A DNA stretch of 64,000 nt, from NCBI GenBank assembly GCA_041908795.1, contig JAYRER010000048.1:18413-82412 (forward strand), written 5' to 3'. The DNA comes from Minisyncoccota bacterium (GTDB lineage Bacteria > Patescibacteriota > Minisyncoccia > Phycocordibacterales > UBA12088). The notes under the pieces were generated by a model, which saw only the letters and a list, made by a program, of their open reading frames with translations, had not been told where the DNA came from and did not search any database. Positions within the stretch are counted from its first letter, which is position 1. Each line of letters starts with the position of its first letter. This document shows positions 1 to 64,000 of this stretch, piece after piece. The translations under genes were made by a program, and so were the position numbers.

Positions 1-1125
1 ACGGAGCGCAAGACCAATCGCCACGGAAAAACTTGGACCCGCCGTCTTTAATACATTCTCCATAAATGCGGGTGCTTGAGTATGGCTGAATGGGTCAGCT
101 ATTTCGAGGGGTAACTCAAGTTGCCTGTAGGCAAAGTCACGTAATCCCACTCCCGTGGCACCACCTCCCGTAAGAACCACTTTACTAATAACTTTGTTCT
201 GCTTCTGCTGGTACGCCAGGAGCACGCGTCGCGCTTCAATAAAAATGTAGTCCATTACGAGTGTTGCCGCGTGTGATGTAGTTCCCTGCCCCTTTTTGTC
301 CGCAAGCGAAAGGGTTCGCTTCAACTCCTCCGCCTTATTAAACGTCACGTGGCTCGTGTTACTTATAGAAAATGTAACATGCTGGCTTCCCTTACTTATT
401 ACGTGTGAAGATACAACCACACCAAGCTCCACTATGTACACCTTTGTGGTTGCGGCGCCGATATCAATGATCGCAACAGGGGCCATGCTACGTTCTACTG
501 TGGCCCGAATGGTACTGAATATCTCTATTTCGTAAAATGCGGGGGTTATTCCTGCGAACTTGTACGCATCCGTATACTTTCTAAGCACCTCGTTATGTAT
601 CGCCACCAAAAGCACGAGGGCCTTTTCATCTCGCGGGTCCGGCGCAACCCCCTCGGCAGACTGCTGTTCCTGAAAGTAATGCAGTTCCGCTTGGGGCACC
701 ACAAACCAATCGAGCTGAACCTCGTTAATAGGCACCGGAATATACTTACGTGCCTCGATGGGTATCATGCTCGCGAGCTTGTTGCCCGTTAAGGGAGGTA
801 GTTCTATGAGCCGCACCAGACTTGAAGCGAAGGGTACCGACGCACCACAGACTGTCGCAGTCACATTCGCCTCGCGCATGAGGTCTTTGATGGCTTCCGC
901 GATTTTATCAGGCTGGAGATTCGTGGCTTGGCCAATTTCCTCCCCACCGAATGGGCCGAGTGCAATCTCACCGTAGGTTTCAAGAACAATAACACCCTTG
1001 TCCTTACGCAACTGTACCAACTTGATCGAGGATGTACCTATATCCACACCAAGCACACTCGAGTTACGATTCTGCTCGATAAACGGCTTTATCTTTGCAA
1101 GTAGTTGGTTGAGATTACCAAACAT
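1..1125 (-). CDS. pilM: Type IV pilus assembly ATPase-like protein PilM (actin-like fold), truncated at the window edge (C-terminus outside)
   Basis: Manual reverse translation from ATG at 1125: MFGNLNQLLAKIKPFIEQNRNSSVLGVDIGTSSIKLVQL...TGGGATGVGLRDFAYRQLELPLEIADPF. The GVDIG/FtsA-PilM-like ATPase pattern is present. The frame runs open to position 1. The ORF track omits it because it is edge-truncated. Confidence 0.8.
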   Translation of the reverse strand, partial: MFGNLNQLLAKIKPFIEQNRNSSVLGVDIGTSSIKLVQLRKDKGVIVLETYGEIALGPFGGEEIGQATNLQPDKIAEAIKDLMREANVTATVCGASVPFASSLVRLIELPPLTGNKLASMIPIEARKYIPVPINEVQLDWFVVPQAELHYFQEQQSAEGVAPDPRDEKALVLLVAIHNEVLRKYTDAYKFAGITPAFYEIEIFSTIRATVERSMAPVAIIDIGAATTKVYIVELGVVVSSHVISKGSQHVTFSISNTSHVTFNKAEELKRTLSLADKKGQGTTSHAATLVMDYIFIEARRVLLAYQQKQNKVISKVVLTGGGATGVGLRDFAYRQLELPLEIADPFSHTQAPAFMENVLKTAGPSFSVAIGLALR

Positions 1126-1154
1126 ACAACAATATGAATATGCGTCGCACGATA

Positions 1155-1176
1155 CACATGCACATGCACATGCACC
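1155..1176. repeat. Short tandem repeat (CACATG)x3-4 in the divergent pilM/comFC intergenic region
   Basis: acacatgcacatgcacatgcac read directly from the sequence. A related catgcacata..cgcacatgg motif lies upstream of comEC-C near 59360-59385. Confidence 0.5.
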
Positions 1177-1224
1177 CAGTATACAGGAGTCCAATGAGAG
1201 CTGGAACAGGTATACAGTGTACAT

Positions 1225-1866
1225 ATGCGTCAAGAAATTTTTGAGCTGCTTTTCAATTTGCTTTTTCCGCACCACGCACGCGAACGCGCCGTACGTCTAC
1301 TCACTCCGCGCACGCTCGGTGTACGCGCACGTACCATCGTGCCACCACGCCCATGCACGTGTGCTCCGCTCCCCTACCGCGACGAGCTCGTGCGTACCGC
1401 ACTCCATATGCTCAAGTACAAGGGGTACCAACGCGCGGGAGTGGTGTTCGGACAAGCGATTGCGCCGTACCTCGCCGAGCTCGTGGCAGAACGGCGCATG
1501 TTCGGCAGGTACCACAACGCCCTCTTGGTTCCGATACCCCTTACCAAGGCACGTCTTAAGAAACGTGGCTACAACCAATCTGAAATAATCGCGCATGCGC
1601 TTCTCGCAGAGCTTGGAAGTTCTACTATTGAAATCGCCACCCCACTTACACGGGTACGTGAGACACTCCCACAAGTCACCATGAAGGGCAGAAGCGCGCG
1701 GTACAAAAATCTTGCAGGAGCGTTTCGCGCGACGTTGCGACTCGAGGGACGAGACATCATCCTCCTCGACGACGTGGTGACCACGGGCGCCACACTTTCC
1801 GCCGCACAAACAGAGCTCTACCGTGCGGGCGCACGCGATGTCCTTTGTATTGCGGTCGCGCACTAG
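1225..1866 (+). CDS. comFC: ComF family competence protein, phosphoribosyltransferase domain (ComFC)
   Basis: 213 aa ORF. C-terminal PRTase signature IILLDDVVTTGATLSAA. The N-terminal half is ComFC-like. Confidence 0.75.
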   Translation: MRQEIFELLFNLLFPHHARERAVRLLTPRTLGVRARTIVPPRPCTCAPLPYRDELVRTALHMLKYKGYQRAGVVFGQAIAPYLAELVAERRMFGRYHNALLVPIPLTKARLKKRGYNQSEIIAHALLAELGSSTIEIATPLTRVRETLPQVTMKGRSARYKNLAGAFRATLRLEGRDIILLDDVVTTGATLSAAQTELYRAGARDVLCIAVAH

Positions 1867-1951
1867 GCACGTGGGAGTTCAACTCCCACGTGAGACAAGT
1901 CGTCTATGTTAGCCTCACCCCATTTCGGCTTCTGATCCCGATTTTCAATTT

Positions 1952-2041
1952 TGGCGGAGGGTGAGGGATTCGAACCCTCGAGGGGTGTTACCCCCTACCT
2001 CGTTAGCAGTGAGGCGCTTTCGGCCACTCAGCCAACCCTCC
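1952..2041 (-). tRNA. tRNA-Ser (anticodon GCT)
   Basis: Reverse complement GGAGGGTTGGCTGAGTGGCCGAAAGCGCCTCACTGCTAACGAGG...GGGTTCGAATCCCTCACCCTCCGCCA. It has a 7-bp acceptor stem, T-loop GTTCGAATC, a long variable arm, anticodon loop CTGCTAA, and an encoded CCA. Confidence 0.85.
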
Positions 2042-2461
2042 GTTTGTTTTAGTCTACACGTTGTACCAACTTCTTGAATGCTTGACCACCCTTGAATCGT
2101 TTTATTCTCTGTTCCTCCGCACGCGCCTGTGCAAGTGTAGCAAACTCTGCGCGTCATAACAGAGTCCAAGTACGCCCACGCGTCGTGCGAGTTGCTATAC
2201 CCGCATTGTGACGAAGAATGCGCACCTCGAGATCCACAGTGGAACCCACATAGTGCCTTCCGTCTTCAGACTCTAGAATGTACACCCATGCCATACCCTA
2301 ACCTCGTCGGCAGCTCGCCCCGCCTTGGCGGGGTGCGCGCTTAGGCCACCAAGCACAACCCTCCAATGTGACGCATGGTAGCGCATCTCTGCGCACACCA
2401 CAACACGACACACTCCTCGCCACCGATCGCCACCATAGCGCAATGGTGCTAAAGTACACCT

Positions 2462-2776
2462 ATGACCAAGAACCCCTACATCAACGCACTTGTTGCGATA
2501 GTGTACATCATCCTTGTCGCTCTCGTGCTCTACGGCACACCTCACATAGTCGGAGGTAAGGATAATTTCCTCATGCCCGTTGTTGCAGTGTCTCTCTTCA
2601 CCCTCTCCGCCGCACTCATGGGGTACCTTTTTCTCTACACCCCCATGCTGCTTCTTCTTGATGGTAAAAAAGTTGAGGGAACACGTCTCTTCCTCAAAAC
2701 CGTAGCGGTGTTTGCGGGCTGTACGGCCGTTGTGTTTGGTGCCATGGTCATACTCTCGCGGCTCATGGGAGCGTAG
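2462..2776 (+). CDS. Small hydrophobic membrane protein (about 3 TM), unknown function
   Basis: 104 aa ORF with clear TM-like hydrophobic stretches. There is no strong SD. Confidence 0.4.
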   Translation: MTKNPYINALVAIVYIILVALVLYGTPHIVGGKDNFLMPVVAVSLFTLSAALMGYLFLYTPMLLLLDGKKVEGTRLFLKTVAVFAGCTAVVFGAMVILSRLMGA

Positions 2777-2780
2777 AAAG

Positions 2781-2804
2781 AATTACGTAATCGATTACGT
2801 AATT
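2781..2804. repeat. Perfect 24-bp palindrome AATTACGTAATC|GATTACGTAATT (copy 1), with two TTACGTAA cores
   Basis: Read directly. It lies 5 nt after the stop of the 2462-2776 ORF and about 58 nt upstream of the channel gene start. A near-identical copy lies at 9867-9890. Confidence 0.7.
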
Positions 2805-2861
2805 CACAACAGCGTGACTCTTTGCTTCATCGCTACCGCCCTCCATGCTACCTTAGACGGT

Positions 2862-3638
2862 ATGCGGAGACATCATAGAACGTGGCCACTCGAACACACC
2901 CTGCGCGATTGTTTCTACAACATCCACTCGCCGTACTTTCACTTGATCAATGACACCCTTGCGGCCATAACCACACTCGCGACACTTGCGGTCATACTTG
3001 AAACGGTACCCTCGCTTACGGACTACCACCCATACTTTCGCGTCGTTGAGACAATTGCGGTTGCGGTATTTACCCTCGAGTATCTCGCCCGCATCGTCGC
3101 TCGCAGGCGCGATGTGGGTGCGTATGTGTTGAGCCTCTTTGGTATTATCGACCTCCTCGCAATCATTCCCTCACTCTTCGGAATATCGAACCTCACATGG
3201 CTCAAGACGGCGCGTGTACTTCGTATTCTGCGGCTCCTGCGACTTGTCCGTGTTGCGCACGCGCGCGATGCCGCACGCAGGCACCATCGCAAGGACCCCG
3301 ACGAGCACGAGACGCTCTTCCGCCTCGCAATCGCGATATACTTCGCGAGTCTCCTCATTTCTATCACCATTTTTGGGACACTTATCTATGTGGCCGAGGG
3401 TGGCGTGAGCGAGTTTGGCTCGATTCCGCTCGGTATGGTGTGGGCCGCCAAAGTAACGATGGGTGGGGTAGCACAGCACATGCCGCAGACGGCATGGGGC
3501 GACCTCATTACCATCGGTGCTCGCTTCACCGGCCTTGCGCTTTTCGGTCTCATGCTCTCCCTCATCGGAAGCTCCATGCGGTCTATCCTGTTTGGGACCC
3601 CCACACTTGATGGTGTGGTACAGCGTCGGCGTCCGTGA
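2862..3638 (+). CDS. Voltage-sensor (6TM) ion-transport family channel with a degenerate K+ selectivity filter
   Basis: S4-like RVLRILRLLRLVRV. The pore region FGSIPLGMVWAAKVTMGGVAQHMP aligns to the K-channel FxSIPxAFWWAVVTMTTVGYGDMxP but lacks GYG. Start moved from the track's 2712 to the in-frame ATG at 2862, since 2712 overlaps the upstream ORF. Confidence 0.65.
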   Translation: MRRHHRTWPLEHTLRDCFYNIHSPYFHLINDTLAAITTLATLAVILETVPSLTDYHPYFRVVETIAVAVFTLEYLARIVARRRDVGAYVLSLFGIIDLLAIIPSLFGISNLTWLKTARVLRILRLLRLVRVAHARDAARRHHRKDPDEHETLFRLAIAIYFASLLISITIFGTLIYVAEGGVSEFGSIPLGMVWAAKVTMGGVAQHMPQTAWGDLITIGARFTGLALFGLMLSLIGSSMRSILFGTPTLDGVVQRRRP

Positions 3639-3675
3639 GGTTGCGTAGAGCTACAGGTGCGGGTACCATAGAGTC

Positions 3676-4008
3676 ATGCGATACGTCCTTCTCATTATTG
3701 CACTGTGTGCGCTCGGGGTTGGCGGGTACTACCTTGCACGCGAGCGGGGCTTCCTGGGGTCCACCCTCCCCTACAACCCTCCCACCGCAGAAGACCTCCG
3801 ACGACTGGAAGAAATACAGCGCTCAAGCGCAACCATTGCTCCTGATGCCAATCCCGGTGCCAGTGTGCGCCCACCCGGCTCACTCCCGCGCCCCATCGAA
3901 GCAACCACCACAGCGGCAACAAGCTCTCCTGATGTGACTTCTACAACATCAAGCGATGTGGAAGGCGAAACACCAAGTGATTTGAACTCCGCGGAAGAGG
4001 TCGAATAA
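3676..4008 (+). CDS. Hypothetical membrane-anchored protein with a low-complexity Pro/Thr/Ser-rich tail
   Basis: 110 aa. An N-terminal TM helix (LLIIALCALGVGGYY) is followed by a PT-rich segment. Confidence 0.4.
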   Translation: MRYVLLIIALCALGVGGYYLARERGFLGSTLPYNPPTAEDLRRLEEIQRSSATIAPDANPGASVRPPGSLPRPIEATTTAATSSPDVTSTTSSDVEGETPSDLNSAEEVE

Positions 4009-4027
4009 CCTCTGAATACAAACTCAT

Positions 4028-5599
4028 TCACTTGTACATCCTTCGTACGTACTCGAGCATCGCGGCGGTATCGGCTGTGGGATCAGGTGAATCAAGTGCA
4101 ACGAAGAGCACAGGTCGGTTAACTCCCCCAAAAGTGAGTGAGAAAATGCTCACCATATCTTTCTCGTGAACATCGCCAACAGTTGCACTTGATGTCGCGA
4201 ATGCGAGGAGTACCGCTGCGGGAACACGATGCTGTTCCGTATGTTGCTCGAACAATGCCACACGCTCACCACTCGTTGACGTTTCGCTCGCAATGCCCCC
4301 CAAAAAACCGGTCGTGCTGGCAAAACGATGCGTGGGCTCCATGGTCTCCCACACCGGCTTGCCATACCACGCCGTGTTGAGAGTACCTGCGGTGAGTGAG
4401 AGTACGAATGGGCGATTGTTGTAGAGGTAACGCGCGAGCACATAAAAATCCTCCGCAGTTGTCTCGTTGCCCTTCATACTACCTGTAGGCTCCGCAAATG
4501 TCGTGCTATGCATGCCGAGCGCACGCGCCTTACCGTTCATTAACTCTACGAACCTGTCGCGTCCAAACGACGCCGCTATCGCTTCCGCAGCCGCATCGCT
4601 GTTCTCAAGGAGGAGCGGGAAGAGGAGGTCGTAGAGACTGTACGTTGCGCCCGAGGTAAAGCGCATGTGGGTGCTCGTACTCACCGTCTCCGGGCCCGCA
4701 ATGCGCCCCTCAATGTTTTTATACTCACTCGCAACGAGCGCCCCCATGAGTTTCGCGGCAAGGGTCGCGTGGTGCTTCGCCTCCGACTCATTGGTGAGAA
4801 GTATGAAGCCGTTTTTCAAATCAGCCACAAGGTAGCTCTGCGCCGCAATGTCAGGCGCGTTCAAACGATAACGGTAGTTGTCGTGCGAAAAATCGTCCTC
4901 GTATACGAGTATCGGCATCCCCACATCCGTAAGCTCGTAGACCGCTTTTGCGTAGCTGTCTTCGAGGCGGATACACCCGCCCGAGTAGGTGGACGCGACA
5001 GGTGTGCCGTCGGGGTACGTGGGCCACCCGTGAATGAAGAAATTTCCCTGAAAGGGAATGCTCCACGGCATGTTCACCTGCCCGAAACTTGAGAAGTGGT
5101 TTTTTGCCTTACTCTCCGCCTTGTAGAGCCCCGCGGGAGTCTCCCACCAGCTTCCCTCCTTCCCTTTGCTCTTGATGGGCACCGACGTTGCCATTTCGCC
5201 GTTGCGGTACACGGAAAGGTTCATGGTGGAGAGGTTCGCGACTATGAAGTTTGCACCTTCGCTCTTGAGTTTGTGTTCCACATCGGAGAAAAATGTCACG
5301 TTGGAAAGCGCGGGCCACGCACCCTCAACAAGCTCCGTGGTACTAGCCGTTCCGGGCACAGAAACCGAGTAGGTGTAGAGGGGCTGTTTGGGCACCGAGT
5401 ATCCGGCGAATGCCGCGAGGGACAGGGCACATGTTGCCGCCACAAACGAGATGACGAGTGTGTACGTGCGACGCACACGCCCATCGGGTTGCTGTGCAGT
5501 GTCCGCAGATGCGAGGGAGGGAGACGAACCGTCGTCGTATGGCGGCTCATGGTACGGCACGGTCTCTCCCTGTCTCGTACGTCCGAACATGCCCATCAT
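4028..5599 (-). CDS. L,D-transpeptidase (YkuD) domain protein fused to a C-terminal D-Ala-D-Ala carboxypeptidase (S11/PBP5)-like domain, possibly degenerate
   Basis: YkuD catalytic motif HGWPTYPDGTPVASTYSGGCIRL. PBP5-like SxN region LLLENSDAAAEAIA. The canonical SxxK and KTG motifs are not evident. Start set at MMGMFGR (5599) so it does not overlap the upstream PduO gene. An N-terminal TM anchor is present. Confidence 0.7.
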   Translation of the reverse strand: MMGMFGRTRQGETVPYHEPPYDDGSSPSLASADTAQQPDGRVRRTYTLVISFVAATCALSLAAFAGYSVPKQPLYTYSVSVPGTASTTELVEGAWPALSNVTFFSDVEHKLKSEGANFIVANLSTMNLSVYRNGEMATSVPIKSKGKEGSWWETPAGLYKAESKAKNHFSSFGQVNMPWSIPFQGNFFIHGWPTYPDGTPVASTYSGGCIRLEDSYAKAVYELTDVGMPILVYEDDFSHDNYRYRLNAPDIAAQSYLVADLKNGFILLTNESEAKHHATLAAKLMGALVASEYKNIEGRIAGPETVSTSTHMRFTSGATYSLYDLLFPLLLENSDAAAEAIAASFGRDRFVELMNGKARALGMHSTTFAEPTGSMKGNETTAEDFYVLARYLYNNRPFVLSLTAGTLNTAWYGKPVWETMEPTHRFASTTGFLGGIASETSTSGERVALFEQHTEQHRVPAAVLLAFATSSATVGDVHEKDMVSIFSLTFGGVNRPVLFVALDSPDPTADTAAMLEYVRRMYK

Positions 5600-5600
5600 A

Positions 5601-6167
5601 CTAGCGATACGTGGGGGTCGTTTCAGCAACCCCGTCCATGTGGTTGGCGTAGCGAGCAAGCGCAAAAAGGAGCGAGGAGAGGCGGTTGAGGTACGCGAGT
5701 GTGGGAGAAGACACATCGCGAATACCCGACTCATGCACGCCCACCACCCTCCGCTCCGCTCGCCTCGCAAGGGTGCGTGCCACATCAAAGAGCGCGGAAA
5801 GGTAGGTCCCGCCCGGTATGGAAAAGCCGGTCAGTTTTGGAAAAAGTGTTTCAAGCGTATCCGTCACACGCTCAAGCGACTGCACCTTCCGTGGGGTAAT
5901 GTGCTTGTCCGCTCCCGCCACTTCCGCTTGTATAATGAAAAGGTTCTCCTGCACCTCACGCACCACATCTTCAAGTGTCACCCCTTTTTTGGTGACGGGG
6001 ATACGCACACTTCCACGTTCCCTGATATCCGCCCTCGCAAGGCCAAGATAGCTGTTGAGCTCGTCGAGGGTACCAAGCGCCTCGGGAAGCGCAGAACTCT
6101 TTGAGATGCGCTCGCTTGAGTTGAGTGTCTTGGTAGTGCCACTATCCCCTTTTCGTGTGTAGAGCAT
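5601..6167 (-). CDS. ATP:cob(I)alamin adenosyltransferase, PduO-type/MMAB family
   Basis: MLYTRKGDSGTTKTL...LGTLDELNSYLGLARA matches the PduO N-terminal signature YTKTGDKGxTSL...DELNSxLG. Confidence 0.7.
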   Translation of the reverse strand: MLYTRKGDSGTTKTLNSSERISKSSALPEALGTLDELNSYLGLARADIRERGSVRIPVTKKGVTLEDVVREVQENLFIIQAEVAGADKHITPRKVQSLERVTDTLETLFPKLTGFSIPGGTYLSALFDVARTLARRAERRVVGVHESGIRDVSSPTLAYLNRLSSLLFALARYANHMDGVAETTPTYR

Positions 6168-6409
6168 ACCTCAAGTATACCAAATGGTGCCCGTCGTGCG
6201 CATCCTCCCTTCATGGTTCCTTTACATACACTGTGGTCCAATAGGAAAAGAACGATGACGCACCGGGGAGGCTGTGAGGAAGCATAAAAAGTGAGAAACC
6301 GCGTGCGCTGTTCTTTTAGTCGCGCTCGCACATGGGCGTGGACCAATGACATGTCAAACGACTAACGCCGGCGGGCTACTTCACTGGAAGTTGCTCGCCG
6401 GCGTGTTTC

Positions 6410-6583
6410 TCATCCTCTTTCTTCGCCCTGAAATGGTCCTCTCTCCGGGGCTTCGTAGTTTGAGCCGCCCCGCTGCTCATGGAGGCCATACGCAGTCCAC
6501 ACGGCAATCGGGTCAGTTTCATCAAACACAACTCCTGTGCCAAGCTCAGCTGTGCGCGTTCGTGAGACACTGTCACGTTTCAT
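6410..6583 (-). CDS. Small hypothetical protein (57 aa)
   Basis: On the mRNA, ATG is preceded by a strong SD: GGAAGGAGAATCGGCATGAAACG (AAGGAG, 7-nt spacer). Protein MKRDSVSRTRTAELGTGVVFDETDPIAVWTAYGLHEQRGGSNYEAPERGPFQGEERG. Same strand as the PduO and Ldt genes. Confidence 0.4.
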   Translation of the reverse strand: MKRDSVSRTRTAELGTGVVFDETDPIAVWTAYGLHEQRGGSNYEAPERGPFQGEERG

Positions 6584-6785
6584 GCCGATTCTCCTTCCAT
6601 CACAAAACGAAGTAACAACGAAGCACAATACGTGCGGCTACCGACCAGAAAAAAGCATGCGAACAAATCAGCAACATACACAGTGTGCCCATGCTTCCCA
6701 CTGGTTACGATTTTGTCACACGAGAATCATTTGATATCCCTTTGTTTATTTTGAAATCCTAAAATCTAATACCACACACCATCAT

Positions 6786-9005
6786 GTGACGTCAATGAGC
6801 ACACTCCTCACGTGCTATACTCACCCCATGTCGGAACCTATAGTTAACGCACACATTGCCCCCCACACCCACACAGAACAGTACTTCCGCCTCCAAGAAC
6901 AGCAGAAACGGGCGCTGAACCGCCTCGGCATTCGCACCCTCGCCGACCTCCTCTACCACTTCCCCACCCGCTATGAAGCGGCGGGTGACGAGCGCACCAT
7001 TGCGGGTATCGAAGCGAACGCCGATGTCGTCCTTTTCGGCACCGTACGCAAGCCCGCAACGCGCAAAACATGGAAAAGCAAGGTGCCCATCGCAGAGGCA
7101 TGGCTTGAGGACGGCACCGGAAAGCTCAAGCTCATGTGGTTCAACCAGCCGTACATTGCCAAACTTTTGGAGGATGGGGCCACGGTCCGTGTTGCGGGAA
7201 AGGTGGTCGGTACAACAAGTAAGTACCTCGCGAACCCTGAAATTGAGCGCGTGTCCGAGCTTCCCCCGCAGGAGGATTCAATTTTTTCAACGGGAGAGAG
7301 GGCGGAGGGTGCCGAGCTCTTTGCGGTGTACCCGGAATCGTTCGGCATCACCTCCCGGTGGTTTCGCCACGCGATAGCGAAACTCCTCAATGAAAAATTG
7401 CACACCACACTACGGGACCCCATTGATGGAGCAATCCTTGCGCGCTACCACCTACCGACACTTGAGAGCGCGCTCGTATGGGTACACCAACCAAAAGAGA
7501 GTAAGAATGCGCAAGCGGCGAGAAAACGCTTTGCGTTTGAAGAGGTGTTTCTGATACAGGTGGCGAAACAGCAAGCACGCCACGAGAACGACCTTCAGCC
7601 CACTATTCCGATACCCGACGGCGCTGAACGTTCCCGTGCATTTATCGCCCGCTTGCCGTTTACCCTCACAGAAGGCCAGGAGCATGCGGTGGCCTCAATC
7701 CTCACAGACATGGCACATCCTCCCGCGATGAGCCGGCTCCTTGAGGGCGATGTGGGAAGCGGAAAGACCGCCGTTGCCGCCGCAACAGCATACGCTGTTG
7801 TCACAAGCTCCCCGAGCGGACGACCCTCGGCCACGCTTCAGGTGGCGTACATGGCCCCGACTGAAATTCTCGCGGAACAGCACTTTGCATCCTTCATTGA
7901 ACTTTTCAAACACCTCCCGATACAGGTGGGACTTATCACGAGCACCGCATGTAAAAAGTTTCCCTCAAAGGTCAGTCCGTCGAGTGCAACAAAGGTGAGC
8001 AAAGCGCAATTCTTGAAGTGGGTTCAGAACGGCGAGATTTCCATCATCATCGGCACCCATGCGCTCGTTCAGAAGAATGTTCGCTTTCGAGACCTCGCCT
8101 ACGTCATCATCGATGAACAGCACCGCTTTGGCACCGCCCAGCGCCAAGCGCTCGTGCGGAAGGACAACGTGGTGCCCCACCTCCTCTCGATGACCGCCAC
8201 CCCTATTCCTCGCACGCTCGCACTCACGCTCTACGGCGACCTTGACCTCACGGTACTCGATGAAATGCCGCCCGGACGAAAGCCCGTCATCACGGAGGTG
8301 GTCGCGAAAAGCGGGCGCGACCGCATGTACGACGCGGTGCGCCGCGAGCTCGACCGCGGGAAGCAGGTCTACGTGATATGCCCCCGCATCGAAGACCCCG
8401 ACCCACGGAAAGTCGCCGCAATACAGGCGAAGAGTGTGCGCTCGGAAGCGGCACGCTTGCGCATGAAGGAGCTCAAGGGGTACCGCATCGGTATCCTGCA
8501 CGGGCAGATGAAGCCGATCGAAAAAGATGAGGCGATGCGCGCATTCCTCACACACGAAACCGATGTGCTCGTGGCAACTTCGGTCGTTGAGGTGGGAGTG
8601 AACGTACCGAACGCAACGGTCATTGTGATAGAGGGGGCGGAACGCTTCGGTCTCGCCCAGCTCCACCAGCTCCGTGGGCGCGTGGTGCGTTCCACCGAGC
8701 AGGCGTACTGCTACGTACTCACCAGTGAAGGTGATGTAACGGGCCGCCTTCGAGCGCTCGCACGCGCGAAGAACGGCTTTGAGCTCGCCGAGCTCGACCT
8801 CAAGATTCGCGGGCCCGGGGAGCTCTACGGAAGGAGCCAGTCGGGCCTCTCCGACCTCGGCATGGAGGCGCTCAAAAACTTAAAAATGGTTGAAGCGGCT
8901 CGGATCGAAGCGGAGCGCATTGCGCGCGAAGACCCTGCGCTTGTGATGCACCCCATGTTGCGCGACGCCATCGCCTCACGCCGCGACCGTCTGCATTTTG
9001 AGTAG
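6786..9005 (+). CDS. recG: ATP-dependent DNA helicase RecG
   Basis: 739 aa. Helicase motifs GDVGSGKT and DEQHRFG, with a C-terminal RecG fold. Alternative ATG starts at 6795 and 6828. The track start is GTG. Confidence 0.9.
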   Translation: MTSMSTLLTCYTHPMSEPIVNAHIAPHTHTEQYFRLQEQQKRALNRLGIRTLADLLYHFPTRYEAAGDERTIAGIEANADVVLFGTVRKPATRKTWKSKVPIAEAWLEDGTGKLKLMWFNQPYIAKLLEDGATVRVAGKVVGTTSKYLANPEIERVSELPPQEDSIFSTGERAEGAELFAVYPESFGITSRWFRHAIAKLLNEKLHTTLRDPIDGAILARYHLPTLESALVWVHQPKESKNAQAARKRFAFEEVFLIQVAKQQARHENDLQPTIPIPDGAERSRAFIARLPFTLTEGQEHAVASILTDMAHPPAMSRLLEGDVGSGKTAVAAATAYAVVTSSPSGRPSATLQVAYMAPTEILAEQHFASFIELFKHLPIQVGLITSTACKKFPSKVSPSSATKVSKAQFLKWVQNGEISIIIGTHALVQKNVRFRDLAYVIIDEQHRFGTAQRQALVRKDNVVPHLLSMTATPIPRTLALTLYGDLDLTVLDEMPPGRKPVITEVVAKSGRDRMYDAVRRELDRGKQVYVICPRIEDPDPRKVAAIQAKSVRSEAARLRMKELKGYRIGILHGQMKPIEKDEAMRAFLTHETDVLVATSVVEVGVNVPNATVIVIEGAERFGLAQLHQLRGRVVRSTEQAYCYVLTSEGDVTGRLRALARAKNGFELAELDLKIRGPGELYGRSQSGLSDLGMEALKNLKMVEAARIEAERIAREDPALVMHPMLRDAIASRRDRLHFE

Positions 9006-9073
9006 CGAACCCGTGAGGGCTACGTGTGAGGTACTATTGGTACACTACCTTTCACTCGTTGCACAGGTAGTAT

Positions 9074-9724
9074 ATGTATCCAACCATGCACACTATACGA
9101 GAACGATGGGGCACGTTAGTCGGGCTTTCCGTTGTTGTGGCGCTCTTCCTTGTCGCGTCCGTGCTCACACGCATGTATGGAGAAATGCTTAGCGAGCTCA
9201 TGCAAGGTCACGAGTATGCGGGGATGTTTCTCTACGTTACCGTTACCATCGTTGCGGTGGTGCTCGCACCGTTCTCAACCATACCCCTGCTCCCGGTCGC
9301 CGTTACGTTGTGGGGACCTTTTCTTACCGCCCTACTCTCGATACTCGGTTGGACCATTGGTGCCGGGGTGGCATTTCTCGTTGCGCGCAGGTGGGGCACA
9401 CGACTGGTACGGAAGATCGTTTCAATCGAACGCATCGCACGCCTCGAACGCATGGTCACGACGCACCACCCGTTCCTCACCATTACCCTCCTTCGCATGG
9501 CGGTGCCGGTTGACATTCTCTCGTACGCTCTCGGTCTATTTTCCAAGGTCAGTTTTCGAACGTACCTTGCCGCAACACTTGTGGGCGTGACACCGTTTGC
9601 GTTCGTGTTTGCGTATGTCGGAACACTCACCCTCACCAGACAACTCCTCATCCTTCTCTGCGTCGGGCTCGCGCTCGTGTTCATACACATTCAAGAACCC
9701 TTGGCAAAACCCCCAAGTTCTTAA
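9074..9724 (+). CDS. TVP38/TMEM64 (DedA/SNARE-associated) family membrane protein
   Basis: 216 aa polytopic membrane protein with a DedA-like core. Confidence 0.6.
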   Translation: MYPTMHTIRERWGTLVGLSVVVALFLVASVLTRMYGEMLSELMQGHEYAGMFLYVTVTIVAVVLAPFSTIPLLPVAVTLWGPFLTALLSILGWTIGAGVAFLVARRWGTRLVRKIVSIERIARLERMVTTHHPFLTITLLRMAVPVDILSYALGLFSKVSFRTYLAATLVGVTPFAFVFAYVGTLTLTRQLLILLCVGLALVFIHIQEPLAKPPSS

Positions 9725-9734
9725 AGTGTCAAAA

Positions 9735-9770
9735 CATTCGTTTAGAACGCTATAGCGTTCTAAACGAATG
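9735..9770. terminator. Perfect 16-bp-stem hairpin (cattcgtttagaacgc-tata-gcgttctaaacgaatg), likely a bidirectional terminator between convergent genes
   Basis: Read directly. TTTT follows the hairpin on the minus strand and an A-rich tract follows on the plus strand. It sits 10 nt after the TVP38 stop. Confidence 0.55.
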
Positions 9771-9866
9771 ACTGCCAATAAAACAAAATAACAGTGAAGC
9801 TGTTGCTGAGATATAGGGATAGTATATGCCTCAAAATACGACCAATGCGTGCAAAGTTGTGTATAA

Positions 9867-9890
9867 AATTACGTAATCGTTTACGTAATT
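9867..9890. repeat. 24-bp palindrome copy 2 (AATTACGTAATCGTTTACGTAATT, 1 mismatch to copy 1)
   Basis: Read directly. It is flanked by T-rich tracts on both strands, in the convergent intergenic region 9725-9925. Confidence 0.7.
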
Positions 9891-9925
9891 CTTTTGTGCT
9901 ATCTTCGCGCGTACCACGCAGTCAT

Positions 9926-10308
9926 TAGAGTATGTTGAGGGCGCCTTCGAGGAGCGAGCGCATCACCGTGGCATCACCTGCGGGAATGAGCGAGCCCTTG
10001 CGATACTCAACGGTTCCGATGATGGTTTTGAGTACCGCGCGTGCGGCGACGAGGTTGCCCTTCCCTCCCTTCTTGATGAGCCCCTCGGCGACGAGGACAC
10101 GGCCGTTGATCCACGCGGCAAGTCAGTGGGGAATATCCGCACTCTTGGTGTACGCGTGCAGGAGTGCGAGGTAGTCGAGCGTGGTCTGCTCCTCCCCACC
10201 CCTACTCGTGGTGTCGACCATGCCGTCGCCATCGAAGTCGAGCTCGATAAAGGGCACACTGTCTTGAACTTTCGCGACACTTAAAACGAACCGTTGTTGA
10301 AAAACCAT
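9926..10308 (-). pseudogene. Hypothetical protein gene interrupted by an in-frame TGA at about 10123-10125. Possible pseudogene, sequencing error or recoding
   Basis: Manual translation of the minus strand: MVFQQRFVLSVAKVQDSVPFIELDFDGDGMVDTTSRGGEEQTTLDYLALLHAYTKSADIPH-TGA-LAAWINGRVLVAEGLIKKGGKGNLVAARAVLKTIIGTVEYRKGSLIPAGDATVMRSLLEGALNIL-TAA. The protein-like frame continues 65 codons past the stop. Confidence 0.4.
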
Positions 10309-11709
10309 ACTTGGCCAACCAAAGCAATAGAGCCATTATGCTACACTCGGTGCATGCGAGGAACTATACATGTGCTCATGGGGGCGTGGGCGTACGTGTG
10401 CCAAGAGTGGAGACGTGCGCACGTAGCTTTTAGAACCCTGTTCATAGTAGTAGCCGCCTTACATATCGCATCCGTGTTCCTTCTACCCGCATTCGGTGGG
10501 ACATACTCCGGAACACAAGACCCTCTCGAGTATCGGATGATGGCAGAACATATCCTCTCCCACGGGGTGCTCTCGATTGCACACCCATGGGAGCAGAACC
10601 CCGACATCTACCGTGGGCCCGGGTACTCGCTCTTTCTCGCTCCGCTCCTCCTACTCGATTCCACAGCCACGCTTGCCATTCTGGTACAAAAGCTGCTGCT
10701 CTTTTTGGGCGGTTTTCTTGTACTGTGGCTTGCACTCACGTTTGGATTGTCGCGACCTCTCGCATGGAGCGGAGTACTGCTCTACCTGGCAGAACCCTAT
10801 CAGTGGATTCTCTCACTTCAGACCATGACCGAAACCGTATTTACCTTTCTGTTCCTACTCCTGTGCGTGGGGGTTACGTACCTCACAGTGTACCGTGCTT
10901 CACTCCAACAACAGCATCGCTGGAGTGTGAGCATTGGCCTTGCGGTAGTGGTGTCACTCGCGACACTTGCAAAGCCGACCGCGGCCATACTCGCCCTCCC
11001 GCTCCTTGTGTTTCTGGTTGTCTTTCACGGGTGGAAACTGGCCACCGTCGCGACGCTGGCCATAGTGGCAATGCTCAGCCCGCTTATCGTACGCAACTAC
11101 ATGCTGACCGGAGATATGCTACTGAGCACCACTCCCTACTACAACTATGTACAGGGGTTTGGCACCGAAGCAGAGAAGCAGGCGGTAATCGGTACCGATA
11201 GGCGTACTGATGAGAAGGGACGACTATTTCTCATTATTGACGGCTTCACCCTTGATGGGTATGAGAACTTAAAGCGTGTGTACGCACAGGTCACCGAGCG
11301 CACCTCACTACTGGAGAGCATTGACGATCAGGTTATGTGCTCGCATCATGTCCTTTTTCATCGCTACAAGCCCCACTTTGCAATGCTGACGCAGAACCGC
11401 TTTTCATTTCTTGACAGAACAATAGATTACGCAGGGTTTTCCTTTATGGGCATCGTGTACCTCCTTGCACTTATAGGCACGGCCACTGTTTTACGTACCC
11501 GAAAGGCCCTTTTCCCCGTGGTTGCGACGGTGGGCGCATGGTTCGCACTTATTGTCTTTGCCAACGTGTGCATGGGGTACTCGCGCATGCTTATCCCGAT
11601 GCACGGCCCACTATTTATCATGGCTCTTGCCGGACTCGCTGCGCTGTTTGGGTGTGCCCGAAGAAGCGGCATAGTTGCGCTCACGTCGGCGGTACAACGC
11701 GCGAAGTAG
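10294..11709 (+). CDS. Polytopic membrane glycosyltransferase, GT-C superfamily (ArnT/PMT/GT39-like)
   Basis: 471 aa with more than 10 TM segments and hydrophilic loops typical of GT-C/GT83/GT39. Alternative start at 10354 (MRGTIHV). Confidence 0.55.
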   Translation: MLKNHTWPTKAIEPLCYTRCMRGTIHVLMGAWAYVCQEWRRAHVAFRTLFIVVAALHIASVFLLPAFGGTYSGTQDPLEYRMMAEHILSHGVLSIAHPWEQNPDIYRGPGYSLFLAPLLLLDSTATLAILVQKLLLFLGGFLVLWLALTFGLSRPLAWSGVLLYLAEPYQWILSLQTMTETVFTFLFLLLCVGVTYLTVYRASLQQQHRWSVSIGLAVVVSLATLAKPTAAILALPLLVFLVVFHGWKLATVATLAIVAMLSPLIVRNYMLTGDMLLSTTPYYNYVQGFGTEAEKQAVIGTDRRTDEKGRLFLIIDGFTLDGYENLKRVYAQVTERTSLLESIDDQVMCSHHVLFHRYKPHFAMLTQNRFSFLDRTIDYAGFSFMGIVYLLALIGTATVLRTRKALFPVVATVGAWFALIVFANVCMGYSRMLIPMHGPLFIMALAGLAALFGCARRSGIVALTSAVQRAK

Positions 11710-12582
11710 TTGCGGTGAAAAAGGAAACAGTGCGCCTAGAAGTGCAAGAAGATAGTGTCTCCTCCCTGTCACACGAAATGCCTCGTAAAGGCGTTGAATC
11801 GCCCTTCCCTTTTTGCCCGCAAGCAAGAGCCCCATACCTGCACCATACGCAGGAGGGCCGAAATTTGCGGGACAGTGCGCCATGAAGTCATCGTGCATTT
11901 CATCAAGGAAGACGTCGAGTACTTTTGCTCGCTCGATAGAAAGTTTCAGATTTGGTCGCGCACGGTTTTTTGTCACGGAGTACTGGTCGCTGTTTGGATA
12001 GAATATCCCCAGTGGCTCCGCGTGGTAGTACGATTGTGTGCGCTTTTCTATTCTCCTAAAGAATATGAACTGCAGGTACTTTACCTCCCAGCGTGTCGTG
12101 CCGATGATGTTTCTACGAATGGTGGCGAACCCTGTTTTTATCCTGCGCTGGCCTCTCTCGCACAAAAGATCTTCGAAAGGAATCGGCCCGGTGGTACGCT
12201 CAAGACCCGTTACCTCACCGTCCGGCGTACGAAAGGGAGCTCCAACAAACCCAATGTCGGGATACTGTGTATACACCGTATGAATGGTTTCAAGTGCATG
12301 TGGAAAAAGCTCGTCGTCACTGTCCAAAAAAGCAATAATGTCGCCTCGGGCCTCGTCAATACCCCGATTTCTCGCCTTGTTCACTCCTTGGTTAGTGCCT
12401 AAGTTCACGTAGCGAATCTTGGGATGCTTGTACTTCCCCTCAAAGAGTTCCGCAGTCTTGTCCGTTGATCCATCGTCGATGACGATTATCTCAATATCTT
12501 GGAACGTTTGTGCGAGCACACTCTCGAGCGCACGCTGTACAAAAACCTCTCGGTTATACGTCGGAATGATGACGCTTATCAT
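11611..12582 (-). CDS. Glycosyltransferase family 2
   Basis: MISVIIPTYNRE...LDSDDE. GT-A fold with DxD. Confidence 0.85.
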   Translation of the reverse strand: MISVIIPTYNREVFVQRALESVLAQTFQDIEIIVIDDGSTDKTAELFEGKYKHPKIRYVNLGTNQGVNKARNRGIDEARGDIIAFLDSDDELFPHALETIHTVYTQYPDIGFVGAPFRTPDGEVTGLERTTGPIPFEDLLCERGQRRIKTGFATIRRNIIGTTRWEVKYLQFIFFRRIEKRTQSYYHAEPLGIFYPNSDQYSVTKNRARPNLKLSIERAKVLDVFLDEMHDDFMAHCPANFGPPAYGAGMGLLLAGKKGRAIQRLYEAFRVTGRRHYLLALLGALFPFSPQLLRALYRRRERNYAASSGTPKQRSESGKSHDK

Positions 12583-12584
12583 AG

Positions 12585-13298
12585 CTACCGAAATATCTTG
12601 TCACGAACATCGCGTGCGCGCCAGTAGAGCGGTGTGAGCATGAGGCGGAACTTCCAAAATGGAATATTGCGCGAAATGATGACCCGCGGTATGGCGTAGG
12701 GGTCGAGCGTCTCCCCGTCGTAGAGCACGCCGACGGGGCCGGTGGCATACTCGTAGTATTTCGCGGCAAACTTTTTCACCCGTGCGTCGAAGTTACCCTT
12801 GGGGTACGCAAGACCCACAACCTTCTTCTGTAAGTTGTCCTCTATGAGTTGTTTTGAGTGTGAGAGCTCGTAGTCAAGCTCACTGTCGGAGAGTGTGGTG
12901 AGGAGCGGGTGCGTGTGGGTGTGGCTCTCGATTGAAACGAGTCCGCTCGACTCAAGCTCTCGCATCTGCTCCCATGAGAGAAATCGAAATGTGAACCCCT
13001 CGGCATTCGTGTGGTCCTTCCCCACAAAATCAGTGGCAACAAAGATGGTGGCGTGTATGTTGTGCTTTTTTAAGATTGGGAGTGCGTTGGTGAGATTGTC
13101 CTCAAGACCGTCGTCGAATGAAAATGTAACATATACACAGTTCGCAGGGCTTACCCCCATTCGTGACAAGTTTTTGACTTGGCTTACCTGCGTAGAGCTA
13201 TTTTTGATCCTGTCATACTGCTGATTAAGTACATAGGGCTGTACAGCATGTACGTATGCCAAGTCAGACACCGAATGGTATGCGTAATTGAGTAGCAT
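12585..13298 (-). CDS. Polysaccharide deacetylase (CE4/NodB family), copy 1
   Basis: TFSFDDG...ALPILKKHNIHATIF...HTHTHP (NodB motifs). Confidence 0.8.
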   Translation of the reverse strand: MLLNYAYHSVSDLAYVHAVQPYVLNQQYDRIKNSSTQVSQVKNLSRMGVSPANCVYVTFSFDDGLEDNLTNALPILKKHNIHATIFVATDFVGKDHTNAEGFTFRFLSWEQMRELESSGLVSIESHTHTHPLLTTLSDSELDYELSHSKQLIEDNLQKKVVGLAYPKGNFDARVKKFAAKYYEYATGPVGVLYDGETLDPYAIPRVIISRNIPFWKFRLMLTPLYWRARDVRDKIFR

Positions 13299-14266
13299 TA
13301 CGCTGTGTTATGTTGTTTTTTGTAGTAGTCCCGCATCCACTCAACCGTGCGTCGCACACCCTCTTCAAGCGATACCGAATTTGTATGTCGTAAATCTCGC
13401 ACAGATTTACTTACATCCACATGTTTGTTTTTTGTGGTAAGTATCTCACTTTCAGCATAAGAGATGAGAGAAACATCTGCATGGGTATACTTCCACACAA
13501 GAGTAGCCAAATCTTCAATAGAATGTTCTTCGCTTCCTCCGATATTGTAGACTTCCCCCGCCTTAAAGTTGTCCACGATATTGCTAAGAGTTCGTACACT
13601 GTCTTCAAGGAACGTGGAAGTGCGAGTATGTCCGCGATACACAGTAACCGGTAACCCATGGAGGGCGTGGTATGTAAACTTGCAATTAACACTTCTGTAG
13701 GGATGGTACCACTCACCCGGTCCATACGTATTGAAAAGACGCACTACTACAGTTTCCGTTCCATGTTGTATTCTTGAGTTACGTACCTGTTGTTCATTTA
13801 CCCACTTTGAAAGAGCGTAATCATTGAGTTGCTTGACCTCTGTGGTATCCATTACATCCTCAACCATGGTGTCGGGAAAATCCCCATACACCTCTGAAGA
13901 AGAAAAATGTATGAGTTTAAAACGGAGCTTCTCCTGTAACCGGAGCATATGTTTTGTTCCAATAGCGTTGGAGCGCCAGACTTGCTCATAAAAATCCTCT
14001 CCATTCCACCTCCCAAACTCCGCCGCCGCGTGGTACACAAAGTCAAAGGTGCCATGCTTCTCGAACACCCGCTCAATTTGACGATAGTCGCCAACATCAC
14101 AACGTGAGTAAGAAGCCTCTGTTTTTGACATTTCATGTTCCCACCCAACCTCTCCTGGAGCGTGTTCCAAATCAACCCCAAACACGCTATGGCCTTTCTC
14201 TGTAAGCATAGCAACAAGCCATGTACCCACCACCCCACGAGATCCAGTCACAAGTATTCTCGACAT
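13298..14266 (-). CDS. NAD-dependent epimerase/dehydratase (SDR family)
   Basis: ILVTGSRGVVG Rossmann motif. YxxxK present. Confidence 0.8.
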   Translation of the reverse strand: MSRILVTGSRGVVGTWLVAMLTEKGHSVFGVDLEHAPGEVGWEHEMSKTEASYSRCDVGDYRQIERVFEKHGTFDFVYHAAAEFGRWNGEDFYEQVWRSNAIGTKHMLRLQEKLRFKLIHFSSSEVYGDFPDTMVEDVMDTTEVKQLNDYALSKWVNEQQVRNSRIQHGTETVVVRLFNTYGPGEWYHPYRSVNCKFTYHALHGLPVTVYRGHTRTSTFLEDSVRTLSNIVDNFKAGEVYNIGGSEEHSIEDLATLVWKYTHADVSLISYAESEILTTKNKHVDVSKSVRDLRHTNSVSLEEGVRRTVEWMRDYYKKQHNTA

Positions 14267-14294
14267 ATAAGGAATATTACATCAACATTTTCAT

Positions 14295-15107
14295 TTATTC
14301 CACTCGCTTTGCCAAAAAAACAAGGTGCCTTCCTAAAGGCAGTGCTGTTCTGCCAAGCGCTTGTTCGAAGGAAATAATGAGCCACCGCAGAGGTGCAAGG
14401 TGTAAAGGATACTTCAATAATGTATCAAAATACGGTCCGTCAACGTAGGAGCAGTACCTCACTTTTTTGACATCAAACCCATGCTGTTCAAGACTGGCTC
14501 GCAAACTTGTTCTACTAAATTCCCGTACATGTGCATCACCGTGACGTGCGAGCTCTTCAATAGTGAAATGCTCAAGTGAGTGGAACGACCGATACCCCAG
14601 CGTCCGCATGAGTCGACCCCACCACGTGCCATCGGCATTGTAGTTTGGTGTGGTGAGAAGCAAGTAGCCCCCGGGCTTGATGAGGCGACGCAATTCTTTC
14701 AGCATGGCGTCTTTATCGTGCACATGCTCTATCACCTCGGAGCTGATAGCGACATCAAATGAAGCATCATCTGCTGGTATTCTTTCGCCAACCGATGCAG
14801 TGAACGTTATGTGCTCCGCTTCACAAAGTGCTTTTTGCTTGTTTGCTTCGGTAATGAAGCTCTCAGCGATATCTACACCGAGCCCCTTATGAATGGTGTC
14901 GCGCGCACGAAGAAGTTGGCGCCCTGTTGCACAACCCACATCGATAACCGCCTCATGTGGCACGGTCCGAAGCAATCGATCGATTGCCTCCTCTCGCACA
15001 TAGTTGGTGAGACCCACGCGGTGTGTAGGTTGAAACTTGTACCCTCCGTAGAGGTACGCTTTCTCTTTTCCAAACTGCTCCCACATTAGTTTGTAGCTAC
15101 TACTCAT
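14295..15107 (-). CDS. Class I SAM-dependent methyltransferase, copy 1
   Basis: VIDVGCATG motif I, EVIEHV, PGGYLLLTTPN. Confidence 0.8.
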   Translation of the reverse strand: MSSSYKLMWEQFGKEKAYLYGGYKFQPTHRVGLTNYVREEAIDRLLRTVPHEAVIDVGCATGRQLLRARDTIHKGLGVDIAESFITEANKQKALCEAEHITFTASVGERIPADDASFDVAISSEVIEHVHDKDAMLKELRRLIKPGGYLLLTTPNYNADGTWWGRLMRTLGYRSFHSLEHFTIEELARHGDAHVREFSRTSLRASLEQHGFDVKKVRYCSYVDGPYFDTLLKYPLHLAPLRWLIISFEQALGRTALPLGRHLVFLAKRVE

Positions 15108-16245
15108 GGTCTAGTTCGCTCACAGCCGAAGCAAATTGCTTTCCTATGGTATGCCATGACAGGTACTCCGCTGTAAAAGCCCGTGCTGCGTTCCCCACTT
15201 TTACACGTCCAGCAGGCCCCATGGCGTGTACCTCCTTGAGGGCCTGTGTGAGTCCATCCACAATACTGGACGGGGAAATCACAATGAACGGCGAGGGTGC
15301 CACCTGCTTCTTTTGAAGTTCCGCAACCGGTCCCACATCGGTGACGATAACGGGGACACCGAGCGCAAGGTACTCGGGTAGTTTCGAAGGAAATGCGTAC
15401 TCGGTCATTGGATGGAGAGGTCGGGGAATCGAAAGCACGTCAGCTTTTGAAATAATTTTTCCTACGTCCGTATGAGGAACATTCTGGTGAAGTTCGATTG
15501 AAACATCCAAATGCTTTTCCTTCAATAGATTACGCAATTCCCCCGCATCCCCACTCACCACAAACAGCAATGTGAACGGGAACGATTTTTCGGATTGTAT
15601 TCTTGCAACGGCCTCTATGAGATCTTCTGTCCCCTGGTACCCACGAAGGTTGCCCATGTACCCTATCACAAGTGGCGTAGAAGGAGCTGTGACATCCTTT
15701 TCAGTGTGCACAGGATAGTCCTCCAAGTCCACACCACCATAGATGGGCACGAACTTCGAATTAACCCACGCGTAGTAAGAACCGAGTTTGCTTGAAACAG
15801 GAAATACACGATCGTACCAGAAAAGCCAAAAAGCGGTGCGCAGTTTCATGCACCAACTTTTCCAATGCCCTATCGCTCCCTTGAATCGCCACTCTTCGTG
15901 CAGCAGTCCATGGAGGTCAATACCTATGGAAACCCCAGTACACAACTTAAGCACTACAGGCAATTTAACGTTCGTTTCTGTACTGGTTAAAACCACTTCA
16001 ATCTTTCTTTCACGCACCAGTCGCTTCAATGTGGTAAGTTTTTGTATGGATGTGCCTGTGGGGTAAGGTATAAAATCAACATTCTTCGCATCTGTACCAA
16101 GCGCACACACCGTAACATCGTGATGCTTGGTGAGTTCCGTCAGTAAGTGGTGAATACGAATCGGTGTTCCACGAAGTGGATTCCGAAGGTCGGTGCTTGT
16201 GATATACAACACCTTCTTACGAACAATTTGGTTATCTTGGTTCAT
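15100..16245 (-). CDS. Glycosyltransferase family 4 (GT-B)
   Basis: 381 aa. C-terminal GT1/GT4 domain (EYLALGVPVIVTDVG). Confidence 0.8.
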   Translation of the reverse strand: MNQDNQIVRKKVLYITSTDLRNPLRGTPIRIHHLLTELTKHHDVTVCALGTDAKNVDFIPYPTGTSIQKLTTLKRLVRERKIEVVLTSTETNVKLPVVLKLCTGVSIGIDLHGLLHEEWRFKGAIGHWKSWCMKLRTAFWLFWYDRVFPVSSKLGSYYAWVNSKFVPIYGGVDLEDYPVHTEKDVTAPSTPLVIGYMGNLRGYQGTEDLIEAVARIQSEKSFPFTLLFVVSGDAGELRNLLKEKHLDVSIELHQNVPHTDVGKIISKADVLSIPRPLHPMTEYAFPSKLPEYLALGVPVIVTDVGPVAELQKKQVAPSPFIVISPSSIVDGLTQALKEVHAMGPAGRVKVGNAARAFTAEYLSWHTIGKQFASAVSELDHE

Positions 16246-16630
16246 TCTTTGCAGAATTACATTAGAATCTCCACACCAAAAGTCTCCATCTCAAACGCGG
16301 CGACAACCAGACGCCTTGTGAGTTCCAGTTCTATCGTACGGCACCAGCTGAAACAGGTGCCTCGCCTTTCTCCTCTCATACGTGAGAATAGTATACCTCT
16401 AAGCCGGAAGCGCCACATATGAGACAAGGAGTATGACTTTACATTTTATTGTATCTTTTTGTACACGTCACTTTCTTCAGCTGATGGTGCACCGCCGTAG
16501 AGCGTTTCAGCGATGAGTTCTGGTTTGGTCGCGAGGCACATGCGAGTATGGTATCACACAGCACGTGCAATTCGTATTTCAAAATCATGGAAATGTGTCA
16601 GTTTACATGAGTGGAAATCAAGCAAATCAG

Positions 16631-17824
16631 CTAATTTCCATGAGTTTGTATGAATTTGAGGATGTTGTGCGCTCGTTTTTCCCACGTGTACTTTTCCTTT
16701 ACCTCGCGGCGGGCTTTCTCTGCGCGGGTGGCGGCCGCCTCCTGGTCGGCAAGCACGGCGTGTACGCCGCGCGCCATGTCCTCCGCGTCGCCGGGTCGCA
16801 CAAACACCGCGAGCGATTCGTCGAGTATTTCCCGCACACTCGGAAGGTCGGTCGTCACCATGGGGATCCCGCTCGCCATGTACTCAAAGAGCTTGATGGG
16901 GCTCATGAAGAGGCGGTAGTGTTCGAGGTCGGGGTACGCCATCACCAGCACGTCACAGACGAGGAAGTACTGCGGGAACTCCTTCTGGGGAATGTGCCCC
17001 ACCACCGTCACATCCTCCCGTGCGATACCCGCTGCGGCGCAGAGCTCATTGATGTACGGCTTTTCATGCTCCTCGACACCCGCCAAAAAGAGGAGCGCGT
17101 GCGGGTGCTTTTTCTTCACCGCCGGGAAGCCCTCGATGAGCTCCTCGACCCCCTTGCCCTTGCCCATGGTGGTGATTTTCCCGAGGTGGCCCACGATGAG
17201 CCGATCTTCGGGAAGACCGAGCGCCACGCGGAGCTCCGACTTTGTAAGCGGACTCTCAAACCGCTCGGGCGAAACGGCGTCGGGCGCCACGAGTACCTTT
17301 TCGGGGAGAATGTTCCACGTACGTACATAAAAGTCCTTGAGTCCTTTGGTTATCGCCACACAGTGGTGCACATTACGCAGTATTGCTCGAATATGAATGA
17401 GTGGCCGTTTAGTATGGATTTCGTATACGAGGCGGTTTGTACATAAGCTCAAGAAGAATCCCGTAACCTCATCACGCGAATAAATGACATCGGGTTTCAA
17501 AACGAGTGCACGAACAGTCGCTACAAGAGCAAACGTTAGCAATTGCAACAAGTGCCCCGTTTTCCCAAGCCAATGCCACTCAAGTGACGGACATCGCACT
17601 ACTCGAAAGGAGTGGGTCACTCCGTAGAACGCACACACATCTTCTTTCAAGCGATACTTGCTGTCGGCGGTAACTAATGTCACCTCCACCTTCTCTCCAT
17701 GCATAGTTGCATGAGAAAACGCCTCGCACATTTTAACAATTTGGACGCTATATGCCTTGTGTGAAGGTATACGCCCGTTTGAGACATACACAAGATGCAT
17801 ACTTCTAGTTCTTAGGAGAGACAA
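16631..17824 (-). CDS. Glycosyltransferase family 4 (GT-B)
   Basis: EYMASGIPMVTTDLP. GT4 C-terminal domain. Alternative start at 17800. Confidence 0.8.
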   Translation of the reverse strand: MSLLRTRSMHLVYVSNGRIPSHKAYSVQIVKMCEAFSHATMHGEKVEVTLVTADSKYRLKEDVCAFYGVTHSFRVVRCPSLEWHWLGKTGHLLQLLTFALVATVRALVLKPDVIYSRDEVTGFFLSLCTNRLVYEIHTKRPLIHIRAILRNVHHCVAITKGLKDFYVRTWNILPEKVLVAPDAVSPERFESPLTKSELRVALGLPEDRLIVGHLGKITTMGKGKGVEELIEGFPAVKKKHPHALLFLAGVEEHEKPYINELCAAAGIAREDVTVVGHIPQKEFPQYFLVCDVLVMAYPDLEHYRLFMSPIKLFEYMASGIPMVTTDLPSVREILDESLAVFVRPGDAEDMARGVHAVLADQEAAATRAEKARREVKEKYTWEKRAHNILKFIQTHGN

Positions 17825-19469
17825 TAAAACGATTGTTGATTACCAAAAAATCAATCGCTCCGGTTGTACACGAACGCAGCGCATCGTCCACCGATGACAC
17901 TATGGGCTCCTCGTGCATATTAAAGCTGGTGTTCACCACACAGGGGATACCTGTGTGTCGGTGGTAGGCGGCAATGACATCGTAGTACGCTGGATTGACT
18001 TCCCTTCGTACAAGCTGTGGACGCGCGGTACCGTCCACATGGGTGACAGCCGCAATCTTAGCCCTCCACTCCGGCCGCACGGAATATGTCACCGTCATAA
18101 ACTCCGCCGCATGGCGGGACGGCTCCACATTCTCAAATAAGCTATCAGCATGCTCGTAGAGGACACTCGGTGCAAAGGGCATAAACTCACTCCTGCGTAA
18201 TTTTTTGTTGAGCGAGTCGTTTATAGTATGGTCGGTTGGACGAGCAAGTATGCTTCGATGTCCTAGTGCCCTTGGGCCAAATTCCATCCTGCCGTCAAAC
18301 CACCCCACCACCTTCCCCTCTTGAAGAAGTACCCCAACGCGTTCGGCCGTATCTTTTTCTTCTTGATACAGAATTTTATTTGCCTCGAGGTATGCTCGAA
18401 CGGCTTCATCTGACGCGTGAGTTCCAAAATACACATGCGGTAGGCGAGACGAGTCCTTCTTTTTCTCGCATTTCACGTGGTGATAGTACAGTGCACTCCC
18501 AAGCACCAGCCCCTCATCACCCATCGCCGGCTCGACAAATAATTGCTCTGGCTGACAACGTTCAACAATGCGCTGGTTCATTTTCACATTTGCAAAAACT
18601 CCTCCCGCGACGGCAACTTTGCGTACGCCCGTACGGTCCATGAGTGCACTCACGTGACTCACCACTCGCTCTTCCAGGAGGTGTTGGGCATACGACGCCA
18701 CCTCTTCTCGCGTGAAGCGTGCACATAATGCAGCCACCCACTTCTGAAGCTCTTTACTGGTACCACGATGAAAGTGGAGCCCGTCTTCGCTTACGGTAAC
18801 AGGATCAGGTGCACTATGTGGCGCAACAATTTCTGGGTCTGCATACGCCGCAAGGCCCACCACCTTTCCCTCATGACGATTTGGTGTAAAGCCAAGACCC
18901 TTGGTGACATGTTCGTAAAACGCTCCCAGTGACTCGCCCGTATCCCCTTGCACTATCTTCTTCCATGACACCCCCTCCACAACCCATGCGGTATGCGAGA
19001 GTGAATCACCAAGCCCATCCAATGTTACGACGAGCGCCTTGTCAAACCCGGAATGGAAGTAAGCGCTGGCGGCGTGCGCGGTATGATGATCCAGAAAAAA
19101 GAACTCGGGCTTCTTAGGCAGGGAATGAAACAAACGGCGTATATCTCTCTCACGCCGAAACACTTGGTAAATATTCAGCATGTTCCCAAGTGTAATTTTA
19201 GGTCGATAGGAGATGAAACCATTTATCCCACCTAACTCAAACTTGCGCTTGAGGTACCCAGCGGCATCAAGATGGGAAACCGTCACCACGTCAATATCTG
19301 AAAGCGAGAGGCCACTATCGGTGAGTACAAATTCTAATGCCTGTGTGGGAAAACCCCAGTAAAATTTTTTACGGTTAAGACGCTCCTCGGAAACACACGA
19401 CTCTACCACGCCGTTTTTGAGCACGGCGGCGGAAGCGTTATGTCCATCATGGATCGAGAGTATGTTCAT
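17805..19469 (-). CDS. Carbamoyltransferase (NodU/CmcH/HypF-like family)
   Basis: MNILSIHDGHNASAA...HHTAHAASAYFHSGF...FMPFAPS (carbamoyltransferase N- and C-terminal domains). Start trimmed to the internal ATG at 19469. Confidence 0.8.
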   Translation of the reverse strand: MNILSIHDGHNASAAVLKNGVVESCVSEERLNRKKFYWGFPTQALEFVLTDSGLSLSDIDVVTVSHLDAAGYLKRKFELGGINGFISYRPKITLGNMLNIYQVFRRERDIRRLFHSLPKKPEFFFLDHHTAHAASAYFHSGFDKALVVTLDGLGDSLSHTAWVVEGVSWKKIVQGDTGESLGAFYEHVTKGLGFTPNRHEGKVVGLAAYADPEIVAPHSAPDPVTVSEDGLHFHRGTSKELQKWVAALCARFTREEVASYAQHLLEERVVSHVSALMDRTGVRKVAVAGGVFANVKMNQRIVERCQPEQLFVEPAMGDEGLVLGSALYYHHVKCEKKKDSSRLPHVYFGTHASDEAVRAYLEANKILYQEEKDTAERVGVLLQEGKVVGWFDGRMEFGPRALGHRSILARPTDHTINDSLNKKLRRSEFMPFAPSVLYEHADSLFENVEPSRHAAEFMTVTYSVRPEWRAKIAAVTHVDGTARPQLVRREVNPAYYDVIAAYHRHTGIPCVVNTSFNMHEEPIVSSVDDALRSCTTGAIDFLVINNRFIVSPKN

Positions 19470-19580
19470 AGCGAACGCGTCATGTGAGCAGTGTACCGTT
19501 TTTCCGAACAACACGCACCACCTGCACGCTGTGGGCTTTGTGCGAGGGGAGCTTGGTATTGGCAATGTAGAGGAGTCGGG

Positions 19581-19892
19581 TCATGAGTTTTGCTCGTCTA
19601 GAAGGCGCGCGGTGTGCAGGATTCGAGAAACGCGAAGGTCTGTATCTACCAAATCGTAGTAGATACAGTATCTTGGCGCGAACACAAACGAACGGAGACC
19701 GGGGCGGACATCGTCGCGCAACCTCCCTATCTCCCCGTGACAGGCGAGTATCGTGCAGCACCGTTCAAGGTTACGTACAAACTTTTCTGCGGCGCGCACG
19801 TCGTGGTCAGACAGGTAGCGCAGTATTTCCTCCACATCACGGAGTGCGGGTTCAGAAAACTCATAGCCGCCATCCCTAGTGCGTTTGGTCAT
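19581..19892 (-). CDS. parE: Type II toxin, ParE/RelE superfamily
   Basis: 103 aa small basic protein, translationally coupled (4-nt overlap) to the upstream antitoxin. ParE-like CxYYxxxxD core. Confidence 0.65.
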   Translation of the reverse strand: MTKRTRDGGYEFSEPALRDVEEILRYLSDHDVRAAEKFVRNLERCCTILACHGEIGRLRDDVRPGLRSFVFAPRYCIYYDLVDTDLRVSRILHTARLLDEQNS

Positions 19893-20188
19893 GGAGTGAC
19901 CTTGTTCCTTTTGTGCTTTTTAAGTATTTCTCGTGCCCGACGGAACACCGTATCACTCGAAACAGTCTTACCTTGCTCTATTGCGGCGTCACCCACTGCA
20001 ATCGCGGTTTGAAGCGCAATAAGCTCTTGCTGACGAAACAACTCCTCCATCTCAAGTTTGCGCAGTGACTCACGGACCACCTCGCTCGCAGAGATGTAGC
20101 GGCCGGATTTTACCTGGTCGCGAATAAACTTCTCCTGTTCCTTGGTAAGTGAAATGTTAGCCATACACCAATGGTACCGGTATAACAA
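19889..20188 (-). CDS. parD: Type II antitoxin, ParD family (COG3609-like)
   Basis: MANISLTKEQEKFIRDQVKSGRYISASEVVRESLRKLE matches the ParD/CC2985 antitoxin N-terminus. Likely start at 20164. Confidence 0.65.
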   Translation of the reverse strand: MLYRYHWCMANISLTKEQEKFIRDQVKSGRYISASEVVRESLRKLEMEELFRQQELIALQTAIAVGDAAIEQGKTVSSDTVFRRAREILKKHKRNKVTP

Positions 20189-20194
20189 AAATTG

Positions 20195-21382
20195 TCAATT
20201 TTTGTTATACGCCTCGTTTTGCCCGGATAGCATTTCCATCACCCCATTGTACTCCGAGAGACGCCCTGCGACGTACATGCGGGCTCGCGCAACACGCTCG
20301 GCAATTGTGGGGTGAGCGGTGCGGATGCGGTCGAGCTCTCGGTCAAGTGCTTCAATGCCGTTCTCTTCACCCCACACGAAGGCACGCTCACCCTTTTCCC
20401 CGGCACTCTCGAGGAGCCCCTCCGCACGGCTCACGATACAAGGTGTCCCCACGTACATGGCCTCGAGTGGCACCATGCCGAGCGACTCACTGCGCGAGAA
20501 AAGCAGGAAGACATCGGCGTCAACGTAGTACCGCCAGAGCTCATGGTGAGGCACGGTGCCCGCAAAACGTACGTGGTCGGCGACACCGAGCGTGACTGCG
20601 AGCACTTCGAGACGGTCGCGGAGAATGCCGTCGCCCGCTATGACGAGTGTCGCCTCTTTGAGGGCGAGAGCGGCAAACGCCGTGAGCAAGCGGTCGAACC
20701 CTTTTTCAGGTTCAAGCCGGCCGACCGAGAGGAGCATGAGGTGCCCGTCGGGAACGGCAAGCGCGGCCCGCACCGAGCCCTTGTGCTCGCGGGCGGTCGT
20801 GAGGTCCGCGGAGTCGCGCGAGAGCGTGTCGGGGAAAAAGCGATGCGTGCGGCTCGCCGGTATGCCCACGTGTTGCGCGTAGAGCGCCGCCGCGCGGCTG
20901 TTGACGAAGCACACATCAACGCGCGGCACGGCGATGCGCTCGATCTGCGCCTCCACGAAAAGCTTGAGTCGTGCGAGGGGGCGCGTCTTGAGAAGCGTTG
21001 CGGGCAGGTTCGCCACAAACAGCACGACGCGCGCACCCGTCTCTTTGCGCACTCGTGCGGCCGCGGGCACCAAGCTCATGTCGTAGGTCACAACCGCGTC
21101 CGGCACGTACCCCCGCGCACGCAAGAGTGCGGGTAAACGAAGCATCATGACAAGTGCATAGAACGGGCGAAGGTGTCTGAAGCGAGCACGCAGGTGCACC
21201 GTTTCGAAGTGGTCGTCCACCCTGAGGTAGTAGTGCTCTGGCCCGAAGGACACGAGGAACATGTCGCACTCGGCAAGGCGTATGCCATCGCGCTCGAACT
21301 TGGTCCGCATCTCGGGCACGTTGGTTTTGGCGAGGTTGCGCCAATCGAAACTGAGGCAAACGAGTCGAGGTCGGGTGGTCAT
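20195..21382 (-). CDS. Glycosyltransferase family 4 (GT-B)
   Basis: LEAMYVGTPCIVSRAEG. GT4 domain. Start trimmed to ATG (MTTRPRLV). Confidence 0.8.
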   Translation of the reverse strand: MTTRPRLVCLSFDWRNLAKTNVPEMRTKFERDGIRLAECDMFLVSFGPEHYYLRVDDHFETVHLRARFRHLRPFYALVMMLRLPALLRARGYVPDAVVTYDMSLVPAAARVRKETGARVVLFVANLPATLLKTRPLARLKLFVEAQIERIAVPRVDVCFVNSRAAALYAQHVGIPASRTHRFFPDTLSRDSADLTTAREHKGSVRAALAVPDGHLMLLSVGRLEPEKGFDRLLTAFAALALKEATLVIAGDGILRDRLEVLAVTLGVADHVRFAGTVPHHELWRYYVDADVFLLFSRSESLGMVPLEAMYVGTPCIVSRAEGLLESAGEKGERAFVWGEENGIEALDRELDRIRTAHPTIAERVARARMYVAGRLSEYNGVMEMLSGQNEAYNKN

Positions 21383-21478
21383 GTGTGTGCGCGAAAGAGG
21401 GCACAGCCCTCGTACCACGGCTCTCCCGGGTGAGGTTGCCGGATGCCTCTGCGGTATGCGCAGTATACCCCGTGTGCG

Positions 21479-22459
21479 CTACGTGCGCCGCGCTTCAGCT
21501 GCCGGCGTCGCAAACCGCTTTCGTGCCTCCGCTTTGGGGCCGTAGAGGTTGTGAGTGTACCACGCCACCGCCCGCTCGATGCCGTCTTCCACCAAGACCT
21601 CGGGTTTGTACCCGAAGTGGTGCTTGGCGCGCGAGATGTCGGCGATGTACTTCACCACCTCCCCTGTGCGGTTATCGTGTATCTCGATATCGTTGTCGGT
21701 GCCGAGTTGACGCTTCATGAACTCCGCCACTTCGACGAGCGATTTGCCCTGCCCGTAGGCGATGTTGAACATCCCGCCGGTACCCGCTTCGAAGTGCTCG
21801 ATGCCAAGCAAAATGCCGCGCACGGCATCGCTGATGTAGGTGAAGTCGAGGAGCTTGTCGCGCCCGAAAATCTTAAGCGGCTCACCCGCGAGGCACTGCC
21901 GGATGAAGAGGGGCACGACGCGGTCACTCTCATCATAGAGCCCGTAGACGTTGCTGAAGCGGTAGATAATCGCCTTAAGGCCGTAGCATTTCTGGTAACT
22001 GTGGACGAGCGCTTCCCCGCTCATCTTGCTTGCGGTGTAGGGGCTCGGGCAGTTCCAGATGCGCGTGTCCTCTTCGGCGTGGGTCACCTTGCCCGTGTTG
22101 CCATAGACCTCACGACTTGAGGCAAACATGAGGCGTGGCATGTTCCTGCGGCGCACGTACTCGAGCACGTTGAAGACCGATAGAAAGTTGTCGCGCGCGA
22201 GTGTGGGGTCAATGACGAGGTTGTGCACTCGGGCATTCGCCGCGAGGTGGATGACGAGGTCAGTGCCACCATCGGGGAGCTTTTCGAGCACACCCTCAAG
22301 GTCACGCAGGTCTTGGCGGATGGTCTTTGCTTCAATGACCGGATCCCACTTGTTTTCGCGCCAGTCGACACCGGTCACCTCAAAACCCTGCGCCAACAAC
22401 TTCTGGCACAAGTAGGTACCAATGGTACCACTGCTTCCCGTAACAAGGACCCTTCGCAT
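21479..22459 (-). CDS. NAD-dependent epimerase/dehydratase (UDP-sugar 4-epimerase-like)
   Basis: MRRVLVTGSSGTIGTYL...YTASKMSGE (GxxGxxG, YxxxK). Start trimmed to 22459. Confidence 0.85.
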   Translation of the reverse strand: MRRVLVTGSSGTIGTYLCQKLLAQGFEVTGVDWRENKWDPVIEAKTIRQDLRDLEGVLEKLPDGGTDLVIHLAANARVHNLVIDPTLARDNFLSVFNVLEYVRRRNMPRLMFASSREVYGNTGKVTHAEEDTRIWNCPSPYTASKMSGEALVHSYQKCYGLKAIIYRFSNVYGLYDESDRVVPLFIRQCLAGEPLKIFGRDKLLDFTYISDAVRGILLGIEHFEAGTGGMFNIAYGQGKSLVEVAEFMKRQLGTDNDIEIHDNRTGEVVKYIADISRAKHHFGYKPEVLVEDGIERAVAWYTHNLYGPKAEARKRFATPAAEARRT

Positions 22460-22476
22460 AGCGTACCCAGAGTGTA

Positions 22477-24585
22477 CTACTCCTTGCCAAGGTCGGACAA
22501 CTTGTCCCAATCCACATAATGTAGCCGAACAGTGCTCCCGGGCACGATGCCACGCTCGTCGTAGATAATAGGCACCGCTTCTTTGTACCGAGGGTCGTCG
22601 AGCTCCGCGAGGTAGGGCTTTAGCGAAACCGTGCGGTCGGAAATGATGAGCCACGTGCCACGCGGGTCGCGGTGGTACGCGAGCGCCTCCTCCAAGGTGT
22701 CGAACTTGCCGTAGCGAATGATCTCAAGCCCCGTCTCGGGCGCCTTGAGCTCGGAGAGGTTGCGCCCCGCAACGGTGGTGTCGGGAAGAAGCATCATGGG
22801 GTAATCGCCCTCATCAAATGAGACGAGGGTGCCCCGCGCCTTCTCGGCCGTCACGTACGCCCATGCGGGAAGTGTGCTTTGGTCTGCGCGCTTCATGAGG
22901 AGCATCGCGGGTGTGATAAGCGACCAGAGCACAATAGCGAGTGTGAGCGTGGCGAGGATCGTTCGCTCGTAGCGGTGTCGACCAACCGCGTGGCGGATGC
23001 CGAGAAAAGCGACGAGCGCAACGAGCGGAACGATGGGCACCACGTAGCGCCCCTCGGCAAACACCGAGTAGAGTGGCGCGAGACCGGCGACAAATATACC
23101 CATGAAGAGCGCGACGGGAATGAACCGGCGTGTTGAGATACACAGGAAAAGTCCGCCAATATACGGCAAGAGGAGAACGGGCAGAATGACCGAACTGAAG
23201 CTGTTGGGCTCCCAGCCGTGCACCATGGAAAACACAAGCTTCACGAAACCATCTATGACAAACTTGTGGAACACCTCCGCAGAGGTGTGCGTGGCGAGGT
23301 ACTCTCCCAAGGTCGGCACCGGCACGTTCGGTGTCCACACATCCATGGTGAAGTCTTCGACGAAGTACTTGTCGTTTTGGCCGTAGGTAAACGCGCTCCC
23401 GAAGGCTTCATGACGCGCAATGAGGAATGGGGCCGAGAGCGCAAAGAAGAGCGCGATGAGCCCAACGGAAGCGAGTGCCACGTGGCCTGCGTGCTCGACA
23501 AGCGAGCGCGCATGGTCGCGGATGCGCACGTGTGTCGCGAGGTAGGTGAGCACCACAACACCGAGGACAAAAAGACCGTTTGCGCGCACGTAGTAGGAGA
23601 TGGAGGCAAATATGACGGCATAGAGAATATGGTGGGGGCGTTCGAGCGAACGAATGCAGAAGTAGAGTGCCATGAGGGAGAGCACGAGAAAGAGCCCGTC
23701 GGAGGAGAAAATGGTTGAGTAGTAGATGAGCCACGGATGCGCGGCAATGGTGAACGTCACGAGTGCGGTAGAGAAGCGGTCGAGGAATTGCCGCGCAATG
23801 AGCCACGTCGGCACAACCGCAAGCGCACCCACAATAACCCCGAAGAGCTGTGCATAGGGCATGAGCTCGAAGCGGCTTATGGGCTCGAGAAGCCATACAA
23901 ACGGCGCGAACAAGAGCGAGGTGCCGATTGCGTGCGAGTAGGGAGGTACCCAGTTGCCCTGCGCTATCTCTATAGCTTTTAAGAGGTAGAGGTAGGAGTC
24001 ACCCGTGAAGGTGGCGACTGCAGAAAAATCGGTTGCAACGTAGCGTACCACGAGCGCGAAGACGAATGTAGCTCCAAGGAGAAAGAGTGAGCCCCGCTCG
24101 AAGACCGGTTCGCGTTCCTCACCGCGCGCACGCTCCGATATACCCTTACGTACGAGCTCTCGCAGGGTAAGATGGTCGTTCTCCTTGTGAATGAGTCCGA
24201 AGGTGAAGTGCTTGTGCCCCCAAAAGCTCCAGACTGCAACGACGGTGACTGCAATGAGTTTTGCGATGAGCACGTGCGCATTTGTGCCCTCCACGAGAGC
24301 GGTTATGACCGCCTGGTTTATCACGAGCCCCACAAGCGCAACCGCAACAAACACACCCGCCTGCGTCGCCACGCGCGTGCTCGTGTTATTGAAGGTGAAC
24401 ACTTTGTTGAGCGAAAAGTTCGTCGCCATGCCGGCGCAGTAGCCAAGGCCCGCTGCCCAAAAGTAGTGGAGGCCCGCACCCGCCGTAAGCACTGAGAGGA
24501 GCCCCATATCAACGACTGTCGCCGCACCCGCAAAAACCGCGTAGACAAAAAACTGCCGTACGCTGTCGCTCACTCGCTCCATCAT
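22477..24585 (-). CDS. Fusion protein: N-terminal GtrA-like domain plus large polytopic GT-C-type membrane glycosyltransferase
   Basis: The N-terminal 130 aa have a GtrA-like 4TM pattern (FFVYAVFAGAATVVDMGLL...NKVFTF). About 570 aa with more than 12 TM follow. Confidence 0.65.
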   Translation of the reverse strand: MMERVSDSVRQFFVYAVFAGAATVVDMGLLSVLTAGAGLHYFWAAGLGYCAGMATNFSLNKVFTFNNTSTRVATQAGVFVAVALVGLVINQAVITALVEGTNAHVLIAKLIAVTVVAVWSFWGHKHFTFGLIHKENDHLTLRELVRKGISERARGEEREPVFERGSLFLLGATFVFALVVRYVATDFSAVATFTGDSYLYLLKAIEIAQGNWVPPYSHAIGTSLLFAPFVWLLEPISRFELMPYAQLFGVIVGALAVVPTWLIARQFLDRFSTALVTFTIAAHPWLIYYSTIFSSDGLFLVLSLMALYFCIRSLERPHHILYAVIFASISYYVRANGLFVLGVVVLTYLATHVRIRDHARSLVEHAGHVALASVGLIALFFALSAPFLIARHEAFGSAFTYGQNDKYFVEDFTMDVWTPNVPVPTLGEYLATHTSAEVFHKFVIDGFVKLVFSMVHGWEPNSFSSVILPVLLLPYIGGLFLCISTRRFIPVALFMGIFVAGLAPLYSVFAEGRYVVPIVPLVALVAFLGIRHAVGRHRYERTILATLTLAIVLWSLITPAMLLMKRADQSTLPAWAYVTAEKARGTLVSFDEGDYPMMLLPDTTVAGRNLSELKAPETGLEIIRYGKFDTLEEALAYHRDPRGTWLIISDRTVSLKPYLAELDDPRYKEAVPIIYDERGIVPGSTVRLHYVDWDKLSDLGKE

Positions 24586-26093
24586 GCGCTCACGTGTGCC
24601 GGCTCACCCTCCGGTTTCTTTTCCTCCCCCTTCTTTTCACGGAGCTTGCCTTTCTCGTAGTACTCCTTCTCCGCACCGATGGCATCGAAGTCGGGCTTCA
24701 CGTGTTTGAGAATACCCTCCGCGGCGGCGATGCCCATTTCGAGCGAGTGGTCTTGGTTGTTGTAGCGGAAGCGGCCGGGCCTGCCGATGTAGTGGAGGTT
24801 CTCGAAGGTGTCGAGCCAACGCTTCACCGTGGCAAGCCGCTCGGGGTACTCGAGGTCGTAAATGGGGTAGACGTGCGCGCGCTCTAGCTTGTAGTAGCTC
24901 CGCACGTCTTTTCGTGTGAAGAAACCGGCTTTCTCGATGTGCGGCATTGCGAGCTCGAAGAGTCGGTCTTTATCGGTGTTCCACAGCTCGTCCCCGCGCG
25001 TGACGAAAAACTCAATGAACCACGACGTCTTGCCCGGAGGGTTCATGTCGTCGCTGAAGTTTTTCATCTCCGCCACACGACCAAACGGTACCTTGGTGTC
25101 GGGGAAGTAAATCCACTGGTCTCCCGTGATGCGCTCCTTGTCGAGTGTCACGAAAAGGTACGTCTGGTCGCGCCACCGTAGCTTGCTCGCCGCTTCGCGC
25201 ACTTCGCTCGGGGGCGCGGGCTCAAGGAGGTCGAGAAAGCGCGTGAGCGGAATGGAGCTCACCAAGGCCTCCGGCTCCATGCGGTAGAGCCCCTCGGGGC
25301 CCTTGAGGTCCAGCGAGGTGATGCGACCGTTCTCGTGGCGAATGACCCTAGGCTCCGTATTGAGGCGGATGTCGCTCCCCTTCTCCTTCACGCGTGCCGC
25401 GATGGTCTCATAGATAAGACCGGTACCGAATTGCGGGTAGTAGAACGTGTCGACGAGCGACTTGGGTTCATCGCGCTTCCCGAGACCGAGCGCTTTTTTC
25501 ACGAGCGAAACGACGATGGCGCGTATGGAGAGCCCCTTGATGCGTTGCGCCGCCCAGTCGGGGTGGAGGGTACTGCACGGTACGCCCCAGATTTTCTCCG
25601 TGTAGTTGAGCATGTTGAACGAGCCGAGCGCGTAGCCGAAGTTTGCGACGATGTAGTCCTCGAACGTAGTCTTCGGGTGGTAGAGAAGGCCGTACTCAAT
25701 GCGCGCGAGCGCATAGGAGAACATCATGCCCGCCGCACGCACGAGACCGATATTCTTTAGCGCCTGGGTGGGATTGATGGGGTAGTCGTAGAACTTCCCA
25801 TCGATGAATTGGCGTGTCTGCCGTTTCACCGTAATCCACTTCTCATTGATGAGGTTCTCAATGAATTCATAGAGGTACGGATTCTTCGAGAAGAAGCGGT
25901 GGGGACCGATATCGGTACGGAAGGTGAGGTTGCCTTCTTTGAACTCAAGAGTCTGCGCGAGTCCTCCCACCCGCTCGTCTCGCTCGATAATAGTTGCGGT
26001 CTTGCCCGCTTTCGTGAGCTCCATCGCGGTCGCCATGCCGGCCGGTCCCGCCCCTACGATGAGTATGCCGCCTTTCGTTTCCATTGGCGACAT
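24582..26093 (-). CDS. FAD-dependent oxidoreductase (amine oxidase / UDP-galactopyranose mutase-like superfamily)
   Basis: ILIVGAGPAGMATAMEL dinucleotide-binding motif, 503 aa. Confidence 0.7.
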   Translation of the reverse strand: MSPMETKGGILIVGAGPAGMATAMELTKAGKTATIIERDERVGGLAQTLEFKEGNLTFRTDIGPHRFFSKNPYLYEFIENLINEKWITVKRQTRQFIDGKFYDYPINPTQALKNIGLVRAAGMMFSYALARIEYGLLYHPKTTFEDYIVANFGYALGSFNMLNYTEKIWGVPCSTLHPDWAAQRIKGLSIRAIVVSLVKKALGLGKRDEPKSLVDTFYYPQFGTGLIYETIAARVKEKGSDIRLNTEPRVIRHENGRITSLDLKGPEGLYRMEPEALVSSIPLTRFLDLLEPAPPSEVREAASKLRWRDQTYLFVTLDKERITGDQWIYFPDTKVPFGRVAEMKNFSDDMNPPGKTSWFIEFFVTRGDELWNTDKDRLFELAMPHIEKAGFFTRKDVRSYYKLERAHVYPIYDLEYPERLATVKRWLDTFENLHYIGRPGRFRYNNQDHSLEMGIAAAEGILKHVKPDFDAIGAEKEYYEKGKLREKKGEEKKPEGEPAHVSA

Positions 26094-26254
26094 AGTAGCA
26101 AATCAGCTACATCCACGCACTTGAACACACAAACCCTTTGTGGCATAGCGCTTGTGTTGCCTCCGCATCCGTGCCACTAGGATGTACAAAATCTGCCAAG
26201 CACATGAGGGCGTAGCAGATCTTTTTTGACGATGCAACGTGTACCGCAAGATGG

Positions 26255-27088
26255 CTATGGCAGATGGAGAAGGTTCCGCGCGTACCGGCGCAGGTAGCGC
26301 CACATGCCATAGGCTGTGTCGTACATGCTGTAGAGCTCGAAGCGAAAAGGTGCGACATCGCGGGCCGGATAGCGCAGACGCAGGAGTGTGTACTTCACAA
26401 TGCGCTTCATAATTTCAAACGCACTCGCCCACTCGTGGTAAAGAAAGTCGAACGGATTTTTCGATGTATAGTCGTCGATGATGCGCGCATTGCGCACCGC
26501 CTTCTTATGCATACGCGCGAAGGTCATGTGTCCGTCGAGTGGCACCAGCCACGGCGCCTCTATGCGGCCGGTCGTGTACGCCTCGGTGTCGTAGCGCACC
26601 TTCTCGTGAATACGCTTCGTCATACGTGCGCCGGTCGTCCTGTCCCACAGGCGCACCTGGTACACACTCTTCCACATGCGGTACCGCACCGTCCCATCCT
26701 CACTCGTGTTCTGTTGACGTACCTCGTAGAACCGGTGCGCAGGGCTCGCTGTGCTCGTAATGGTTCGAATCTCCTCCACGAGCTCGGGGGTCGCAATTTC
26801 GTCCGCGTCGAGGTAGAAAAACCATCGCTGCGTCGCCCTCTCAACTTGTCTATTGCGCTCAAGCGCAAAGTCCTCGATACCTTTCCTCTGACTGCTCTGC
26901 TCCATGATGACTGCTCCGTGTGCACGCGCCACCTCAAGCGTCCCATCGGTTGAGCCGCCATCGGCAACTATCACTTCCGCGAAGTCATGCACACTCGCAA
27001 GACACCGCGCGAGCGACGCCTCACAGTTGTACGTCAAGACGCCGACCGTACAGGAAATGCACGCACGCTGTGAAGTCACTTTTTCCAT
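26255..27088 (-). CDS. Glycosyltransferase family 2
   Basis: VGVLTYNCE...YLDADE (GT-A, DxD). Confidence 0.8.
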   Translation of the reverse strand: MEKVTSQRACISCTVGVLTYNCEASLARCLASVHDFAEVIVADGGSTDGTLEVARAHGAVIMEQSSQRKGIEDFALERNRQVERATQRWFFYLDADEIATPELVEEIRTITSTASPAHRFYEVRQQNTSEDGTVRYRMWKSVYQVRLWDRTTGARMTKRIHEKVRYDTEAYTTGRIEAPWLVPLDGHMTFARMHKKAVRNARIIDDYTSKNPFDFLYHEWASAFEIMKRIVKYTLLRLRYPARDVAPFRFELYSMYDTAYGMWRYLRRYARNLLHLP

Positions 27089-27855
27089 AGGGAGGTGATG
27101 CGCTTGTACACGTCTACCGCGGGTGTGGTGCGAAGTGCGAAAAGTAAAAACGACATTGTGCCCTGGACCTCGACGCGGCGCAGTGCGAAACGATTGCTGT
27201 CGCTCTGCACCGAACCCTCGTACATCCCGAACGCCGCCTCAAACCCCATGTGTTGCGCCTCACCAACCACCGCGTCCGACTTCGCTCCGTACGCGTAGGC
27301 AAGGAGGCGCGGGGTGGTGCCAAGCTCGCGCATAATCGTGGCGCGCGATGTCTCGAGCTCCGAGCGGAGCGCGGTACGGTCCGCTTCGATGTCGGTGAGC
27401 CGCTCGTGCCGGTGGCCGTGCACCTCAATACCCATGCCGCCACGGGCAAGCTCGCGCACCTTATCCCACGAGTCCGGCCGCGCCATGCCAAGGAACGGCT
27501 CGGTCACTGCAAGGTCGGTCGTGAGAAAGAGTGTTGCGGGAACACCATACTTCTTGAGTATCGGAAGCGCGTGGGTGAGCGTATCACGATACCCGTCGTC
27601 GAAGGTGAGCGCGACCGCTCCGCGGGGAAGTGAAGCACCACCAAGGTGTGCGACAACTTCCGTAAGGGAGACGAGCGTACGGTGCCGAGCGAGCCAGCGC
27701 ACCTGCCGCTCGAACACAACGGGTGAAACGGAGAAGCGCGAGGCCGGGTCGGCAACGCTGTGGTAGGTGAGTACGACCGCGCCGCCCTGCCTTCCCGCAC
27801 CCAAGCGCCAGAGCATCCACGCAAGCGCGTAGCCGAGTGTCTTGAGAAACGTCAT
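27076..27855 (-). CDS. Polysaccharide deacetylase (CE4), copy 2
   Basis: ALTFDDGYRDTLTHALPILKKYGVPATLF...HGHRH. Start trimmed to MTFLKTL (27855), which gives a 4-nt ATGA overlap with the upstream methyltransferase. Confidence 0.8.
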   Translation of the reverse strand: MTFLKTLGYALAWMLWRLGAGRQGGAVVLTYHSVADPASRFSVSPVVFERQVRWLARHRTLVSLTEVVAHLGGASLPRGAVALTFDDGYRDTLTHALPILKKYGVPATLFLTTDLAVTEPFLGMARPDSWDKVRELARGGMGIEVHGHRHERLTDIEADRTALRSELETSRATIMRELGTTPRLLAYAYGAKSDAVVGEAQHMGFEAAFGMYEGSVQSDSNRFALRRVEVQGTMSFLLFALRTTPAVDVYKRITSLWKK

Positions 27856-28610
27856 GCCGGGTCGCCAAACTGCCGATCGCGGAAGATGGCATCGACGTCT
27901 TTCTTCACCGCCACCACCCCGATTTTGTTCGACCCTTGGGGGAAGAAGCGGAGGAAGAGCCGGTGCCACCATGCGCTCGACTTGTCGATGTACACCATTG
28001 TCTCTACCGCAAACCCATGCTCGTTAAGAAGCTGGCGGAGTGCCGAGGGGCCGTAGAAAATTTTGTGCTGGGGTTGAGAGAGGAGGTTCTTCTCCGCGCG
28101 ATAGCTCGCGAAGTTGTCCTTCGCTTCCTCGTAGGAGAGCTCCGGCACATCGCCCTGCGTGTTGCGCTTCTTGAGGTAGACCTGCGCGAGCGAGAGCATG
28201 TCATGGACATTGGGTGTATCGAGGATGAGCATGCCGCCCTCGCGAAGCACCCGCGCACACTCGCGGATGATGGTGCCCGGGTGCCAGCTGTGCTCGATAA
28301 CCTGCCCCATGTAGATGACATCGAAGCTCTTGTCTTTGAGAACTTTTGAGAGGTCATGGAGGTCACCTGTGAGCTGGTTCTTATACCCAAGCTCTTTCGC
28401 CAAGTTTTCGTTGAGGTCGAGTCCCCAGTACTCACCCCCCTGTGCCGTCACGAGCTCGCGGAGCCCGAGGTTGCTGTTGCCGTCACCGAGGTTGCCCACG
28501 TCGAGGAGCTTCACCTTCTTGCCGCGGAGCACGTGGGACACAAATGTGGTCCGCGAGCGGAACACCTTTGCGTCGTTGATGCGGGTGAATGTGTCGCGTG
28601 ATATTTTCAT
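27852..28610 (-). CDS. Class I SAM-dependent methyltransferase, copy 2
   Basis: LLDVGNLGDG, VIEHSWHP, GGMLILDTPN. Confidence 0.8.
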   Translation of the reverse strand: MKISRDTFTRINDAKVFRSRTTFVSHVLRGKKVKLLDVGNLGDGNSNLGLRELVTAQGGEYWGLDLNENLAKELGYKNQLTGDLHDLSKVLKDKSFDVIYMGQVIEHSWHPGTIIRECARVLREGGMLILDTPNVHDMLSLAQVYLKKRNTQGDVPELSYEEAKDNFASYRAEKNLLSQPQHKIFYGPSALRQLLNEHGFAVETMVYIDKSSAWWHRLFLRFFPQGSNKIGVVAVKKDVDAIFRDRQFGDPA

Positions 28611-29689
28611 GCGGTTTTATTTTTTAGAAATGCCTCGATATGGTCCGCGATGCGCTGTGCGGTTTTCCCGTCCCAGAGCGGAATGGAAACCGTAGTGCGC
28701 GCAAGCGGGAGTATCGCTTGGTATGCGCTAAGTATAGAGTGCTTTGTGATACCCGCAACCGTATTGGTACCCATGGTAACGGTGGTGGGGCGTTCGGTCT
28801 CGGTGCGAAGCGTGAGGCACGGCACACCGAGGAACGAACTCTCCTCCTGTATACCCCCCGAGTCGGTGAGCACAAGCGCCGCGCTGTATTGGTACTCGAG
28901 CGACTCGCGGTAGGAGAGCGGCGGAAGGAGGGTGACGGCGGCTTTCAGTGTGTCCATGAGCCCGTGCGCGTGCGCCATCTTCTCGGTGCGCGGGTGGAGC
29001 GGCATGTAGATGCGCGCATCGCGGGAGAGTGTGGCGAGCGCGTCGAGGAGCTCGGAGAGCACCTCGCGCCGATCGACGTTCTCTGCGCGGTGGAGCGTTG
29101 CGAAGAAGTACCGCTCATTGCGCACGGTGAGCGTGGGGAGCGTTGCCGCGAGGAGGTCCATCATGATGTTGCCGACCACATGCACCTCGCCCGTCACCCG
29201 CTCCGCCGCAAGCCGCGCGACGTCTTCGTCGCAAACCGCGTAGAGGAGGTCTGCGAGGTGATCGGTCACCACGCGGTTTGCCTCCTCGGGCATCGCACGG
29301 TTGTAACTACGCAAACCCGCCTCAACGTGTGCGAGCGGTATGTGGAGCTTGCGTGCAACGAGCGCCCCCGCCAAGGTCGAGGTCACATCGCCGACCACAA
29401 CGACGAGAGACGGGCTGTTTGAGGCAAACTCATCGGCGAGCTTTTCTATAATTTCCGCAAGCTGGCGAACTTCGTCGCGCGCGTTGAGGGCGAACACCAC
29501 GTCGGGACGAATGCCGAACTCATCGAAGAACTGCGATGCCATACGCGCATCGTAGTGCTGGCCCGTATGGATAAGCTGTGCGGCAATGTGTCGCGTCGCA
29601 AGCGCGCGCATGAGCGGCGCCGCTTTCATGAAGTTGGGCCGTGCGCCAACGACGACCGCAACGTGACTTGGTTGTGCGTGTTGGCTCAT
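28607..29689 (-). CDS. wecB: UDP-N-acetylglucosamine 2-epimerase (non-hydrolysing), WecB/MnaA
   Basis: VVVGARPNFMKAAPL...HTGQHYD...HVEAGLRS...DSGGIQEE. Confidence 0.9.
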   Translation of the reverse strand: MSQHAQPSHVAVVVGARPNFMKAAPLMRALATRHIAAQLIHTGQHYDARMASQFFDEFGIRPDVVFALNARDEVRQLAEIIEKLADEFASNSPSLVVVVGDVTSTLAGALVARKLHIPLAHVEAGLRSYNRAMPEEANRVVTDHLADLLYAVCDEDVARLAAERVTGEVHVVGNIMMDLLAATLPTLTVRNERYFFATLHRAENVDRREVLSELLDALATLSRDARIYMPLHPRTEKMAHAHGLMDTLKAAVTLLPPLSYRESLEYQYSAALVLTDSGGIQEESSFLGVPCLTLRTETERPTTVTMGTNTVAGITKHSILSAYQAILPLARTTVSIPLWDGKTAQRIADHIEAFLKNKTA

Positions 29690-30702
29690 GTGCCGCGTCG
29701 GATGTACTCGCTCATGGTGCGTATCAGCTCTTCCATAGAGTGCTTCGTGGTGACAAGGGTGCGTAGCTCACCTTCCGGCATTTTTTTCCAGACACCCTCC
29801 CGTATGAACTTCGCAATTTCCTCCGGCTCTTCGCTTGCGGGTGCAAGCGAAAGACCGATAGACCGCGCATTGTTGGGTGCGACCACGGGAAAGATGCCGA
29901 AGAGCATTCCCTCGAGCATGGTCTTGTCGATGGTGTCCTTAGCCATGTTGACCATGAGGCGGTAGCGGGGGTACACCGTCTTAAGCTCCGCCATGGGAAG
30001 CGGGCCCTTGAACATGACGCGCGCTGTGAGGCCCTCGCGGGTAACCAGCTCGTGGAGCTCGGCAACGTAGTCCCGCTCCACCTCGCGGCCATAGACGGTG
30101 AGCGTGTACGTGTCGGGCAGGTGTGTGAGCGCGCGAATGCACAGCTCGAGCCGCTTGCTTCTGCAGAGGCGGTGCACCGCAAGGAGGTGCGTCTCCGGCT
30201 CGCGCGTGCCATCCGGCGTGATGCCCTCGCTCCAGAACGCTACGTCAATGCCGTGGCGCGTCACCACCTTTTTCGGATTCCCCTCAAACTGGGGGAGGCT
30301 CTCCGGTGTCGCCGCGAACATGCGCCGAGCGATGCGCGCGGCGATGCGCGTGTGGAGCGGGAGCGTGTAGTGGGTGTACCAGAGGTACGTCGGAATATCA
30401 AGGAGCCACCACCACCAGCCGCCGACGGTGTAGTACTCGCTGTTCATGTGCACGAAAACACGATCGTAGCGGAGCGTCATGATGAGGCGCAAGAATCGGA
30501 AGGTGCGTCGCAGTCGCCCGTACCCCCGCTCTTTCCCGAGCGAGTGCACGGGAAACGAGTCGTCAAACGTACCCCGCAGAAGGCAAATGGCCTCGACCTC
30601 GAAGCCTTGGCGCATGAACTCCTTCGCCCAAAGAATAATCGAAGCGAGGTCGTCATCAGTGTCGTTGATTTTCTGTGTAATGATGAGCAAACGCATGGCC
30701 AT
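29686..30702 (-). CDS. Glycosyltransferase (GT-B, GT4-like)
   Basis: C-terminal GT-B domain. Start trimmed to the internal ATG (MAMRLLIIT). Confidence 0.65.
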   Translation of the reverse strand: MAMRLLIITQKINDTDDDLASIILWAKEFMRQGFEVEAICLLRGTFDDSFPVHSLGKERGYGRLRRTFRFLRLIMTLRYDRVFVHMNSEYYTVGGWWWWLLDIPTYLWYTHYTLPLHTRIAARIARRMFAATPESLPQFEGNPKKVVTRHGIDVAFWSEGITPDGTREPETHLLAVHRLCRSKRLELCIRALTHLPDTYTLTVYGREVERDYVAELHELVTREGLTARVMFKGPLPMAELKTVYPRYRLMVNMAKDTIDKTMLEGMLFGIFPVVAPNNARSIGLSLAPASEEPEEIAKFIREGVWKKMPEGELRTLVTTKHSMEELIRTMSEYIRRGT

Positions 30703-30770
30703 AGGGTACCACACCTTGCGACTTCCTGTGAGTTGCGCAGTACCTTGCCCAGCACGTACAATGGCGAAAT

Positions 30771-31670
30771 ATGCAACAAAATACTTCACAACTTTCGGAA
30801 CAAATCAAAGACTACAACGGTCGGGATTACCGTACCGTATGGCAGAAGCCCCACGCGGCGTTTGAGGACCGGTTCGAGGGCGGGCTCACGAAGCGACTCT
30901 TGACCGATGCGCCCGGATGGTTCATCGACATCGGCGGCGGGTATGGTCGCGTCTACCCCCTCTACAAGCGCGAAGGCAGGAAATCGGTCATCGTGGACTA
31001 CGCGATGAATTTGCTCGAGATGGCGGCCACGAGCCACGGCAAAGACAAGGACGCGTACTTCGTGGCGGCAAACGCCTACCACATGCCGTTCAAAGACGCC
31101 GTGTTTAGTGGCGGGGTAAGCATACGCACGCTCCACCACATGAACAAGCCGGAGACGTTCCTTAATGAATGCGGGCGCATCACCCGCGCGGGGGGCCGCG
31201 TGTGCATGGAGTATGCCAACAAGGGCAACATCGCGCGCCTCTTCAAGCGGGGTTTTCGTGCGCTCAAGAAAGACCACGAGCACTATGGCGATATGCACTT
31301 TGGGACCCACCCCGACTACTATGCAACGCTCGCACATGACGCAGGGTTTACCGTGGAGCGCAACCTCGGTACCGGCTTCATGCCGCGCTACATAAAGTAC
31401 GGTTTTCCGATTGGCGTACTTGCATTCAAGGAGCGCATGCTCGACGCATTCTTCGGCCCGCGCCGCCTCGCCCCTCTCATGTTCACCGACCTCAAGAAGC
31501 GAAAAGGAGAGAAGGACGAATCGCCGGTGGGCGACACCCTCCTCGACATACTCGCATGCCCCGCTTGCAGGGGTATACTCGAACCGATTGCACAGGGACT
31601 CCATTGTACCTCCTGTAAGCGCATCTACCCTAAGGTGGGTATGGTGTACGACCTGCGCTACACACCCTAA
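30771..31670 (+). CDS. Class I SAM-dependent methyltransferase (copy 3) fused to a C-terminal Trm112-like zinc ribbon
   Basis: FIDIGGGYG motif I. C-terminal LACPACRG...LHCTSCKRIYP (Trm112/UPF0434-like CxxC...CxxC). Confidence 0.75.
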   Translation: MQQNTSQLSEQIKDYNGRDYRTVWQKPHAAFEDRFEGGLTKRLLTDAPGWFIDIGGGYGRVYPLYKREGRKSVIVDYAMNLLEMAATSHGKDKDAYFVAANAYHMPFKDAVFSGGVSIRTLHHMNKPETFLNECGRITRAGGRVCMEYANKGNIARLFKRGFRALKKDHEHYGDMHFGTHPDYYATLAHDAGFTVERNLGTGFMPRYIKYGFPIGVLAFKERMLDAFFGPRRLAPLMFTDLKKRKGEKDESPVGDTLLDILACPACRGILEPIAQGLHCTSCKRIYPKVGMVYDLRYTP

Positions 31671-32510
31671 ATGACGGGCCTCTCACTCTTGGTGCGCAAT
31701 GGTGCGATACGTGCATGCGCTCCGTTTGCGCGCGTGGGCCTACGCAAGCCCCTGCGGCGCATCATTTCACTCCACGACATTCCACCCGACCACCACGATG
31801 CATTTCGTGCGAAGATGCTTTGGCTCTCGGAGTGGGCGCACGTGGTGTCGCTCGCCGACCTCTTCAACATGCGCGGGCTCGTCACGGATCGCATCAATGT
31901 GGCGCTCACCTTTGACGACGGTTTCAAGGAGTATGCGGGAGTGGTGGCGAGCACGCTTCGAGGGTTACACGTGCCCGCGACGTTTTTTGTGCCGAGCGGC
32001 GCCATCGGACTTACCGATGGGGCGGCACTGCGCTTCGCGCGTGAGCGACTCAAGCGTACCCGTGGCACCTTCGCGTTCATGAGTAAAGACGAAGTGGTGG
32101 AGCTCGCCCGCGACCCGCTCTTTTCGATAGGCGGACACTCGATGCACCACGCTGACCTCCGCACACTTACCGCGGAGCGACTCGACGAAGAAATTGCTGG
32201 AGACAAGATCGCACTTGAAACCCTCACAGGCACTTCGGCGCGCTTTTTTGCGTACTCGTTCGGTGGGCTCGCGAACGTGAGCATGAAGAGCATGCGCGCG
32301 GTCGAGCGCGCCGGGTACGAGGCCGCCTTCACCATCGTACCGTCGTTCTGGACACCCACGTCGCACCCCTACCTTGTGGGTCGCGACTCGCTCTCGGTTA
32401 CCGACAACGTAGCGCTCTGGCGTGCGTGGCTCATGGGAGGGTACGATGTTTTGTCTCGCTTAAAAAATTCGAGTGACCTTCGACGTGTTATGACTGAACA
32501 ACACATTTAG
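31671..32510 (+). CDS. Polysaccharide deacetylase (CE4), copy 3
   Basis: ALTFDDGFKEY...HSMHH. Confidence 0.75.
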   Translation: MTGLSLLVRNGAIRACAPFARVGLRKPLRRIISLHDIPPDHHDAFRAKMLWLSEWAHVVSLADLFNMRGLVTDRINVALTFDDGFKEYAGVVASTLRGLHVPATFFVPSGAIGLTDGAALRFARERLKRTRGTFAFMSKDEVVELARDPLFSIGGHSMHHADLRTLTAERLDEEIAGDKIALETLTGTSARFFAYSFGGLANVSMKSMRAVERAGYEAAFTIVPSFWTPTSHPYLVGRDSLSVTDNVALWRAWLMGGYDVLSRLKNSSDLRRVMTEQHI

Positions 32511-32543
32511 CACCGATGTGCCATTCGAAGTAGTATATTTGGC

Positions 32544-33455
32544 ATGGGGGTATTTATGTTTTCATTATTGAGCGGTTTACTTGATGCCCTCTCGCGTGTA
32601 CCCGTGCGAACGACAAAGTTACATGCACTGGTGTTAGTTGCGGTTGGTCTTACCATACCTCTCCCCCTCTATCTTCTGTTGTTGGTACTACAGGGAGTCC
32701 CGAATGTGGTGTCCAGTTTTTGGTTCTATCTTGCGTGGCACGTGCCCCTCATGGTGACGGCTCAATGGTTTCTTGTTATTGGGCATCGCAGAATGGAACT
32801 TTCACGCGCGGCGCCATACCTTGCGCTTACACCACTGTTTATGTTAGTTACCTCAAGCATACTTGTTGGTGTGACACCCACCATTGCAGGATATGTCGGA
32901 GTAGCACTCATCCCACTGGGAATCCTTGTACTCGAACTAAAGAAAACTGAGCGTGGGTGGTTACTTTTTAGTGCGGACAAAGGCGCACTCTACTTTATTG
33001 CGGTCGCCTTAATTTACAGTATAACGGCAAATTTAGACAAGTTAGCGATAGATGCATCGTCAGTTGCTTTCTATCTGCTAATAGATCACACCCTTATTGC
33101 TCTGTGTTCCCTGCTACTCTTTTTTACATTATCCTACTTTCCAGCTTCGGCCATCGAAACTCGGGACATTATGCACACTATCAAACAAGAACGGGTGCTG
33201 GTGGGCGCGTACGGGATACTGTTCGGTGTTTCTGTGATTGTTCACATGTACGCACTTACGCTTACCGAGCATCCGGAATATGTGATTGCTCTAAAGCGCG
33301 CAGGCACCATTGGCTTTGCGACACTTTCTTCCCTAGTGTTTCTAAGCTTTACACATCAGCAAGAAGAGAAGTGGGAGGATTTTCCAAAAAAAATTTGTGC
33401 TGGGTTGCTCGCGGGAATCGGTGTGGTTCTAATTGTTGTGTACGGTACACCCTGA
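32544..33455 (+). CDS. Polytopic membrane protein, EamA/DMT-like transporter (about 10 TM)
   Basis: 303 aa, 10 predicted TM, AT-richer than its neighbours. Family assignment from topology only. Confidence 0.45.
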   Translation: MGVFMFSLLSGLLDALSRVPVRTTKLHALVLVAVGLTIPLPLYLLLLVLQGVPNVVSSFWFYLAWHVPLMVTAQWFLVIGHRRMELSRAAPYLALTPLFMLVTSSILVGVTPTIAGYVGVALIPLGILVLELKKTERGWLLFSADKGALYFIAVALIYSITANLDKLAIDASSVAFYLLIDHTLIALCSLLLFFTLSYFPASAIETRDIMHTIKQERVLVGAYGILFGVSVIVHMYALTLTEHPEYVIALKRAGTIGFATLSSLVFLSFTHQQEEKWEDFPKKICAGLLAGIGVVLIVVYGTP

Positions 33456-33479
33456 TTGATAAGCGTTCCGCGTAGCGTG

Positions 33480-34169
33480 TTATGACACACGACCCATGTT
33501 TGTATACAGTACATGTTCCGCGCGGACGATATCGTCCGGCCTTCCAATGGGAAGCCAGAGGTCCTGCACCTCTACACGCACGGGCACGTCCCGTGCCAAG
33601 AGTGTGACGAGGTCGGTGAGGTAGAGCTCACCACCGTGGAGCGGTGCATTGTAGGAAAAAATTCGCTCGTCGAGCACCATGACGCCCGTTGAGATGAGGT
33701 TCGTGCTCGGGTGCATTGGCTTCTCCTCGATACCTAGGAGCGAGCCATCGCTCGTTAGCTTGAGCACACCAAAATCCTGCGGATGGTCGGTAGTTGCCGC
33801 GAGGAGGCCAAGCGGGTGGCGGAAGAGCCGCGCAAGCGCGGGCGCACCGTGGATGTCGTCCGCGTTCATAACGAGAAAGCGTCCGGTGAGAATGCTCTGC
33901 GCACTCTTGAGCGCCCCGCCGGTACCATGCGGGAGAAGCTGAGGCACGTACCGTATCCGCCGCCCTTTGTGCTCACCGCCCACGTACTCCTCAATGCGCT
34001 CACGCAGGTACTCCACCACCAGCACCACTTCATGTACCTCCTCGGGAAGCGCCTCAAGCACGTGCTCGATGATGGGTTTTCCGAGCACCCGCACCATCGG
34101 CTTGGGCACCGTGTCGGTTAACGGCCGAAGCCGCACTCCCTTCCCCGCCGCAAAAATAACGCACTGCAT
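33480..34169 (-). CDS. Sugar-phosphate nucleotidyltransferase (NTP_transferase family)
   Basis: MQCVIFAAGKGVRLRPLTDTVPKP (GxGxR motif of sugar-1-P nucleotidyltransferases). Confidence 0.8.
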   Translation of the reverse strand: MQCVIFAAGKGVRLRPLTDTVPKPMVRVLGKPIIEHVLEALPEEVHEVVLVVEYLRERIEEYVGGEHKGRRIRYVPQLLPHGTGGALKSAQSILTGRFLVMNADDIHGAPALARLFRHPLGLLAATTDHPQDFGVLKLTSDGSLLGIEEKPMHPSTNLISTGVMVLDERIFSYNAPLHGGELYLTDLVTLLARDVPVRVEVQDLWLPIGRPDDIVRAEHVLYTNMGRVS

Positions 34170-34271
34170 GGGAAAAGTGTACGTGGGACGGACCGAGCGT
34201 CAAGCGATCAATTCCGCTAGACCACTAAAGTAGTCAAATCAACTCAAATCAACTTAGTTGATTTATTTTTG

Positions 34272-35225
34272 CTACACCTTGTGATACTCACGATACCAGC
34301 GCACGAAATTCTTCACCCCCTCTTCCACGCGCACTCTCGGCTCGAAGCCGAGAGTGCGCCGAGCCTTTGAAATATCCGCATAGGTTTCGAGTACGTCGCC
34401 TGGCTGAAGTGGCTTTTCTATGACGTTCGCTTTCTTCCCAATCTCTCGCTCTATAATTCGTACAAATTCTCGCAGATGCACCGGTGACCCGGTACCCAAA
34501 TTAAATATTTCAAATCCCTGAGGTCGCACATCGAGCGCTCGCATAAACCCCTCAACAATATCTTCAACGTACGTGAAATCTCGCTTCATGTCTCCACTGT
34601 TGTAAAGCTCAATCGACTCACCGGAAAGCATCGCTTTTGTAAACTTAAACAGTGCCATATCTGGGCGCCCCCATGGTCCGTAGACACTAAAGAAACGGAG
34701 CATCGTGATGTTCATGCCAAACAGGTCCTTGTATGAAAACGAGAGAAGTTCCACAGCTCGCTTTGATGCGGCATATATTGACATAGGGGTATCCACACGT
34801 GTCTCCTCAGAAAAGGGCATCTCAAGGTTTTTTCCATACACTGAGCTCGTTGAAGCCATTACAATGTGTGGTGTCTTATACCATCGAGCAAGCTCCAAAA
34901 TATTGAGCGAACCCACATAATTACTGGAGGCGTACACGAATGGGTTTTCCAACGAGTACCGCACACCGGCTTGAGCGGCGAGATGAGCAACCGCGTCAAA
35001 CGGACCATACTGTACCCACACTCGTTCAAGGCTAGCTCGATCGCTTATATCGACACATTCAAAGTGCGCGTCGGGTACTATCCTTTGCACTCGAGCCAGC
35101 TTCAACTGTGGGTCATAGTAGCCGTTGAGGTTATCTACGACGACCACACGATGACCCTCGCGTAGGAGACGTAGCGCAAGGGTATTGCCGATGAAGCCGG
35201 CACCTCCGGTAACAAGTAGTTTCAT
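34272..35225 (-). CDS. NAD-dependent epimerase (UDP-glucuronate 4-epimerase/CapI-like)
   Basis: LLVTGGAGFIGN, YAASK, YGPWGRPDMA (typical GAE/CapI motif). Confidence 0.8.
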   Translation of the reverse strand: MKLLVTGGAGFIGNTLALRLLREGHRVVVVDNLNGYYDPQLKLARVQRIVPDAHFECVDISDRASLERVWVQYGPFDAVAHLAAQAGVRYSLENPFVYASSNYVGSLNILELARWYKTPHIVMASTSSVYGKNLEMPFSEETRVDTPMSIYAASKRAVELLSFSYKDLFGMNITMLRFFSVYGPWGRPDMALFKFTKAMLSGESIELYNSGDMKRDFTYVEDIVEGFMRALDVRPQGFEIFNLGTGSPVHLREFVRIIEREIGKKANVIEKPLQPGDVLETYADISKARRTLGFEPRVRVEEGVKNFVRWYREYHKV

Positions 35226-35336
35226 GTGACAGTGTTATACCACATGAAACTATTTTTGTCTCTTTGACAAATGTAACTAGTTTGTGTTATTGTCCGTACT
35301 GGCATATTCTCTGACCCTAGGTGAAGGAGCGCGACA

Positions 35337-36113
35337 GTGGAAATAGTGGTGATGTACCCGGCGTACTCGCAAGGAGTCATCCAAGACGACTTTTTGCTCA
35401 AGTTGCTACGTCATTTTAAAGAACCGAGCACAGAACCGAACACGTATCACATCGTACCCATCCTTAATGGGATGACAGAGGAGGATTACGAACGTTCTTT
35501 GAGCCAGTACAAGCAGACTGACTCAACTTTCGGAATCAAGGTGCACCCCTTGTATGCCGGAAAAACGACGGGTCTTTTTGGTACCTTGCTCTACGGATAT
35601 GGAGCGGTCGCAAAAACATACCCGAACGCAACAACTGTCCGAATGGATAACGCTGAACATTCCATTGCTGCCATCCCTGAATTGGCGACACCCGCAAGGG
35701 AAACGGGCGGAATGGTCGTTGGAGATCTCTGTTTCGACGATACGACCCTCCTGCCCAATACACCGGACTGGTACGCTCATGAAATAGTGTGGCCGGGCAT
35801 CGCTCATATGGTGAGCCCCACATCGCAACTACCCCTTTCGTGTGCGCATGGATTCCAAGCATTTGGCCCTCGAGTCCTTTCAAAAATCTTTGTTCGACTC
35901 AACCAAATGATTGAGTACATGTCCCTACGAGGCCCTCAACCAAAGTGGGGACTCGACTTTGGGATGGTGTGCTCCGCACTATTGGCGAACGTACCGGTTA
36001 ACATCTATCCGGTAAGGGCCGAATCACTTCGCAATAGGGATCTTGGGAAAATTGCCGACCAGCTTTCTGCTGCGGCGACGTGGGTCAGCGCCTACGCACA
36101 CATCAGGAAATAA
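35337..36113 (+). CDS. Hypothetical protein (possible divergent GT-A-like)
   Basis: GTG start with a strong SD (tgAAGGAGcgcgacaGTG). 258 aa with no recognisable motifs. Confidence 0.5.
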   Translation: MEIVVMYPAYSQGVIQDDFLLKLLRHFKEPSTEPNTYHIVPILNGMTEEDYERSLSQYKQTDSTFGIKVHPLYAGKTTGLFGTLLYGYGAVAKTYPNATTVRMDNAEHSIAAIPELATPARETGGMVVGDLCFDDTTLLPNTPDWYAHEIVWPGIAHMVSPTSQLPLSCAHGFQAFGPRVLSKIFVRLNQMIEYMSLRGPQPKWGLDFGMVCSALLANVPVNIYPVRAESLRNRDLGKIADQLSAAATWVSAYAHIRK

Positions 36114-36178
36114 TTTCGATATCAACTTAACCGCCATGGCAACGTGGCGGTTGTTCTTTTTTGTAAACACAGAGTCAT

Positions 36179-37270
36179 CTACTTTGTTTCTTCGAGCTTC
36201 TTTGTGACATACTCGTACCTACCTTTGGGGTACTTGAATGCAGAGATTGAGTCGGAAGAGTATTTGTAGTGGTACATACTTGAAATTTTTGACCCGTCCA
36301 TCACAATCGGGTACGCGTAGTAGCGCCACACACCGGGACCGTTGGGAATCACGCCGCGCGAGAGGTGCCAAAATGTGAAGAATGCGACACGAACCATCCA
36401 CGCGGGAAGCGGCAGTACTCGCTTCCCCACAATTTCCGCCATCGTCTTTGCATAGACCGGCTCACCGGGAGGTGTGATGTTAAACACTTCGTAGTCATGT
36501 TTCACGCTGGGATCGAACGCGAGGAGGGAGACAATATTAACTACATCATCTTCATGAATAAACTGACGCACCCATAGACGAGTCGAGGGAACAAAAGAAA
36601 CAAGCAGAGTCACCAGACGGTAAAAGATATTTCCCTTGAGCTCACCCGCAAGCGCCGCTTGTAGTCCGAATCGAATACGCGCATACCGTCCACGAGGTCC
36701 AGTAATCGCCGCGGGGCGGACAACAGAAACAACGGGGGTATGGCCTCCATTCTTCATTCCCTTCTCGTACATAGAAGCAAGCTCGCGTTCCGATTCTATC
36801 TTTTCAACCGCATAGCTGTACACCTTTTCTCGCATTGGCTCCTCTTCTCTGAAGTGATGCTCGAAAGAGTTGGTCGCATACGCACCGTACACCGCTGCGG
36901 TGGAGAAGTGGATCAGTCGGGCGACATGCGGCGCCCCAAACGCATAGGAAAATATCTCTCTTGACCCATCAACATTCCACTTCCACCCGAGCGCGCGGTT
37001 CCCATAGAACTCTCGTATTTGCCACGCACAGTGCACCACCACATCGGGCACATACTTTTCAACCAAGGCGCGCCATGCTTCCGGGTCTGATGTATTCGCC
37101 TGCACCCATATGAGTTTAGAATGATTAGCCAACTCATTGGGCCGGGCTTCCTTATCAAGCCCAATAACCAACGAGACATCTTCACGCGCAACCCACTGAT
37201 CACAGAGCATTCCGCCCACGTAACCCGCCGCACCTGTGACCACTACTACATGCCCAGTAGCTTCCCTCAT
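36179..37270 (-). CDS. NAD-dependent epimerase/dehydratase family protein
   Basis: VVVTGAAGYVGG Rossmann motif, 363 aa. Confidence 0.7.
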   Translation of the reverse strand: MREATGHVVVVTGAAGYVGGMLCDQWVAREDVSLVIGLDKEARPNELANHSKLIWVQANTSDPEAWRALVEKYVPDVVVHCAWQIREFYGNRALGWKWNVDGSREIFSYAFGAPHVARLIHFSTAAVYGAYATNSFEHHFREEEPMREKVYSYAVEKIESERELASMYEKGMKNGGHTPVVSVVRPAAITGPRGRYARIRFGLQAALAGELKGNIFYRLVTLLVSFVPSTRLWVRQFIHEDDVVNIVSLLAFDPSVKHDYEVFNITPPGEPVYAKTMAEIVGKRVLPLPAWMVRVAFFTFWHLSRGVIPNGPGVWRYYAYPIVMDGSKISSMYHYKYSSDSISAFKYPKGRYEYVTKKLEETK

Positions 37271-37275
37271 GCTCG

Positions 37276-38652
37276 CTATCCTACTCTAAAATGCGCCGCC
37301 ACGCGAACAAGTAGCGTTTTGATAGTCCGAAAAATTATCGCAAGGTCGAGCAACATGCTTCTATTCTTCACGTAGTAAAGATCATAGGCGAGTCGCACCT
37401 TACTCTCCTCAATAGATTGGGGGCTTATATGACCCGACAAGTACTGCTGATGGGTTTGTGCCCAGCCGGTGATTCCCGGTGGCACGGCATACCGTGCACG
37501 ATAAAAGGGAACGTGCTCAAGCAAGCGAACACCCAAACTCTCGATATCATTACGCGGACCGATTAGTGACATATTCCCCCAAAGAATGTTCCAAAGTTGT
37601 GGTAGCTCGTCCAGACTTGTAAAACGTAGGAAGCGTCCTACACGCGTCACCTTGTTTGAACCTTCCCCTTGCCAGTATCCTTTGTCGTTTTCAGACATTG
37701 TTCTTAATTTGTAGACCTTTAATACCTTCCCGTTCTCACCAAGCCTACGTTGCGATATAAATACCGACCCTCCATCGTCCAGTTTAATCATAATCATGAC
37801 TAGCGGGAGACACAATATGAAGAGCACCCCAAGCGGAACAGAGAGCATGATATCCGCACAACGCTTCGCCACTCGATACAGTCCGTCACTCGAAGAGGTG
37901 AGGTGTTGGAGAAACCACTCAAAACGAAGCGCGGAGAGCGGTACGCGATCAAACAATTCCTCGTATGCGGACTCGAAATCTATAAACGTGAGCCGCCGAG
38001 TACCAAACGAGTACTCCACAAGTGCTGCAATGAGATTGGCAAGCTTAGGGGTATACGGACTCGCTACAATAATGCTAATATCCTGATTCTTTACAACCTC
38101 GAGCGTTCGAGCAACGAAGTCCGGTGTCCTTTCAACCAAAGCGTAATCAACAATACGCACAAACTCATACTCGTACCGATAGTTGCCGTTTACCTCCCGA
38201 ACAAGCTCTTCTGCCTCCTGCCCCTCAGCAAGCAGGAGTGCCTTATACCTTTTCCGTGGGCGAAAGTGTGGGAAGAGTGTGAGACGCCACGCAACCATGA
38301 GAAGCGAGGAGACTCCGAGGTAAATGAGGAGATTGGTTTTGGGAGCAATGGGAAAAATTGGCAACAAGAAAAAAAGTGCCGCGGCACACAGCACATTTAT
38401 TGTTTGTGCGGTGAAAATGCGTCCAGGGAGACGTCGTTGGAGAATGACCGTATGCTTATCGTACAATCCTGCGATGAAGTATACTGCGAGCCAAACAGCG
38501 GAGAGAAAGGTGAATGCCGGAAGGTGATCCTCCAGTCGCACACGAGTGGGAAGCTCAAAATATCGCACAAACAGTGTGATATAAAGCGCCACAAGAAAAA
38601 ACGTAAGGTCTCCCAGCACAAGTATGAATAGTTCTCTCCGTCGTACATGCAT
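37276..38652 (-). CDS. Undecaprenyl-phosphate sugar phosphotransferase (bacterial sugar transferase, WbaP/WcaJ-like priming enzyme)
   Basis: N-terminal TM segments plus the C-terminal Bac_transf domain (KLRTM...[20 protein letters not shown]). Confidence 0.85.
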
Positions 38653-38694
38653 AGTGGAAATAGGTACTTGCTAGTGTATAGTATCGTTGTGCAT

Positions 38695-39885
38695 ATGGAA
38701 CCAACAAATACTCCTTCTGTCAAGAATCTGTGTATCGTGATCGCGATTACTAAGTCCAATTGGGGGGGTGCCCAACGCTATGTGCACGACCTCGCTGTTG
38801 CACTTCACGCGCAAGGCCACCATGTTCATGTTGTACTTGGTGGCACGGGGGAGCTTGCACAAAAACTCCGAGACGGAGGAATCGACGTATCCTCCGTTCC
38901 AACACTTACTCGCGACATTACCCTTACACAAGAGATCCGATCCTTTATTCATATCTATAAGGTGCTACGTACGATACGTCCTGACGTGCTACACCTTAAC
39001 AGCAGTAAAGCGGGAGGGCTCGGCGCACTTGCGGGAAGAGTGCTTGGGGTACCACGCATCATATTCACGGCACACGGGTGGGCATTTAACGAGCCGAGAT
39101 CCCGGTTCGTGTGTATATTGCTACGAACTCTGTACTGGATCACCATACTACTAGCTCACCGGACTATTGCCGTGTCGGCGGCCACCGCGCGTGACATCAT
39201 ACACCTGCCGTTCATGCGCTCACGTATCGAAGTGATACATGTTGGATGTACGTCTACAGCCATCCTTCCACGCAATGATGCACGCAGAGCTCTTGAGCAA
39301 ATGCATCCCTCGCTTGCGAGCATTTTTTCAAGTAACGCAAAAGTATTTGTAACTATCGCTGAGCTACACCCCATCAAGGGACACCATGTAATGCTTGAGG
39401 CTTTTTCACGCACACAGATGCACACTCCCTCAATGTACTGGGTGCTTATGGGGGATGGTGAACTTCGAGATGAACTACAGACGACCATTAAAAAATGGAA
39501 CCTGAATGAAAAAGTGTTGCTTCTGGGTCACGTGCGTGATGCGAGTCGCTACCTAAACGCATTCGACTACTTTGGACTTCCCTCACTTTCAGAGGGTCTT
39601 GCATACGTTCTCCTTGAGGCGGGGCTTGCAAATCTTCCTGTGATTGCCACGTGTGTGGGCGGCATACCAGAAGTTATAACCGATGGGAAAACCGGTCTCC
39701 TGGTACCCTCAAAAGATGCGAGTGCGCTTGAGAAGGCTCTCACCACACTTATAGCCGACACGCATCTGGCGTATTCGCTTGGCAGTGCTCTCAATACCCA
39801 AGTGCGAACCAACCACTCTCTAGCACAAATGGTTGCGCGCATCGTGGATGTCTACCACAATCAGCAATTCTTCAAAGAGGCTTAA
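38695..39885 (+). CDS. Glycosyltransferase family 4 (GT-B)
   Basis: LLEAGLANLPVIATCVGGIPEV. Start trimmed to 38695 (MEPTN). Confidence 0.8.
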   Translation: MEPTNTPSVKNLCIVIAITKSNWGGAQRYVHDLAVALHAQGHHVHVVLGGTGELAQKLRDGGIDVSSVPTLTRDITLTQEIRSFIHIYKVLRTIRPDVLHLNSSKAGGLGALAGRVLGVPRIIFTAHGWAFNEPRSRFVCILLRTLYWITILLAHRTIAVSAATARDIIHLPFMRSRIEVIHVGCTSTAILPRNDARRALEQMHPSLASIFSSNAKVFVTIAELHPIKGHHVMLEAFSRTQMHTPSMYWVLMGDGELRDELQTTIKKWNLNEKVLLLGHVRDASRYLNAFDYFGLPSLSEGLAYVLLEAGLANLPVIATCVGGIPEVITDGKTGLLVPSKDASALEKALTTLIADTHLAYSLGSALNTQVRTNHSLAQMVARIVDVYHNQQFFKEA

Positions 39886-40748
39886 GGATGTAGGATCTCA
39901 GTCCCGTACACACCTTCCAGAAGATCCGTGTCCTTGCCTGAGTCTCGGAGCAGTTCTATGTTCTTTTTTTCAAGCGCCCGTAGGAGTGTGATTGAATTTT
40001 TTCCATCGATATGTTTCTCAAAATAGTTTGCAAGTGCCGCAAAATCTTTGATGAAACAATGCCCACCTGCGCCCCGACCCAACACCGCACTTTTGTGTCC
40101 ACTCATATCCACAGGGTGCATGTGACTACTGCCTATTCGGGTGTCGGCTGACATTGCTTGTGCGAGCACTTCGTAGTCAGCTCCCACATTCTGACAGAGG
40201 TCGTACAGGAGGTTCATAAAAACCACCTTGGTAAAAAGGAAGCAGTTGCCACCGTACTTGATGAGTTCCGCGGTTATCGCGTCAGTTACCAGTTCGTAAG
40301 GTGCCCGGGGAAGTACCGCAAGTACTTTTCGAGCAGCGTCATGGTACACGTCTGTATCCTCTGGAATGCCCAGTATGTTTCTTTCCGGATTCGCTGCGTC
40401 GTAGGCAGCTGACTTCTCACGTAAAAACTCAGGGGAGTGGAGAATGAGTAGTGTGGGGAAATCTTGCTGCAGTCTGCTTGTCGTACCCGGCAGTATCGTT
40501 GACTTAATAACCGCAATCGCGTTAGGTCCTACCTTGGTGAGGGCATCACGCAATTGACGATCATTGAATCCCTCTGGTGTTGTTGGAGTAGGAACAGCCA
40601 CGAAGACGATTTCGCATTTTGATACCGCCTCCCCATTTTGTGCGTACGGCTCCTCAAGCGCATACCGTATCACCTGATACCCGCGCCGTTCAAAATCATC
40701 GGCGTAATTCTTCCCAATAAACCCTTGGCCTATGCATCCAATCTTCAT
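39882..40748 (-). CDS. Truncated UDP-glucose/UDP-ManNAc 6-dehydrogenase-like protein (N-terminal NAD and central domains only), paralog A
   Basis: KIGCIGQGFIG, IKSTILPGTT, SPEFLREKSA, catalytic-Cys motif GRGAGGHCFIKD. Only 288 aa, so it lacks the roughly 100-aa C-terminal UDP-binding domain. Confidence 0.7.
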   Translation of the reverse strand: MKIGCIGQGFIGKNYADDFERRGYQVIRYALEEPYAQNGEAVSKCEIVFVAVPTPTTPEGFNDRQLRDALTKVGPNAIAVIKSTILPGTTSRLQQDFPTLLILHSPEFLREKSAAYDAANPERNILGIPEDTDVYHDAARKVLAVLPRAPYELVTDAITAELIKYGGNCFLFTKVVFMNLLYDLCQNVGADYEVLAQAMSADTRIGSSHMHPVDMSGHKSAVLGRGAGGHCFIKDFAALANYFEKHIDGKNSITLLRALEKKNIELLRDSGKDTDLLEGVYGTEILHP

Positions 40749-40750
40749 AC

Positions 40751-41674
40751 CTATTTGGTTGCCTTCGGCTTTTTCTTCACTCTTTGCACTTTTCCCTCAA
40801 GACCGGCCCCTTTTCCGTACACACCTTCCAAAAGATCAATATCTTTTTCGGTCATCCTCAGCAAGTGGGTGTTCTTTCGTTCCATTGAGTAGAACACTTC
40901 CGCACCACGAGAATCCCCCGTTGCTTGCTCATACCATCGTGCAAACGCGGCCATATCCTTGATGTAGCAAGGTCCTCCTGCTCCACGACCGGGTACCGCG
41001 CCCGGGTGTCCGCTTGTGTGTACCGGATTGTTGTAGTAGTGCGCTCGAGATGAGAGATAAGGATCTGCATCAAGTGCACGCTTAAGCTCATCCCATGTAG
41101 CTCCAGTGGCTTGAGCCGCATCATACATTAGATTCGTAAATAATATTCGCATATACCCATGAAGATTATGTGCGTACTTGATGAGTTCCGCTTCATGCGA
41201 CGTACATACTTGACTGTGTACACTGGGAGGAAAATGCGACAGTACGGTTTGTGCGTGTTTTTTTGTACTTACCCCGGGAACAAACCCCACGATATTCATG
41301 ATGGGGTATGCCGCATCCCATCCCGCAGTCTTCGCAAGCAAGAACTCGGGAGAAAACATGACGCGAACATTAGGATACTGACTTTGCAGCACTTCCGTGG
41401 TTCCAGGAAGCAGGGTCGACTTGATTACTGCTATTTTTCCCTTTCCGACAAGAGCGATCGATTCGCGTACGATAGAATCATCGAATCCCTTAGGGGTGGT
41501 GGGGGTCGGTACCGCAATAAGAACTATGTCGCAAAGCGCTATTCTTGACTTGTTGTCGCGGTACGCATCTTCAAGCGAGTAGCGCACGGTCTCATAGCCA
41601 CGTTTTTCAAAATCATCGGCATAGCTCCTCCCAACAAACCCTTGGCCGATAAATCCTATAAGAGGTTGTGCCAT
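40751..41674 (-). CDS. Truncated UDP-sugar 6-dehydrogenase-like protein, paralog B (tandem duplicate)
   Basis: IGFIGQGFVG, IKSTLLPGTT, SPEFLLAKTA, GRGAGGPCYIKD. 307 aa, colinear with paralog A. Confidence 0.7.
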   Translation of the reverse strand: MAQPLIGFIGQGFVGRSYADDFEKRGYETVRYSLEDAYRDNKSRIALCDIVLIAVPTPTTPKGFDDSIVRESIALVGKGKIAVIKSTLLPGTTEVLQSQYPNVRVMFSPEFLLAKTAGWDAAYPIMNIVGFVPGVSTKKHAQTVLSHFPPSVHSQVCTSHEAELIKYAHNLHGYMRILFTNLMYDAAQATGATWDELKRALDADPYLSSRAHYYNNPVHTSGHPGAVPGRGAGGPCYIKDMAAFARWYEQATGDSRGAEVFYSMERKNTHLLRMTEKDIDLLEGVYGKGAGLEGKVQRVKKKPKATK

Positions 41675-41979
41675 AAAAAATATCGATTATTAGCTACTCA
41701 AAAAGATTAAATCCGGTGCGCTGGGTATTCTACCCCAAAAATCGCAAAATTGCTCGCGCGAGCTTGTCGGGGTCGTAACGAGTGAGTGTCCGACGCGGAG
41801 GGTCACCCCTCTTTGGCTTCTAGAGCTCTGCTGAATGGAGGGTGAAGTGTCCCTATGGTAACGATATGGGGAAGTTTTTCTCCGCAGGTCGCTGATTGTT
41901 TCGACGCATAACGAACCACCCTAGCACAGTCACATTCGGCTGCTACTGGAGCGGTGCGAGGTGCGTTATGATGTGACAG

Positions 41980-42987
41980 ATGAATGCTCGCACCATTATC
42001 CCAACCCTTATGCACGCAACAGGGTTGCCGCACATAATGAGACTGCGTCAACGAAACCGACTGGTTGTCGTGCTCTACCACGGCGTCACAGATGATATTG
42101 GTACGGGAATTTTCAACTACCGCGGAAAGTTTGTTTCAACACATACGTTTAATAATCATCTTGACTACTTTACACGTCACCACACCGTACTTGGACTCGA
42201 TGAAGCCGTACGTCTACTGTTTTCAGAATCTCCATTGCCTTCCTACCCTCTCTGTATCACATTTGATGATGGGTACAGGAATTTTTTTACCCACGCAGCT
42301 CCGCTTCTCAAGCAGTACCGAATGGCGGCAACCATGTTCCTCACCACCTCATTTATCGACACAAAGAAGCCCTTGTGGGTGGACCGCCTCGAGTACGCCG
42401 CGGGCCATGGAATCCACCCGACACTCCCTGACCGTACCGCGCGCGCAAAATTGGATGCGCAGATACGCTCAAGACTCAAGCAACTCCCGGACCTTGAGCG
42501 CGAATCCACGCTTTCTACATTTGAGGAGAAGGTCGCTGCAAAACTTGTCGATTTTGATGAGTCAAGGAGCGTATACGCACCCCTCTCGTGGAGTGAGGTG
42601 GAAACGTTGGAAAAAGAGGGTATGATGTTTGGTGCCCACAGTGTGCACCACCCTATTCTGACTCGCCTTACACCCGAGGCGCTGCGCGTAGAAGTGGGCG
42701 AATCAAGGGAATGTGTCACGAGGCGCTGCAAGAAATCGTCTTCGGTATTTGCCTATCCGAACGGACAATCGGGTGATTATGATGAGGTAGTCACGCGCGA
42801 AGTGCGCGCGTGCGGATTCACCGCCGCACTGACTACGATTCCCGGCAACAACAAAAAGACCACCAGCCCCTATGCGCTCAAACGCTACACGATGAGCACA
42901 CGGGACGTGGGGGCCTCATTTATTCAAAACGTTACTGGCACTAACACAGCACTTTCATGTCTACTACAACAACTCGGGCGGAGGTGA
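41980..42987 (+). CDS. Polysaccharide deacetylase (CE4), copy 4
   Basis: CITFDDGYRNFFTHAAPLLKQY...HSVHHP. Confidence 0.75.
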   Translation: MNARTIIPTLMHATGLPHIMRLRQRNRLVVVLYHGVTDDIGTGIFNYRGKFVSTHTFNNHLDYFTRHHTVLGLDEAVRLLFSESPLPSYPLCITFDDGYRNFFTHAAPLLKQYRMAATMFLTTSFIDTKKPLWVDRLEYAAGHGIHPTLPDRTARAKLDAQIRSRLKQLPDLERESTLSTFEEKVAAKLVDFDESRSVYAPLSWSEVETLEKEGMMFGAHSVHHPILTRLTPEALRVEVGESRECVTRRCKKSSSVFAYPNGQSGDYDEVVTREVRACGFTAALTTIPGNNKKTTSPYALKRYTMSTRDVGASFIQNVTGTNTALSCLLQQLGRR

Positions 42988-43742
42988 GTTTTTTCAATGA
43001 GCGCAGTCGCTCGTACCTTGATGAGTACGGAAAAGAGACTCCCGAGGGTTTTTCATTCCGTATGCGTCGCGAAGGGGTACTACGGGTACTGCCAGACGGA
43101 GAGGGTAAGCGCGTGCTTGATATTGCCGGCGGACCCGGTGTGATGATAGCCGGTTTGCGTAAAAAAGGATACGAGGTTGACTGTGTGGATGCGGCTCCTG
43201 AAATGGTTGCGCTTGCGGCCCAAGAGGCGCGTGGCGACGCTAAGGTTCACACACACGTCGAAGACGTGCTCGCTCTTTCATACAAAAATGGCACGTTTGA
43301 CGCGCTGACTGCCATGGGTCTTGTTGAGTACCTTGATGATCAGGACAGGGCGATGCGAGAAATGGCACGGGTACTCAAACCTGGAGGTGTTGCGATTATC
43401 ACGTTCCCCAATCGTTACTCTCTATGGCGTTTCTGGGCAGCAACACTGCGGACCGTTTTCTACCCACTGCGTACGCTGCACAAAAAACTGACCGGGAAGC
43501 CGGTGTACCCTATACGTCATCGAGAGTACACACCGGAACAGGCACGAGCGTACATGCGCATACACGGACTTGTGCCTGCGCAGACGATTTACTACAACTA
43601 CAAGCTCATGCCATTTCCTCTCGATAAATTTTTTCCACGATTGACCGTGATTCAGTCGAGCCTCTGTGAAGGTAGAGGGGGAGTATTCTCTCGTTTCTTC
43701 GCCACCGCTTTTATTGTGGAGGGGGTGAAGCGGGCTCTGTAG
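42957..43742 (+). CDS. Class I SAM-dependent methyltransferase, copy 4
   Basis: VLDIAGGPG, LVEYLDD, PGGVAIITFPN. Overlaps PDA4 by 31 nt. Confidence 0.75.
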   Translation: MSTTTTRAEVSFFNERSRSYLDEYGKETPEGFSFRMRREGVLRVLPDGEGKRVLDIAGGPGVMIAGLRKKGYEVDCVDAAPEMVALAAQEARGDAKVHTHVEDVLALSYKNGTFDALTAMGLVEYLDDQDRAMREMARVLKPGGVAIITFPNRYSLWRFWAATLRTVFYPLRTLHKKLTGKPVYPIRHREYTPEQARAYMRIHGLVPAQTIYYNYKLMPFPLDKFFPRLTVIQSSLCEGRGGVFSRFFATAFIVEGVKRAL

Positions 43743-44919
43743 TTTCCTCTATCGAAGAGGTCACGTCGTCAGTGATCCCCCTACTCCTCAGGTAGCAGGT
43801 CTCGAATGATTCTTTCATGGCAGCGAGGTACTCTTCATCCGTAGTCTGAAATTTGTCCTTGACTGCGGTTGCAGCAGCTTCTTTCAATTGTACTCGTAGT
43901 GGAAAACTTTCAATAAGGCTACGAAGTTTGTTGGCGAGACACTCAATGTCTCCCACAGGACACGCCAAGCAATGTACCTTATCTATCAATACCGAACCCA
44001 CGACGCCGACATTGGTCGTCACGATAGGGCAATGGAGCATCGCCGCCTCAACAAGGGTCCTACCAAACCCCTCAAACTCTGAGGTGAGGAAGTAGACATC
44101 GGCACTTTGGTAGTAGCATGCAACATTTTCCTTCCACCCCTCAAACACCACACGATTCTCAAGGTGTAGCTCTTTGACAAGCGAAACCAGTCTTTTTTTC
44201 TCCTTACCCTCTCCCACTATAATTAACCCAACACTCGGATAGTGAGACGCAAGAAGGTTGAAAGCACTAATCGCATCTTCAATACGCTTCTCCGAAGTAA
44301 GTCGAGACACCATGAGCACAGTGAATTTAAAGTAAGGATACTTTTCGTTAAGGTTTGTTACGGGAGGTTTTGTTGGATCAAGATTTGAAAAATCTACCCT
44401 TACAGGAAGCACCGTGAGGACCGCCCCCTCAAGAAGTCCCCGTTGTTCGAATGACTGGCGCACATGGTCAGAGACAATACGCAGACACTGTGTTCGTGCA
44501 ACAAGCCAATTAGCGAGATGCAATCGAATCCTATTGAGCATCCCACTCTCAACAAACTCGGGTGCAAACGGATCGGTGTGCACTTGGAGTTGAAGGGGAA
44601 GTTTGAGCTCTCGCGCGATAAGATACCCCGCCAAACCACACTCAAACGGATCTTGAGCGGAGACGAGATCCACCCGCTCTATGTTCTTCCCCATACGATA
44701 CGCGTCGTACACATAGAGGAGAGGATGACGACTGTTGGTGGCATACACCCATACGTTTGGGGCGATCTGTTGTTTTAAGAGACCTGTACCCCTGCGGGTA
44801 AACACAATAATATGGAGCTCATCAACAATAGCCCCTTGCTTTGTAATGCGCCGCCTAGCCTCGCTCTCGGCATCAAATAGTTTTCGCTCGCTCCCCACCA
44901 AGAGTACATTCATACCCAT
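43711..44919 (-). CDS. Glycosyltransferase family 4 (GT-B)
   Basis: EGFGRTLVEAAMLHCPIVTTNVG (GT4 EX7E-like region). Confidence 0.8.
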   Translation of the reverse strand: MGMNVLLVGSERKLFDAESEARRRITKQGAIVDELHIIVFTRRGTGLLKQQIAPNVWVYATNSRHPLLYVYDAYRMGKNIERVDLVSAQDPFECGLAGYLIARELKLPLQLQVHTDPFAPEFVESGMLNRIRLHLANWLVARTQCLRIVSDHVRQSFEQRGLLEGAVLTVLPVRVDFSNLDPTKPPVTNLNEKYPYFKFTVLMVSRLTSEKRIEDAISAFNLLASHYPSVGLIIVGEGKEKKRLVSLVKELHLENRVVFEGWKENVACYYQSADVYFLTSEFEGFGRTLVEAAMLHCPIVTTNVGVVGSVLIDKVHCLACPVGDIECLANKLRSLIESFPLRVQLKEAAATAVKDKFQTTDEEYLAAMKESFETCYLRSRGITDDVTSSIEETTEPASPPPQ

Positions 44920-45913
44920 AGAGTACCAGAAAATCCCTTGCTATGTCACGGTATGTTCTTCCCCATGGTAGCGCGGCGGCACGTGCGTGCCACATCCTGC
45001 GCTCATTCGAGTCAGCCATTCGAATAACTGCAGCTACGATATCTTCAAGCGAAAGGGGATCAACAAATAGCACACTGTCCTTGAGTGACTCACAGTATCC
45101 GGTCTCTTTGGTGAGAATAACTGGCACACCAAAAGAGAGTGCTTCAAGTGCAATATTTGGTGTTACCTCCGAAAGGGAGGGGAGCACGAGGGCCCACGCA
45201 CGCCGCATCACTCGATGTGCTTCTTCTTGCGGAACGTTGGCGAGAGTCACCAGCTCTATTTCAGGACATGTTGCGCGCGCACGCTCGAATGCTCGTGCGA
45301 GTCGCGCTGTGTTCTTGAGAAAAAGCGGCCTCCCCACCCACACGAAACGCTTACTAGGTGGCTCCTCTGGTACACTGCGTACAGGTTGCACATTCTCGAT
45401 AACTGCGGTTCGCTCGTACGGTATGGTATATGCGGCAACTGTGAGAGCCTGTTGCCATTGAGAAGAAAATACCACTCTGGTGGGTAGCGCGAACACCACT
45501 CTGCGAGTGATACACTTGAGTATTCGCTCATAGAAACTTAGCGGTGGTGAGGTCTGGTAAAATGTTGAAAGTGGTACCTCACACCTGGTACGCTCGACAA
45601 AACGTTCCCACAGGAAATCTCCACCACTACGCACAAATACACACGTACGAAAGAGGCGTGCCATGAGCACTGTAGGGATCGCGACACTCCACGTATCTAG
45701 GGAAATCACTAAGTCCGCTGTTTTTAGGGGTTTCCATAATCCTGCCGCAAACGCAACATGACGCACCACCTTCGGGTACATGCGATAGGTTGAAAACGAA
45801 ACAAGTGAAACTGTATGTCCTTCTGCCACAAACCCATCCCGTAACCCTTCAGAGTAGTAGGAAGGACCTCCCGCCTGCGGAGGACTCAACGGAGTAGCAA
45901 TAACAACGTGCAT
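44873..45913 (-). CDS. Glycosyltransferase (GT-B, GT4-like)
   Basis: LEALSFGVPVILTKETG. The track start is TTG at 45928. The in-frame ATG at 45913 is preferred. Confidence 0.7.
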   Translation of the reverse strand: MHVVIATPLSPPQAGGPSYYSEGLRDGFVAEGHTVSLVSFSTYRMYPKVVRHVAFAAGLWKPLKTADLVISLDTWSVAIPTVLMARLFRTCVFVRSGGDFLWERFVERTRCEVPLSTFYQTSPPLSFYERILKCITRRVVFALPTRVVFSSQWQQALTVAAYTIPYERTAVIENVQPVRSVPEEPPSKRFVWVGRPLFLKNTARLARAFERARATCPEIELVTLANVPQEEAHRVMRRAWALVLPSLSEVTPNIALEALSFGVPVILTKETGYCESLKDSVLFVDPLSLEDIVAAVIRMADSNERRMWHARAAALPWGRTYRDIARDFLVLYGYECTLGGERAKTI

Positions 45914-45926
45914 AACTACAGTATAC

Positions 45927-45959
45927 AAAAAAAGAAAGCGCCGTCATTCAAAACGGCGC
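45927..45959 (-). terminator. Rho-independent terminator (GCGCCGT-cattcaaa-ACGGCGC hairpin followed by TTTCTTTTTTT on the minus strand)
   Basis: Read directly. It terminates minus-strand transcription coming from the rplB side, immediately upstream of the glycosyltransferase start. Confidence 0.6.
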
Positions 45960-46491
45960 AAGTAGCCAACGGCTCGCTTACTACTGCGCATGGCGAACGT
46001 GATAGGCGCGGCCATGAGGAGTAGCGAGAGAATTACAACGACAAACACACAGAGCGAACATAACTGGAGGCACGCATACATCGATACCTTCGCATGCCCC
46101 AGCTGAGCACCAAGCGGTGCCGAATGAACAAGAGAAAGATTGGACCTACCCCTATTCCGTGTCCTGTTGCTTGTTCCGCTCGGGACACTGCTTATGGTCG
46201 CGAGTGTAATGTATGGACGTTCTCTACGCATCGGTCACCCGTATAGTGATGTGTATGCACCCGAAGTTTTCTGAGGCAGTTTGCCCCAGATACGTACCAC
46301 CGAACAATGCGCTGTTCGAAGCCACACGCCAAAGTTGCATGAGTGCAAACAACGCACTTTCTTCCAGTTCTTTAAGGACTTGGTCTTGTCGGTCACACAT
46401 CTGTCGGCTCCCATTCGTTTCAGTTCCTTAACCCAGTAAGCCAGAGTAACCACTTGTGCACAAGTGTCGTAGGGTGAGTTACCAAAAAATT

Positions 46492-47337
46492 CTACTTCCG
46501 GCGTTTACCCACCTTACGACGAGAAACAATGAGCTTGTTACTATACTTCTTTGGTGTGCGTGTTTTGTGTCCTTTGCCGGTAGGCTTGCCATAAATAGAG
46601 CGCGCACGACGGTGACCGCGACCTTGGCGACCCTCACCTCCACCGTGCGGGTGATCAACCGGATTCATCACCGTACCACGCACCGTTGGCCGTACACCGA
46701 GCCAACGACTGCGTCCCGCTTTCCCAAGCGTCACAAGTTGATGCTCTTCGTTGCTCACCACACCGATGGTTGCCCAACAAGTTGAGGGTATCTTACGAAC
46801 CTCAGTGGATGGCATTTTCACGTGAGTATAGGTGCCGTCTTGCGCCACCACATCACAAAAATTGCCCGCGGAGCGCGCAAATCGCGCACCCGCCCCCGGC
46901 TTCGTTTCAATGAGGTGCACTTGCGCACCTATCGGTATGCTACTCAGTGGCATCCGGACGCCAAGTTCAGGTGCGACGGACGTGGAGGCAATAAAACGAT
47001 CCCCCACCTTTGCCGTCTTGTGTGCAAGGATGTAGCGACGTTCACCATCCGCGTAGCAAAGAAGGGCGACATACGAGCTACGATTAGGATCGTACTCGAT
47101 GGATTCAATACGTGCGGGAATGTCGTGCTTGTTGAAAGTGAAGTCTATTTGCCGGTAGACACGCTTATGGCCACCACCTTTATGACGCGTGGTGATGCGT
47201 CCCTGGCTATTCCTTCCCACGGCCCGTTTACCTCCTTTGGTAAGAGCCTTGTGGGGCACGGAAGTAGTCACCACTGTTTTATAGGAACGAGTGGTCATGC
47301 TTCGGCGTGAGGGTGTGGTGGGGTTGTACTTTTTCAT
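46492..47337 (-). CDS. rplB: 50S ribosomal protein L2
   Basis: 281 aa, GGGHKRVYRQIDF...PVDHPHGGGEG. Confidence 0.97.
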   Translation of the reverse strand: MKKYNPTTPSRRSMTTRSYKTVVTTSVPHKALTKGGKRAVGRNSQGRITTRHKGGGHKRVYRQIDFTFNKHDIPARIESIEYDPNRSSYVALLCYADGERRYILAHKTAKVGDRFIASTSVAPELGVRMPLSSIPIGAQVHLIETKPGAGARFARSAGNFCDVVAQDGTYTHVKMPSTEVRKIPSTCWATIGVVSNEEHQLVTLGKAGRSRWLGVRPTVRGTVMNPVDHPHGGGEGRQGRGHRRARSIYGKPTGKGHKTRTPKKYSNKLIVSRRKVGKRRK

Positions 47338-47339
47338 AG

Positions 47340-47741
47340 TTATACCATGTCGATTTTATCGCCCTTTTTCAGAAACACGTATGCCTTCTTGTATCCCTTA
47401 ATCGTACCGCGACGGCGACGCATCGAGGAAACAAACTTTCGAGGGGCAACGCGGACGACGTTCACCTTAATGGGAGTTACTTTGTAGACTTGCTTGACCG
47501 CCGCCACAATATCACGCTTTGTCGCATCCACAGCTACCATGAACACATACATACCTTTTACCGTAGCATATGCCGCTTTTTCCGTAATGCGAGGTCCTCG
47601 TAGAATGTAGTCGGCACTCTTTGTGAGCGTTGTTATTTCACCTTTTTTCTTCAGTGACTTCTTCGCGGCGTTCGCAACAGAGGACACGCCCTTCGCATCC
47701 ACGTTCTCCTTTTTATCTCCTTTTTTTCCTAGGATAGCCAT
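47340..47741 (-). CDS. rplW: 50S ribosomal protein L23 with a Lys-rich N-terminal extension
   Basis: ADYILRGPRITEKA...KVNVVRV core. Confidence 0.9.
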   Translation of the reverse strand: MAILGKKGDKKENVDAKGVSSVANAAKKSLKKKGEITTLTKSADYILRGPRITEKAAYATVKGMYVFMVAVDATKRDIVAAVKQVYKVTPIKVNVVRVAPRKFVSSMRRRRGTIKGYKKAYVFLKKGDKIDMV

Positions 47742-47745
47742 AGTG

Positions 47746-48429
47746 TTATGCGTTAGTCGTCACCTCCTGACCCGCTCGTTTCTTAAGCACTGCAATCGCC
47801 TCTTCCGGAACAGACACGATAAGGTACTTATAGCGAAGAAGCTCAACAGGATTCAAATTGCGAACCTCTTCAACGAGCACATTGCCGAAGTTGCGAAAGC
47901 TTTTCTCTAACGTTGTACTACGTGAGGGGTGTGCGATAAGTGCGGTGTTGGTGCGTTTTGTTTTCAACTTCTCAAACCCCGCAATAGTGGAGAGGTCTAC
48001 CAACACCTGCTTTGCGACTTTAGTTTTCGGTTCACTAAGTGCGATGGTTTCCACAAAGAGCACTTCACCGTCCGCAAGCTTCTTTGAGAGCACCGCGCAG
48101 AGCGCCTTTGTTCGCATCTTTTTATTGATTTTCTGGGTATAGTCACGCTCGTTGCGAGGACCATGGGAAACCGACCCACCCCTCCAAATGGGAGACCTCC
48201 GTGTCCCATGGCGCGCATTGCCGGTACCCTTCTGCTTCCACGGCTTCTTGCCGGTACCGGAAACTTCGCTCGTGGTTTTGGTATGCGCAATAGGGTTACG
48301 TGCGTTCGCCTGCATCGCACGCACAACCTGCGAAACGAGATCTTTGTTCCACGCAACACCAAAAAGTGCATCGGGGAGTTGGAGTTCACCCGCCTGTTTG
48401 CCTTCGCTTGTGTAGATAGTTGCTTTCAT
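47746..48429 (-). CDS. rplD: 50S ribosomal protein L4
   Basis: 227 aa, KPWKQKGTGNARHGTRRSPIWRGGSVSHGP. Confidence 0.95.
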   Translation of the reverse strand: MKATIYTSEGKQAGELQLPDALFGVAWNKDLVSQVVRAMQANARNPIAHTKTTSEVSGTGKKPWKQKGTGNARHGTRRSPIWRGGSVSHGPRNERDYTQKINKKMRTKALCAVLSKKLADGEVLFVETIALSEPKTKVAKQVLVDLSTIAGFEKLKTKRTNTALIAHPSRSTTLEKSFRNFGNVLVEEVRNLNPVELLRYKYLIVSVPEEAIAVLKKRAGQEVTTNA

Positions 48430-48434
48430 GGTGG

Positions 48435-49040
48435 TTATGCCGCACGTACTTCAATGAGTGTACCGCGTCGTCCCGGTACGGCGCCCTCGAGAATAAGTTG
48501 TCCACGCTCATTGTCAACCGCGAGCACCTTGAGGTTTTTCACCGTCACACGCGTCCCTCCTGTGCGACCTGCCATACGCATACCCTTCGGTACACGAGTA
48601 CGCAAGCCACCGCCTATCGAACCCGGCTGTCGCGCATTGTGCTTTTGACCGTGAGATGCGGGACCTCCCGAAAACCCGTGACGCTTGATGACACCTTGGA
48701 ACCCTTTCGCTTTTGAAATGCCTGACACGGCAACCACGTCACCAGGAGCAAATGCATCCGCCACACCGTAGGTGCTCCCTGCCTCCGGCGCACTCACATC
48801 GTCCGTAAACCGATACTCACAAAAGTGGCGGAACAAGCCCTTGGTGCGTTGTGCCTTATGCACGTGAGACTCCTTTTTCGCGCCATAGCCCACCTGCACC
48901 GCTCGGTAGCCATCCTTTTCCAGAGTCTTCACCTGCGTCACTGTCATAGGCCCCACCTTGAGAATGGTCGCCGGATGTACCCTGCCGTCCTTGTCGAAAA
49001 CCTGGGTCATTTCTTCTTTTGTAGCTAAAATGAATTTCAT
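48435..49040 (-). CDS. rplC: 50S ribosomal protein L3
   Basis: 201 aa, GISKAKGFQGVIKRHGFSGGPASHG. Confidence 0.95.
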   Translation of the reverse strand: MKFILATKEEMTQVFDKDGRVHPATILKVGPMTVTQVKTLEKDGYRAVQVGYGAKKESHVHKAQRTKGLFRHFCEYRFTDDVSAPEAGSTYGVADAFAPGDVVAVSGISKAKGFQGVIKRHGFSGGPASHGQKHNARQPGSIGGGLRTRVPKGMRMAGRTGGTRVTVKNLKVLAVDNERGQLILEGAVPGRRGTLIEVRAA

Positions 49041-49374
49041 GCTTGTCTTTGATTCCTACGTATCGTGGACCTAAAAAAAATCGTTACCCTGCACTTTCGA
49101 AGAAAATACTATCCGAAACAACCGATAGAGATTGCGACACACCGCAACGTGTTGCGTCTGCAATGCTTAGAAAGGCTTAGAAAGTGCAGGATTGTAGAAG
49201 AATATAGTCGCTTTGCTCCTTATTCTTCTACAAAAATCGCCCATACCGGACCAGTCGCCGGTAAGGCGGAAAGTCCAGTGGTTTTTGGCTCTGTTGAGCC
49301 GAAAACATGGAGTTAGCAACAGTGCTAACCTATGAGCCCATGCACTATACAGGAACTATGTGTGGGATGCAAAT

Positions 49375-49403
49375 TTGACATAAATTATGTTGGATAGTAT
49401 AAT
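49375..49403 (+). promoter_or_regulatory. Consensus sigma70-type promoter TTGACA-17 nt-TATAAT on the plus strand, inside the rplC-rpsJ gap
   Basis: ttgacataaattatgttggatagtataat read directly. It matches the canonical -35/-10 hexamers exactly with 17-nt spacing, followed by AGGAG (49428-49432) and TTG at 49441. Confidence 0.5.
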
Positions 49404-49440
49404 ATCAACAGTAGTTCGCCACCACCGAGGAGTACGCAAA

Positions 49441-49671
49441 TTGGACATTGCGGTTCAGGGTGTTGCTGCGGTTATCACGTTCTTCTTTGCAGTGCGTGCG
49501 TTTGTGAAGGAGGAAAAGCGCAGTGCGGTATACGCGTTTTTTGGGCTCGCGTGGCTCATGTTCTGGTGCGCGTACCTCGATTGGCTCGAGATCCTCCACT
49601 GGGTGATGGACGCCACCTGTCTGTTTTTTGGTGCTTGCCTCCATATGTTCTTCATAAAAAAAATGTTGTAG
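49441..49671 (+). CDS. Small hydrophobic membrane protein (about 76 aa) on the strand opposite the flanking ribosomal genes
   Basis: The track ORF 49387-49671 begins inside the promoter spacer. TTG at 49441 has a GAGGAG SD 8 nt upstream. The product has 2-3 TM helices. Confidence 0.4.
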   Translation: MDIAVQGVAAVITFFFAVRAFVKEEKRSAVYAFFGLAWLMFWCAYLDWLEILHWVMDATCLFFGACLHMFFIKKML

Positions 49672-49742
49672 GCACCAACATGGTCTTGCTTCCAACCAAC
49701 AACCGCCCTTTCGGGCGGTTGTTCTGTTGTATTCTTTTGTCC

Positions 49743-50108
49743 TTAGCTCATCTTCACATCTATGTTCACGCCGCTCGGGAGAGACAGATTCGTGAGTGCC
49801 TCGATGATTTTTGGATTCGGATTCAAGATATCAATCACCCGCTTGTGTACCCGCATCTCGAACTGCTCTCGCGCGTCCTTGTGGACGAATGCGGCTCGGT
49901 TTACGGTATACTTCTTTATTTCGGTAGGGAGCGGCACGGGACCGACCACCTTTGCGTCGTAGCGAAGCGCGGTATCCATGATTTGTTTGATGCTCGCGTC
50001 AAGGATTTTATGCTCGTACGCGCGAATGCGGATGCGAAGCTTCGCGCCCTCACCCGTTACGGGCTTCACTGCACGGGTACGCTTTGCTTTTGTTGTGGCG
50101 GTGGTCAT
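49743..50108 (-). CDS. rpsJ: 30S ribosomal protein S10
   Basis: IRIRAYEHKILD...GPVPLPT. Confidence 0.95.
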   Translation of the reverse strand: MTTATTKAKRTRAVKPVTGEGAKLRIRIRAYEHKILDASIKQIMDTALRYDAKVVGPVPLPTEIKKYTVNRAAFVHKDAREQFEMRVHKRVIDILNPNPKIIEALTNLSLPSGVNIDVKMS

Positions 50109-50128
50109 AGTGAGAAAATAGTAGAAGA

Positions 50129-51334
50129 CTATGCCGTGACCTTGGTGACGACACCCGCACCAACAGTCTTACCTCCCTCGCGGATGGCAAAGCGTTGCTG
50201 TGCTTCGAGTGCGACAGGGGCGACAAGTTTAACCTTGAACGTCACCGTATCACCCGGCATTACCATCTCTACACCCTCAGCGAGTGTCACTTCACCCGTC
50301 ACGTCTGTCGTACGGATGTAGAACTGGGGCTTGTAGCCTGTGAAAAAAGGCGTGTGACGGCCACCCTCTTCCTTCTTGAGGATGTATACCTCGCTCTCGA
50401 AGTCGGTGTGTGGGGTAACTGAGCCGGTCTTTGCGAGCACTTGACCGCGGTGCACATCTTCCTTCTTCGTGCCTCGAAGGAGCACGCCTGCATTGTCACC
50501 TGCGCGTCCCTCGGTAAGTTGTTTGTTGAACATCTCGATACCCGTCACGGTAGTCTTTGTGGTGGGCTTGATGCCGACGATTTCTACTTCCTCGCCGACC
50601 TTCACTATACCGCGTTCAACGCGGCCGGTAACCACCGTACCCCTACCTTCGATGGAGAAGATGTCTTCGATGGGCATGAGGAACGGCTTCTCAACATCGC
50701 GCACCGGCTCGGGAATGTACGAGTCGAGCGTGTCGATGAGCTCGGTGATTTTCTTTGCCCACTCATCGTCGGCCGACTTCGCCTCGAGCGCTTTGAGGCC
50801 CGAGCCGCGGATGACGGGAGCGTTCTTGCCGTCGAAGCCGTGCTTGTCGAGGAGTTCACGGAGCTCTTCCTCAACGAGATCAAGCATGTCCGGGTCGTCC
50901 ACCATGTCGCACTTGTTCAAAAATACGATGATTTTGGGTACGCCTACCTGGCGAGCGAGGAGCACGTGCTCTTTCGTCTGGGGCATCGCGCCGTCGGTCG
51001 CCGCAACCACCAAGACCGCACCGTCCATTTGAGCGGCGCCGGTAATCATGTTCTTGATGTAGTCGGCGTGGCCGGGAGCGTCAATGTGCGCGTAGTGGCG
51101 GTTCGGACTCTCGTACTCACTGTGGTGGAGTGCAATAGTAATACCGCGCGCCTTTTCCTCGGGCGCATTATCAATGCCGTCAACACCCTCAACACGGGCG
51201 CTGTAGCCCTTGTCCTTGGCGAGGTTGCCAAGCACGTGAAGGATTGCGGCGGTGGTGGTGGTCTTTCCGTGGTCAACGTGGCCTATGGTGCCGACGTTCA
51301 CGTGAGGCTTAGACCTGTCGAATGCTTCTGCCAT
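50129..51334 (-). CDS. tuf: Elongation factor Tu
   Basis: 401 aa, [21 protein letters not shown]. Confidence 0.98.
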
Positions 51335-51516
51335 GGTCTTTTTGTTAATTCTGCGCTCCTTACGGAATTCAGGGCGCGAGAATGCCTCAACTCCGGAAGG
51401 TGCAAGCTAATAACGCCGGACGCGCCACCATTACGGCGACAAAAAAACACGCCCAGTGCGATACGTGCATCGTACCGTACCCGGGCGTGAAGTCAAGCGT
51501 TTGTGGTGGTGGTGGA

Positions 51517-52008
51517 TTAGTGGAGCACACGACGTTGCGGATCTCCTTGGCCAAGAGTGGCATCAGAATGAGGCAAGCCTTCATCGTACACACCATCTTC
51601 CGGTGTGTATGCGACTGCGAGATACTCTTGCCTGTCCATAACAATAGGTGTTCCGGCGACGATCGAAAGGAGGAGTGCTTGCCCCATGAATGTATAGGAG
51701 GTTACGCCCTCGCGATCTTCACACACCGTACGGAGGCACGGTACTCCCTTGAAAATTGCTTTCTTGAGAAGAATTCGCCGCACCTTGTTACTTGGCACCT
51801 CACGTGTGCCAAAAGATGCCTCGCAAACTAAAGTAGGCCCCGTATGAGATGACGGCATAACTCCCGCCAACGCCGCCATAATCGCACGTACCTCTTCCAC
51901 TCGAAGATGCACGCGCAGTTCGCGATGCGGCTCTCCTTGTGTTCGAAGCGCCACCACGCCATCGCGTCCAACACTCGTGACTCGTAGTGTAACTTGTGTG
52001 TCTTGCAC
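51517..52008 (-). CDS. Hypothetical protein, possibly a divergent bifunctional-nuclease (DUF151/BFN)-like domain, inserted between fusA and tuf
   Basis: GTG start with a strong SD (gaaAAGGAGatcagcGTG). Weak BFN-like pattern EVRAIMAALAGVMPSSHTGP ... GQALLLSIVAGTPIVMD. Confidence 0.5.
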   Translation of the reverse strand: MQDTQVTLRVTSVGRDGVVALRTQGEPHRELRVHLRVEEVRAIMAALAGVMPSSHTGPTLVCEASFGTREVPSNKVRRILLKKAIFKGVPCLRTVCEDREGVTSYTFMGQALLLSIVAGTPIVMDRQEYLAVAYTPEDGVYDEGLPHSDATLGQGDPQRRVLH

Positions 52009-52108
52009 GCTGATCTCCTTTTTCTAAACACCAAACCAGAGGAGAAGGTACCACACAACGCTGGTCGTCACAACGCACCAATTCTTTGGGGGTTCTGCAA
52101 GAGGCAAC

Positions 52109-54253
52109 CTACCCCCTCGCTTTCACAATCTCTGCCGCAACGTTTGGTGGCACGACTGCATAGTGATCAAACTCCATGGTCATGTTGCCACGCCCCTCGG
52201 TCATTGAACGGAGTGTGGTGGTGTAGCCGAACATCTCCGAGAGCGGTACTTTGGCGTTCACCGCAACCGCCATGCCGCGCGGCTCGCTCCCCTCGATTTG
52301 CCCGCGCTTGCTTGCCAAATGACCGTTGATGTCGCCCATAAATTTCTCCGGTACCACCACCTCCACCTTCATCACCGGCTCAAGAAGAACAGCGCCGGCT
52401 TTCTTGGCAGCCTCTTGAAACGCCTGACTTCCTGCGATTTTGAAAGCGATTTCGCTCGAGTCCACTTCGTGGTAGCTCCCATCAAAGAGGTCGCATGAGA
52501 CATCCACCATCTTGTAGCCCGCAACGACACCGCGGTCCATCGCCTCACGCACACCCTTCTGTACCGCCGGAATGTACTCCTGTGGAATCACACCTCCTTT
52601 GATGTTGTTCACAAACTCAAAATGGTCCTCACGCGAAACGTTATTGGGACGCTTTGCACCCTCCACCTCCTGTTGGAGCGGACGAAGCTTGAGCTTCACA
52701 TGTCCGTACTGGCCACGACCACCTGTTTGCTTGATGTACTTACACTCTGCCTCAGCCTCACGTTGAATGGTCTCACGGTACGCAACTTGTGGGCGACCCG
52801 TGTTCGCTTCAACCTTAAACTCCCGCTTCATGCGATCCACAAGAATTTCCAAGTGTAGCTCACCCATACCGGAAATTATTGTTTCACCCGTCTCCTCGTC
52901 TGACGTAATGCGGAATGTCGGATCTTCATCGGCGAGCTTCTTAAGTGCCATTCCCATTTTCTCTTGGTCTTGCTTTGTTTTCGGTTCGATACGCACAGAC
53001 ACCACCGGCTCGGGGAATACAATTTGCTCAAGAATAACAGGATTCGACTCATCTGAGAGTGTATGCGAGGTTTTTGTATCTTTTAGTCCTACCGCAGCAG
53101 CTATTTCTCCCGCAAACACTTTTTTCACATCTTCGCGCTTGTCCGCCTGGAGGCGCACAATGCGTCCGATACGCTCCTTATCACCCGTAGTGGTGTTCAA
53201 GATGTAGGATCCGGCCTCAAGGGTGCCGGAGTAAACACGGAAAAAAGTGAGCGCACCTACAAATGGATCCGTTTGGAGCTTGAACGCAAGAGCGCAGAAA
53301 GGTTCGTCATCGGAGGGGGCCCGTGTGACTTCCGCGCCCGTCTTTGGATCAGTACCCTTCACGGGAGGAAGGTCGAGCGGACTCGGAAGAAAATCAACGA
53401 CCGCATCAAGAACCGGTTGCACTCCTTTGTTTTTGAGTGCAGAACCGCAGAATACGGGAAAAATTTGGTTTGCGATAACCGCCTTCCGCAGGAGCTTTTT
53501 AAGCTCGTCGACCGAGGGCTCGTTACCCTCAAGGTAGTTATTCATCGCTTGTTCATCGTTTTCAACAATTCGCTCAATGAGCTCGGCTCGGTATTTCTCG
53601 ACATCCGCCTTCAAGTGTTCCGGCACTTCCACCATGGTGACGTTTTCTCCCATTTTTCCTTCATAATGGAAAGCTTTTCTTGTGAGGAGGTCGATTTGAC
53701 CATTATGTTGATCCTCTTCTCCAATGGGAATTTGCATGCGAACCGCAAGCTTTGAGAGGCGGTCGAGGATACTCGCATAGCTTCGCTCGAAAGATGCTCC
53801 GGTACGATCGAGCTTGTTGATGAAACAGAGGCGCGGTACATTCGCTTCATCAGCGTACCGCCAGTTGGTCTCACTCTGCGGCTCAACACCCGCCACACCG
53901 TCGAATACAACAACTGCACCGTCGAGTACACGCATTGAACGCTTTACTTCTGCCGTAAAATCGATGTGACCCGGAGTGTCAATAATATTGAAACGTGCTT
54001 TTTTGTTTTGATCTTTCGCATCGTCGCCGATTTTCGTCCAGAAGCAGGTGATTGCCGCTGAGGTTATGGTGATACCGCGCTCACGCTCCTGCTCCATCCA
54101 GTCGGTGACCGTATCGCCCTCGTGTACCTCGCCTATTTTATGACTCATGCCCGTATAGAAGAGTACACGCTCCGATGTGGTGGTCTTCCCCGCGTCGATA
54201 TGGGCAATGATGCCGAAGTTACGAACTCGCTCAAGTGGGTAATCTCTGTTCAT
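52109..54253 (-). CDS. fusA: Elongation factor G
   Basis: 714 aa, [17 protein letters not shown]. Confidence 0.98.
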
Positions 54254-54414
54254 AGTGTAATTACAGCTGTATGTCTTAATGATAGTGACTCGAAGGCCGT
54301 GAATAAAAAACGCGCCCTGCGCTTAGGAAGCACTATACAGGCTTTTTGCTCACCGCTCAAGCGCGACCAGTGAGACGTGCGTGCGGGTGTAAAAACATCT
54401 CGAAAGAGATATTT

Positions 54415-54885
54415 TTACCACGCGAAGTGTGCAAACGCACGGTTTGCTTCCGCCATGCGATGGGTCTCCTCTCGCTTTTTGAAAGCGGAGCCTTCGCTCT
54501 TTGAAGCCGCAATAAGTTCGTCAGCCAAGAACTGCGCCGCAGGTGCACCGTTCTTTGAACGGGTCGCGGCGATAATCCAACGCATTGCAAGGGCACGGCG
54601 TCGCTCAGGGCGAACCTCACGTGGCACTTGGTAGTTAGCGCCCCCAACACGGCGACTACGCACCTCAACGGTCGGTCCCACGTTGCGAATTGCTGCCTCG
54701 AACACCTCGAGTGGGTTCTCAACCTGCGCTTTCTCCTTTATGATATCAAGTGCGCCGTAAACCACCTTGCGAGCGGCTTCCTTCTTTCCGTCCCACATGA
54801 GGGAGTTAATGAACTTCGCAAGCTCCGCGCTCTTGTAACGCTCGTCAGGTTGCACGGGAATCTTCTTTTTAAGTGGTCTCCTCAT
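54415..54885 (-). CDS. rpsG: 30S ribosomal protein S7
   Basis: 156 aa S7 fold (KFINSLMWDGKK...). Confidence 0.95.
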   Translation of the reverse strand: MRRPLKKKIPVQPDERYKSAELAKFINSLMWDGKKEAARKVVYGALDIIKEKAQVENPLEVFEAAIRNVGPTVEVRSRRVGGANYQVPREVRPERRRALAMRWIIAATRSKNGAPAAQFLADELIAASKSEGSAFKKREETHRMAEANRAFAHFAW

Positions 54886-54908
54886 AAGATAAACATTGAT
54901 CTCTCTTT

Positions 54909-55325
54909 TTACTTCGCCGCCTTTGGTTTCTTGGCACCGTACATGGAACGACCTTTACGACGTTTGTCGACACCTGCCGCGTCAAGTTTACCGCGAACAA
55001 TAGTGTAGCGGATGTTGACGTCCTTCACACGACCGCCGCGCACCAAGACCACTGAGTGCTCTTGCAGGTTGTGTTTCTCACCCGGGATATACGCAGACAC
55101 CTCCATACCGTTACTCAAACGCACGCGAGCATACTTACGGATAGCGGAGTTCGGCTTGCGAGGAGTTTTAGTCGTCACCTTCACACAAACCCCACGTTTG
55201 AACGGCGCCGGGTAGTACGTCGGGTGATTCTTAAGCACATTAAAACCGCGTCCAAGCGCGGGCACCTTCGACTTGCGCACACGATCTTTGCGCGGGCTTC
55301 GTACGAGTTGATTGATGGTCGCCAT
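54909..55325 (-). CDS. rpsL: 30S ribosomal protein S12
   Basis: [13 protein letters not shown]...PKKPNSA. Start trimmed to the MATINQ ATG (55325). Confidence 0.95.
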
Positions 55326-55448
55326 GAGAAAATATCGGTACAAAAAACTGCGGTTTCGCAGTGGAGGTACTGTACTACATGCCATAATGAAACGCAAGGT
55401 GTACACAATGAACACACGTCGCACACCCCACCGTCGCGCTTCGTCGCC

Positions 55449-56093
55449 CTAGAACGGAGGCGTCTCACCTGTAAGCAGGACAAACACAATTCGTACGAGG
55501 TAGCTGATGACGGGACTTATGAACTGTACAAGGAGAAACAGGACGAGGAACAGTGCGAGGAGCCCGTACCGGTACATGAACTGTTCAATGGAATCAAACA
55601 CCCGCCCCGCATGGTGTGGGAGCACACTGCGGAGTAGCTTCGACCCGTCAAGGGGAGGTATGGGAATGAGGTTGAAAATGGCGAGTAAAATATTTACCAC
55701 CACAATGAGACTTGCGAGTTCACCGAACACCGGTGGTATCACCGGGCCCGCAAAACGCACGATCAAGCCGAAGAGGACTGCGAGCAGAATGTTGACCCCG
55801 GGCCCGGCACCCGCGACGAGCGCTTCCCCCCACTTTTGGTTTTTCAAATTGTATTGGTTGTACGGAACGGGCTTCGCCCACCCAAATAAAAATGGTGAGT
55901 GGGTGAGCACAAGAAGGCCGGGAATGAGAATGGAACCAACGAGGTCAATGTGTGGTACAGGATTGAGAGTCAGCCGCCCTGCGTAGCGTGCGGTGTGATC
56001 ACCCAGCGCATCCGCCATGTAGCCATGGGAAACCTCATGGAGGATGATAGAGAAAATAAGTATGAGAAAGAAAAAAATATCGACGGGGTTCAT
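55449..56093 (-). CDS. Site-2 protease family zinc metalloprotease (M50)
   Basis: HEVSHG (HExxH) in a TM helix, polytopic, with a second LDG motif (PPLDGS). Confidence 0.8.
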   Translation of the reverse strand: MNPVDIFFFLILIFSIILHEVSHGYMADALGDHTARYAGRLTLNPVPHIDLVGSILIPGLLVLTHSPFLFGWAKPVPYNQYNLKNQKWGEALVAGAGPGVNILLAVLFGLIVRFAGPVIPPVFGELASLIVVVNILLAIFNLIPIPPLDGSKLLRSVLPHHAGRVFDSIEQFMYRYGLLALFLVLFLLVQFISPVISYLVRIVFVLLTGETPPF

Positions 56094-56175
56094 ATCGGTT
56101 GCATTTAGTGAACACTATGCTACCATGTCGCAACGTCGGAAACTAGTTAGTCAAACCCGGCACCACAAAGAAAGT

Positions 56176-56418
56176 ATGGCAAAAAAATGCGCAGTCACAG
56201 GGAAAACCTCTCAAGTCGGAGGAAAGTACAGTAACCGTGTCCGCGCGACGCAGTTTAACCCTACCGGCACCACGAGGCGTAAAGTAAACCTCCTCAAGCG
56301 GCGCATATTTGTGCCTGAACTAGGCGAGTACCGCACACTCACCATCTCCACGAAGGCGCTCAAGACGATCAACAAGAAAGGTGCGTACACGACGCTTAAG
56401 AAGAGCGGCCTACTGTAG
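56176..56418 (+). CDS. rpmB: 50S ribosomal protein L28
   Basis: MAKKCAVTGKTSQVGGKYSNRVRATQFNPTGTTRRKVNL. Start trimmed from the track's 56044. Confidence 0.9.
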   Translation: MAKKCAVTGKTSQVGGKYSNRVRATQFNPTGTTRRKVNLLKRRIFVPELGEYRTLTISTKALKTINKKGAYTTLKKSGLL

Positions 56419-57033
56419 GAACGTCGCGTCGGTCCTCTGCTCGCTGTTTGATGCGAGACCTACGGGAACCTCGGTCACAAGAGGGCCTTTTTGTTTATAA
56501 CCACCATTTCTTTGCACGAGAGCAACCATAAGCGCGTCTTTGACGGCGTTTGGGTGTGGTACCTGCCTCATGATGAAATCGTCGCTTATCGAAGCGGTTT
56601 GAATGCGTACATTTCCGAAGTTGAGCCATGTCGCGATGAGACCCGAGACCTCGTATGTCACGTCTTGTATACGGTCGAGCGGAAAGCTCGAGACCTGTCG
56701 TATGAAAAAACCCTTTTGCTCCACATCGATGATGCGTCGATTCGTCACAATCCACACATCGAGCCAATGGTCACTCCATACCGCAAAGAACTTCATCCAA
56801 AGAAAAAGTCCAACAGTTGCCACCACGAACACCCCCAGCACTCCCGCAACGCCCCTGCTCACAAGCGTATCGGGAAGTGTGAGTGCAAACACCTCGCCCG
56901 CCAAGACCACAAGAACTGTGAGCAGGAACACCAGACCAAGCCCCGCAGCTTCGACTGCAACACGAAACCAATGGCGCCGCACCGTGCGAAGGATAGTCTC
57001 ATCGGGATGAAGTGGTACAAGAGCGCTTAGCAT
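56410..57033 (-). CDS. Membrane protein with a bacterial PH domain (YdbS/YdbT, DUF304-like)
   Basis: Two TM helices followed by a PH-like domain (NRRIIDVEQKGFFIRQVSSFPLDRIQDV). Confidence 0.5.
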   Translation of the reverse strand: MLSALVPLHPDETILRTVRRHWFRVAVEAAGLGLVFLLTVLVVLAGEVFALTLPDTLVSRGVAGVLGVFVVATVGLFLWMKFFAVWSDHWLDVWIVTNRRIIDVEQKGFFIRQVSSFPLDRIQDVTYEVSGLIATWLNFGNVRIQTASISDDFIMRQVPHPNAVKDALMVALVQRNGGYKQKGPLVTEVPVGLASNSEQRTDATFLQ

Positions 57034-57052
57034 GATGAAGAAGCTAGGAGCG

Positions 57053-57265
57053 TTAGAGAAACGTGGCGGTGAGTGCAGCGCCCACCATGAGCATGATGAA
57101 ACCGAGACTCACCAAAAGGTAGAGTACGGCGTTTGCGGCGGTTGTGAATCTGCCCGTCCCATACTTCTTCCAGTGCCAAAGGAGAATGGTACTGTACACA
57201 CCATAGAAGGTAATGATGAGAAATGTCGCAAACCAAAGGACGGAGATGGGGAGGTCGGAATTCAT
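57053..57265 (-). CDS. Small membrane protein (70 aa, 2 TM)
   Basis: Hydrophobic ORF directly upstream of, and co-oriented with, the PH-domain gene. No SD. Confidence 0.3.
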   Translation of the reverse strand: MNSDLPISVLWFATFLIITFYGVYSTILLWHWKKYGTGRFTTAANAVLYLLVSLGFIMLMVGAALTATFL

Positions 57266-57398
57266 GGGTGGTGTAGGTAGAAGTATAGCATCGGTTCACT
57301 CCCTGCAGGCAAAGACTTCTCTCTAATGTGTCACACCCTGCACAATGCTAACTTCTACTGTTCGGAATTTACATATGGTTGCATGGTACATGCTAGAC

Positions 57399-57426
57399 TT
57401 CACAATCGCTAAGACCGTGGTAAAAT
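57399..57426 (+). promoter_or_regulatory. Putative promoter TTCACA-16 nt-TAAAAT upstream of the esterase gene
   Basis: Read directly. It is about 38 nt upstream of the ATG at 57464, in an AT-rich intergenic region. Confidence 0.35.
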
Positions 57427-57463
57427 AATAGTTCTGAGATAAACAACCAAAATTAACAATCAT

Positions 57464-58453
57464 ATGTATACGCCTAGACTTTTTTTAAAAACACACTTTC
57501 TGGTACCAGTGGGTTTAGTAGCGCTCCTTATCTTTACGTCATGTGGAGTTTCATTTGCTCAGACAGCAAATAGTTTTCCAGGCGCGTCTACAAGTAGCAA
57601 CCTTTCAACTAACGCCATGACGGTGGAAACACGGTCAATGGTTATTAACGGAGCGAAGCGAACATATCAGATACAAAAACCAACCGGCACCGATGTACGG
57701 TATCCGGTTGTGATTGTGATGCACGGTGGTGGGGGTAGCATAGAGGATGCGCTCGTGTTGTCAGGCTTCCCGGCGCTTGCTCAGCGCGAAAAATTCATAC
57801 TTGTGGCACCTCAAGGACTTAAAGGTGGTTGGGATGCGGTTTCAAAGACGGGAAGTGCGGGAGATGTCAAGTTTATTGGAAAAATCATCGATACTGTCGT
57901 AGCAAAAGATTATGCAGACAAGACTCGTATATTTGCGACCGGAATGTCCGCGGGTGGCGCTATGTCGTTTCTTTTGGGTTGCGAGATGAGCGATCGAATT
58001 GCCGCTATTGCGCCAGTGGGAATTCTCATGCATAAGGATCTTGCTAAATATTGCAAACCTTCGAGACCTCTACCTATTATGGTAGTGCACGGTACGGCAG
58101 ACACGCACGTGCCCGCAGGAGGTGGCACTTTGAAGTATGCGACATACCACGAAGTTCTTTCTCAAAAAAATACTTTAACGTTTTGGGCTACACGTAATGG
58201 CTGCTTCAGTGGTGTGAGTGGTGCCAATCTTGAAAATACGAGTAAAACTGACCGTTCAACGGTGACCAAATATACGTATAAAAAATGTAAGAACGGCGTC
58301 GAAACATTGTTCTATGAGGTGAGAGGCGGAGGTCACACATGGCCTGGCGGTAACATGCCATTTTTGATTGGACTTCTCCTTGGAGTAACCAACAAAGACA
58401 TGAACGCTACGGAAACTATTTGGAAATTCTTTAACAACGTTGGTCACAAGTAG
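57464..58453 (+). CDS. Secreted alpha/beta-hydrolase esterase, PHB-depolymerase/LpqC-like family
   Basis: Signal peptide plus lipobox-like TSCG. VIVMHGGGGS, GxSxG as GMSAGG. The gene is conspicuously AT-rich (about 45% GC) relative to its flanks. Confidence 0.75.
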   Translation: MYTPRLFLKTHFLVPVGLVALLIFTSCGVSFAQTANSFPGASTSSNLSTNAMTVETRSMVINGAKRTYQIQKPTGTDVRYPVVIVMHGGGGSIEDALVLSGFPALAQREKFILVAPQGLKGGWDAVSKTGSAGDVKFIGKIIDTVVAKDYADKTRIFATGMSAGGAMSFLLGCEMSDRIAAIAPVGILMHKDLAKYCKPSRPLPIMVVHGTADTHVPAGGGTLKYATYHEVLSQKNTLTFWATRNGCFSGVSGANLENTSKTDRSTVTKYTYKKCKNGVETLFYEVRGGGHTWPGGNMPFLIGLLLGVTNKDMNATETIWKFFNNVGHK

Positions 58454-58511
58454 TGGGATTCTTAACTGATGGCAGAGATATTCACATTCATGTATTTTAT
58501 AGAGCGTTAGT

Positions 58512-59348
58512 TCATTCTCCGCAGGTAAATATCACCGTCCCTTCAGTGCAGGTACTTCGTATTATTGAGCCCAGGGTATGCAAGCGTTCGAGCACCTCTT
58601 TATGAGGATGGCCGTAGCGGTTATCACACCCAGCAGACACAATAGCGGCTTTAGGCGCAACCGCTGAAAGAAATGATTCCGATGATGAGGTGCGACTTCC
58701 GTGGTGACCGAGCTTGAGCACATCACTTTGAAGCATTACTCTTGAATCCACGAGGTACTCTTCTATAAATGAAGGTGAGTCTCCAGTAAGGAGAAACGAG
58801 TTCGTACCACACATGAGGCGCGCCACTACCGAGCCACTGTTTGCCTCAAGCCCCGTCACATCTCGATCGGGAAAGAGTATGTCGAGACGCACCTTGGGCG
58901 CGAGCATGAGTGTCATACCCGTCTTCACAAGGACCGGCTTTAACCCCTCTTCGCGCACCGCATCAAGAAGCATGCGATAATCGTCGCCATCATCGGCAAC
59001 ACCTGGCTCAAGAAACAAGCCCACATCGTAGCGCTCAAACACGTCAGGTAAACCACCTATATGATCAAGATCAGGGTGAGTTGCCATCACCACATCAATA
59101 CGTCGCTCGCTGGGACGTAAGAGGCCTCCGAGCTCGCGCAGTACAGATGTATCTGTACCACCGTCAATGAGAAGGCGACTGCCGTTCTCGGCCTCAATGA
59201 AAATGGCATCGCCTTGCCCTACATCGAGGAAGGCGACGCGCGCACTACCCAACCGCTCCGTTCCCGTCACCTCAGTCCACACGAGTATGTTCACGGTGAT
59301 GAGTGCGAGGAGTGCGTACCACACTGCATATGTTCGGAAATACTCCAT
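58512..59348 (-). CDS. comEC: ComEC/Rec2 C-terminal metallo-beta-lactamase domain protein (stand-alone)
   Basis: LDVGQGDAIFIE...HPDLDHIGG...KLGHHGS (MBL motifs of the ComEC C-terminal domain) with an N-terminal TM helix. Confidence 0.8.
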   Translation of the reverse strand: MEYFRTYAVWYALLALITVNILVWTEVTGTERLGSARVAFLDVGQGDAIFIEAENGSRLLIDGGTDTSVLRELGGLLRPSERRIDVVMATHPDLDHIGGLPDVFERYDVGLFLEPGVADDGDDYRMLLDAVREEGLKPVLVKTGMTLMLAPKVRLDILFPDRDVTGLEANSGSVVARLMCGTNSFLLTGDSPSFIEEYLVDSRVMLQSDVLKLGHHGSRTSSSESFLSAVAPKAAIVSAGCDNRYGHPHKEVLERLHTLGSIIRSTCTEGTVIFTCGE

Positions 59349-59456
59349 TGTGTGAGTGTAGCATGCACATACACGCGCACATGGATAGTGGTAGATACGA
59401 AACAGAGCTCCGCACTGCGGCGGAGCATCTGAAACATATAATGTTTGTTTCTTGGT

Positions 59457-59786
59457 TCAAGTCGGAGCGCGGCCAACCAGTTTGAGGCATTCACGCGGGA
59501 ACAAGACCGGAAACGTAAGTGTGCGGAGATACCTACGTGTAAAGTGAAATCCCTTGTCGGTTGGCTTCAAAACATTCGCGTGGGGAAACACTGGACGCAC
59601 GTATACCAAGCGTACAGGTCCCCTCATTACCTCGTCGCTCTCACAATAGCGACTAAGGTACATAAAATCAGGAGTATGCACACAGTATAACTGTCCAAGT
59701 GGATGCCGCTTGTCAGTTGAGAACAAGTCGTGCATCACAAGCGACACAATATCGCCGCCCAAGAGTTCTGGATACTTCATTTCCAC
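59457..59786 (-). CDS. Hypothetical protein
   Basis: Strong SD (ctcaAGGAGGataagGTGgaaATG). 109 aa with no recognisable motifs. Confidence 0.5.
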   Translation of the reverse strand: MEMKYPELLGGDIVSLVMHDLFSTDKRHPLGQLYCVHTPDFMYLSRYCESDEVMRGPVRLVYVRPVFPHANVLKPTDKGFHFTRRYLRTLTFPVLFPRECLKLVGRAPT

Positions 59787-59810
59787 CTTATCCTCCTTGA
59801 GTGAGTGCCT

Positions 59811-60959
59811 TTACCTAACGGCGGACGCTACCGCATGGACCACCCGCTTGTCAAACGCACTCGGGATGATGTGCGTCGGAGTGGGCCTCGCCACGAGCGC
59901 AGCGAGCTTTTTCGCTGACCTAAGCTTCATCACATCGGTAATCTGACTCACCTTGTGAGTGAGCGCACCATGAAAGATACCGGGAAACGCCAGCACATTG
60001 TTGAGCTGGTTCGGAAAGTCGCTTCGCCCTGTCGCAACGACATACGCCCCCGCAGTCTTCGCTTCATCCGGCATAATTTCCGGCACCGGATTTGCAAGTG
60101 CAAAGACAATTGGTCGCTGTGCCATGATACGGATGTGCTCGGGGAGAATGGTGCTCGGGCCCGAGACACCAATGAGTACGTCGGCTCCCGCCGCCGCTTC
60201 ACGCACACCTCCCACTCTTCGTTCAAGGTTGGTAAGCTCCGCAAGCTCCTTCTTGTACGGCAAGAGATACTGACGATCGGGCTCGATGATACCCTTACTA
60301 TCAACCACCACCACATCTCCCACACCGTACGTAACAAGAAGCTTCGCAATCGCGGTTCCCGCAGCGCCAGCACCAACAATTGCAACACGCACCTTCTGCA
60401 CACTCTTACGTACCACCTTGAGCGCATTAATGAGGCCTGCGAGCACTACAATTGCAGTACCATGCTGGTCGTCGTGCATGACGGGTATTGAGAGCTCCTC
60501 TTTGAGTCGTGTTTCTATTTCGAAACACTGTGGTGCCGCAATGTCTTCGAGGTTGATACCCCCGAATGAAGGCGCAAGTGCTTTTACGATGGCAATAATC
60601 TCCTCCGGGTCCTGTGTCGAAAGCACGAGTGGCACCGCGTCCACACACCCAAACTCCTTAAAGAGAAGCGCCTTCCCTTCCATGACGGGAAGCGCACCTT
60701 CGGGCCCAATGTTGCCGAGCCCCAAGACCGCCGAGCCGTCGGAAATGACGGCAACCGTACGACCCGTCCACGTGTATTCGCGCGTCCTTTCGGGGTGCTC
60801 GTGGAGAAACGTGGACACTGCTCCCACACCGGGTGTGTAGAGGAGCTTGAGCGCCTCGCGCGTGGCACGTGCCGTACCCCGGATCTCAATCTTACCTCCG
60901 AGCTTCTTATGAAGGGCGAGCGCTTGGTGCGCTACGGTGCGCGGAGTGCGGGGTTTCAT
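59811..60959 (-). CDS. NAD(P)-dependent malic enzyme
   Basis: TPGVG...VVVDSKGI...GAGAAG and FNDDQHGTA-like VMHDDQHGTAIV. Confidence 0.9.
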   Translation of the reverse strand: MKPRTPRTVAHQALALHKKLGGKIEIRGTARATREALKLLYTPGVGAVSTFLHEHPERTREYTWTGRTVAVISDGSAVLGLGNIGPEGALPVMEGKALLFKEFGCVDAVPLVLSTQDPEEIIAIVKALAPSFGGINLEDIAAPQCFEIETRLKEELSIPVMHDDQHGTAIVVLAGLINALKVVRKSVQKVRVAIVGAGAAGTAIAKLLVTYGVGDVVVVDSKGIIEPDRQYLLPYKKELAELTNLERRVGGVREAAAGADVLIGVSGPSTILPEHIRIMAQRPIVFALANPVPEIMPDEAKTAGAYVVATGRSDFPNQLNNVLAFPGIFHGALTHKVSQITDVMKLRSAKKLAALVARPTPTHIIPSAFDKRVVHAVASAVR

Positions 60960-61044
60960 GGGTCCATGCTACCACAACTCACACCTCATGCGCACACGCA
61001 CCACACGTGCTACCATATGTGACATACCAACTCACCACACCACC

Positions 61045-61644
61045 ATGCAGTACGAAGCGCGCACCTTTACACTGCCGGAAATTCCCGGCCTCTCCAAAGA
61101 CCAGCTTGAGGTCCACCTCGGACTCTACCAAGGGTACGTCAAGCACGTGAACCTCCTCTACGCGGAGCTCACGAAACTATCCGACTTCGGTGATGAACAC
61201 ACGTACACCATCGCCGAGCTTCGCCGACGACTCGGGTTCGAGTGGAACGGCATGCGGCTCCATGAGCTCTACTTCGAACAGCTCGAAGGGGGAGCGCGCG
61301 TTGCCGATGCCGACATCAAGTTCCACGAGCTCCTCCTCATGCAGTACTCATCGTTCACCAATTGGCTTCAAAACTTTAAATCAGTTCCCGCGCGAGGCCC
61401 GGGCTGGGCACTCCTCACGTACGACCCACTCGCACGTAGGTTTCACCATGTCTGGGCGGCCGACCACGAGGTGGGCCAACTCGCAACACTCCCCGTGCTC
61501 CTCGCGGTCGACCACTGGGAGCACGCCTACATGGTGGACTACAAACCTACAGAGAAAGGAAAGTACGTGGAAGCGTTCTTCAACGCACTCAATTGGGACA
61601 TCGTGGCGAAACGGTTCGACGATGCGACACGTACGAACGTGTAG
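61045..61644 (+). CDS. sodA: Fe/Mn superoxide dismutase
   Basis: DHWEHAY signature. Start trimmed to MQYEARTFTLPE (61045). Confidence 0.9.
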   Translation: MQYEARTFTLPEIPGLSKDQLEVHLGLYQGYVKHVNLLYAELTKLSDFGDEHTYTIAELRRRLGFEWNGMRLHELYFEQLEGGARVADADIKFHELLLMQYSSFTNWLQNFKSVPARGPGWALLTYDPLARRFHHVWAADHEVGQLATLPVLLAVDHWEHAYMVDYKPTEKGKYVEAFFNALNWDIVAKRFDDATRTNV

Positions 61645-63102
61645 CTACTCGCGACTCGCAGAGGTGCGCCAACGCACGTAGACGCTGATCGCCACAAGGT
61701 AGATACCGCACACGAGAAGTGGTGGGGGAGGCGGAACCGTAAGCGATGCGAAGGGTGCCTGCGCGAGCACGTGTGCGACACCGAGAAGGTATGCGAGAAT
61801 AGCGTGCGAAAAGAGCCCGAAGGGTGACGCGAGCGTCCCGCTTATGAGTCCGGCACACCCGGCAAGAAACGACACGAGCATGGCGAGCGGAATAACGGGA
61901 AGCGCGAGGAGGTTCGCGAGGAGCGCAACGAGTGAGAGCTCACCCGTGAGTGAGAGGAGGAGTGGAGCGACCGCACACTGTGTCGCAAGCGTGGCGGCGA
62001 CAATCGCACGAGCTCCGAATGAAGCGGGAATCCATGCAAGGCGACGCTCAAACCACGGCGAGAGCGTCACGAGTCCCGCGGTTGCGATGACGGAGAGCTG
62101 AAAGCCCGGATCGGAAAGGAGGATGAGTGGATTCCACATCACCATGAGAAACGACGCAACGAGAAGCAGGTGGAGCACCTCGACAGGCCGCACGAGGGAC
62201 CGAGCGAGGAGTGCGAGGAGTGCCATTATCGCCGCACGCACCGCCGCGGCACCCGCTCCCGCCATGAGTGTGAATGCCACAATAGCCCCCGCACCGACCG
62301 TAAAGCCTACACGTTGAGGAAACGCCCGCATGAGGAGGAGTACCGCGGTTGCGATGATGGTGAGGTTGAAGCCGGAGAGCACCACCACGTGGGTGAGTCC
62401 GACGACACGGAACTCCTCGGTAATTTTTTCACCGAGTGAGCGTTTCGCTCCCACGAGAAGCCCCGAGGCAAGCGCACTCTCCGGCTCGGACACCGTACGG
62501 TAGAGCGCACGCAAAAAAATGTGTTTCCCTTCGATGAGTGCGCGTCGCATGCCACGTCCCTCGCAGAGCACCTCGACCTTTGCAAACGGCACCTCGTAGA
62601 GGATGCCGTCTTTCGCAAGGTAGCGCGGGTAGTTGAAGGTACCCGCGTCCGTCGTGAACGGTTCGGGCCTTTTCAACGTTCCCAGAACACGCACTGTGTC
62701 CCCAAATCGCACGGGGGTGCGTCGCGGCGCATGTACCAACATCCGCACCTCTCGCGTGTTCTCGCGCGCTTCTACGGCAACCGTGAGGAGTGTGCGATTC
62801 TCGCGCACATCCGGTTCGCGCACCACCACACCCTCGTATGCAACCTTCGTACCGAGCTGTGCATCGAACTGTGCGTCGGGCACGGGGAGCGCAAGCTCGG
62901 TACGTACGGCTCCCGACACCGTAGCGACACACGCGAGTGCAAGCAAGAGAAATGGGCGACGTTGCGTGGCCGTGTAGAGACCCGTAAGCATAAGTGCGGC
63001 TCCCATACCCGCTCCCACGACAACGAGGGACACCTCAAACTCCGACCGTACGAATACACCCGTAAAGAACCCTGCGATGAGCGTGTAGAAAAACGGACGC
63101 AC
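61645..63102 (-). CDS. comEC: ComEC/Rec2 N-terminal part (DUF4131 plus Competence channel domain), stand-alone
   Basis: 485 aa. An N-terminal OB/DUF4131-like region is followed by a polytopic Competence domain (LTHVVVLSGFNLTIIATAV...). Confidence 0.8.
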   Translation of the reverse strand: MRPFFYTLIAGFFTGVFVRSEFEVSLVVVGAGMGAALMLTGLYTATQRRPFLLLALACVATVSGAVRTELALPVPDAQFDAQLGTKVAYEGVVVREPDVRENRTLLTVAVEARENTREVRMLVHAPRRTPVRFGDTVRVLGTLKRPEPFTTDAGTFNYPRYLAKDGILYEVPFAKVEVLCEGRGMRRALIEGKHIFLRALYRTVSEPESALASGLLVGAKRSLGEKITEEFRVVGLTHVVVLSGFNLTIIATAVLLLMRAFPQRVGFTVGAGAIVAFTLMAGAGAAAVRAAIMALLALLARSLVRPVEVLHLLLVASFLMVMWNPLILLSDPGFQLSVIATAGLVTLSPWFERRLAWIPASFGARAIVAATLATQCAVAPLLLSLTGELSLVALLANLLALPVIPLAMLVSFLAGCAGLISGTLASPFGLFSHAILAYLLGVAHVLAQAPFASLTVPPPPPLLVCGIYLVAISVYVRWRTSASRE

Positions 63103-63203
63103 ACCTCTACGGTACCATGCGGTGCGCTGGCGGCTACCACTTGCAAACTCCTGTGGTGCCTGTACAGTGCTCGCTAGTCAACAACGCCATTTGGGAGATC
63201 AGT

Positions 63204-63659
63204 ATGGATGGTGCTACCCATAGCCCAACAATTCAAGAGATACGTACGGCCGCGCGTGCTCGCAGGAAGAACGAAATACGAAAACAGGAACAACAGTTCG
63301 AAGACAATTGGCGTAATAACATCAAGGACGTCCTCGACAGGGCGGCGGATGAGGATGTGGACGCAGTTGAAGTGTATGCGCTCACCGACAATGATGTGGA
63401 TGAGGTCACAAAACGCGCACGCATACTGGCGCATCTACATGACACCAACACGCTCACAAGGGAACACTTGCGAGGGAGAGCGCACGTAATCGCGCGCATC
63501 ATCGAGGAGCATAGGTGCTCCGTCGCCATCCGTCTCTGCCCTCCATACAACGGCGAGGGGCCGGGCCGACTGCGGCTCAACGTCACAAGCTTTGTGCTCT
63601 GCGCCGAGCTCCCCGAGCCGGAGGAGTCTTTCGTTCTCACGGACGACATGCGCACGTAG
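63204..63659 (+). CDS. Hypothetical protein
   Basis: SD ttGGGAGatcagtATG. 151 aa, acidic, no recognisable motifs. Confidence 0.45.
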   Translation: MDGATHSPTIQEIRTAARARRKNEIRKQEQQFEDNWRNNIKDVLDRAADEDVDAVEVYALTDNDVDEVTKRARILAHLHDTNTLTREHLRGRAHVIARIIEEHRCSVAIRLCPPYNGEGPGRLRLNVTSFVLCAELPEPEESFVLTDDMRT

Positions 63660-63721
63660 GCTGCTCCGCAAGCTTGAAAGCACCGACGCCGGTCACCACA
63701 ACGTGGTGACCGGCGCTTCCG

Positions 63722-64000
63722 TTACCTACCTTGATCCATCGCCTCGTTCGCGAGGCGATCGGCGCGACTGTTTTCCGCGCGTGGAATGTGGGTGAAGGTG
63801 ACGTGCGGGAAGTCTTTGACGCGCATGTTGTGAATACTGATGAAGAGTGGGAAGAGCGACTCCTCTTTGATTTGGTAGATGCCGGAGAGCTGGCGGGCGA
63901 CGAGCTCGGAGTCCATGCGCACCTCAACCTCCAAGTTCTTACACTGCGGTGCACCGAACTGCTTTTTCACCATTTCAAGTCCGAGGATGACCGCATGGTA
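63722..64000 (-). CDS. rnhA: Ribonuclease HI, truncated at the window end (N-terminus outside)
   Basis: C-terminus ...HIPRAENSRADRLANEAMD. The frame stays open to the window edge (…YHAVILGLEMVKKQF…). Confidence 0.8.
   Translation of the reverse strand, partial: YHAVILGLEMVKKQFGAPQCKNLEVEVRMDSELVARQLSGIYQIKEESLFPLFISIHNMRVKDFPHVTFTHIPRAENSRADRLANEAMDQGR

What the first reader, a model, noticed from the sequence alone, without database searches (positions are those of the whole stretch)
2781..9890. A perfect 24-bp palindrome (AATTACGTAATC|GATTACGTAATT) occurs twice, each time just downstream of a gene
Copy 1 is at 2781-2804, 5 nt after the stop of a small membrane-protein ORF and 58 nt upstream of the channel gene. 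Copy 2 is at 9867-9890, with one mismatch, between convergent genes next to another perfect 16-bp-stem hairpin (9735-9770). Each copy holds two TTACGTAA cores that are themselves palindromic. This could be a dimeric transcription-factor operator, a REP-like bidirectional terminator element, or a tiny dispersed repeat. Two identical 24-mers 7 kb apart in a small genome is unlikely by chance.
Basis: seen in the sequence. Interest (0 to 1): 0.5.

Follow-up and report, generated by a model that had tools for sequence, protein, structure and literature searches.

The report
Binding-site arrays for a small AbrB-like protein
The two 24-bp palindromes are real, and each is a pair of 12-bp units (AATTACGTAATT) matching the sequence that sits at the promoter of a conserved 58-residue AbrB-type DNA-binding protein across Patescibacteria, so they are most likely protein docking sites placed at gene ends, from a regulator-site pair I found no description of.

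Summary
The 24-mer lies at 2781-2804 (perfect) and 9867-9890 (one mismatch), with 0 expected by chance.

Each copy is two head-to-tail 12-bp palindromic units, AATTACGTAATT. A scan of public genomes found at least 120 stretches with such arrays of 2-5 units. They are mostly intergenic and mostly in Patescibacteria (CPR) assemblies, often several per genome.

The only recurrent neighbour is a 58-aa SpoVT/AbrB-fold protein, with the array 10-63 bp upstream of its start. I then took 73 loci chosen by that protein alone. Of these, 38 have TTACGTAA in the 150 nt upstream, against 0.5% of control windows. The array usually lies between the -10 element and the ATG. Variant and non-palindromic arrays go with changes in a loop of the protein.

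So the window copies are most likely high-affinity sites for this protein. Its gene is not in the 64-kb window, and this remains unverified. Such sites elsewhere lie nearer the upstream stop codon than the downstream start (35 vs 14). This fits a gene-end roadblock or insulator role, which is inferred. A plain RNA-hairpin terminator is not excluded. The closest syntenic relatives lack the motif. I found no literature on this system.

The parts
2781..2804 (.). Array copy 1: two 12-bp units (2781-2792 AATTACGTAATC, 2793-2804 GATTACGTAATT). The perfect palindrome spans 2780-2805.
   Evidence: It matches the 12-bp-period arrays found in at least 120 public stretches and the promoter arrays of the AbrB-like gene.
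9867..9890 (.). Array copy 2: two 12-bp units (9867-9878 AATTACGTAATC, 9879-9890 GTTTACGTAATT). There is one mismatch outside the TTACGTAA core. A weak third unit may lie at 9855-9866.
   Evidence: T-rich tails follow it on both strands (TTCTTTTGT on plus, TTTTATAC on minus).
2462..2776 (+). 104-aa membrane ORF. Its stop codon lies 4 nt before copy 1. It has no Pfam match.
2862..3638 (+). Ion_trans (voltage-gated-type cation channel) gene downstream of copy 1.
   Evidence: PF00520, E = 4e-13. (homologues in Kaiserbacteria and other Patescibacteria). The ATG start is supported by L216 and L217.
2846..2854 (+). TGCTACCTT, a probable extended -10 of the channel gene, ending 7 nt before the ATG. 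It lies downstream of copy 1, which therefore sits upstream of the core promoter.
   Evidence: TGCTAnnnT is conserved at the same distance from the ATG in syntenic relatives L216 and L217. This is an inference; the consensus scan did not call it.
9074..9724 (+). VTT/DedA-family membrane protein gene, ending 142 nt before copy 2.
   Evidence: PF09335.
9735..9770 (.). Separate, unique 36-bp perfect palindrome 10 nt after the DedA stop. It is probably that gene's own end hairpin and is unrelated in sequence to the motif.
   Evidence: (-24 kcal/mol).
9925..10308 (-). Decayed remnant of the 3' end of a large LamG-lipase gene, with an in-frame TGA at 10123-10125. Copy 2 begins 34 nt after its stop.

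Best explanation
Each 24-mer is a two-unit array of the 12-bp palindromic unit AATTACGTAATT. This is the recognition sequence of a roughly 58-residue stand-alone SpoVT/AbrB-fold DNA-binding protein that is widespread in Patescibacteria.

Proposed mechanism. The protein forms the swapped-hairpin dimer typical of the fold. One dimer reads one unit through the half-sites TTAC and GTAA. Dimers on adjacent units, 12 bp apart, bind cooperatively.

At the protein's own gene the array lies between the -10 element and the start codon, so the protein would shut off its own transcription. Other copies occur about once per 30-45 kb and lie preferentially just after stop codons. The two in this window are of that kind. 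There the bound protein would act as a barrier (roadblock or insulator) to RNA polymerase reading out of the upstream gene. Copy 1 would separate the 104-aa ORF from the channel gene's own promoter. Copy 2 would close the end of the remnant gene in the convergent spacer.

Shown: the sequence identity of the window copies to the conserved promoter arrays, the array-gene association, the co-variation, the AbrB fold, and the bias towards gene 3' ends.
Inferred: that this protein is the binder, that it is encoded in this genome, the one-dimer-per-unit stoichiometry, and the barrier effect.
For: 1. The motif is non-random and widespread. At least 120 stretches were found in one-genome-per-species contigs, where I would expect only a few by my uniform-composition estimate. 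It always appears as a 12-bp-period array: 94 with 2 units, 24 with 3, 7 with 4 and 2 with 5. Many assemblies have 2-4 loci even in this truncated list.
2. Among about 540 neighbouring ORFs, the only recurrent gene close to the motif in CPR loci is a 56-60 aa protein. Its start lies 10-63 bp downstream of the array in 8 loci.
3. In 73 unique loci picked by the protein alone, 38 have an exact TTACGTAA within 150 nt upstream, against 16 of 2988 control windows (Fisher p = 3e-54). Two cores 12 bp apart with at most 4 mismatches occur in 53 of 73 against 35 of 2988.
4. Geometry at the protein's own gene: TAnAAT hexamers pile up 2-22 nt before the first exact core. The last core usually ends 9-27 nt before the start codon.
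5. Co-variation: proteins with the loop MGGG[RK]S or SGNGS have AATTCAGTAATT-type arrays in 8 of 9 loci, against 1 of 64 for other loops (p = 6e-9). Proteins with the loop IG[DN]KS have AAATAGGTATTT-type arrays in 5 of 6 loci (p = 5e-5). This loop aligns with the DNA-contacting loop region of AbrB.
6. Direct, non-palindromic repeats occur in L179, L126, L145, L171 and L208. The 12-bp DNA period matters there, not a hairpin.
7. The protein matches PF04014. The AlphaFold2 model has pLDDT 77, and its top Foldseek hits are the AbrB N-domain (including the DNA-bound form), MazE, SpoVT and VapB-DNA complexes.
8. No toxin partner is conserved next to it.
9. Sites away from the protein's own gene occur about once per 32-44 kb. 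The window has 2 in 64 kb.
10. In co-directional spacers the sites are nearer the upstream stop than the downstream start, 35 vs 14 (p = 0.004). The ORF-start convention I used works against this result. Both window copies fit: they lie 4 and 34 nt after stops.
11. The window is from a patescibacterial genome. The channel's named homologues are from Kaiserbacteria, Curtissbacteria and 'Patescibacteria group'.
Against: - The protein's gene is not in the 64-kb window, and I could not reach the rest of the genome.
- The protein-selected loci have at most 47% G+C, whereas the window has about 53%. Presence of the protein in this lineage is therefore assumed.
- The closest syntenic relatives of the channel locus (60-62% identity, L216 and L217) and more distant ones (L129-L131) have no motif. 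The window sites are thus not positionally conserved.
- In pattern-selected loci the sites away from the protein's own gene show no -10 element next to them. Neighbouring genes have no common function, so there is no classical regulon.
- About 18% of sites (21 of 115) have palindromy extending at least 6 nt beyond the cores, often as A-run/T-run pairs. That looks like RNA hairpin terminators.
- A MarR-GNAT protein is paired with the same sequence in non-CPR genomes, so the motif alone does not identify the binder.
- The co-variation is not corrected for shared ancestry.
- A test of whether variant-operator genomes use the same variant at their other sites had too little sequence to decide.
Confidence: 0.62

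Rival explanations
1. The palindromes act at the RNA level as gene-end hairpins, that is, intrinsic or bidirectional terminators or 3'-end stabilisers. Any resemblance to the AbrB-like operator is secondary.
For: - Both copies fold as RNA, at -10 to -13.6 kcal/mol.
- Copy 2 has T-rich tails on both strands.
- Both copies lie just after stop codons, as do other unique perfect palindromes in the window: 1868-1892, 9735-9770, 49698-49723 and 63687-63715.
- The syntenic relative L216 has an ordinary small terminator hairpin at the place of copy 1.
- Related sites are closer to upstream stops. Convergent spacers are mildly over-represented, 17 vs 7 divergent (not significant, p = 0.13).
- 21 of 115 sites have extended palindromy, often A-run plus T-run.
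Against: - Ordinary terminators are not sequence-conserved, yet this stem is the same in many lineages.
- The stems have only 2 G-C pairs, and the terminator scan calls neither copy.
- T-richness of the flanks does not follow gene direction.
- The same arrays lie between the -10 and the ATG of one particular gene in more than half of its loci.
- Direct-repeat versions that cannot form a hairpin occupy the same place.
- Sites also occur in divergent spacers at the background rate.
Confidence: 0.17
2. The copies are operators for a different regulator, for example a MarR-type or otherwise unidentified factor. The AbrB-like gene would then be just one of its targets.
For: - In non-CPR genomes a MarR-GNAT fusion gene sits 3-24 nt from TTACGTAA-N4-TTACGTAA (L044, L049, L061, L082, L095). 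Another family can therefore be paired with this sequence.
- The AbrB-like gene was not found in the window.
Against: - No MarR-GNAT homologue is in the window or in the CPR loci.
- The operator variant tracks a loop of the AbrB-like protein itself.
- No other recurrent neighbour was found in CPR loci.
Confidence: 0.1
3. The copies are a small dispersed or mobile repeat (REP/BIME-like, DNA-uptake-sequence-like), or a recent local duplication without function.
For: - The two copies share the same unusual unit junction (TCGA / TCGT). Most other genomes use TTAA. This could reflect copying within the genome.
Against: - There are only 2 copies in 64 kb, against hundreds to thousands per genome for REP elements or uptake sequences.
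- The flanks share no similarity.
- The element recurs in many different lineages instead of being species-specific.
- The sequence is nearly absent from viral contigs: 4 hits, none next to the protein.
Confidence: 0.04

Closest known systems
AbrB / Abh / SpoVT transition-state regulators of Bacillus (N-terminal swapped-hairpin DNA-binding domain, PF04014)
   Same: Same fold and Pfam family. The CPR protein is 35% identical to the AbrB N-domain over about 47 residues, and the PIE motif and basic residues are conserved. Both autoregulate. AbrB likewise binds many chromosomal sites.
   Different: AbrB has a C-terminal multimerisation domain and binds as a tetramer to loosely defined targets without a crisp consensus (my knowledge). 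The CPR protein is the bare 58-aa domain with a basic N-terminal tail and a 4-residue longer loop. It is paired with a sharply defined 12-bp palindrome in tandem arrays.
MazE / VapB-type (AbrB-fold) antitoxins autoregulating toxin-antitoxin operons
   Same: Small AbrB-fold proteins that bind palindromic operators overlapping their own promoters. These are the top structural matches. Some sources annotate the CPR protein as 'MazE antitoxin'.
   Different: No toxin gene is conserved next to the CPR protein. It lacks the C-terminal toxin-binding tail. Its sites are also scattered at other loci.
MetJ and its tandem 8-bp metboxes (AGACGTCT, 2-5 copies)
   Same: It works alike. A small beta-strand-reading dimer binds one short palindromic box with an ACGT centre, boxes are repeated head to tail 2-5 times, and binding along the array is cooperative (my knowledge).
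   Different: Different fold (ribbon-helix-helix), 8-bp rather than 12-bp period, a defined methionine regulon and a corepressor. This is not a membership claim.
MraZ (a double AbrB-like domain protein binding direct repeats upstream of the dcw cluster)
   Same: AbrB-superfamily protein that reads short repeats at a fixed period of about 10-12 bp and represses its own operon (my knowledge).
   Different: MraZ is a 150-aa two-domain protein that forms dodecamers. It recognises GTG-type direct repeats at a single locus.
Protein-roadblock terminators (mTERF proteins in organelles, Reb1/TTF-I at rDNA)
   Same: If the barrier reading is right, this is a sequence-specific DNA-bound protein at gene ends that stops RNA polymerase (mTERF6: PMC6085346; the rest is my knowledge).
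   Different: Unrelated protein folds, and they act in organelles or the nucleus. No dedicated dispersed roadblock-terminator system is established in bacteria. The effect is untested here.
Sso7c4 / C68 / C56-type small archaeal AbrB-like DNA-binding proteins
   Same: Stand-alone AbrB-fold proteins of about 55 aa. They appear as weaker structural matches.
   Different: They are reported as general or plasmid/virus DNA binders (my knowledge). No conserved tandem palindrome code is known for them.

Membership tests
SpoVT/AbrB (PF04014) DNA-binding domain, for the proposed binder | Sequence match to the family profile above its curated cut-off | tested here: met
   two of four members score 26.3 and 28.3 bits against a cut-off of 24.7; the other two fall below it; many homologues carry a precomputed PF04014 hit.
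SpoVT/AbrB (PF04014) DNA-binding domain, for the proposed binder | Beta-alpha-beta swapped-hairpin fold | tested here: met
   model pLDDT 77, with strands E14-17, E21-24, helix H28-34, strands E42-47, E50-55; the top 11 Foldseek hits are all AbrB-N, MazE or SpoVT, six of them with probability 0.99-1.0 (range 0.84-1.0). E-values are weak because the domain is tiny, and the model is a monomer only.
SpoVT/AbrB (PF04014) DNA-binding domain, for the proposed binder | Dimer formation and direct DNA contact | not testable with these tools
   Needs biochemistry or a complex model. Only the co-variation between the loop and the operator supports it.
Autoregulated repressor-operator pair | Site lies in the promoter or leader of the regulator's own gene, in independent genomes | tested here: met
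   38 of 73 loci have an exact core and 53 of 73 a relaxed match, against at most 1.2% of controls. The array lies between the -10 and the ATG.
Autoregulated repressor-operator pair | Cognate regulator encoded in the same genome as the window sites | not testable with these tools
   It is absent from the 64-kb window. The rest of the genome could not be fetched.
Classical operator controlling an adjacent promoter (window copies) | Site overlaps or abuts a promoter of a neighbouring gene | tested here: not met
   No promoter was called at either copy. The probable channel promoter lies about 40 nt downstream of copy 1. Copy 2 lies in a spacer with no outward-facing gene. Sites in pattern-selected loci show no -10 enrichment.
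Intrinsic (Rho-independent) terminator | G+C-rich stem-loop followed by a U-tract on the transcribed strand | tested here: not met
   call neither copy. The stems have 2 G-C pairs. Copy 1 has no T-run on the plus strand. Copy 2 has T-rich tails on both strands. Flank T-richness does not follow gene direction.
REP/BIME-type repetitive extragenic palindromes | High copy number within one genome, species-specific sequence, linked RAYT transposase | tested here: not met
   There are 2 copies in 64 kb. The same sequence occurs in many lineages. RAYT in the full genome was not examined.
DNA uptake sequences (DUS/USS) | Density of about one per kb, including inside genes | tested here: not met
   There are four TTACGTAA cores in 64 kb, all intergenic.
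LexA/SOS boxes of Bacteroidota or Patescibacteria | Match to the described LexA motifs and location upstream of SOS genes | tested here: not met
   PMC8565304 reports GGA-N5-TCC, CTAA-N5-TTAG and TTAC-N5-GTAA, none with a 12-bp tandem TTACGTAA. Neighbouring genes are not SOS genes.

The most novel reading that the evidence does not exclude
Patescibacteria mark gene boundaries with a dedicated, sequence-specific protein barrier. A 58-aa AbrB-like protein bound to AATTACGTAATT arrays just after stop codons stops or insulates transcription. This would be a bacterial counterpart of mTERF/Reb1 roadblock termination. The same protein throttles its own gene through an array placed after its own -10 element. 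The recognition code would be kept nearly unchanged in many lineages of the group.
Probability: 0.25. Interest if true: 0.8.

Novelty: new member of a known kind. Interest (0 to 1): 0.6.

Why it matters
Almost nothing is known about gene regulation in Patescibacteria, which are small-genome, mostly uncultured bacteria with very few recognisable regulators.

This analysis gives a concrete protein-DNA pair that can be tested. It comprises a 58-aa protein family (3448 sequence clusters), a crisp 12-bp code, predicted specificity-determining loop residues, and about 30 predicted sites per megabase. The pair could be checked directly by gel shift, DAP-seq, or RNA 3'-end mapping in cultivable Saccharibacteria.

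If the gene-end bias reflects a protein roadblock, that would be an unusual way for bacteria to end or insulate transcription. For genome annotation, the arrays are a ready marker of intergenic boundaries. They also argue against labelling this protein a 'MazE antitoxin'.

Tried and rejected
- LexA/SOS box: the published Bacteroidota motifs differ and the neighbours are not SOS genes.
- Literature: searches for the motif (TTACGTAA with 'bacteria' and 'operator'; ATTACGTAAT on its own) returned no relevant paper (eukaryotic bZIP papers and incidental sequence matches). Searches pairing AbrB or SpoVT with Patescibacteria, CPR or Saccharibacteria found nothing.
- Rfam: no family at either copy.
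- A conserved large neighbour gene or regulon: clustering of about 540 flanking ORFs gave only housekeeping genes of all kinds.
- Channel-specific operator: channel orthologues at 52-62% identity lack the motif. The first metagenome scan with the channel protein found nothing.
- -10 elements next to sites in pattern-selected loci: no enrichment.
- T-run asymmetry following gene direction: none.
- Within-genome test (do genomes with variant operators use the same variant at their other sites?): only 33-57 kb per group, 0-1 sites, so uninformative.
- Phage origin: 4 viral hits, none with the protein.
- MarR-GNAT as the binder in the window: no homologue there.
- Retrieving the rest of the source genome to look for the AbrB-like gene: only 1.7-2.9 kb Logan contigs of run SRR26835459 were retrievable.
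- Homologues of the 127-aa ORF next to copy 2: none for the whole ORF. Only its C-terminal 65 aa match the ends of large proteins.

Full report
**1. Observation**

The 24-mer AATTACGTAATCGATTACGTAATT is at 2781-2804 as a perfect palindrome (26 bp counting 2780 and 2805). It recurs at 9867-9890 with one change, T for A at 9880. Allowing 3 mismatches, the window has exactly these two matches against 0.00 in shuffles. All four TTACGTAA octamers of the 64 kb lie inside them, against 0.7 expected. A relaxed scan for two cores 12 bp apart finds nothing else above shuffle level. The flanks of the two copies are unrelated, so the repeat is just the 24-26 bp.

**2. Context in the window**

Copy 1 starts 4 nt after the stop of a 104-aa membrane ORF (2462-2776). 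It ends 57 nt before the ATG (2862) of an Ion_trans channel gene. A public gene call starts the channel at GTG 2814. Two syntenic relatives begin at the equivalent ATG and share a TGCTAnnnT element ending 7 nt before it (window 2846-2854). I read this as the channel's own promoter, lying downstream of copy 1.

Copy 2 lies in the spacer after a VTT/DedA gene (9074-9724). That gene has its own unique 36-bp palindrome at 9735-9770.

The minus-strand 'gene' on the other side (9925-10308) carries an in-frame TGA and has no homologues as a whole. Its last 65 residues match the C-termini of 819-940 aa LamG-lipase proteins. It is therefore a decayed remnant of a large gene, and copy 2 begins 34 nt after its stop.

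Consensus scans call no promoter or intrinsic terminator at either copy. Rfam finds nothing. The channel's named homologues are from Kaiserbacteria, Curtissbacteria and 'Patescibacteria group', so the window comes from a patescibacterial (CPR) genome of about 53% G+C.

**3. The motif elsewhere**

I scanned one genome per species (GTDB) for ATTACGTAAT-N3-TTACGTAAT. My uniform-composition estimate is about 4, and more in A+T-rich DNA. About half of the records are named as CPR lineages (Moraniibacteriota, Saccharibacteria, Parcubacteria, Doudnabacteria and others). The rest are mostly unnamed or oddly named MAGs, plus a few isolates in which the hit lies in a gene and looks like chance.

Many assemblies contribute 2-4 loci even in this truncated list. 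The element is always a head-to-tail array of a 12-bp unit with consensus AATTACGTAATT: 94 arrays of two units, 24 of three, 7 of four and 2 of five. The window's version differs only at the unit junction (TC|GA instead of TT|AA).

Sites are mostly intergenic and occur in all three spacer types: 56 co-directional, 17 convergent and 7 divergent. The background is 574, 94 and 80, and the convergent excess is not significant (p = 0.13).

**4. A candidate binder**

Clustering about 540 ORFs within 2 kb of the sites gave no conserved large neighbour. The neighbours are ribosomal proteins, tRNA synthetases, MiaA, PolA, Ddl, glycosyltransferases and so on.

The exception in CPR loci is a 56-60 aa protein (MARRK..NIRKLTK.G.KS.GLTLPIE.VREL.W.E.QKV...DWKK). 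By tblastn it is present in 8 loci, each time with the array 10-63 bp upstream of its start. In one locus an array lies on both sides.

It matches PF04014 (SpoVT/AbrB, 'MazE_antitoxin'). An AlphaFold2 model (pLDDT 77) has the expected strand-helix-strand order. Its top structural matches are the AbrB N-domain (including the DNA-bound form), MazE, SpoVT and VapB-DNA complexes. The family is large: 3448 clusters at 90% identity, almost all 57-60 aa, annotated only as hypothetical or 'MazE antitoxin'. No toxin gene is conserved next to it. What follows is variable, often defence genes and then dnaE.

**5. Test on loci chosen by the protein alone**

I fetched loci chosen only by this protein: three by exact look-up and 80 from a metagenome scan. 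After removing duplicates, 73 upstream regions remained.

| Feature within 150 nt upstream | Protein loci | Control windows, same loci | Fisher p |
|---|---|---|---|
| Exact TTACGTAA | 38 of 73 | 16 of 2988 | 3e-54 |
| Two cores 12 bp apart, at most 2 mismatches | 38 of 73 | 10 of 2988 | 1e-57 |
| Two cores 12 bp apart, at most 4 mismatches | 53 of 73 | 35 of 2988 | 2e-73 |

By eye, most of the remaining loci carry recognisably related 12-bp-period arrays.

The arrays typically begin 2-5 nt after a -10 hexamer such as TAGAAT or TATAAT, or one degenerate unit later. They typically end 9-27 nt before the start codon. That position fits repression of the protein's own gene.

**6. Co-variation, and why this is a DNA-level element**

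Some lineages use other units. The unit goes with the loop between the first two strands of the protein.

| Loop of the protein | Array unit | Loci with that unit | Other loops | p |
|---|---|---|---|---|
| MGGG[RK]S or SGNGS | AATTCAGTAATT | 8 of 9 | 1 of 64 | 6e-9 |
| IG[DN]KS | AAATAGGTATTT | 5 of 6 | 4 of 67 | 5e-5 |

This loop aligns with the DNA-contacting loop region of AbrB. The counts are not corrected for shared ancestry.

Several arrays are direct repeats of non-palindromic units (L179, L126, L145, L171, L208). They cannot form a hairpin but keep the 12-bp period. Together these points argue that the array is read as double-stranded DNA by this protein, one unit per dimer. The stoichiometry is an inference from the fold.

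**7. What the sites away from the protein's own gene do**

Canonical arrays away from that gene occur about once per 32-44 kb in the protein-selected loci. The window has 2 in 64 kb.

In pattern-selected loci these sites show no adjacent -10 elements and no common functional class of neighbours. A classical regulon is therefore unlikely.

They are, however, positioned. In co-directional spacers they lie closer to the upstream stop than to the downstream start, 35 to 14 (p = 0.004). This holds although my ORF starts were pushed as far upstream as possible, which works against the result. Fifteen of 56 lie within 12 nt of the stop.

About 18% (21 of 115) have palindromy extending at least 6 nt beyond the cores, often as A-run/T-run pairs. 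T-richness does not follow gene direction.

In the window, both copies follow stop codons (4 and 34 nt). Other gene ends in the window carry unique perfect palindromes. The syntenic relative L216 has an ordinary small terminator hairpin where the window has copy 1.

My reading is that these are gene-end sites where the bound protein blocks or insulates read-through. The same act at the protein's own leader would give autorepression. In some sites the hairpin may add to the effect. This step is inferred.

**8. Weak points**

- The protein's gene is not in the window, and I could not obtain the rest of the genome. Only short Logan contigs of run SRR26835459 were retrievable.
- The protein-selected loci reach only 47% G+C.
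- The window sites are not conserved in the closest relatives.
- In non-CPR genomes a MarR-GNAT fusion gene sits next to the same TTACGTAA-N4-TTACGTAA sequence. The motif alone therefore does not name the binder, although no such gene is in the window or in the CPR loci.
- Arrays also occur in MAGs labelled Bacteroidales or Rikenellaceae, whose neighbouring proteins look Bacteroidota-like. Either the system reaches beyond CPR or another protein reads the arrays there.

**9. Comparison with known systems, and novelty**

The binder belongs to the SpoVT/AbrB superfamily, with profile and fold both met. It behaves like an autoregulated AbrB/MazE-type repressor, but it is a bare domain without a toxin partner.

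The array logic (a short ACGT-centred palindrome repeated 2-5 times) works like MetJ metboxes, and the fixed-period reading resembles MraZ. Neither is a membership claim.

The copies fail the tests for intrinsic terminators, REP elements, uptake sequences and the described LexA boxes.

I found no paper linking this motif or an AbrB-type protein to Patescibacteria in the searchable library.

I rate it a new member of a known kind (regulator plus operator), with an unusual breadth of conservation and an unusual gene-end placement. Interest is 0.6. The most novel reading still open is a dedicated protein-roadblock system marking gene ends. I give it a probability of about 0.25.

Noticed in passing
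window 9925-10308 (minus strand): This ORF has an in-frame TGA at 10123-10125. Its last 65 aa match the C-termini of 819-940 aa LamG plus LCAT-like lipase proteins, and the rest has no homologues. It is most likely a decayed stump of a large gene.
   Followed up: yes
window 1868-1892, 9735-9770, 20180-20210, 34329-34359, 49698-49723, 63687-63715: Six further perfect palindromes of 25-36 bp, each unique in sequence. At least four lie 1-27 nt after a stop codon and lack clear T-runs. This genome seems to end genes with perfect hairpins. The 36-bp one at 9735-9770 is the longest.
   Followed up: partly
L044 4907-4926, L049 2526-2545, L061 522-541, L082 602-621, L095 6743-6762: In non-CPR genomes (Dawidia cretensis, plus MAGs labelled Ignavibacteriaceae, Akkermansia, Pseudomonadales and SAR324), a MarR-GNAT fusion gene of about 315 aa starts 3-24 nt from a TTACGTAA-N4-TTACGTAA site. 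A second, unrelated regulator family appears paired with the same sequence.
   Followed up: partly
L125 10279-14847; L126 10281-13110; L012 3254-4843; L026 2079-5480: The AbrB-like gene is often followed by defence-type genes (NYN, EcoRI-type methylase, CD-NTase plus Cap15, GmrSD, DpnI, type I RM subunit, C5 methylase) and then dnaE. It may border a variable defence island.
   Followed up: no
window 2846-2864; L216 about 150-178; L217 about 275-304: TGCTAnnnT is conserved, ending 7 nt before the ATG of the channel gene. This looks like an extended -10 giving a leaderless or near-leaderless mRNA. It also shows that the public GTG 2814 start is probably too early.
   Followed up: partly
L133 and L138 (same contig Ga0208694_1000069, about 60 kb apart): Two paralogues of the AbrB-like protein lie on one contig, each with its own variant of the upstream array. 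The family may diversify within genomes.
   Followed up: no
L004, L009, L024, L029, L035, L050, L062, L068, L104: MAGs labelled Bacteroidales or Rikenellaceae carry 2-4-unit arrays at several loci each, next to proteins with Bacteroidota-like signal peptides. MAGs labelled 'Bdellovibrionales' (L026, L060, L077) carry the AbrB-like gene. Either the labels are unreliable or the system extends beyond CPR.
   Followed up: no
window 2154-2294 (minus strand), next to tRNA-Ser 1952-2041: A 46-aa ORF (MAWVYILESEDGRHYVGSTVDLEVRILRHNAG...) resembles the N-terminus of GIY-YIG nucleases. This is from memory and was not tested. It may be another gene fragment beside the tRNA.
   Followed up: no

Follow-up and report, generated by a model that had tools for sequence, protein, structure and literature searches.

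A GtrA-GT-C fusion beside a UDP-galactopyranose-mutase-like enzyme points to probable lipid-linked glycosylation outside the membrane in a bacterial glycan locus

How does a large glycan gene cluster deliver its sugars across the membrane when no classical export system is found within it? The question is raised by a nearly unbroken 36-kb cluster at positions 10294-45928 of the window, which is the whole stretch of DNA analysed, 64 kb out of a 105.8-kb contig. Pfam and NCBIfam profiles were run on every long ORF, with a hydropathy scan for polytopic proteins, and synteny was compared with 25 related loci (L001-L025). No gene-like ORF of the 64-kb window has a Polysacc_synt/Wzx, Wzy_C, Wzz or ABC domain, and the same domains are absent from 10 alternative shadow ORFs. 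A sequence-only reading had proposed this absence, which holds for the 64 kb covered. The clusters of L007, L010 and L019 do carry a Wzx-type gene, and here one may be encoded in another part of the genome. The same reading guessed a CPR host, and the closest related genome is indeed a Candidatus Saccharibacteria MAG. In our best explanation, a Saccharibacteria-type (CPR) bacterium uses this locus, with two kinds of machinery set out below, to make and decorate a glycan of its cell surface.

The contents of the locus are mostly ordinary, and the scans bore out the gene content and coordinates listed earlier. About ten GT-A and GT-B glycosyltransferases had been claimed; we found two GT2 and seven GT4 enzymes, one of the latter weak. 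GT2a (11611-12582, minus strand; Glycos_transf_2 127 bits) is a GT-A enzyme with a weakly hydrophobic C-terminus, convergent with the gene GT-C1 described below. Its best matches are generic Leloir GT2s, with an ArnC match of 34 bits in the N-terminal part only, and L019 and L025 have orthologue-like genes next to their GT-C family members. GT2b (26255-27088, minus strand; Glycos_transf_2 58 bits) is a soluble GT-A enzyme, kept in L005 and L019, whose likeness to SunS, GmaR and AglJ is weak and confined to the N-terminus. On the minus strand, Glycos_transf_1 places GT4 enzymes at 15100-16245 (57.6 bits), 16631-17824 (74.4 bits), 20195-21418 (GT4c, 118 bits; kept in L005, L007 and L019), 29686-30789 (25.3 bits, slightly below the cutoff; a 79% identical orthologue in L001), 43711-44919 (117 bits) and 44873-45928 (52 bits). 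The seventh lies on the plus strand at 38647-39885 (Glyco_trans_1_4 112 bits, Glyco_transf_4 96 bits). The priming sugar phosphotransferase expected at 37276-38652 is also present (minus strand; Bac_transf 180 bits). It is a large polyprenyl-phosphate hexose-1-phosphate transferase of the WbaP/WcaJ type, with four N-terminal TM helices and a re-entrant helix, scoring 227 bits against WcaJ and 276 bits against TIGR03025, slightly under the cutoff of 295.55.

Profile scans likewise matched the WecB, nucleotidyltransferase, carbamoyltransferase and two Ugd-like genes of the earlier list, and its four epimerases correspond to four SDR epimerase/dehydratases of the Epimerase family. All of these are on the minus strand. 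The SDRs lie at 13298-14266 (SDR a; Epimerase 131 bits, every NCBIfam match below cutoff), 21479-22459 (SDR b, see below), 34272-35225 (SDR c; GDP_Man_Dehyd and Epimerase, about 190 bits) and 36179-37270 (SDR d; Epimerase 88 bits). WecB, a UDP-GlcNAc 2-epimerase, is at 28607-29689 (Epimerase_2 298 bits), the sugar-1-phosphate nucleotidyltransferase at 33480-34169 (NTP_transferase 97.5 bits), and a NodU/CmcH-type O-carbamoyltransferase at 17805-19565 (Carbam_trans_C 213 bits, Carbam_trans_N 144 bits). The Ugd-like, nucleotide-sugar dehydrogenase-like genes are short (288 and 307 aa) and in tandem at 39882-41674. Their UDPG_MGDP_dh matches are to the N-terminal and central domains, the C-terminal one being absent from both, and TIGR03026 is matched over positions 71-293 out of 413.

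The entries of that list were correct; it had omitted four CE4 deacetylases, four methyltransferases, a ParDE pair and the EamA/DMT identity of a transporter. The deacetylases (Polysacc_deac_1) are found on the minus strand at 12585-13298 (PDAa, 94 bits) and 27076-27852 (PDAb, 90 bits; 258 aa in the gene call of a relative), and on the plus strand at 31671-32510 (66 bits) and 41980-42987 (81.5 bits). Their top scores are to PgaB and IcaB, and inspection of the four N-termini showed no evident signal peptide. SAM methyltransferases occur at 14295-15107 (minus strand; Methyltransf_23 and Methyltransf_11), 27852-28610 (minus strand; Methyltransf_11 52 bits), 30771-31670 (plus strand; Methyltransf_11 57 bits, with a Trm112 zinc-ribbon tail, Trm112p 36 bits) and 42957-43742 (plus strand; Methyltransf_11 74 bits). 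The true strand of the genes at 30.8-32.5 kb is plus.

The ParE toxin and ParD antitoxin (19581-20188, minus strand; ParE_toxin 49 bits, ParD_antitoxin 38 bits) mark the junction of lower-GC and higher-GC parts, where GC3 jumps from about 0.5 to about 0.75. A slightly GC-richer cassette, opened by GT4c, spans 20.2-34.2 kb. Outside it, a 258-aa protein without family assignment (35337-36113, plus strand) gave zero matches in Pfam, NCBIfam and PDB sequence searches.

Within the cassette lies GT-C2, a 702-aa GtrA-GT-C fusion (22477-24585, minus strand). It comprises a four-helix GtrA domain (residues 1-135; 24181-24585), a charged and disordered linker (residues 136-164), a GT-C membrane core (residues 165-565; 22891-24093) with the loop-1 Asp D196 (23998-24000), and an outer alpha/beta domain (residues 566-702; 22477-22890). 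The fusion, already suspected, is real: its GtrA domain matches PF04138 with 74 bits (cutoff 26.1), and the same fusion is present in two MAGs and one independent read assembly. Structural comparison pairs this domain with the membrane part of the P. furiosus DPMS. Another member of the GT-C2 family, P0072, is fused to a Wzx-type flippase.

The PMT_2 scores of both GT-C candidates (20.9 bits for GT-C1 and 23.5 for GT-C2) are below the Pfam cutoff of 26.1, so their GT-C status required separate proof; relatives in the GT-C2 family do exceed this cutoff. The leading structural matches are ALG12, ArnT, PMT, AglB, AftA and PglB, and no GT-C_B-type enzyme (WaaL, Wzy, RodA) is among the matches. As had been claimed, both proteins have the GT-C fold and are neither Wzx nor Wzy.

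GT-C1 (10294-11709, plus strand; the public gene call begins at 10354, 451 aa) has no C-terminal soluble domain and is close to an orphan in sequence searches. Compared with the GT-C2 family by hhalign, it gives a probability of 95.7% and an E-value of 9e-9, and it keeps the near-invariant residues of that family, its conserved loop-1 Asp being D76 (10519-10521). The AF2 model (pLDDT 77) has PglB, STT3, ArnT, ALG9 and Emb as top Foldseek matches, and it leans towards the GT-C2 fold, the underlying alignment being dominated by GT-C2-family sequences. GT-C1 is a distant paralogue of GT-C2, adjoining GT2a and a deacetylase. As a Wzx candidate it was ruled out, with zero similarity to the Wzx of a related locus.

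The fusion gene start is overlapped by 4 bp by the stop codon of a flavoenzyme gene (24582-26093, minus strand). The "FAD oxidoreductase" of the sequence-only reading was correct as an FAD protein and is now identified as a UDP-galactopyranose mutase (UGM) homologue (NF005548 421 bits, above cutoff). Among solved structures it comes closest to eukaryote-type UGMs (E 1e-22), and it keeps the equivalents of the substrate-binding residues of AfUGM: H63, R182, W315, Y317, R327, Y419, Y453 and N457. In 10 of the 25 related loci, genes for the mutase, GtrA and the GT-C family are neighbours, and there, unlike here, GtrA is a standalone gene. The mutase and GT-C ORFs even overlap in two of them, L022 and L023. 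We read the fusion as a functional link because a separate GtrA shares an operon-like block with the mutase and GT-C genes in L007, L019, L021 and L024. In L007 and L019, the place of SDR b (a nucleotide-sugar epimerase/dehydratase of 326 aa; Epimerase 169 bits) is between the GtrA and GT-C genes. Its best PDB match is the UDP-glucose 4-epimerase 4zrm (E 2e-33), and its best NCBIfam scores, both below cutoff, are 163 bits to dTDP-glucose 4,6-dehydratase versus 122 to GalE. L007 holds a complete three-component set, with GtrA, GT-C and a GT2 that is ArnC/PgfS-like over its full length (199 bits).

As far as gene order can tell, this neighbourhood supports lipid-linked transfer outside the membrane, and such glycosylation is likely. 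In the scheme that we prefer, the priming transferase would initiate an undecaprenyl-diphosphate-linked oligosaccharide in the cytoplasm, to be lengthened by about seven enzymes of the GT4 family and one or two of the GT2 family. Donors would come from local enzymes (WecB, the four SDRs, the nucleotidyltransferase, the Ugd-like proteins and the UGM-type mutase), and methylation, carbamoylation and N-deacetylation probably modify the product. Its flippase or exporter would be encoded elsewhere in the genome, or be the EamA protein. The 20.2-34.2 kb cassette would form a multi-component transmembrane glycosylation module, in which the GtrA domain would flip a lipid-monophosphate-linked sugar and the fused GT-C domain would move it, via Asp196, onto an acceptor outside. 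GT-C1 may carry out a second transfer of the same kind. Because genes for a UGM-type mutase and an SDR accompany the GT-C family so closely and consistently, the transferred sugar would most likely be a furanose, e.g. galactofuranose. A fusion beside a furanose-forming mutase hints at an undescribed route for adding furanose outside the membrane. We hold this two-part scheme, as a whole, about as probable as its being wrong.

Several points temper it. The idea of extracytoplasmic transfer from Und-P-sugars is upheld by the GT-C folds, the fusion and the synteny, but the defining GT-A partner of Gtr/Arn systems, a membrane-anchored polyprenyl-phosphate GT2 like ArnC or GtrB, cannot be recognised in the window, where GT2a and GT2b look ordinary and soluble. 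In the papers searched, a polyprenyl-phosphate hexofuranose donor had no precedent, and the usual users of UDP-Galf are cytoplasmic transferases, the lactococcal pathway being an example (PMC10821137). There is no direct demonstration that GtrA proteins act as flippases (PMC11127046).

The S-layer, pilin or cell-wall acceptor proposed before was a guess, as nothing identifies the acceptor. It is quite improbable that the GT-Cs modify proteins (pilins, S-layer protein or adhesins), either en bloc, like PglB, AglB and TfpW, or stepwise, like PMT and the S. mutans Pgf system with its GT-A PgfS, epimerase PgfE and GT-C PgfM2. In its favour, the closest folds include PMT, AglB, PglB and STT3, the GT2 of L007 aligns with PgfS from end to end (158 bits), an epimerase lies within the module as in Pgf, pilM is located at the window start, and Saccharibacteria have prominent type IV pili (10.1101/2024.11.25.624915). 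However, fold alone cannot tell protein from glycan acceptors, both GT-Cs lack an STT3 Pfam match and the WWDxG motif, no Wzy_C/PglL domain is present, and the island encodes no target protein.

Alternatively, the two GT-Cs could act as polymerase and/or ligase, which we consider unlikely. Units including Galf from UDP-Galf would be built on undecaprenyl phosphate in the cytoplasm, and either the GtrA domain, the EamA protein or a Wzx encoded elsewhere would flip them; the GT-Cs would replace Wzy and ligase, like WpsH/WpsJ of the lactococcal PSP pathway, and the island would be a complete non-classical export pathway rather than a decoration system. The priming transferase and about nine cytoplasmic glycosyltransferases fit this, with Wzy and ligase absent from the island, as do the paired GT-C paralogues here, in L019 (tandem) and in L008, the family member fused to a Wzx-type flippase, the rank of AglB and PglB among structural matches, and the lactococcal precedent, where Glf and a Wzx-like flippase are joined by two GT-C enzymes (PMC10821137). 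Against it, the GtrA family is tied to monosaccharide-phosphate-lipid donors (PMC8035078), the minimal GtrA/mutase/GT-C block of L021-L024 has no adjacent priming enzyme, and the top structural matches are monophosphate-donor enzymes, with the GT-C_B type absent.

The earlier statement of "no recognisable flippase" is right for Wzx in the window, but the GtrA domain and an EamA/DMT-superfamily protein are flippase candidates. The latter (32544-33455, plus strand; EamA 31.5 bits, cutoff 28.2) has about 9-10 TM helices and completes, with the two GT-Cs and the priming transferase, the four polytopic proteins of the island. It had been named as a possible Wzx/Wzy homolog, and its profile match is EamA/DMT instead. 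Its gene is a low-GC3 insertion (0.46), missing between the deacetylase and NTP-transferase in L001 and L005. We regard it as a candidate for flipping lipid-linked sugars or for transporting sugars, in the same superfamily as ArnE and ArnF. This likeness counts towards an Arn/Lgm-like addition of amino sugars by the trios GT2a/PDAa/GT-C1 and GT2b/PDAb/GT-C2, a very unlikely reading in our view. As with ArnC/ArnD/ArnT and Bordetella LgmA/C/B, a lipid-linked N-acetylhexosamine would be made, deacetylated on the lipid, flipped and attached to the surface as a free amino sugar. The trios are adjacent at two sites (10294-13298 and 22477-27852), WecB shares the cassette, and the CE4 proteins may be cytoplasmic. 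Yet these score best against polymer-acting enzymes, neither GT2 is ArnC-like, aminotransferase and formyltransferase are absent, and the tight mutase-GT-C linkage is left unexplained.

Returning to the two-part scheme, among the closest parallels are three-component systems such as Shigella/Salmonella GtrA-GtrB-GtrC and the Gram-positive CsbB-GtcA-YfhO, GtlA-GtcA-GtlB and CsdAB+CflA (PMC8035078), which are served by both GtrA-type and Wzx-type flippases (PMC8035078, PMC11127046). Shared features are a GtrA-type membrane component, a GT-C with an outward-facing catalytic Asp, nearby GT2 genes and a place within a surface-glycan locus. Here, however, GtrA and GT-C form a single polypeptide, the window has no recognisable GT2 of the GtrB/CsbB type with a membrane anchor, and a UGM-type mutase and SDR are integral to the conserved block.

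In the pentofuranose systems of Citrobacter youngae O1/O2 (GT136, with a MATE/MOP-type flippase; PMC11127046) and mycobacteria (decaprenyl-phospho-arabinose/Aft/Emb/Rv3789), donor synthesis begins with PRPP and a UbiA-type synthase, and the latter also use DprE1/E2. The window has no UbiA or DprE homologues and instead a flavin mutase that would make nucleotide-hexofuranoses. The ArnC-ArnD-ArnT(-ArnE/F) pathway differs in having ArnA, ArnB and ArnC-like GT2s, and acts on lipid A, which this kind of cell does not have.

The lactococcal rhamnan/PSP dual-chain pathway (WpsA-J, Glf; PMC10821137) shares a Gram-positive-type envelope, Glf, many cytoplasmic glycosyltransferases, two GT-Cs and the absence of a classical Wzy. 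Unlike the window, it has the Wzx-like flippase WpsG, a GacI/GacJ-type initiating pair in place of a Bac_transf priming enzyme, and an ABC transporter through which the rhamnan leaves.

Lastly, in the type-III dolichyl-phosphate mannose synthase of P. furiosus, a GtrA-like membrane domain is joined to a GT2 (PMC12992685). It sets a precedent for covalent attachment of a GtrA-type domain to a second enzyme in a pathway of lipid-linked sugars; its partner is the cytoplasmic synthase of the first step, whereas that in the window is an outward-facing GT-C of the last.

The 702-aa protein encoded on the minus strand at 22477-24585 joins two membrane parts. Residues 15-129 form a GtrA/DPMS_TM domain, with 74 bits against PF04138 (cutoff 26.1), and the predicted model of this domain has four helices, which overlay the membrane domain of the P. 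furiosus dolichyl-phosphate mannose synthase. By the PF04138 match and the four-helix model, the putative flippase component of a Gtr-type system (GtrA-family or Wzx-type) is present here as a GtrA domain. A charged linker (residues 136-164), modelled with low confidence, connects the GtrA helices to the first GT-C helix, and this arrangement would place loop 1 and its residue D196 outside the membrane. A GtrA-like domain fused to the second of two GT-C enzymes, as claimed by an earlier sequence-only reading, is thus borne out by the Pfam score and the model.

The fusion is not an assembly artefact, since an independent read assembly has it in identical form, and a second MAG (locus L001, here called the relative) has it too, at 80% identity and in a syntenic cluster. 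It is rare. Among the best 150 matches in a search of 1.84 billion representatives, only the relative has both parts together, and the remaining GtrA hits among these matches are stand-alone proteins of ~130-170 aa or are joined to GT4 or GT2 domains. The closest relatives of the GtrA domain, at 137-138 aa, also stand alone.

As for the GT-C part, word-indexed protein searches with the fusion, the first GT-C protein (GT-C1) or the GtrA domain returned 2 proteins each, and the family was found by exhaustive HMMER. With the 702-aa query, this gave 61 hits at E<1e-30, mostly stand-alone proteins of ~550 aa that align with fusion residues ~165-700. In the family alignment, the first outer loop has an Asp that is almost invariant (D196 in the fusion), and other residues are fixed as well. 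Against PMT_2, the fusion scores 23.5 bits and GT-C1 20.9 bits, both under the Pfam cutoff of 26.1, so that GT-C status required an independent test. Three scanned members of the fusion's GT-C family pass this cutoff (P0003, P0007 and P0072, 27.9-34.4 bits). The structural matches of the fusion's GT-C part are ALG12 (22.2), ArnT (21.6), Pmt4 (20.6), AglB (20.3), AftA (17.2) and PglB (15.5), with concordant results from Foldseek. The protein therefore has the features of the Gtr-type transferase, a polytopic GT-C fold whose first outer loop has a conserved acidic residue.

GT-C1 (10294-11709, plus strand, 471 aa) is almost an orphan in sequence searches. Profile comparison relates it to the fusion's GT-C family (95.7%, E 9e-9), it retains the fixed residues of the family, D76 among them, and the structural matches of its predicted model are exclusively GT-C. 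We rejected GT-C1 as a disguised Wzx, as it has no similarity to the Wzx of a related locus and its model gave no MOP hits. Family profile, fixed residues and structural matches thus agree with the earlier claim of two polytopic GT-C-type enzymes, and no polytopic protein turned out to be a Wzx or Wzy homologue. The 3' end of GT-C1 overlaps by 99 bp that of a convergent GT2 gene (GT2a, 11611-12582, minus strand), which is unusually long for convergent genes.

Neither GT-C protein matched PDB chains by sequence, and fold comparison alone gave relatives. No STT3 Pfam domain was found in either of them, and the WWDxG (WWD) motif is also absent from both. Their likeness to STT3-type oligosaccharyltransferases (PglB/AglB) is one of general fold only, and we regard protein glycosylation, in the manner of PMT, Pgf or oligosaccharyltransferases, as an improbable role for the GT-C proteins.

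One homologue, P0072 (1028 aa), has the same GT-C family fused to a Wzx-type (Polysacc_synt) domain. With two flippase types fused to the same family, there is good evidence, at the level of domain architecture, that these transferases would act immediately downstream of a lipid-sugar flippase. Another homologue, P0023, has the same GT-C family fused to Methyltransf_24, and separate Methyltransf_24 genes adjoin the GT-C gene at L010:9087-9872 and L023:3080-3799.

Scanning genome and metagenome collections with a 10-sequence family alignment returned 25 related loci, which we annotated by phmmer using the proteins of the window. The closest locus (84% in the best segment) belongs to an uncultured Candidatus Saccharibacteria bacterium, which supports the earlier guess of a CPR-type cell. 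The others are from Saccharibacteria, other Patescibacteria, Altiarchaeota, and several proteobacterial and other MAGs. A homologue of the FAD protein encoded next to the fusion (24582-26093, minus strand, 503 aa) adjoins the GT-C gene in 10 of the 25 loci (L005, L007, L010, L012, L019 and L021-L025), with overlapping ORFs in L022 and L023. In L007, L019, L021 and L024, the block includes GtrA as a gene of its own. Gene order is mutase-GtrA-SDR-GT-C in L007 and L019, and mutase-[GtrA-GT-C]-SDR in the lineage of the window, so the fusion is the derived state. L007 also encodes a full-length ArnC/PgfS-like GT2 (199 and 158 bits), and it thus appears to hold a complete three-component set. L019 and L025 have GT2a-like genes beside the GT-C family. 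The mutase-GT-C pair of two further Patescibacteria MAGs (L010:3861-11503 and L012:4120-11488) comes directly after gyrB-nusG-rplK, so that the glycan genes there also abut ribosomal-protein genes, as in the window.

The FAD protein passes NCBIfam NF005548 with 421 bits. Against the bacterial Glf equivalog model it has 51 bits, under the cutoff of 304, and among solved structures it is closest to eukaryote-type UDP-galactopyranose mutases (E ~1e-22). Aligned with the A. fumigatus enzyme (AfUGM), it has GPH opposite GGH63, with the His-loop histidine conserved, and it keeps the equivalents of R182, W315, Y317, R327, Y419, Y453 and N457. We take the conserved residues to be those of the His-loop and of the Arg and Tyr pairs that bind the UDP-sugar. 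The FAD-binding fold, His-loop and Arg/Tyr set of the family are thus all present. From the NF005548 match, the eukaryote-type relatives and the conserved residues, we conclude that this is a putative nucleotide-sugar pyranose/furanose mutase.

For the adjacent SDR (21479-22459, minus strand), UDP-glucose 4-epimerases are closest among solved structures, and the best NCBIfam match is a dTDP-glucose 4,6-dehydratase. If this enzyme acts as a 4-epimerase, a route from UDP-Glc through UDP-Galp to UDP-Galf is plausible. The tight linkage of the mutase with the GT-C family suggests that the donor of the GT-C step may be a furanose.

All ORFs of the 64-kb window were listed, and the gene-like ones were each scanned against Pfam and NCBIfam. 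Glycan genes fill 10294-45928 almost without a break. This locus encodes two GT2 enzymes, six clear and one weak GT4, a large priming phosphoglycosyltransferase (37276-38652; Bac_transf 180 bits, TIGR03025 276 bits), WecB, four SDR epimerase/dehydratases, a sugar-phosphate nucleotidyltransferase, a NodU-type carbamoyltransferase and the FAD protein. The gene list of the sequence-only reading holds at the level of Pfam and NCBIfam. It lacked four CE4 polysaccharide deacetylases, four SAM methyltransferases (one with a Trm112 tail), a ParE/ParD pair (19581-20188) and the identity of 32544-33455 (plus strand), an EamA/DMT transporter. Most of the island, with its priming transferase, GT4s and sugar-nucleotide enzymes, is ordinary.

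Some details of this inventory deserve mention. At 30.8-32.5 kb the genes run on the plus strand; minus-strand ORFs at 30786-32359 were rejected as genes, being domain-free, whereas the plus-strand ORFs have domains. The Ugd-like genes (39882-41674) are a tandem paralogous pair of 288 and 307 aa, with the N-terminal and central domains and without the C-terminal UDP-binding domain of nucleotide-sugar dehydrogenases. For a 258-aa ORF inside the island (35337-36113), Pfam, NCBIfam and PDB sequences gave no match; the N-terminus of this protein bears a loose resemblance to the beginning of a GT-A fold.

In terms of composition, GC3 is 0.69-0.79 for the genes at 20195-34169 except EamA, and ~0.45-0.65 on both flanks. 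The relative has the same cassette with its order kept, and lacks both EamA and the carbamoyltransferase. The EamA gene, with GC3 of 0.46 against ~0.7 in its neighbours, is missing from the same spot in this 80%-identical relative, which indicates a recent insertion into the cassette. ParDE lies at one junction of the cassette (19581-20188), and the junction modules of the relative differ, being AbiEii and HepT (L001:13137-14485, 17271-17612 and 18463-19747). These toxin-antitoxin modules, here and in the relative, suggest that the junctions are hot spots of gene exchange. From the differing modules and the two missing genes, the locus is a mosaic with variable junctions and a modest compositional contrast. 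Strong horizontal transfer of the cassette was rejected, as its GC of 0.59 against 0.50-0.55 is a modest difference and the relative has the cassette too.

Upstream and downstream genes were also recorded. A minus-strand ribosomal cluster (45929-55424) runs S12-S7-EF-G-EF-Tu-(S10)-L3-L4-L23-L2 and ends at L2 (46492-47337), with the glycan island starting after a 563-bp gap. Genes for S19, L22, S3 and others normally come after L2. No S19 gene was found anywhere in the 64 kb, and tblastn with E. coli S19 gave nothing significant in the window. A 95-aa ORF (45944-46231) was rejected as S19, having no Pfam hit, a low-complexity sequence and a negative tblastn result. The window further contains a 586-aa ORF (4028-5788) with YkuD L,D-transpeptidase and S11 D-Ala-D-Ala carboxypeptidase domains in one protein, a pilM-type type IV pilus assembly gene (1-1224) that runs off the window start and was recognised via locus L003, and a ComEC competence channel (61645-63102) near the window end.

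Turning to export, a hydropathy scan found only four polytopic proteins in the island, namely the two GT-C candidates, EamA and the priming transferase. Wzx (PF01943, PF13440), Wzy_C and Wzz gave no match in any ORF of the 64 kb, ten overlapping shadow ORFs included. ABC_tran and ABC2_membrane likewise gave none in its ORFs, and no pair of ABC ATPase and ABC-2 permease was found. The priming phosphoglycosyltransferase of a Wzx/Wzy-dependent pathway is thus present in the window, and its Wzx, Wzy and Wzz/PCP components are not found there. This agrees with the earlier claim of a missing exporter, over 64 kb of a 105.8-kb contig. Among the related loci, L007, L010 and L019 have Wzx-type genes, and L012 has a weak match. 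The interpretation given by the sequence-only reading is partly supported: a lipid-linked step outside the membrane is likely, and a pathway dispensing with a classical exporter is no more than a proposal.

The reading with the best support is that the island combines a conventional cytoplasmic assembly line with a multi-component transmembrane glycosylation module; in our judgement its chances are about even. On the cytoplasmic side, the priming transferase would start a glycan, the GT4 and GT2 enzymes would extend it with donors from the sugar-nucleotide enzymes, and methyl, carbamoyl and deacetylation steps would modify it, with a flippase or exporter outside the window. At the membrane, flipping of a lipid-phosphate sugar would fall to the GtrA domain, and its transfer on the outer side to the fused GT-C. 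Such modules have been reviewed (PMC8035078) and extended to pentofuranoses (PMC11127046). The weak point is the GT2 that would make the polyprenyl-phosphate sugar. No membrane-linked GT-A of the GtrB/ArnC/CsbB type, as in Gtr-type systems, was recognised among the window ORFs. GT2a matches ArnC with 34 bits at the N-terminus only, the second GT2 (GT2b, 26255-27088, minus strand) has no ArnC match, and neither has clear C-terminal TM helices. The missing enzyme could lie beyond the window, and soluble GT-A enzymes aided by a membrane partner are known, e.g. GacI/GacJ (PMC8035078).

By analogy with the lactococcal pathway, the GT-C proteins might be polymerase and ligase of lipid-linked oligosaccharides. 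There, WpsH and WpsJ are the proposed polymerase/ligase, and Glf feeds a cytoplasmic Galf-transferase (PMC10821137). We consider this role unlikely. More specific than the two-layer arrangement itself, and possible though doubtful, is an undescribed extracytoplasmic hexofuranosylation in Patescibacteria and some other uncultured lineages. A furanose from the UGM-type mutase would be loaded on polyprenyl phosphate, flipped by GtrA and transferred outside by a dedicated GT-C. Here flippase and transferase are one protein, which would imply direct hand-off of the lipid-linked donor. If true, this would be the hexofuranose counterpart of PRPP-based pentofuranose systems.

To our knowledge, the surface glycans of CPR/Saccharibacteria episymbionts are almost unstudied, despite a probable role in host attachment and phage recognition. 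The covalent joining of GtrA and GT-C is natural evidence that the two cooperate physically. The flippase activity of GtrA has never been directly demonstrated (PMC11127046), which makes the fusion, as a single protein, well suited to structural and biochemical study. Furthermore, the mutase-GtrA-GT-C block suggests that furanoses beyond the known pentofuranoses may be added outside the membrane. If so, the three-component glycosylation repertoire would be widened, and a defined GT-C family would be available for testing.

In the searchable literature, whose coverage is incomplete, we found no description of the conserved block, of a lipid-linked galactofuranose donor or of the GtrA-GT-C fusion, which is weak evidence of novelty. 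Addition of amino sugars by the GT-C proteins, in the Arn/Lgm manner, seems very unlikely. The adjacency of GT2, CE4 and GT-C occurs twice, but the CE4 fold, the GT-C fold and an EamA protein are all that the window has in common with Arn-type pathways, and ArnC-like GT2, aminotransferase and formyltransferase are absent from the island. The three alternative roles are not mutually exclusive across the two GT-C enzymes. What is new lies at the level of variants: the covalent GtrA-GT-C fusion, and the mutase-GtrA-GT-C block that is conserved in Patescibacteria and other uncultured lineages. The island itself is of a known kind, a surface-glycan locus with GtrA-dependent, GT-C-mediated outside glycosylation, and Actinoplanes is described as having a comparable "GtrA-dependent" cluster (PMC13390465).

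Follow-up and report, generated by a model that had tools for sequence, protein, structure and literature searches.

Why should one surface-glycan locus carry four genes for CE4 deacetylases, each with a gene for a class I SAM methyltransferase close by? We asked whether a single two-gene unit had multiplied in place, whether the pairing has any meaning, and what the paired enzymes might do. The window (the whole 64,000-nucleotide stretch analysed here) comes probably from a member of the Patescibacteria/Parcubacteria and contains a large surface-glycan biosynthesis locus at about 10.3-45.9 kb, in which the four CE4 genes (PF01522; PDA1 to PDA4) and the four methyltransferase genes (MT1 to MT4) lie exactly where an earlier note had placed them. 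A phosphoglycosyl transferase and many GT4 glycosyltransferases are also encoded in this locus. The tight operon structure described earlier likewise held, in that three pairs are directly adjacent, with closely spaced or overlapping genes, and in pair 1 an epimerase gene comes between the two members. The gene order given earlier disregarded strand; in the direction of transcription the methyltransferase precedes the CE4 gene in pairs 1-3 and follows it in pair 4.

Pairs 1 and 2 are encoded on the reverse strand, within longer runs of genes. The first run begins with MT1 (14295..15107, 270 aa; Methyltransf_23 1.3e-21, Methyltransf_11 1.5e-19), whose start overlaps the stop of an upstream GT4 gene by 8 nt. 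It continues through an NAD-dependent sugar epimerase/dehydratase (13298..14266; Pfam Epimerase 7e-38), the stop of which overlaps the PDA1 start (TAATG). PDA1 itself (12585..13298, 237 aa; PF01522 E 9.2e-27) has no N-terminal extension and is followed after 2 nt by GT2a, a soluble family 2 glycosyltransferase (11611..12582; PF00535 7.5e-37). In the second run, WecB-MT2-PDA2-GT2b, successive genes overlap. WecB, a non-hydrolysing UDP-GlcNAc 2-epimerase (28607..29689; TIGR00236 269 bits against a cutoff of 210), meets MT2 (27852..28610, 252 aa; Methyltransf_11 1.1e-13) in an ATGA start/stop overlap, and the same four letters join the MT2 stop to the start of PDA2, as had been claimed. PDA2 (27076..27855, 259 aa) matches PF01522 with E 1e-25, scored on a 298-aa long form; database entry P0001 is exactly the 259-aa form. 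Its stop is overlapped by 13 nt by GT2b, also a soluble GT2 (26255..27088; PF00535 1.8e-15).

Pairs 3 and 4 are encoded on the forward strand. The PDA3 start codon (31671..32510, 279 aa; PF01522 4.9e-18) directly follows the TAA of MT3 (30771..31670, 299 aa; Methyltransf_11 2.4e-15), as noted earlier, and MT3 ends in a Trm112p-like zinc ribbon (Trm112p 7.5e-9). PDA4 (41980..42987, 335 aa; PF01522 6.5e-23), which contains a helical insertion of roughly 75 residues, does overlap MT4 (42957..43742, 261 aa; Methyltransf_11 1.5e-20), by 31 nt or, should translation begin at the GTG at 42984, by GTGA. This cassette is flanked by two reverse-strand genes, a GT4 glycosyltransferase convergent on MT4 (43711..44919; Glycos_transf_1 7.9e-34) and a short gene resembling NDP-sugar dehydrogenases, which diverges from PDA4 (40751..41674; UDPG_MGDP_dh N-terminal and central domains only).

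The earlier note took these modules for copies of one ancestral pair, duplicated as a unit within the locus to serve one residue each of a repeat unit or to form a diversifying family. The same two superfamilies do occur four times within 31 kb, and PDA1 and PDA2 have an identical ALPILKK stretch in common. The shared blocks, however (TFDDG...ALPILKK in the deacetylases, VIEH/..PN in the methyltransferases), belong to the consensus of the CE4 and class I methyltransferase families as a whole and do not indicate recent common origin. Pairwise identity among the paralogues is no more than 22-39%, and the closest deacetylases (pair 1-2, 92 bits) are not the partners of the closest methyltransferases (pair 1-4, 58 bits); the 1-4 combination is in fact the most distant among the CE4s. 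In trees of both families the window genes group with orthologues from other genomes (91-100% bootstrap) and not with each other, nodes between types reach only 19-61% and do not resolve how the four types are related, and within types the PDA tree largely agrees with the MT tree. Pair 4 has the opposite gene order, the Trm112 domain occurs in MT3 alone and the 75-residue insertion in PDA4 alone, and the methyltransferases beside PDA2 orthologues are unrelated to MT2. Any recent duplication of the pair is already contradicted, and we regard the duplication model as extremely unlikely. The four modules are old, anciently diverged lineages that were assembled in one locus, not made by duplication inside it.

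Conservation of the pairing stands for pairs 3 and 4, each of which recurs in other genomes as a two-gene cassette with congruently diverging members, and fails for pair 2, in which the methyltransferase is exchanged elsewhere. MT3 orthologues at 51-57% identity occur in L087 and in L096-L107, and a PDA3 orthologue (48-51%) follows in L087 and in all ten metagenome loci with enough downstream sequence to be informative; the corresponding identities for MT3 and PDA3 are 85% and 72% in L001, and 55% and 50% in L087. Elsewhere this cassette often lies outside glycan loci, with no other glycan genes around it, so pair 3 may act on something other than what this locus makes, and the idea of one module per repeat-unit residue is weakened. 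For pair 4, MT4 orthologues (46-76%) lie immediately 3' of PDA4 orthologues (44-59%), with overlapping genes, in every context examined (L001, L111, L112/L113 and L114); L111 is Ca. Kaiserbacteria CP066682.1. The convergent GT4 is kept in L111, L112/L113 and L114, and 292-296-aa counterparts of the dehydrogenase-like gene lie near the cassette in L001, L111, L112 and L114.

For MT2, the orthologues found were all close ones (91% in L001), and non-orthologous methyltransferases take its place beside PDA2 orthologues in other genomes. The PDA2 orthologues of L003-L006 (37-42% identity) nonetheless always have both a GT2 and a methyltransferase encoded within a few genes. In L003, L004 and L006 the CE4 and GT2 genes are one methyltransferase gene apart (with a small membrane-protein gene as well in L006), and these GT2s are 38-44% identical to GT2b (174-182 bits). 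GT2b is a co-inherited partner of PDA2. Phosphonate genes are adjacent in the PDA2-orthologue loci, and the methyltransferases there may therefore serve another substrate.

Could the lineage's glycan loci simply be rich in both kinds of gene, so that their adjacency has no functional meaning? The exchange of the neighbour of PDA2 would fit such chance co-location, as would the separation of the pair 1 members and the gene order around PDA4-type and PDA1-like relatives at 32-33% identity, whose methyltransferases lie three genes off and not adjacent. Also on the side of chance, shuffling the 34 locus genes gives a P no lower than 0.03 for at least three directly adjacent pairs; it is 0.0085 if all four pairs must also lie within two genes. 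Against this, class I methyltransferases make up only about 4 of the 145 genes (about 3%) that lie immediately beside related CE4 genes across 80 diverse genomes, so that three adjacent pairs out of four are far above background; the counterpoint is that, across the wider clade of CE4s, such a neighbour is rare. For pairs 3 and 4, chance co-location is refuted by their conserved adjacency in other genomes, for pair 3 in unrelated contexts. There are, moreover, at least six independent natural fusions of a methyltransferase with a CE4 domain: MT23-CE4-GT4 in L008, GT2-NodS domain-CE4 in L051 (PF05401 49.5 bits against a cutoff of 24), and P0134, P0138, P0148 and P0151, in which the methyltransferase precedes the CE4 and TM-like segments are absent. 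As a general account, chance is unlikely.

What, then, might the paired enzymes do? All four deacetylases retain the YH.., TFDDG, HxxxH and AYPxG motifs and an invariant Arg, and even the short PDA1 keeps the catalytic D-D, HxxxH and N-terminal His. The AlphaFold model of PDA4 (pLDDT 95.8) most closely resembles the de-N-acetylases PplD (TM 0.88), PgaB, IcaB and BpsB, and a profile search of the PDB ranks the de-N-acetylases in the same way, with O-esterases far below in both comparisons. No 19-residue hydrophobic segment was found in any of the four PDAs or four MTs by a test that does detect helices in the GT-C, EamA and phosphoglycosyl transferase proteins of the locus. All eight proteins are thus consistent with a shared cytoplasmic compartment, in which sequential action is feasible. 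Elsewhere, CE4s of the same clade form single polypeptides with enzymes of the cytoplasm (GT4, GT2, formyltransferase and methyltransferase). The closest folds, on the other hand, are those of extracytoplasmic enzymes, and PplD has a transmembrane helix (PMC8807736). We conclude that the window CE4s are probably metal-dependent de-N-acetylases of the PplD/PgaB/IcaB fold type, and probably cytoplasmic, judging by the lack of TM-like segments.

The methyltransferases are less specific guides. All four match Methyltransf_11/23/25 (Pfam, E 1e-13 to 1e-21), and none matches the NodS family or a curated sugar-methyltransferase model. We infer the substrate, the order of reactions and the choice between N- and O-methylation as follows. 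A neighbouring GT2 or GT4 would place a HexNAc on a lipid-linked or nucleotide-linked intermediate, with WecB beside MT2-PDA2 suggesting ManNAc or GlcNAc; the CE4, acting on the cytoplasmic face, would take off the N-acetyl group; and the partner methyltransferase would modify the same residue, the freed amine being the most economical target. Each module would thereby combine a CE4 and a soluble methyltransferase with glycosyltransferase and sugar-nucleotide genes. As an overall explanation, four old modules of CE4 de-N-acetylase and methyltransferase acting in turn on one residue have, in our estimate, about an even chance of being correct.

A possible but clearly less probable reading couples the two enzymes without a meeting at the amine: they would be co-expressed to tailor the same glycan, by O-methylation of a hydroxyl or a uronic acid carboxylate, or with the CE4 removing an O-acetyl group, and their genes would lie together because they are regulated jointly or because their products form a tailoring complex. 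The nearest solved relatives of the window methyltransferases mix N- and O-methyltransferases (among the latter UbiG, D-glucose O-methyltransferase and MitM), and their generic model matches (UbiG, UbiE, DVU1556) and lack of a NodS match would suit it, as would the dehydrogenase-like genes conserved beside PDA4-MT4 and the inclusion of acetylxylan esterases in the CE4 family. It sits poorly with the uniformly de-N-acetylase folds and profiles and with L051, where an N-methyltransferase domain of the NodS family immediately precedes the CE4, and a bare two-gene cassette, tightly conserved without other glycan genes, better fits consecutive action on one substrate. Very unlikely is a route like that of ArnC/ArnD/ArnT (lipid A aminoarabinose), in which GT2, a CE4-fold deacylase and GT-C are encoded together; here a GT2 would make polyprenyl-phosphate-HexNAc, the CE4 would deacylate it, EamA or GtrA would flip it and a GT-C (PMT_2) would transfer the amino sugar outside the cell. 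The layout is suggestive, with a GT2 directly downstream of PDA1 and PDA2, GT-C genes at 10294-11709 and 22477-24585 (the second fused to GtrA), an EamA gene after PDA3, and a small SMR-like membrane protein between CE4 and methyltransferase in L005 and L006. Yet GT2a and GT2b lack membrane segments, and the ArnC model (cutoff 529) gives them 34 bits (GT2a) or no score, the models they match best being PglI-, TuaG- or SunS-like (PglI/TuaG-like for GT2a); no ArnD model is matched, and the ArnD structure ranks 30th in the PDA4 fold comparison (E 0.02, TM 0.34). Identity with the Arn system was rejected on these grounds.

Among known deacetylases, PplD, PgaB, IcaB and BpsB come nearest by both sequence profile and fold, and they share their permuted CE4 motifs and metal ligands with the window CE4s; they differ in being extracytoplasmic, and the window CE4s reach no NCBIfam equivalog cutoff. 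HfsH of the Caulobacter/Hirschia holdfast is reported, in work attributed to Wan et al. 2013, to have no signal peptide and to act before export. It too is a CE4 encoded in a glycan locus and modifies a GlcNAc-containing polysaccharide (PMC8449245), but the window CE4s score only 22-24 bits against its model (cutoff 400), and no partner methyltransferase is described for it. The Clostridioides difficile operon HexS/HexD/HexF, which combines a glycosyltransferase, a CE4 deacetylase and a flippase to make an amino-sugar glycolipid, resembles the CE4 and GT2 core of pair 2; its HexS is an MGDG-synthase-type transferase, however, it contains no methyltransferase, and the site of HexD action is left unresolved in that study (PMC10128005).

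The closest chemistry is that of the rhizobial Nod factor, and in view of it the earlier view that these pairs match no described pathway unit was too strong. There, a cytoplasmic CE4 (NodB homology domain) removes an N-acetyl group from what a GT2 has made, and a class I SAM methyltransferase then methylates the amine thus exposed, NodS acting on the N-deacetylated product of NodBC (PMC11681206). The likeness extends to a NodU-like carbamoyltransferase encoded in the window and to the GT2, NodS-family and CE4 order of L051. The window proteins are not themselves members of these families: the CE4s are of the permuted PgaB/IcaB/PplD type and score 22-27 bits against NodB (cutoff 240), the methyltransferases differ from NodS as described above, GT2a scores 40 bits against NodC (cutoff 550), and no NodA-like gene is present among the locus genes scanned. 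The setting also differs: instead of serving lipochitooligosaccharide synthesis, the genes here belong to a surface glycan locus that encodes numerous GT4s and a phosphoglycosyl transferase. By analogy with NodB and NodS, deacetylation followed by N-methylation is plausible in this locus, and its pairs represent a sugar-tailoring step of a known kind, in a variant yet to be characterised.

Generic labels such as "polysaccharide deacetylase family protein" and "class I SAM-dependent methyltransferase" mask at least two conserved two-gene units. All eight genes that an earlier note had assigned to four deacetylase–methyltransferase pairs are present and, based on Pfam, belong to the superfamilies claimed: the CE4 deacetylases PDA1 (12585-13298, minus), PDA2 (27076-27855, minus), PDA3 (31671-32510, plus) and PDA4 (41980-42987, plus), and the methyltransferases MT1 (14295-15107, minus), MT2 (27852-28610, minus), MT3 (30771-31670, plus) and MT4 (42957-43742, plus). 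The PDAs match PF01522 (CE4, NodB homology domain) at 66-94 bits (gathering cutoff 23.1), and MT1 to MT4 match Methyltransf_11/23/25 at 77.5, 52.1, 57.4 and 74.0 bits (cutoffs 21-27). No further class I methyltransferase or CE4 genes were seen in the locus. The window CE4s retain the catalytic Asp, the Asp-His-His metal ligands (TFDDG, HxxxH) and the N-terminal His, a residue pattern typical of the permuted PgaB/IcaB type. A 16-sequence alignment with PDA1-4 among its members shows no variation at D86, D87, H146, H150 and H32 (PDA2 numbering); across 53 relatives of PDA4, D96/D97, H220 and H224 are invariant and H34 is nearly so (at least 90%). Only MT3 among the four methyltransferases carries a Trm112p-like zinc ribbon, and a helical insertion, roughly 75 residues long, is peculiar to PDA4 among the CE4s.

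Reading of the DNA shows close packing of the genes. The junctions between WecB (28607-29689, minus) and MT2 and between MT2 and PDA2 are ATGA overlaps, and PDA2 overlaps the GT2 gene beside it (GT2b, 26255-27088, minus) by 13 nt. The ATG of PDA3 directly abuts the TAA of MT3, and the PDA4-MT4 overlap spans 31 nt, shrinking to GTGA should MT4 begin at the GTG at 42984. Pair 1 lies in an operon with the order GT4, MT1, 28 nt, epimerase, a TAATG junction, PDA1, 2 nt and a second GT2 gene (GT2a, 11611-12582, minus). Transcription runs from methyltransferase to CE4 in pairs 1-3 and from CE4 to methyltransferase in pair 4.

It had been proposed that the pair was duplicated as a unit. Low identity, mismatched closest partners, the grouping of orthologues in trees and the features confined to MT3 (the zinc ribbon) or PDA4 (the insertion) all argue against such duplication in place. 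Identity among the CE4 paralogues is 27-39% (44-92 bits), and that among the methyltransferases is 22-29% over longer alignments, with a maximum of 43% in one stretch of 42 residues (30-58 bits). The nearest CE4s are those of pairs 1 and 2 and the nearest methyltransferases those of pairs 1 and 4, yet the CE4s of pairs 1 and 4 are the most distant of all. In bootstrapped neighbour-joining (distance-based) trees that did not include PDA1/MT1 orthologues, PDA2-4 and MT2-4 each cluster with orthologues from other genomes at 91-100% bootstrap, and nodes linking different types receive 19-61%. The motifs shared by the window CE4s and by the methyltransferases, which had been taken as a sign of duplication, prove on alignment to be family consensus.

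Is the adjacency of these genes itself meaningful? Shuffling the 34 locus genes gave P=0.03 for at least three adjacent CE4-methyltransferase pairs and P=0.0085 when all four pairs were also required to lie within two genes. As an outside background we took, in 80 GTDB loci from many phyla, the genes directly flanking related CE4s. Only about 4 of these 145 neighbours are class I methyltransferases, so that pairing with them was rejected as a general rule for this CE4 clade; GT4 accounts for 17 and GT2 for 6, and two further loci encode methyltransferase–CE4 fusions. At the resulting rate of about 0.075 per CE4 gene, simple arithmetic gives a binomial probability of about 0.002 for three of four being adjacent.

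Conservation in other genomes also bears on the pairing. Pairs 2, 3 and 4 are all preserved in a close relative (L001, GCA_964383505.1), whose PDA2 is 77% identical. For pair 3, scanning metagenomes with an MT3 alignment yielded 15 loci; here, as in the other loci fetched, genes were defined by simple ORF calls. In 10 of the 10 with an MT3 orthologue and enough downstream sequence, a PDA3 orthologue (48-51%) lies directly downstream of the MT3 orthologue (51-57%) on the same strand; these ten include near-identical samples of the same organisms and represent about six distinct lineages. The same arrangement occurs in L087. The single more distant MT3 relative with room downstream (L108, 30% identical) lacks a PDA3 homologue. 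These loci range in GC from 40% to 69%. Instead of glycan genes, the cassette is flanked in L100 by recA, efp, an M48 peptidase and DUF2207, in L104 by aroA, a transglutaminase-like gene and hypF, in L096 by an α/β-hydrolase, and in L087 by a Dam methylase and a cupin. With 43 clusters at E<=1e-30 and no fusions among them, the MT3 family is of modest size.

Orthologues of PDA4 at 40-48% identity are numerous; those with names come from Ca. Kaiserbacteria, Paceibacterota, Adlerbacteria, Parcubacteria and Minisyncoccia. Named homologues of PDA4 and PDA2 (Kaiserbacteria, Paceibacterota, Adlerbacteria, Minisyncoccia) are the indirect basis for placing the window in Patescibacteria. In all three contexts recovered (L111, Ca. 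Kaiserbacteria CP066682.1; L112/L113; L114), the PDA4 gene overlaps a downstream methyltransferase gene by 8-50 nt, and these methyltransferases are MT4 orthologues (46-59% identity). Each of these cassettes is bordered by a convergent GT4 on one flank and, on the opposite flank, by a divergent GT4 together with a short dehydrogenase-like gene. The dehydrogenase-like gene is a single version of about 292 aa in L001, L111, L112 and L114, and the window has two in tandem (39882-41674, minus; 288 and 307 aa), with N-terminal and central domains and without the C-terminal domain. A metagenome scan with a two-sequence PDA4 alignment, whose patterns were too specific, returned no loci. Relatives of PDA4 type and PDA1-like relatives (32-33% identity) have methyltransferases three genes away rather than adjacent.

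In pairs 3 and 4 both genes recur as orthologues in other genomes, and within these types the CE4 and methyltransferase trees largely agree. For pair 2, PDA2 orthologues (37-42%; L003-L006) always have a methyltransferase and a GT2 within a few genes. GT2b is orthologous to the GT2s of L003, L004 and L006 (38-44%, about 180 bits), whereas MT2 is replaced by unrelated methyltransferases in L003-L006 (0-30 bits). The co-inherited core is therefore CE4 plus GT2, with some methyltransferase nearby. In L003 (3526-7933), L004 (445-2408) and L006 (1637-6017) the PDA2 orthologues immediately follow genes for phosphonate biosynthesis (a cytidylyltransferase-PEP mutase fusion, phosphonopyruvate decarboxylase and Fe-ADH), and an asparagine synthase gene follows in L003, L006 and also L005. 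This arrangement hints at phosphonate-decorated glycans and at another role for the neighbouring methyltransferases of L003, L004 and L006, which may serve the phosphonate genes. No MT1/PDA1 orthologues were found among the loci fetched.

ORF listing and Pfam/NCBIfam scans delimit a glycan biosynthesis locus of about 36 kb (~10.3-45.9 kb), flanked on the left by recG and a VTT-domain (DedA-like) gene and on the right by minus-strand rplB-rplW-rplD-rplC, tuf and fusA. It encodes a single polyprenyl glycosylphosphotransferase (37276-38652), seven GT4 and two soluble GT2 glycosyltransferases, two GT-C/PMT_2 proteins (one fused to GtrA) and an EamA transporter. Sugar-nucleotide genes comprise WecB, several epimerases/dehydratases, a nucleotidyltransferase and the two dehydrogenase-like genes. 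A carbamoyltransferase of NodU/CmcH type (17805-19565, minus), which has Carbam_trans_N and C domains and reaches 128 bits with the NodU model, far short of its cutoff, predicts an O-carbamoylated glycan. A 258-aa ORF (35337-36113, plus) has neither a Pfam/NCBIfam match nor a hydrophobic segment. Outside the locus, one 586-aa protein (4028-5788, minus) combines YkuD L,D-transpeptidase and Peptidase_S11 D-Ala-D-Ala carboxypeptidase domains. The S10 ribosomal operon (possibly rpsJ, then rplC-rplD-rplW-rplB; 45944-47337, minus) ends after rplB; the ORF after it (45944-46231), which the glycan locus follows, is not S19 and lacks a Pfam match, and rpsS, rplV and rpsC are absent throughout the window.

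Base composition is uneven. The block at 20000-32500, with pairs 2 and 3, has a GC of 0.59-0.61 compared to about 0.50 on either side, and the corresponding part of L001 lies mostly at 0.55-0.58. Exactly at the step from ~0.52 to ~0.60 is a parDE-like pair within the locus, composed of a ParE toxin (PF05016; 19581-19892, minus) and a 99-aa ParD/CopG-like partner (19889-20188, minus); an AbiEii toxin gene occupies the equivalent position in L001. The GC mosaic suggests a locus put together from pieces that differ in their history.

The fold and predicted location of the deacetylases bear on how the pairs might work. A PDA4 model (pLDDT 95.8) compared to solved folds with Foldseek matched PplD best (E 7e-16, TM 0.88), followed by PgaB, IcaB and BpsB, all of them de-N-acetylases that act on GlcNAc-containing glycans, with much lower scores for O-esterases and ArnD. 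Profile searches of the window CE4s against the PgaB/IcaB/PplD type gave E 2e-34 to 5e-28. None of the eight window proteins has a 19-residue segment with a Kyte-Doolittle value of at least 1.6, and the N-terminal maxima of the PDAs are 0.65-0.93. This hydrophobicity test, on which the localisation is based, does detect helices in the membrane proteins of the locus. An N-terminal hydrophobic stretch in PDA2-type proteins was considered as a membrane anchor and rejected, as it is below threshold and is internal, between methyltransferase and CE4 domains, in an Omnitrophota fusion (L008). The CE4 clade thus probably resides in the cytoplasm, where SAM is at hand, in contrast to the characterised enzymes PgaB, IcaB and PplD related to it.

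Domain fusions assigned with Pfam link related CE4s to other enzymes: Zn-ribbon-MT23-CE4-GT4 in L008, GT2-NodS family domain-CE4 in L051 (Gemmatimonadetes), GT2-CE4 in L072, formyltransferase-CE4 in L032 (4903-6747), GT4-CE4-GT4 in L023 (4882-7866) and GT4-CE4 in L054. A database search with a concatenated MT3+PDA3 query (8000 candidates scored), which served as a lead, missed the exact window proteins but found four proteins (P0134, P0138, P0148, P0151) with the methyltransferase first, then CE4, and no hydrophobic segment. Within the set L032, L023, P0007, P0018 and P0035, CE4s of this clade are joined to a formyltransferase domain, enclosed by two GT4 domains or joined to an AAA-type kinase domain. 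These partners may be further cytoplasmic users of the freed amine.

Taken together, the CE4s are probably cytoplasmic and have their active site intact; in pairs 3 and 4 the CE4 is tightly co-transcribed with, and inherited along with, a soluble SAM methyltransferase, and in pair 2 a GT2 takes that place. We infer that a HexNAc on a nucleotide- or lipid-linked intermediate would lose its N-acetyl group via the CE4, and that the partner methyltransferase would then act on the deacetylated residue; the WecB gene that precedes MT2 suggests ManNAc or GlcNAc. Functional coupling is probable in pairs 3 and 4. The simplest reading is N-methylation of the freed amine, for which NodS, which methylates the N-deacetylated chitooligosaccharide made by NodBC, is a direct precedent (PMC11681206). 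The amine is a possible but somewhat doubtful acceptor. No curated sugar methyltransferase model, nor that of NodS, matches MT1-4, and the attempt to call N- or O-methylation from sequence was abandoned as the PDB and NCBIfam neighbours of MT2 and MT4 mix both kinds. A further, unlikely reading is that types 3 and 4 are two undescribed, self-contained two-enzyme systems in Patescibacteria and other uncultured bacteria that make N-methyl-hexosamine from N-acetyl-hexosamine residues. On this reading type 3, often found away from glycan loci (by recA, efp or hypF), may act on a universal envelope precursor, such as lipid- or nucleotide-linked GlcNAc or a peptidoglycan intermediate, rather than on a strain-specific polysaccharide. 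Patescibacteria (CPR) live attached to host cells and their cell-surface chemistry is almost unknown; a conserved cassette of this kind would predict cationic or N-methylated amino sugars on that surface. Both enzyme pairs are small (~280+300 aa and 335+260 aa) and directly testable.

Comparison with known systems places the window proteins outside the NodB, NodS, PgaB, IcaB, HfsH and ArnD families, because all of these curated cutoffs are missed. The window CE4s share the permuted fold of, and are closest to, PgaB/IcaB/PplD-type enzymes, but reach at best 87 bits against 322 for the PgaB equivalog and 64 against 248 for IcaB (NCBIfam). Those enzymes are extracytoplasmic, PplD having a transmembrane helix and an extracellular domain (PMC8807736), whereas by hydrophobicity the window CE4s lack signal-peptide-, lipoprotein- or anchor-like segments. 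Against the Nod system, the CE4s score 22-27 bits (NodB equivalog TIGR04243, cutoff 240) and GT2a 40 bits (NodC, cutoff 550); the NodS family PF05401 has no match at E<=0.01 in MT1-4, its cutoff being reached only in the related fusion L051, and no NodA-like domain occurs among the locus genes scanned. The HfsH equivalog NF050820 gives 22-24 bits (cutoff 400), and the logic of glycosyltransferase, CE4 and flippase is known from HexSDF (PMC10128005). An Arn-like polyprenyl-phosphate amino sugar route, prompted by the GT2-CE4-GT-C/GtrA/EamA neighbourhood, was rejected: the GT2s are soluble and resemble neither ArnC nor GtrB, the ArnC model scores 34 bits against 529, and ArnD has no match, its structure ranking 30th. 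Deacetylation followed by re-functionalisation of the amine is an established logic, as in Nod factors, and not a new principle; it also operates in lipid A, mycothiol and GPI anchors. What is new is the two conserved, uncharacterised cassette types, MT(Trm112)->CE4 and CE4->MT, the PDA4-type cassette in Parcubacteria-type genomes, the probably cytoplasmic location of this PgaB-like CE4 clade, and the gathering of four deacetylase–methyltransferase modules in one locus.
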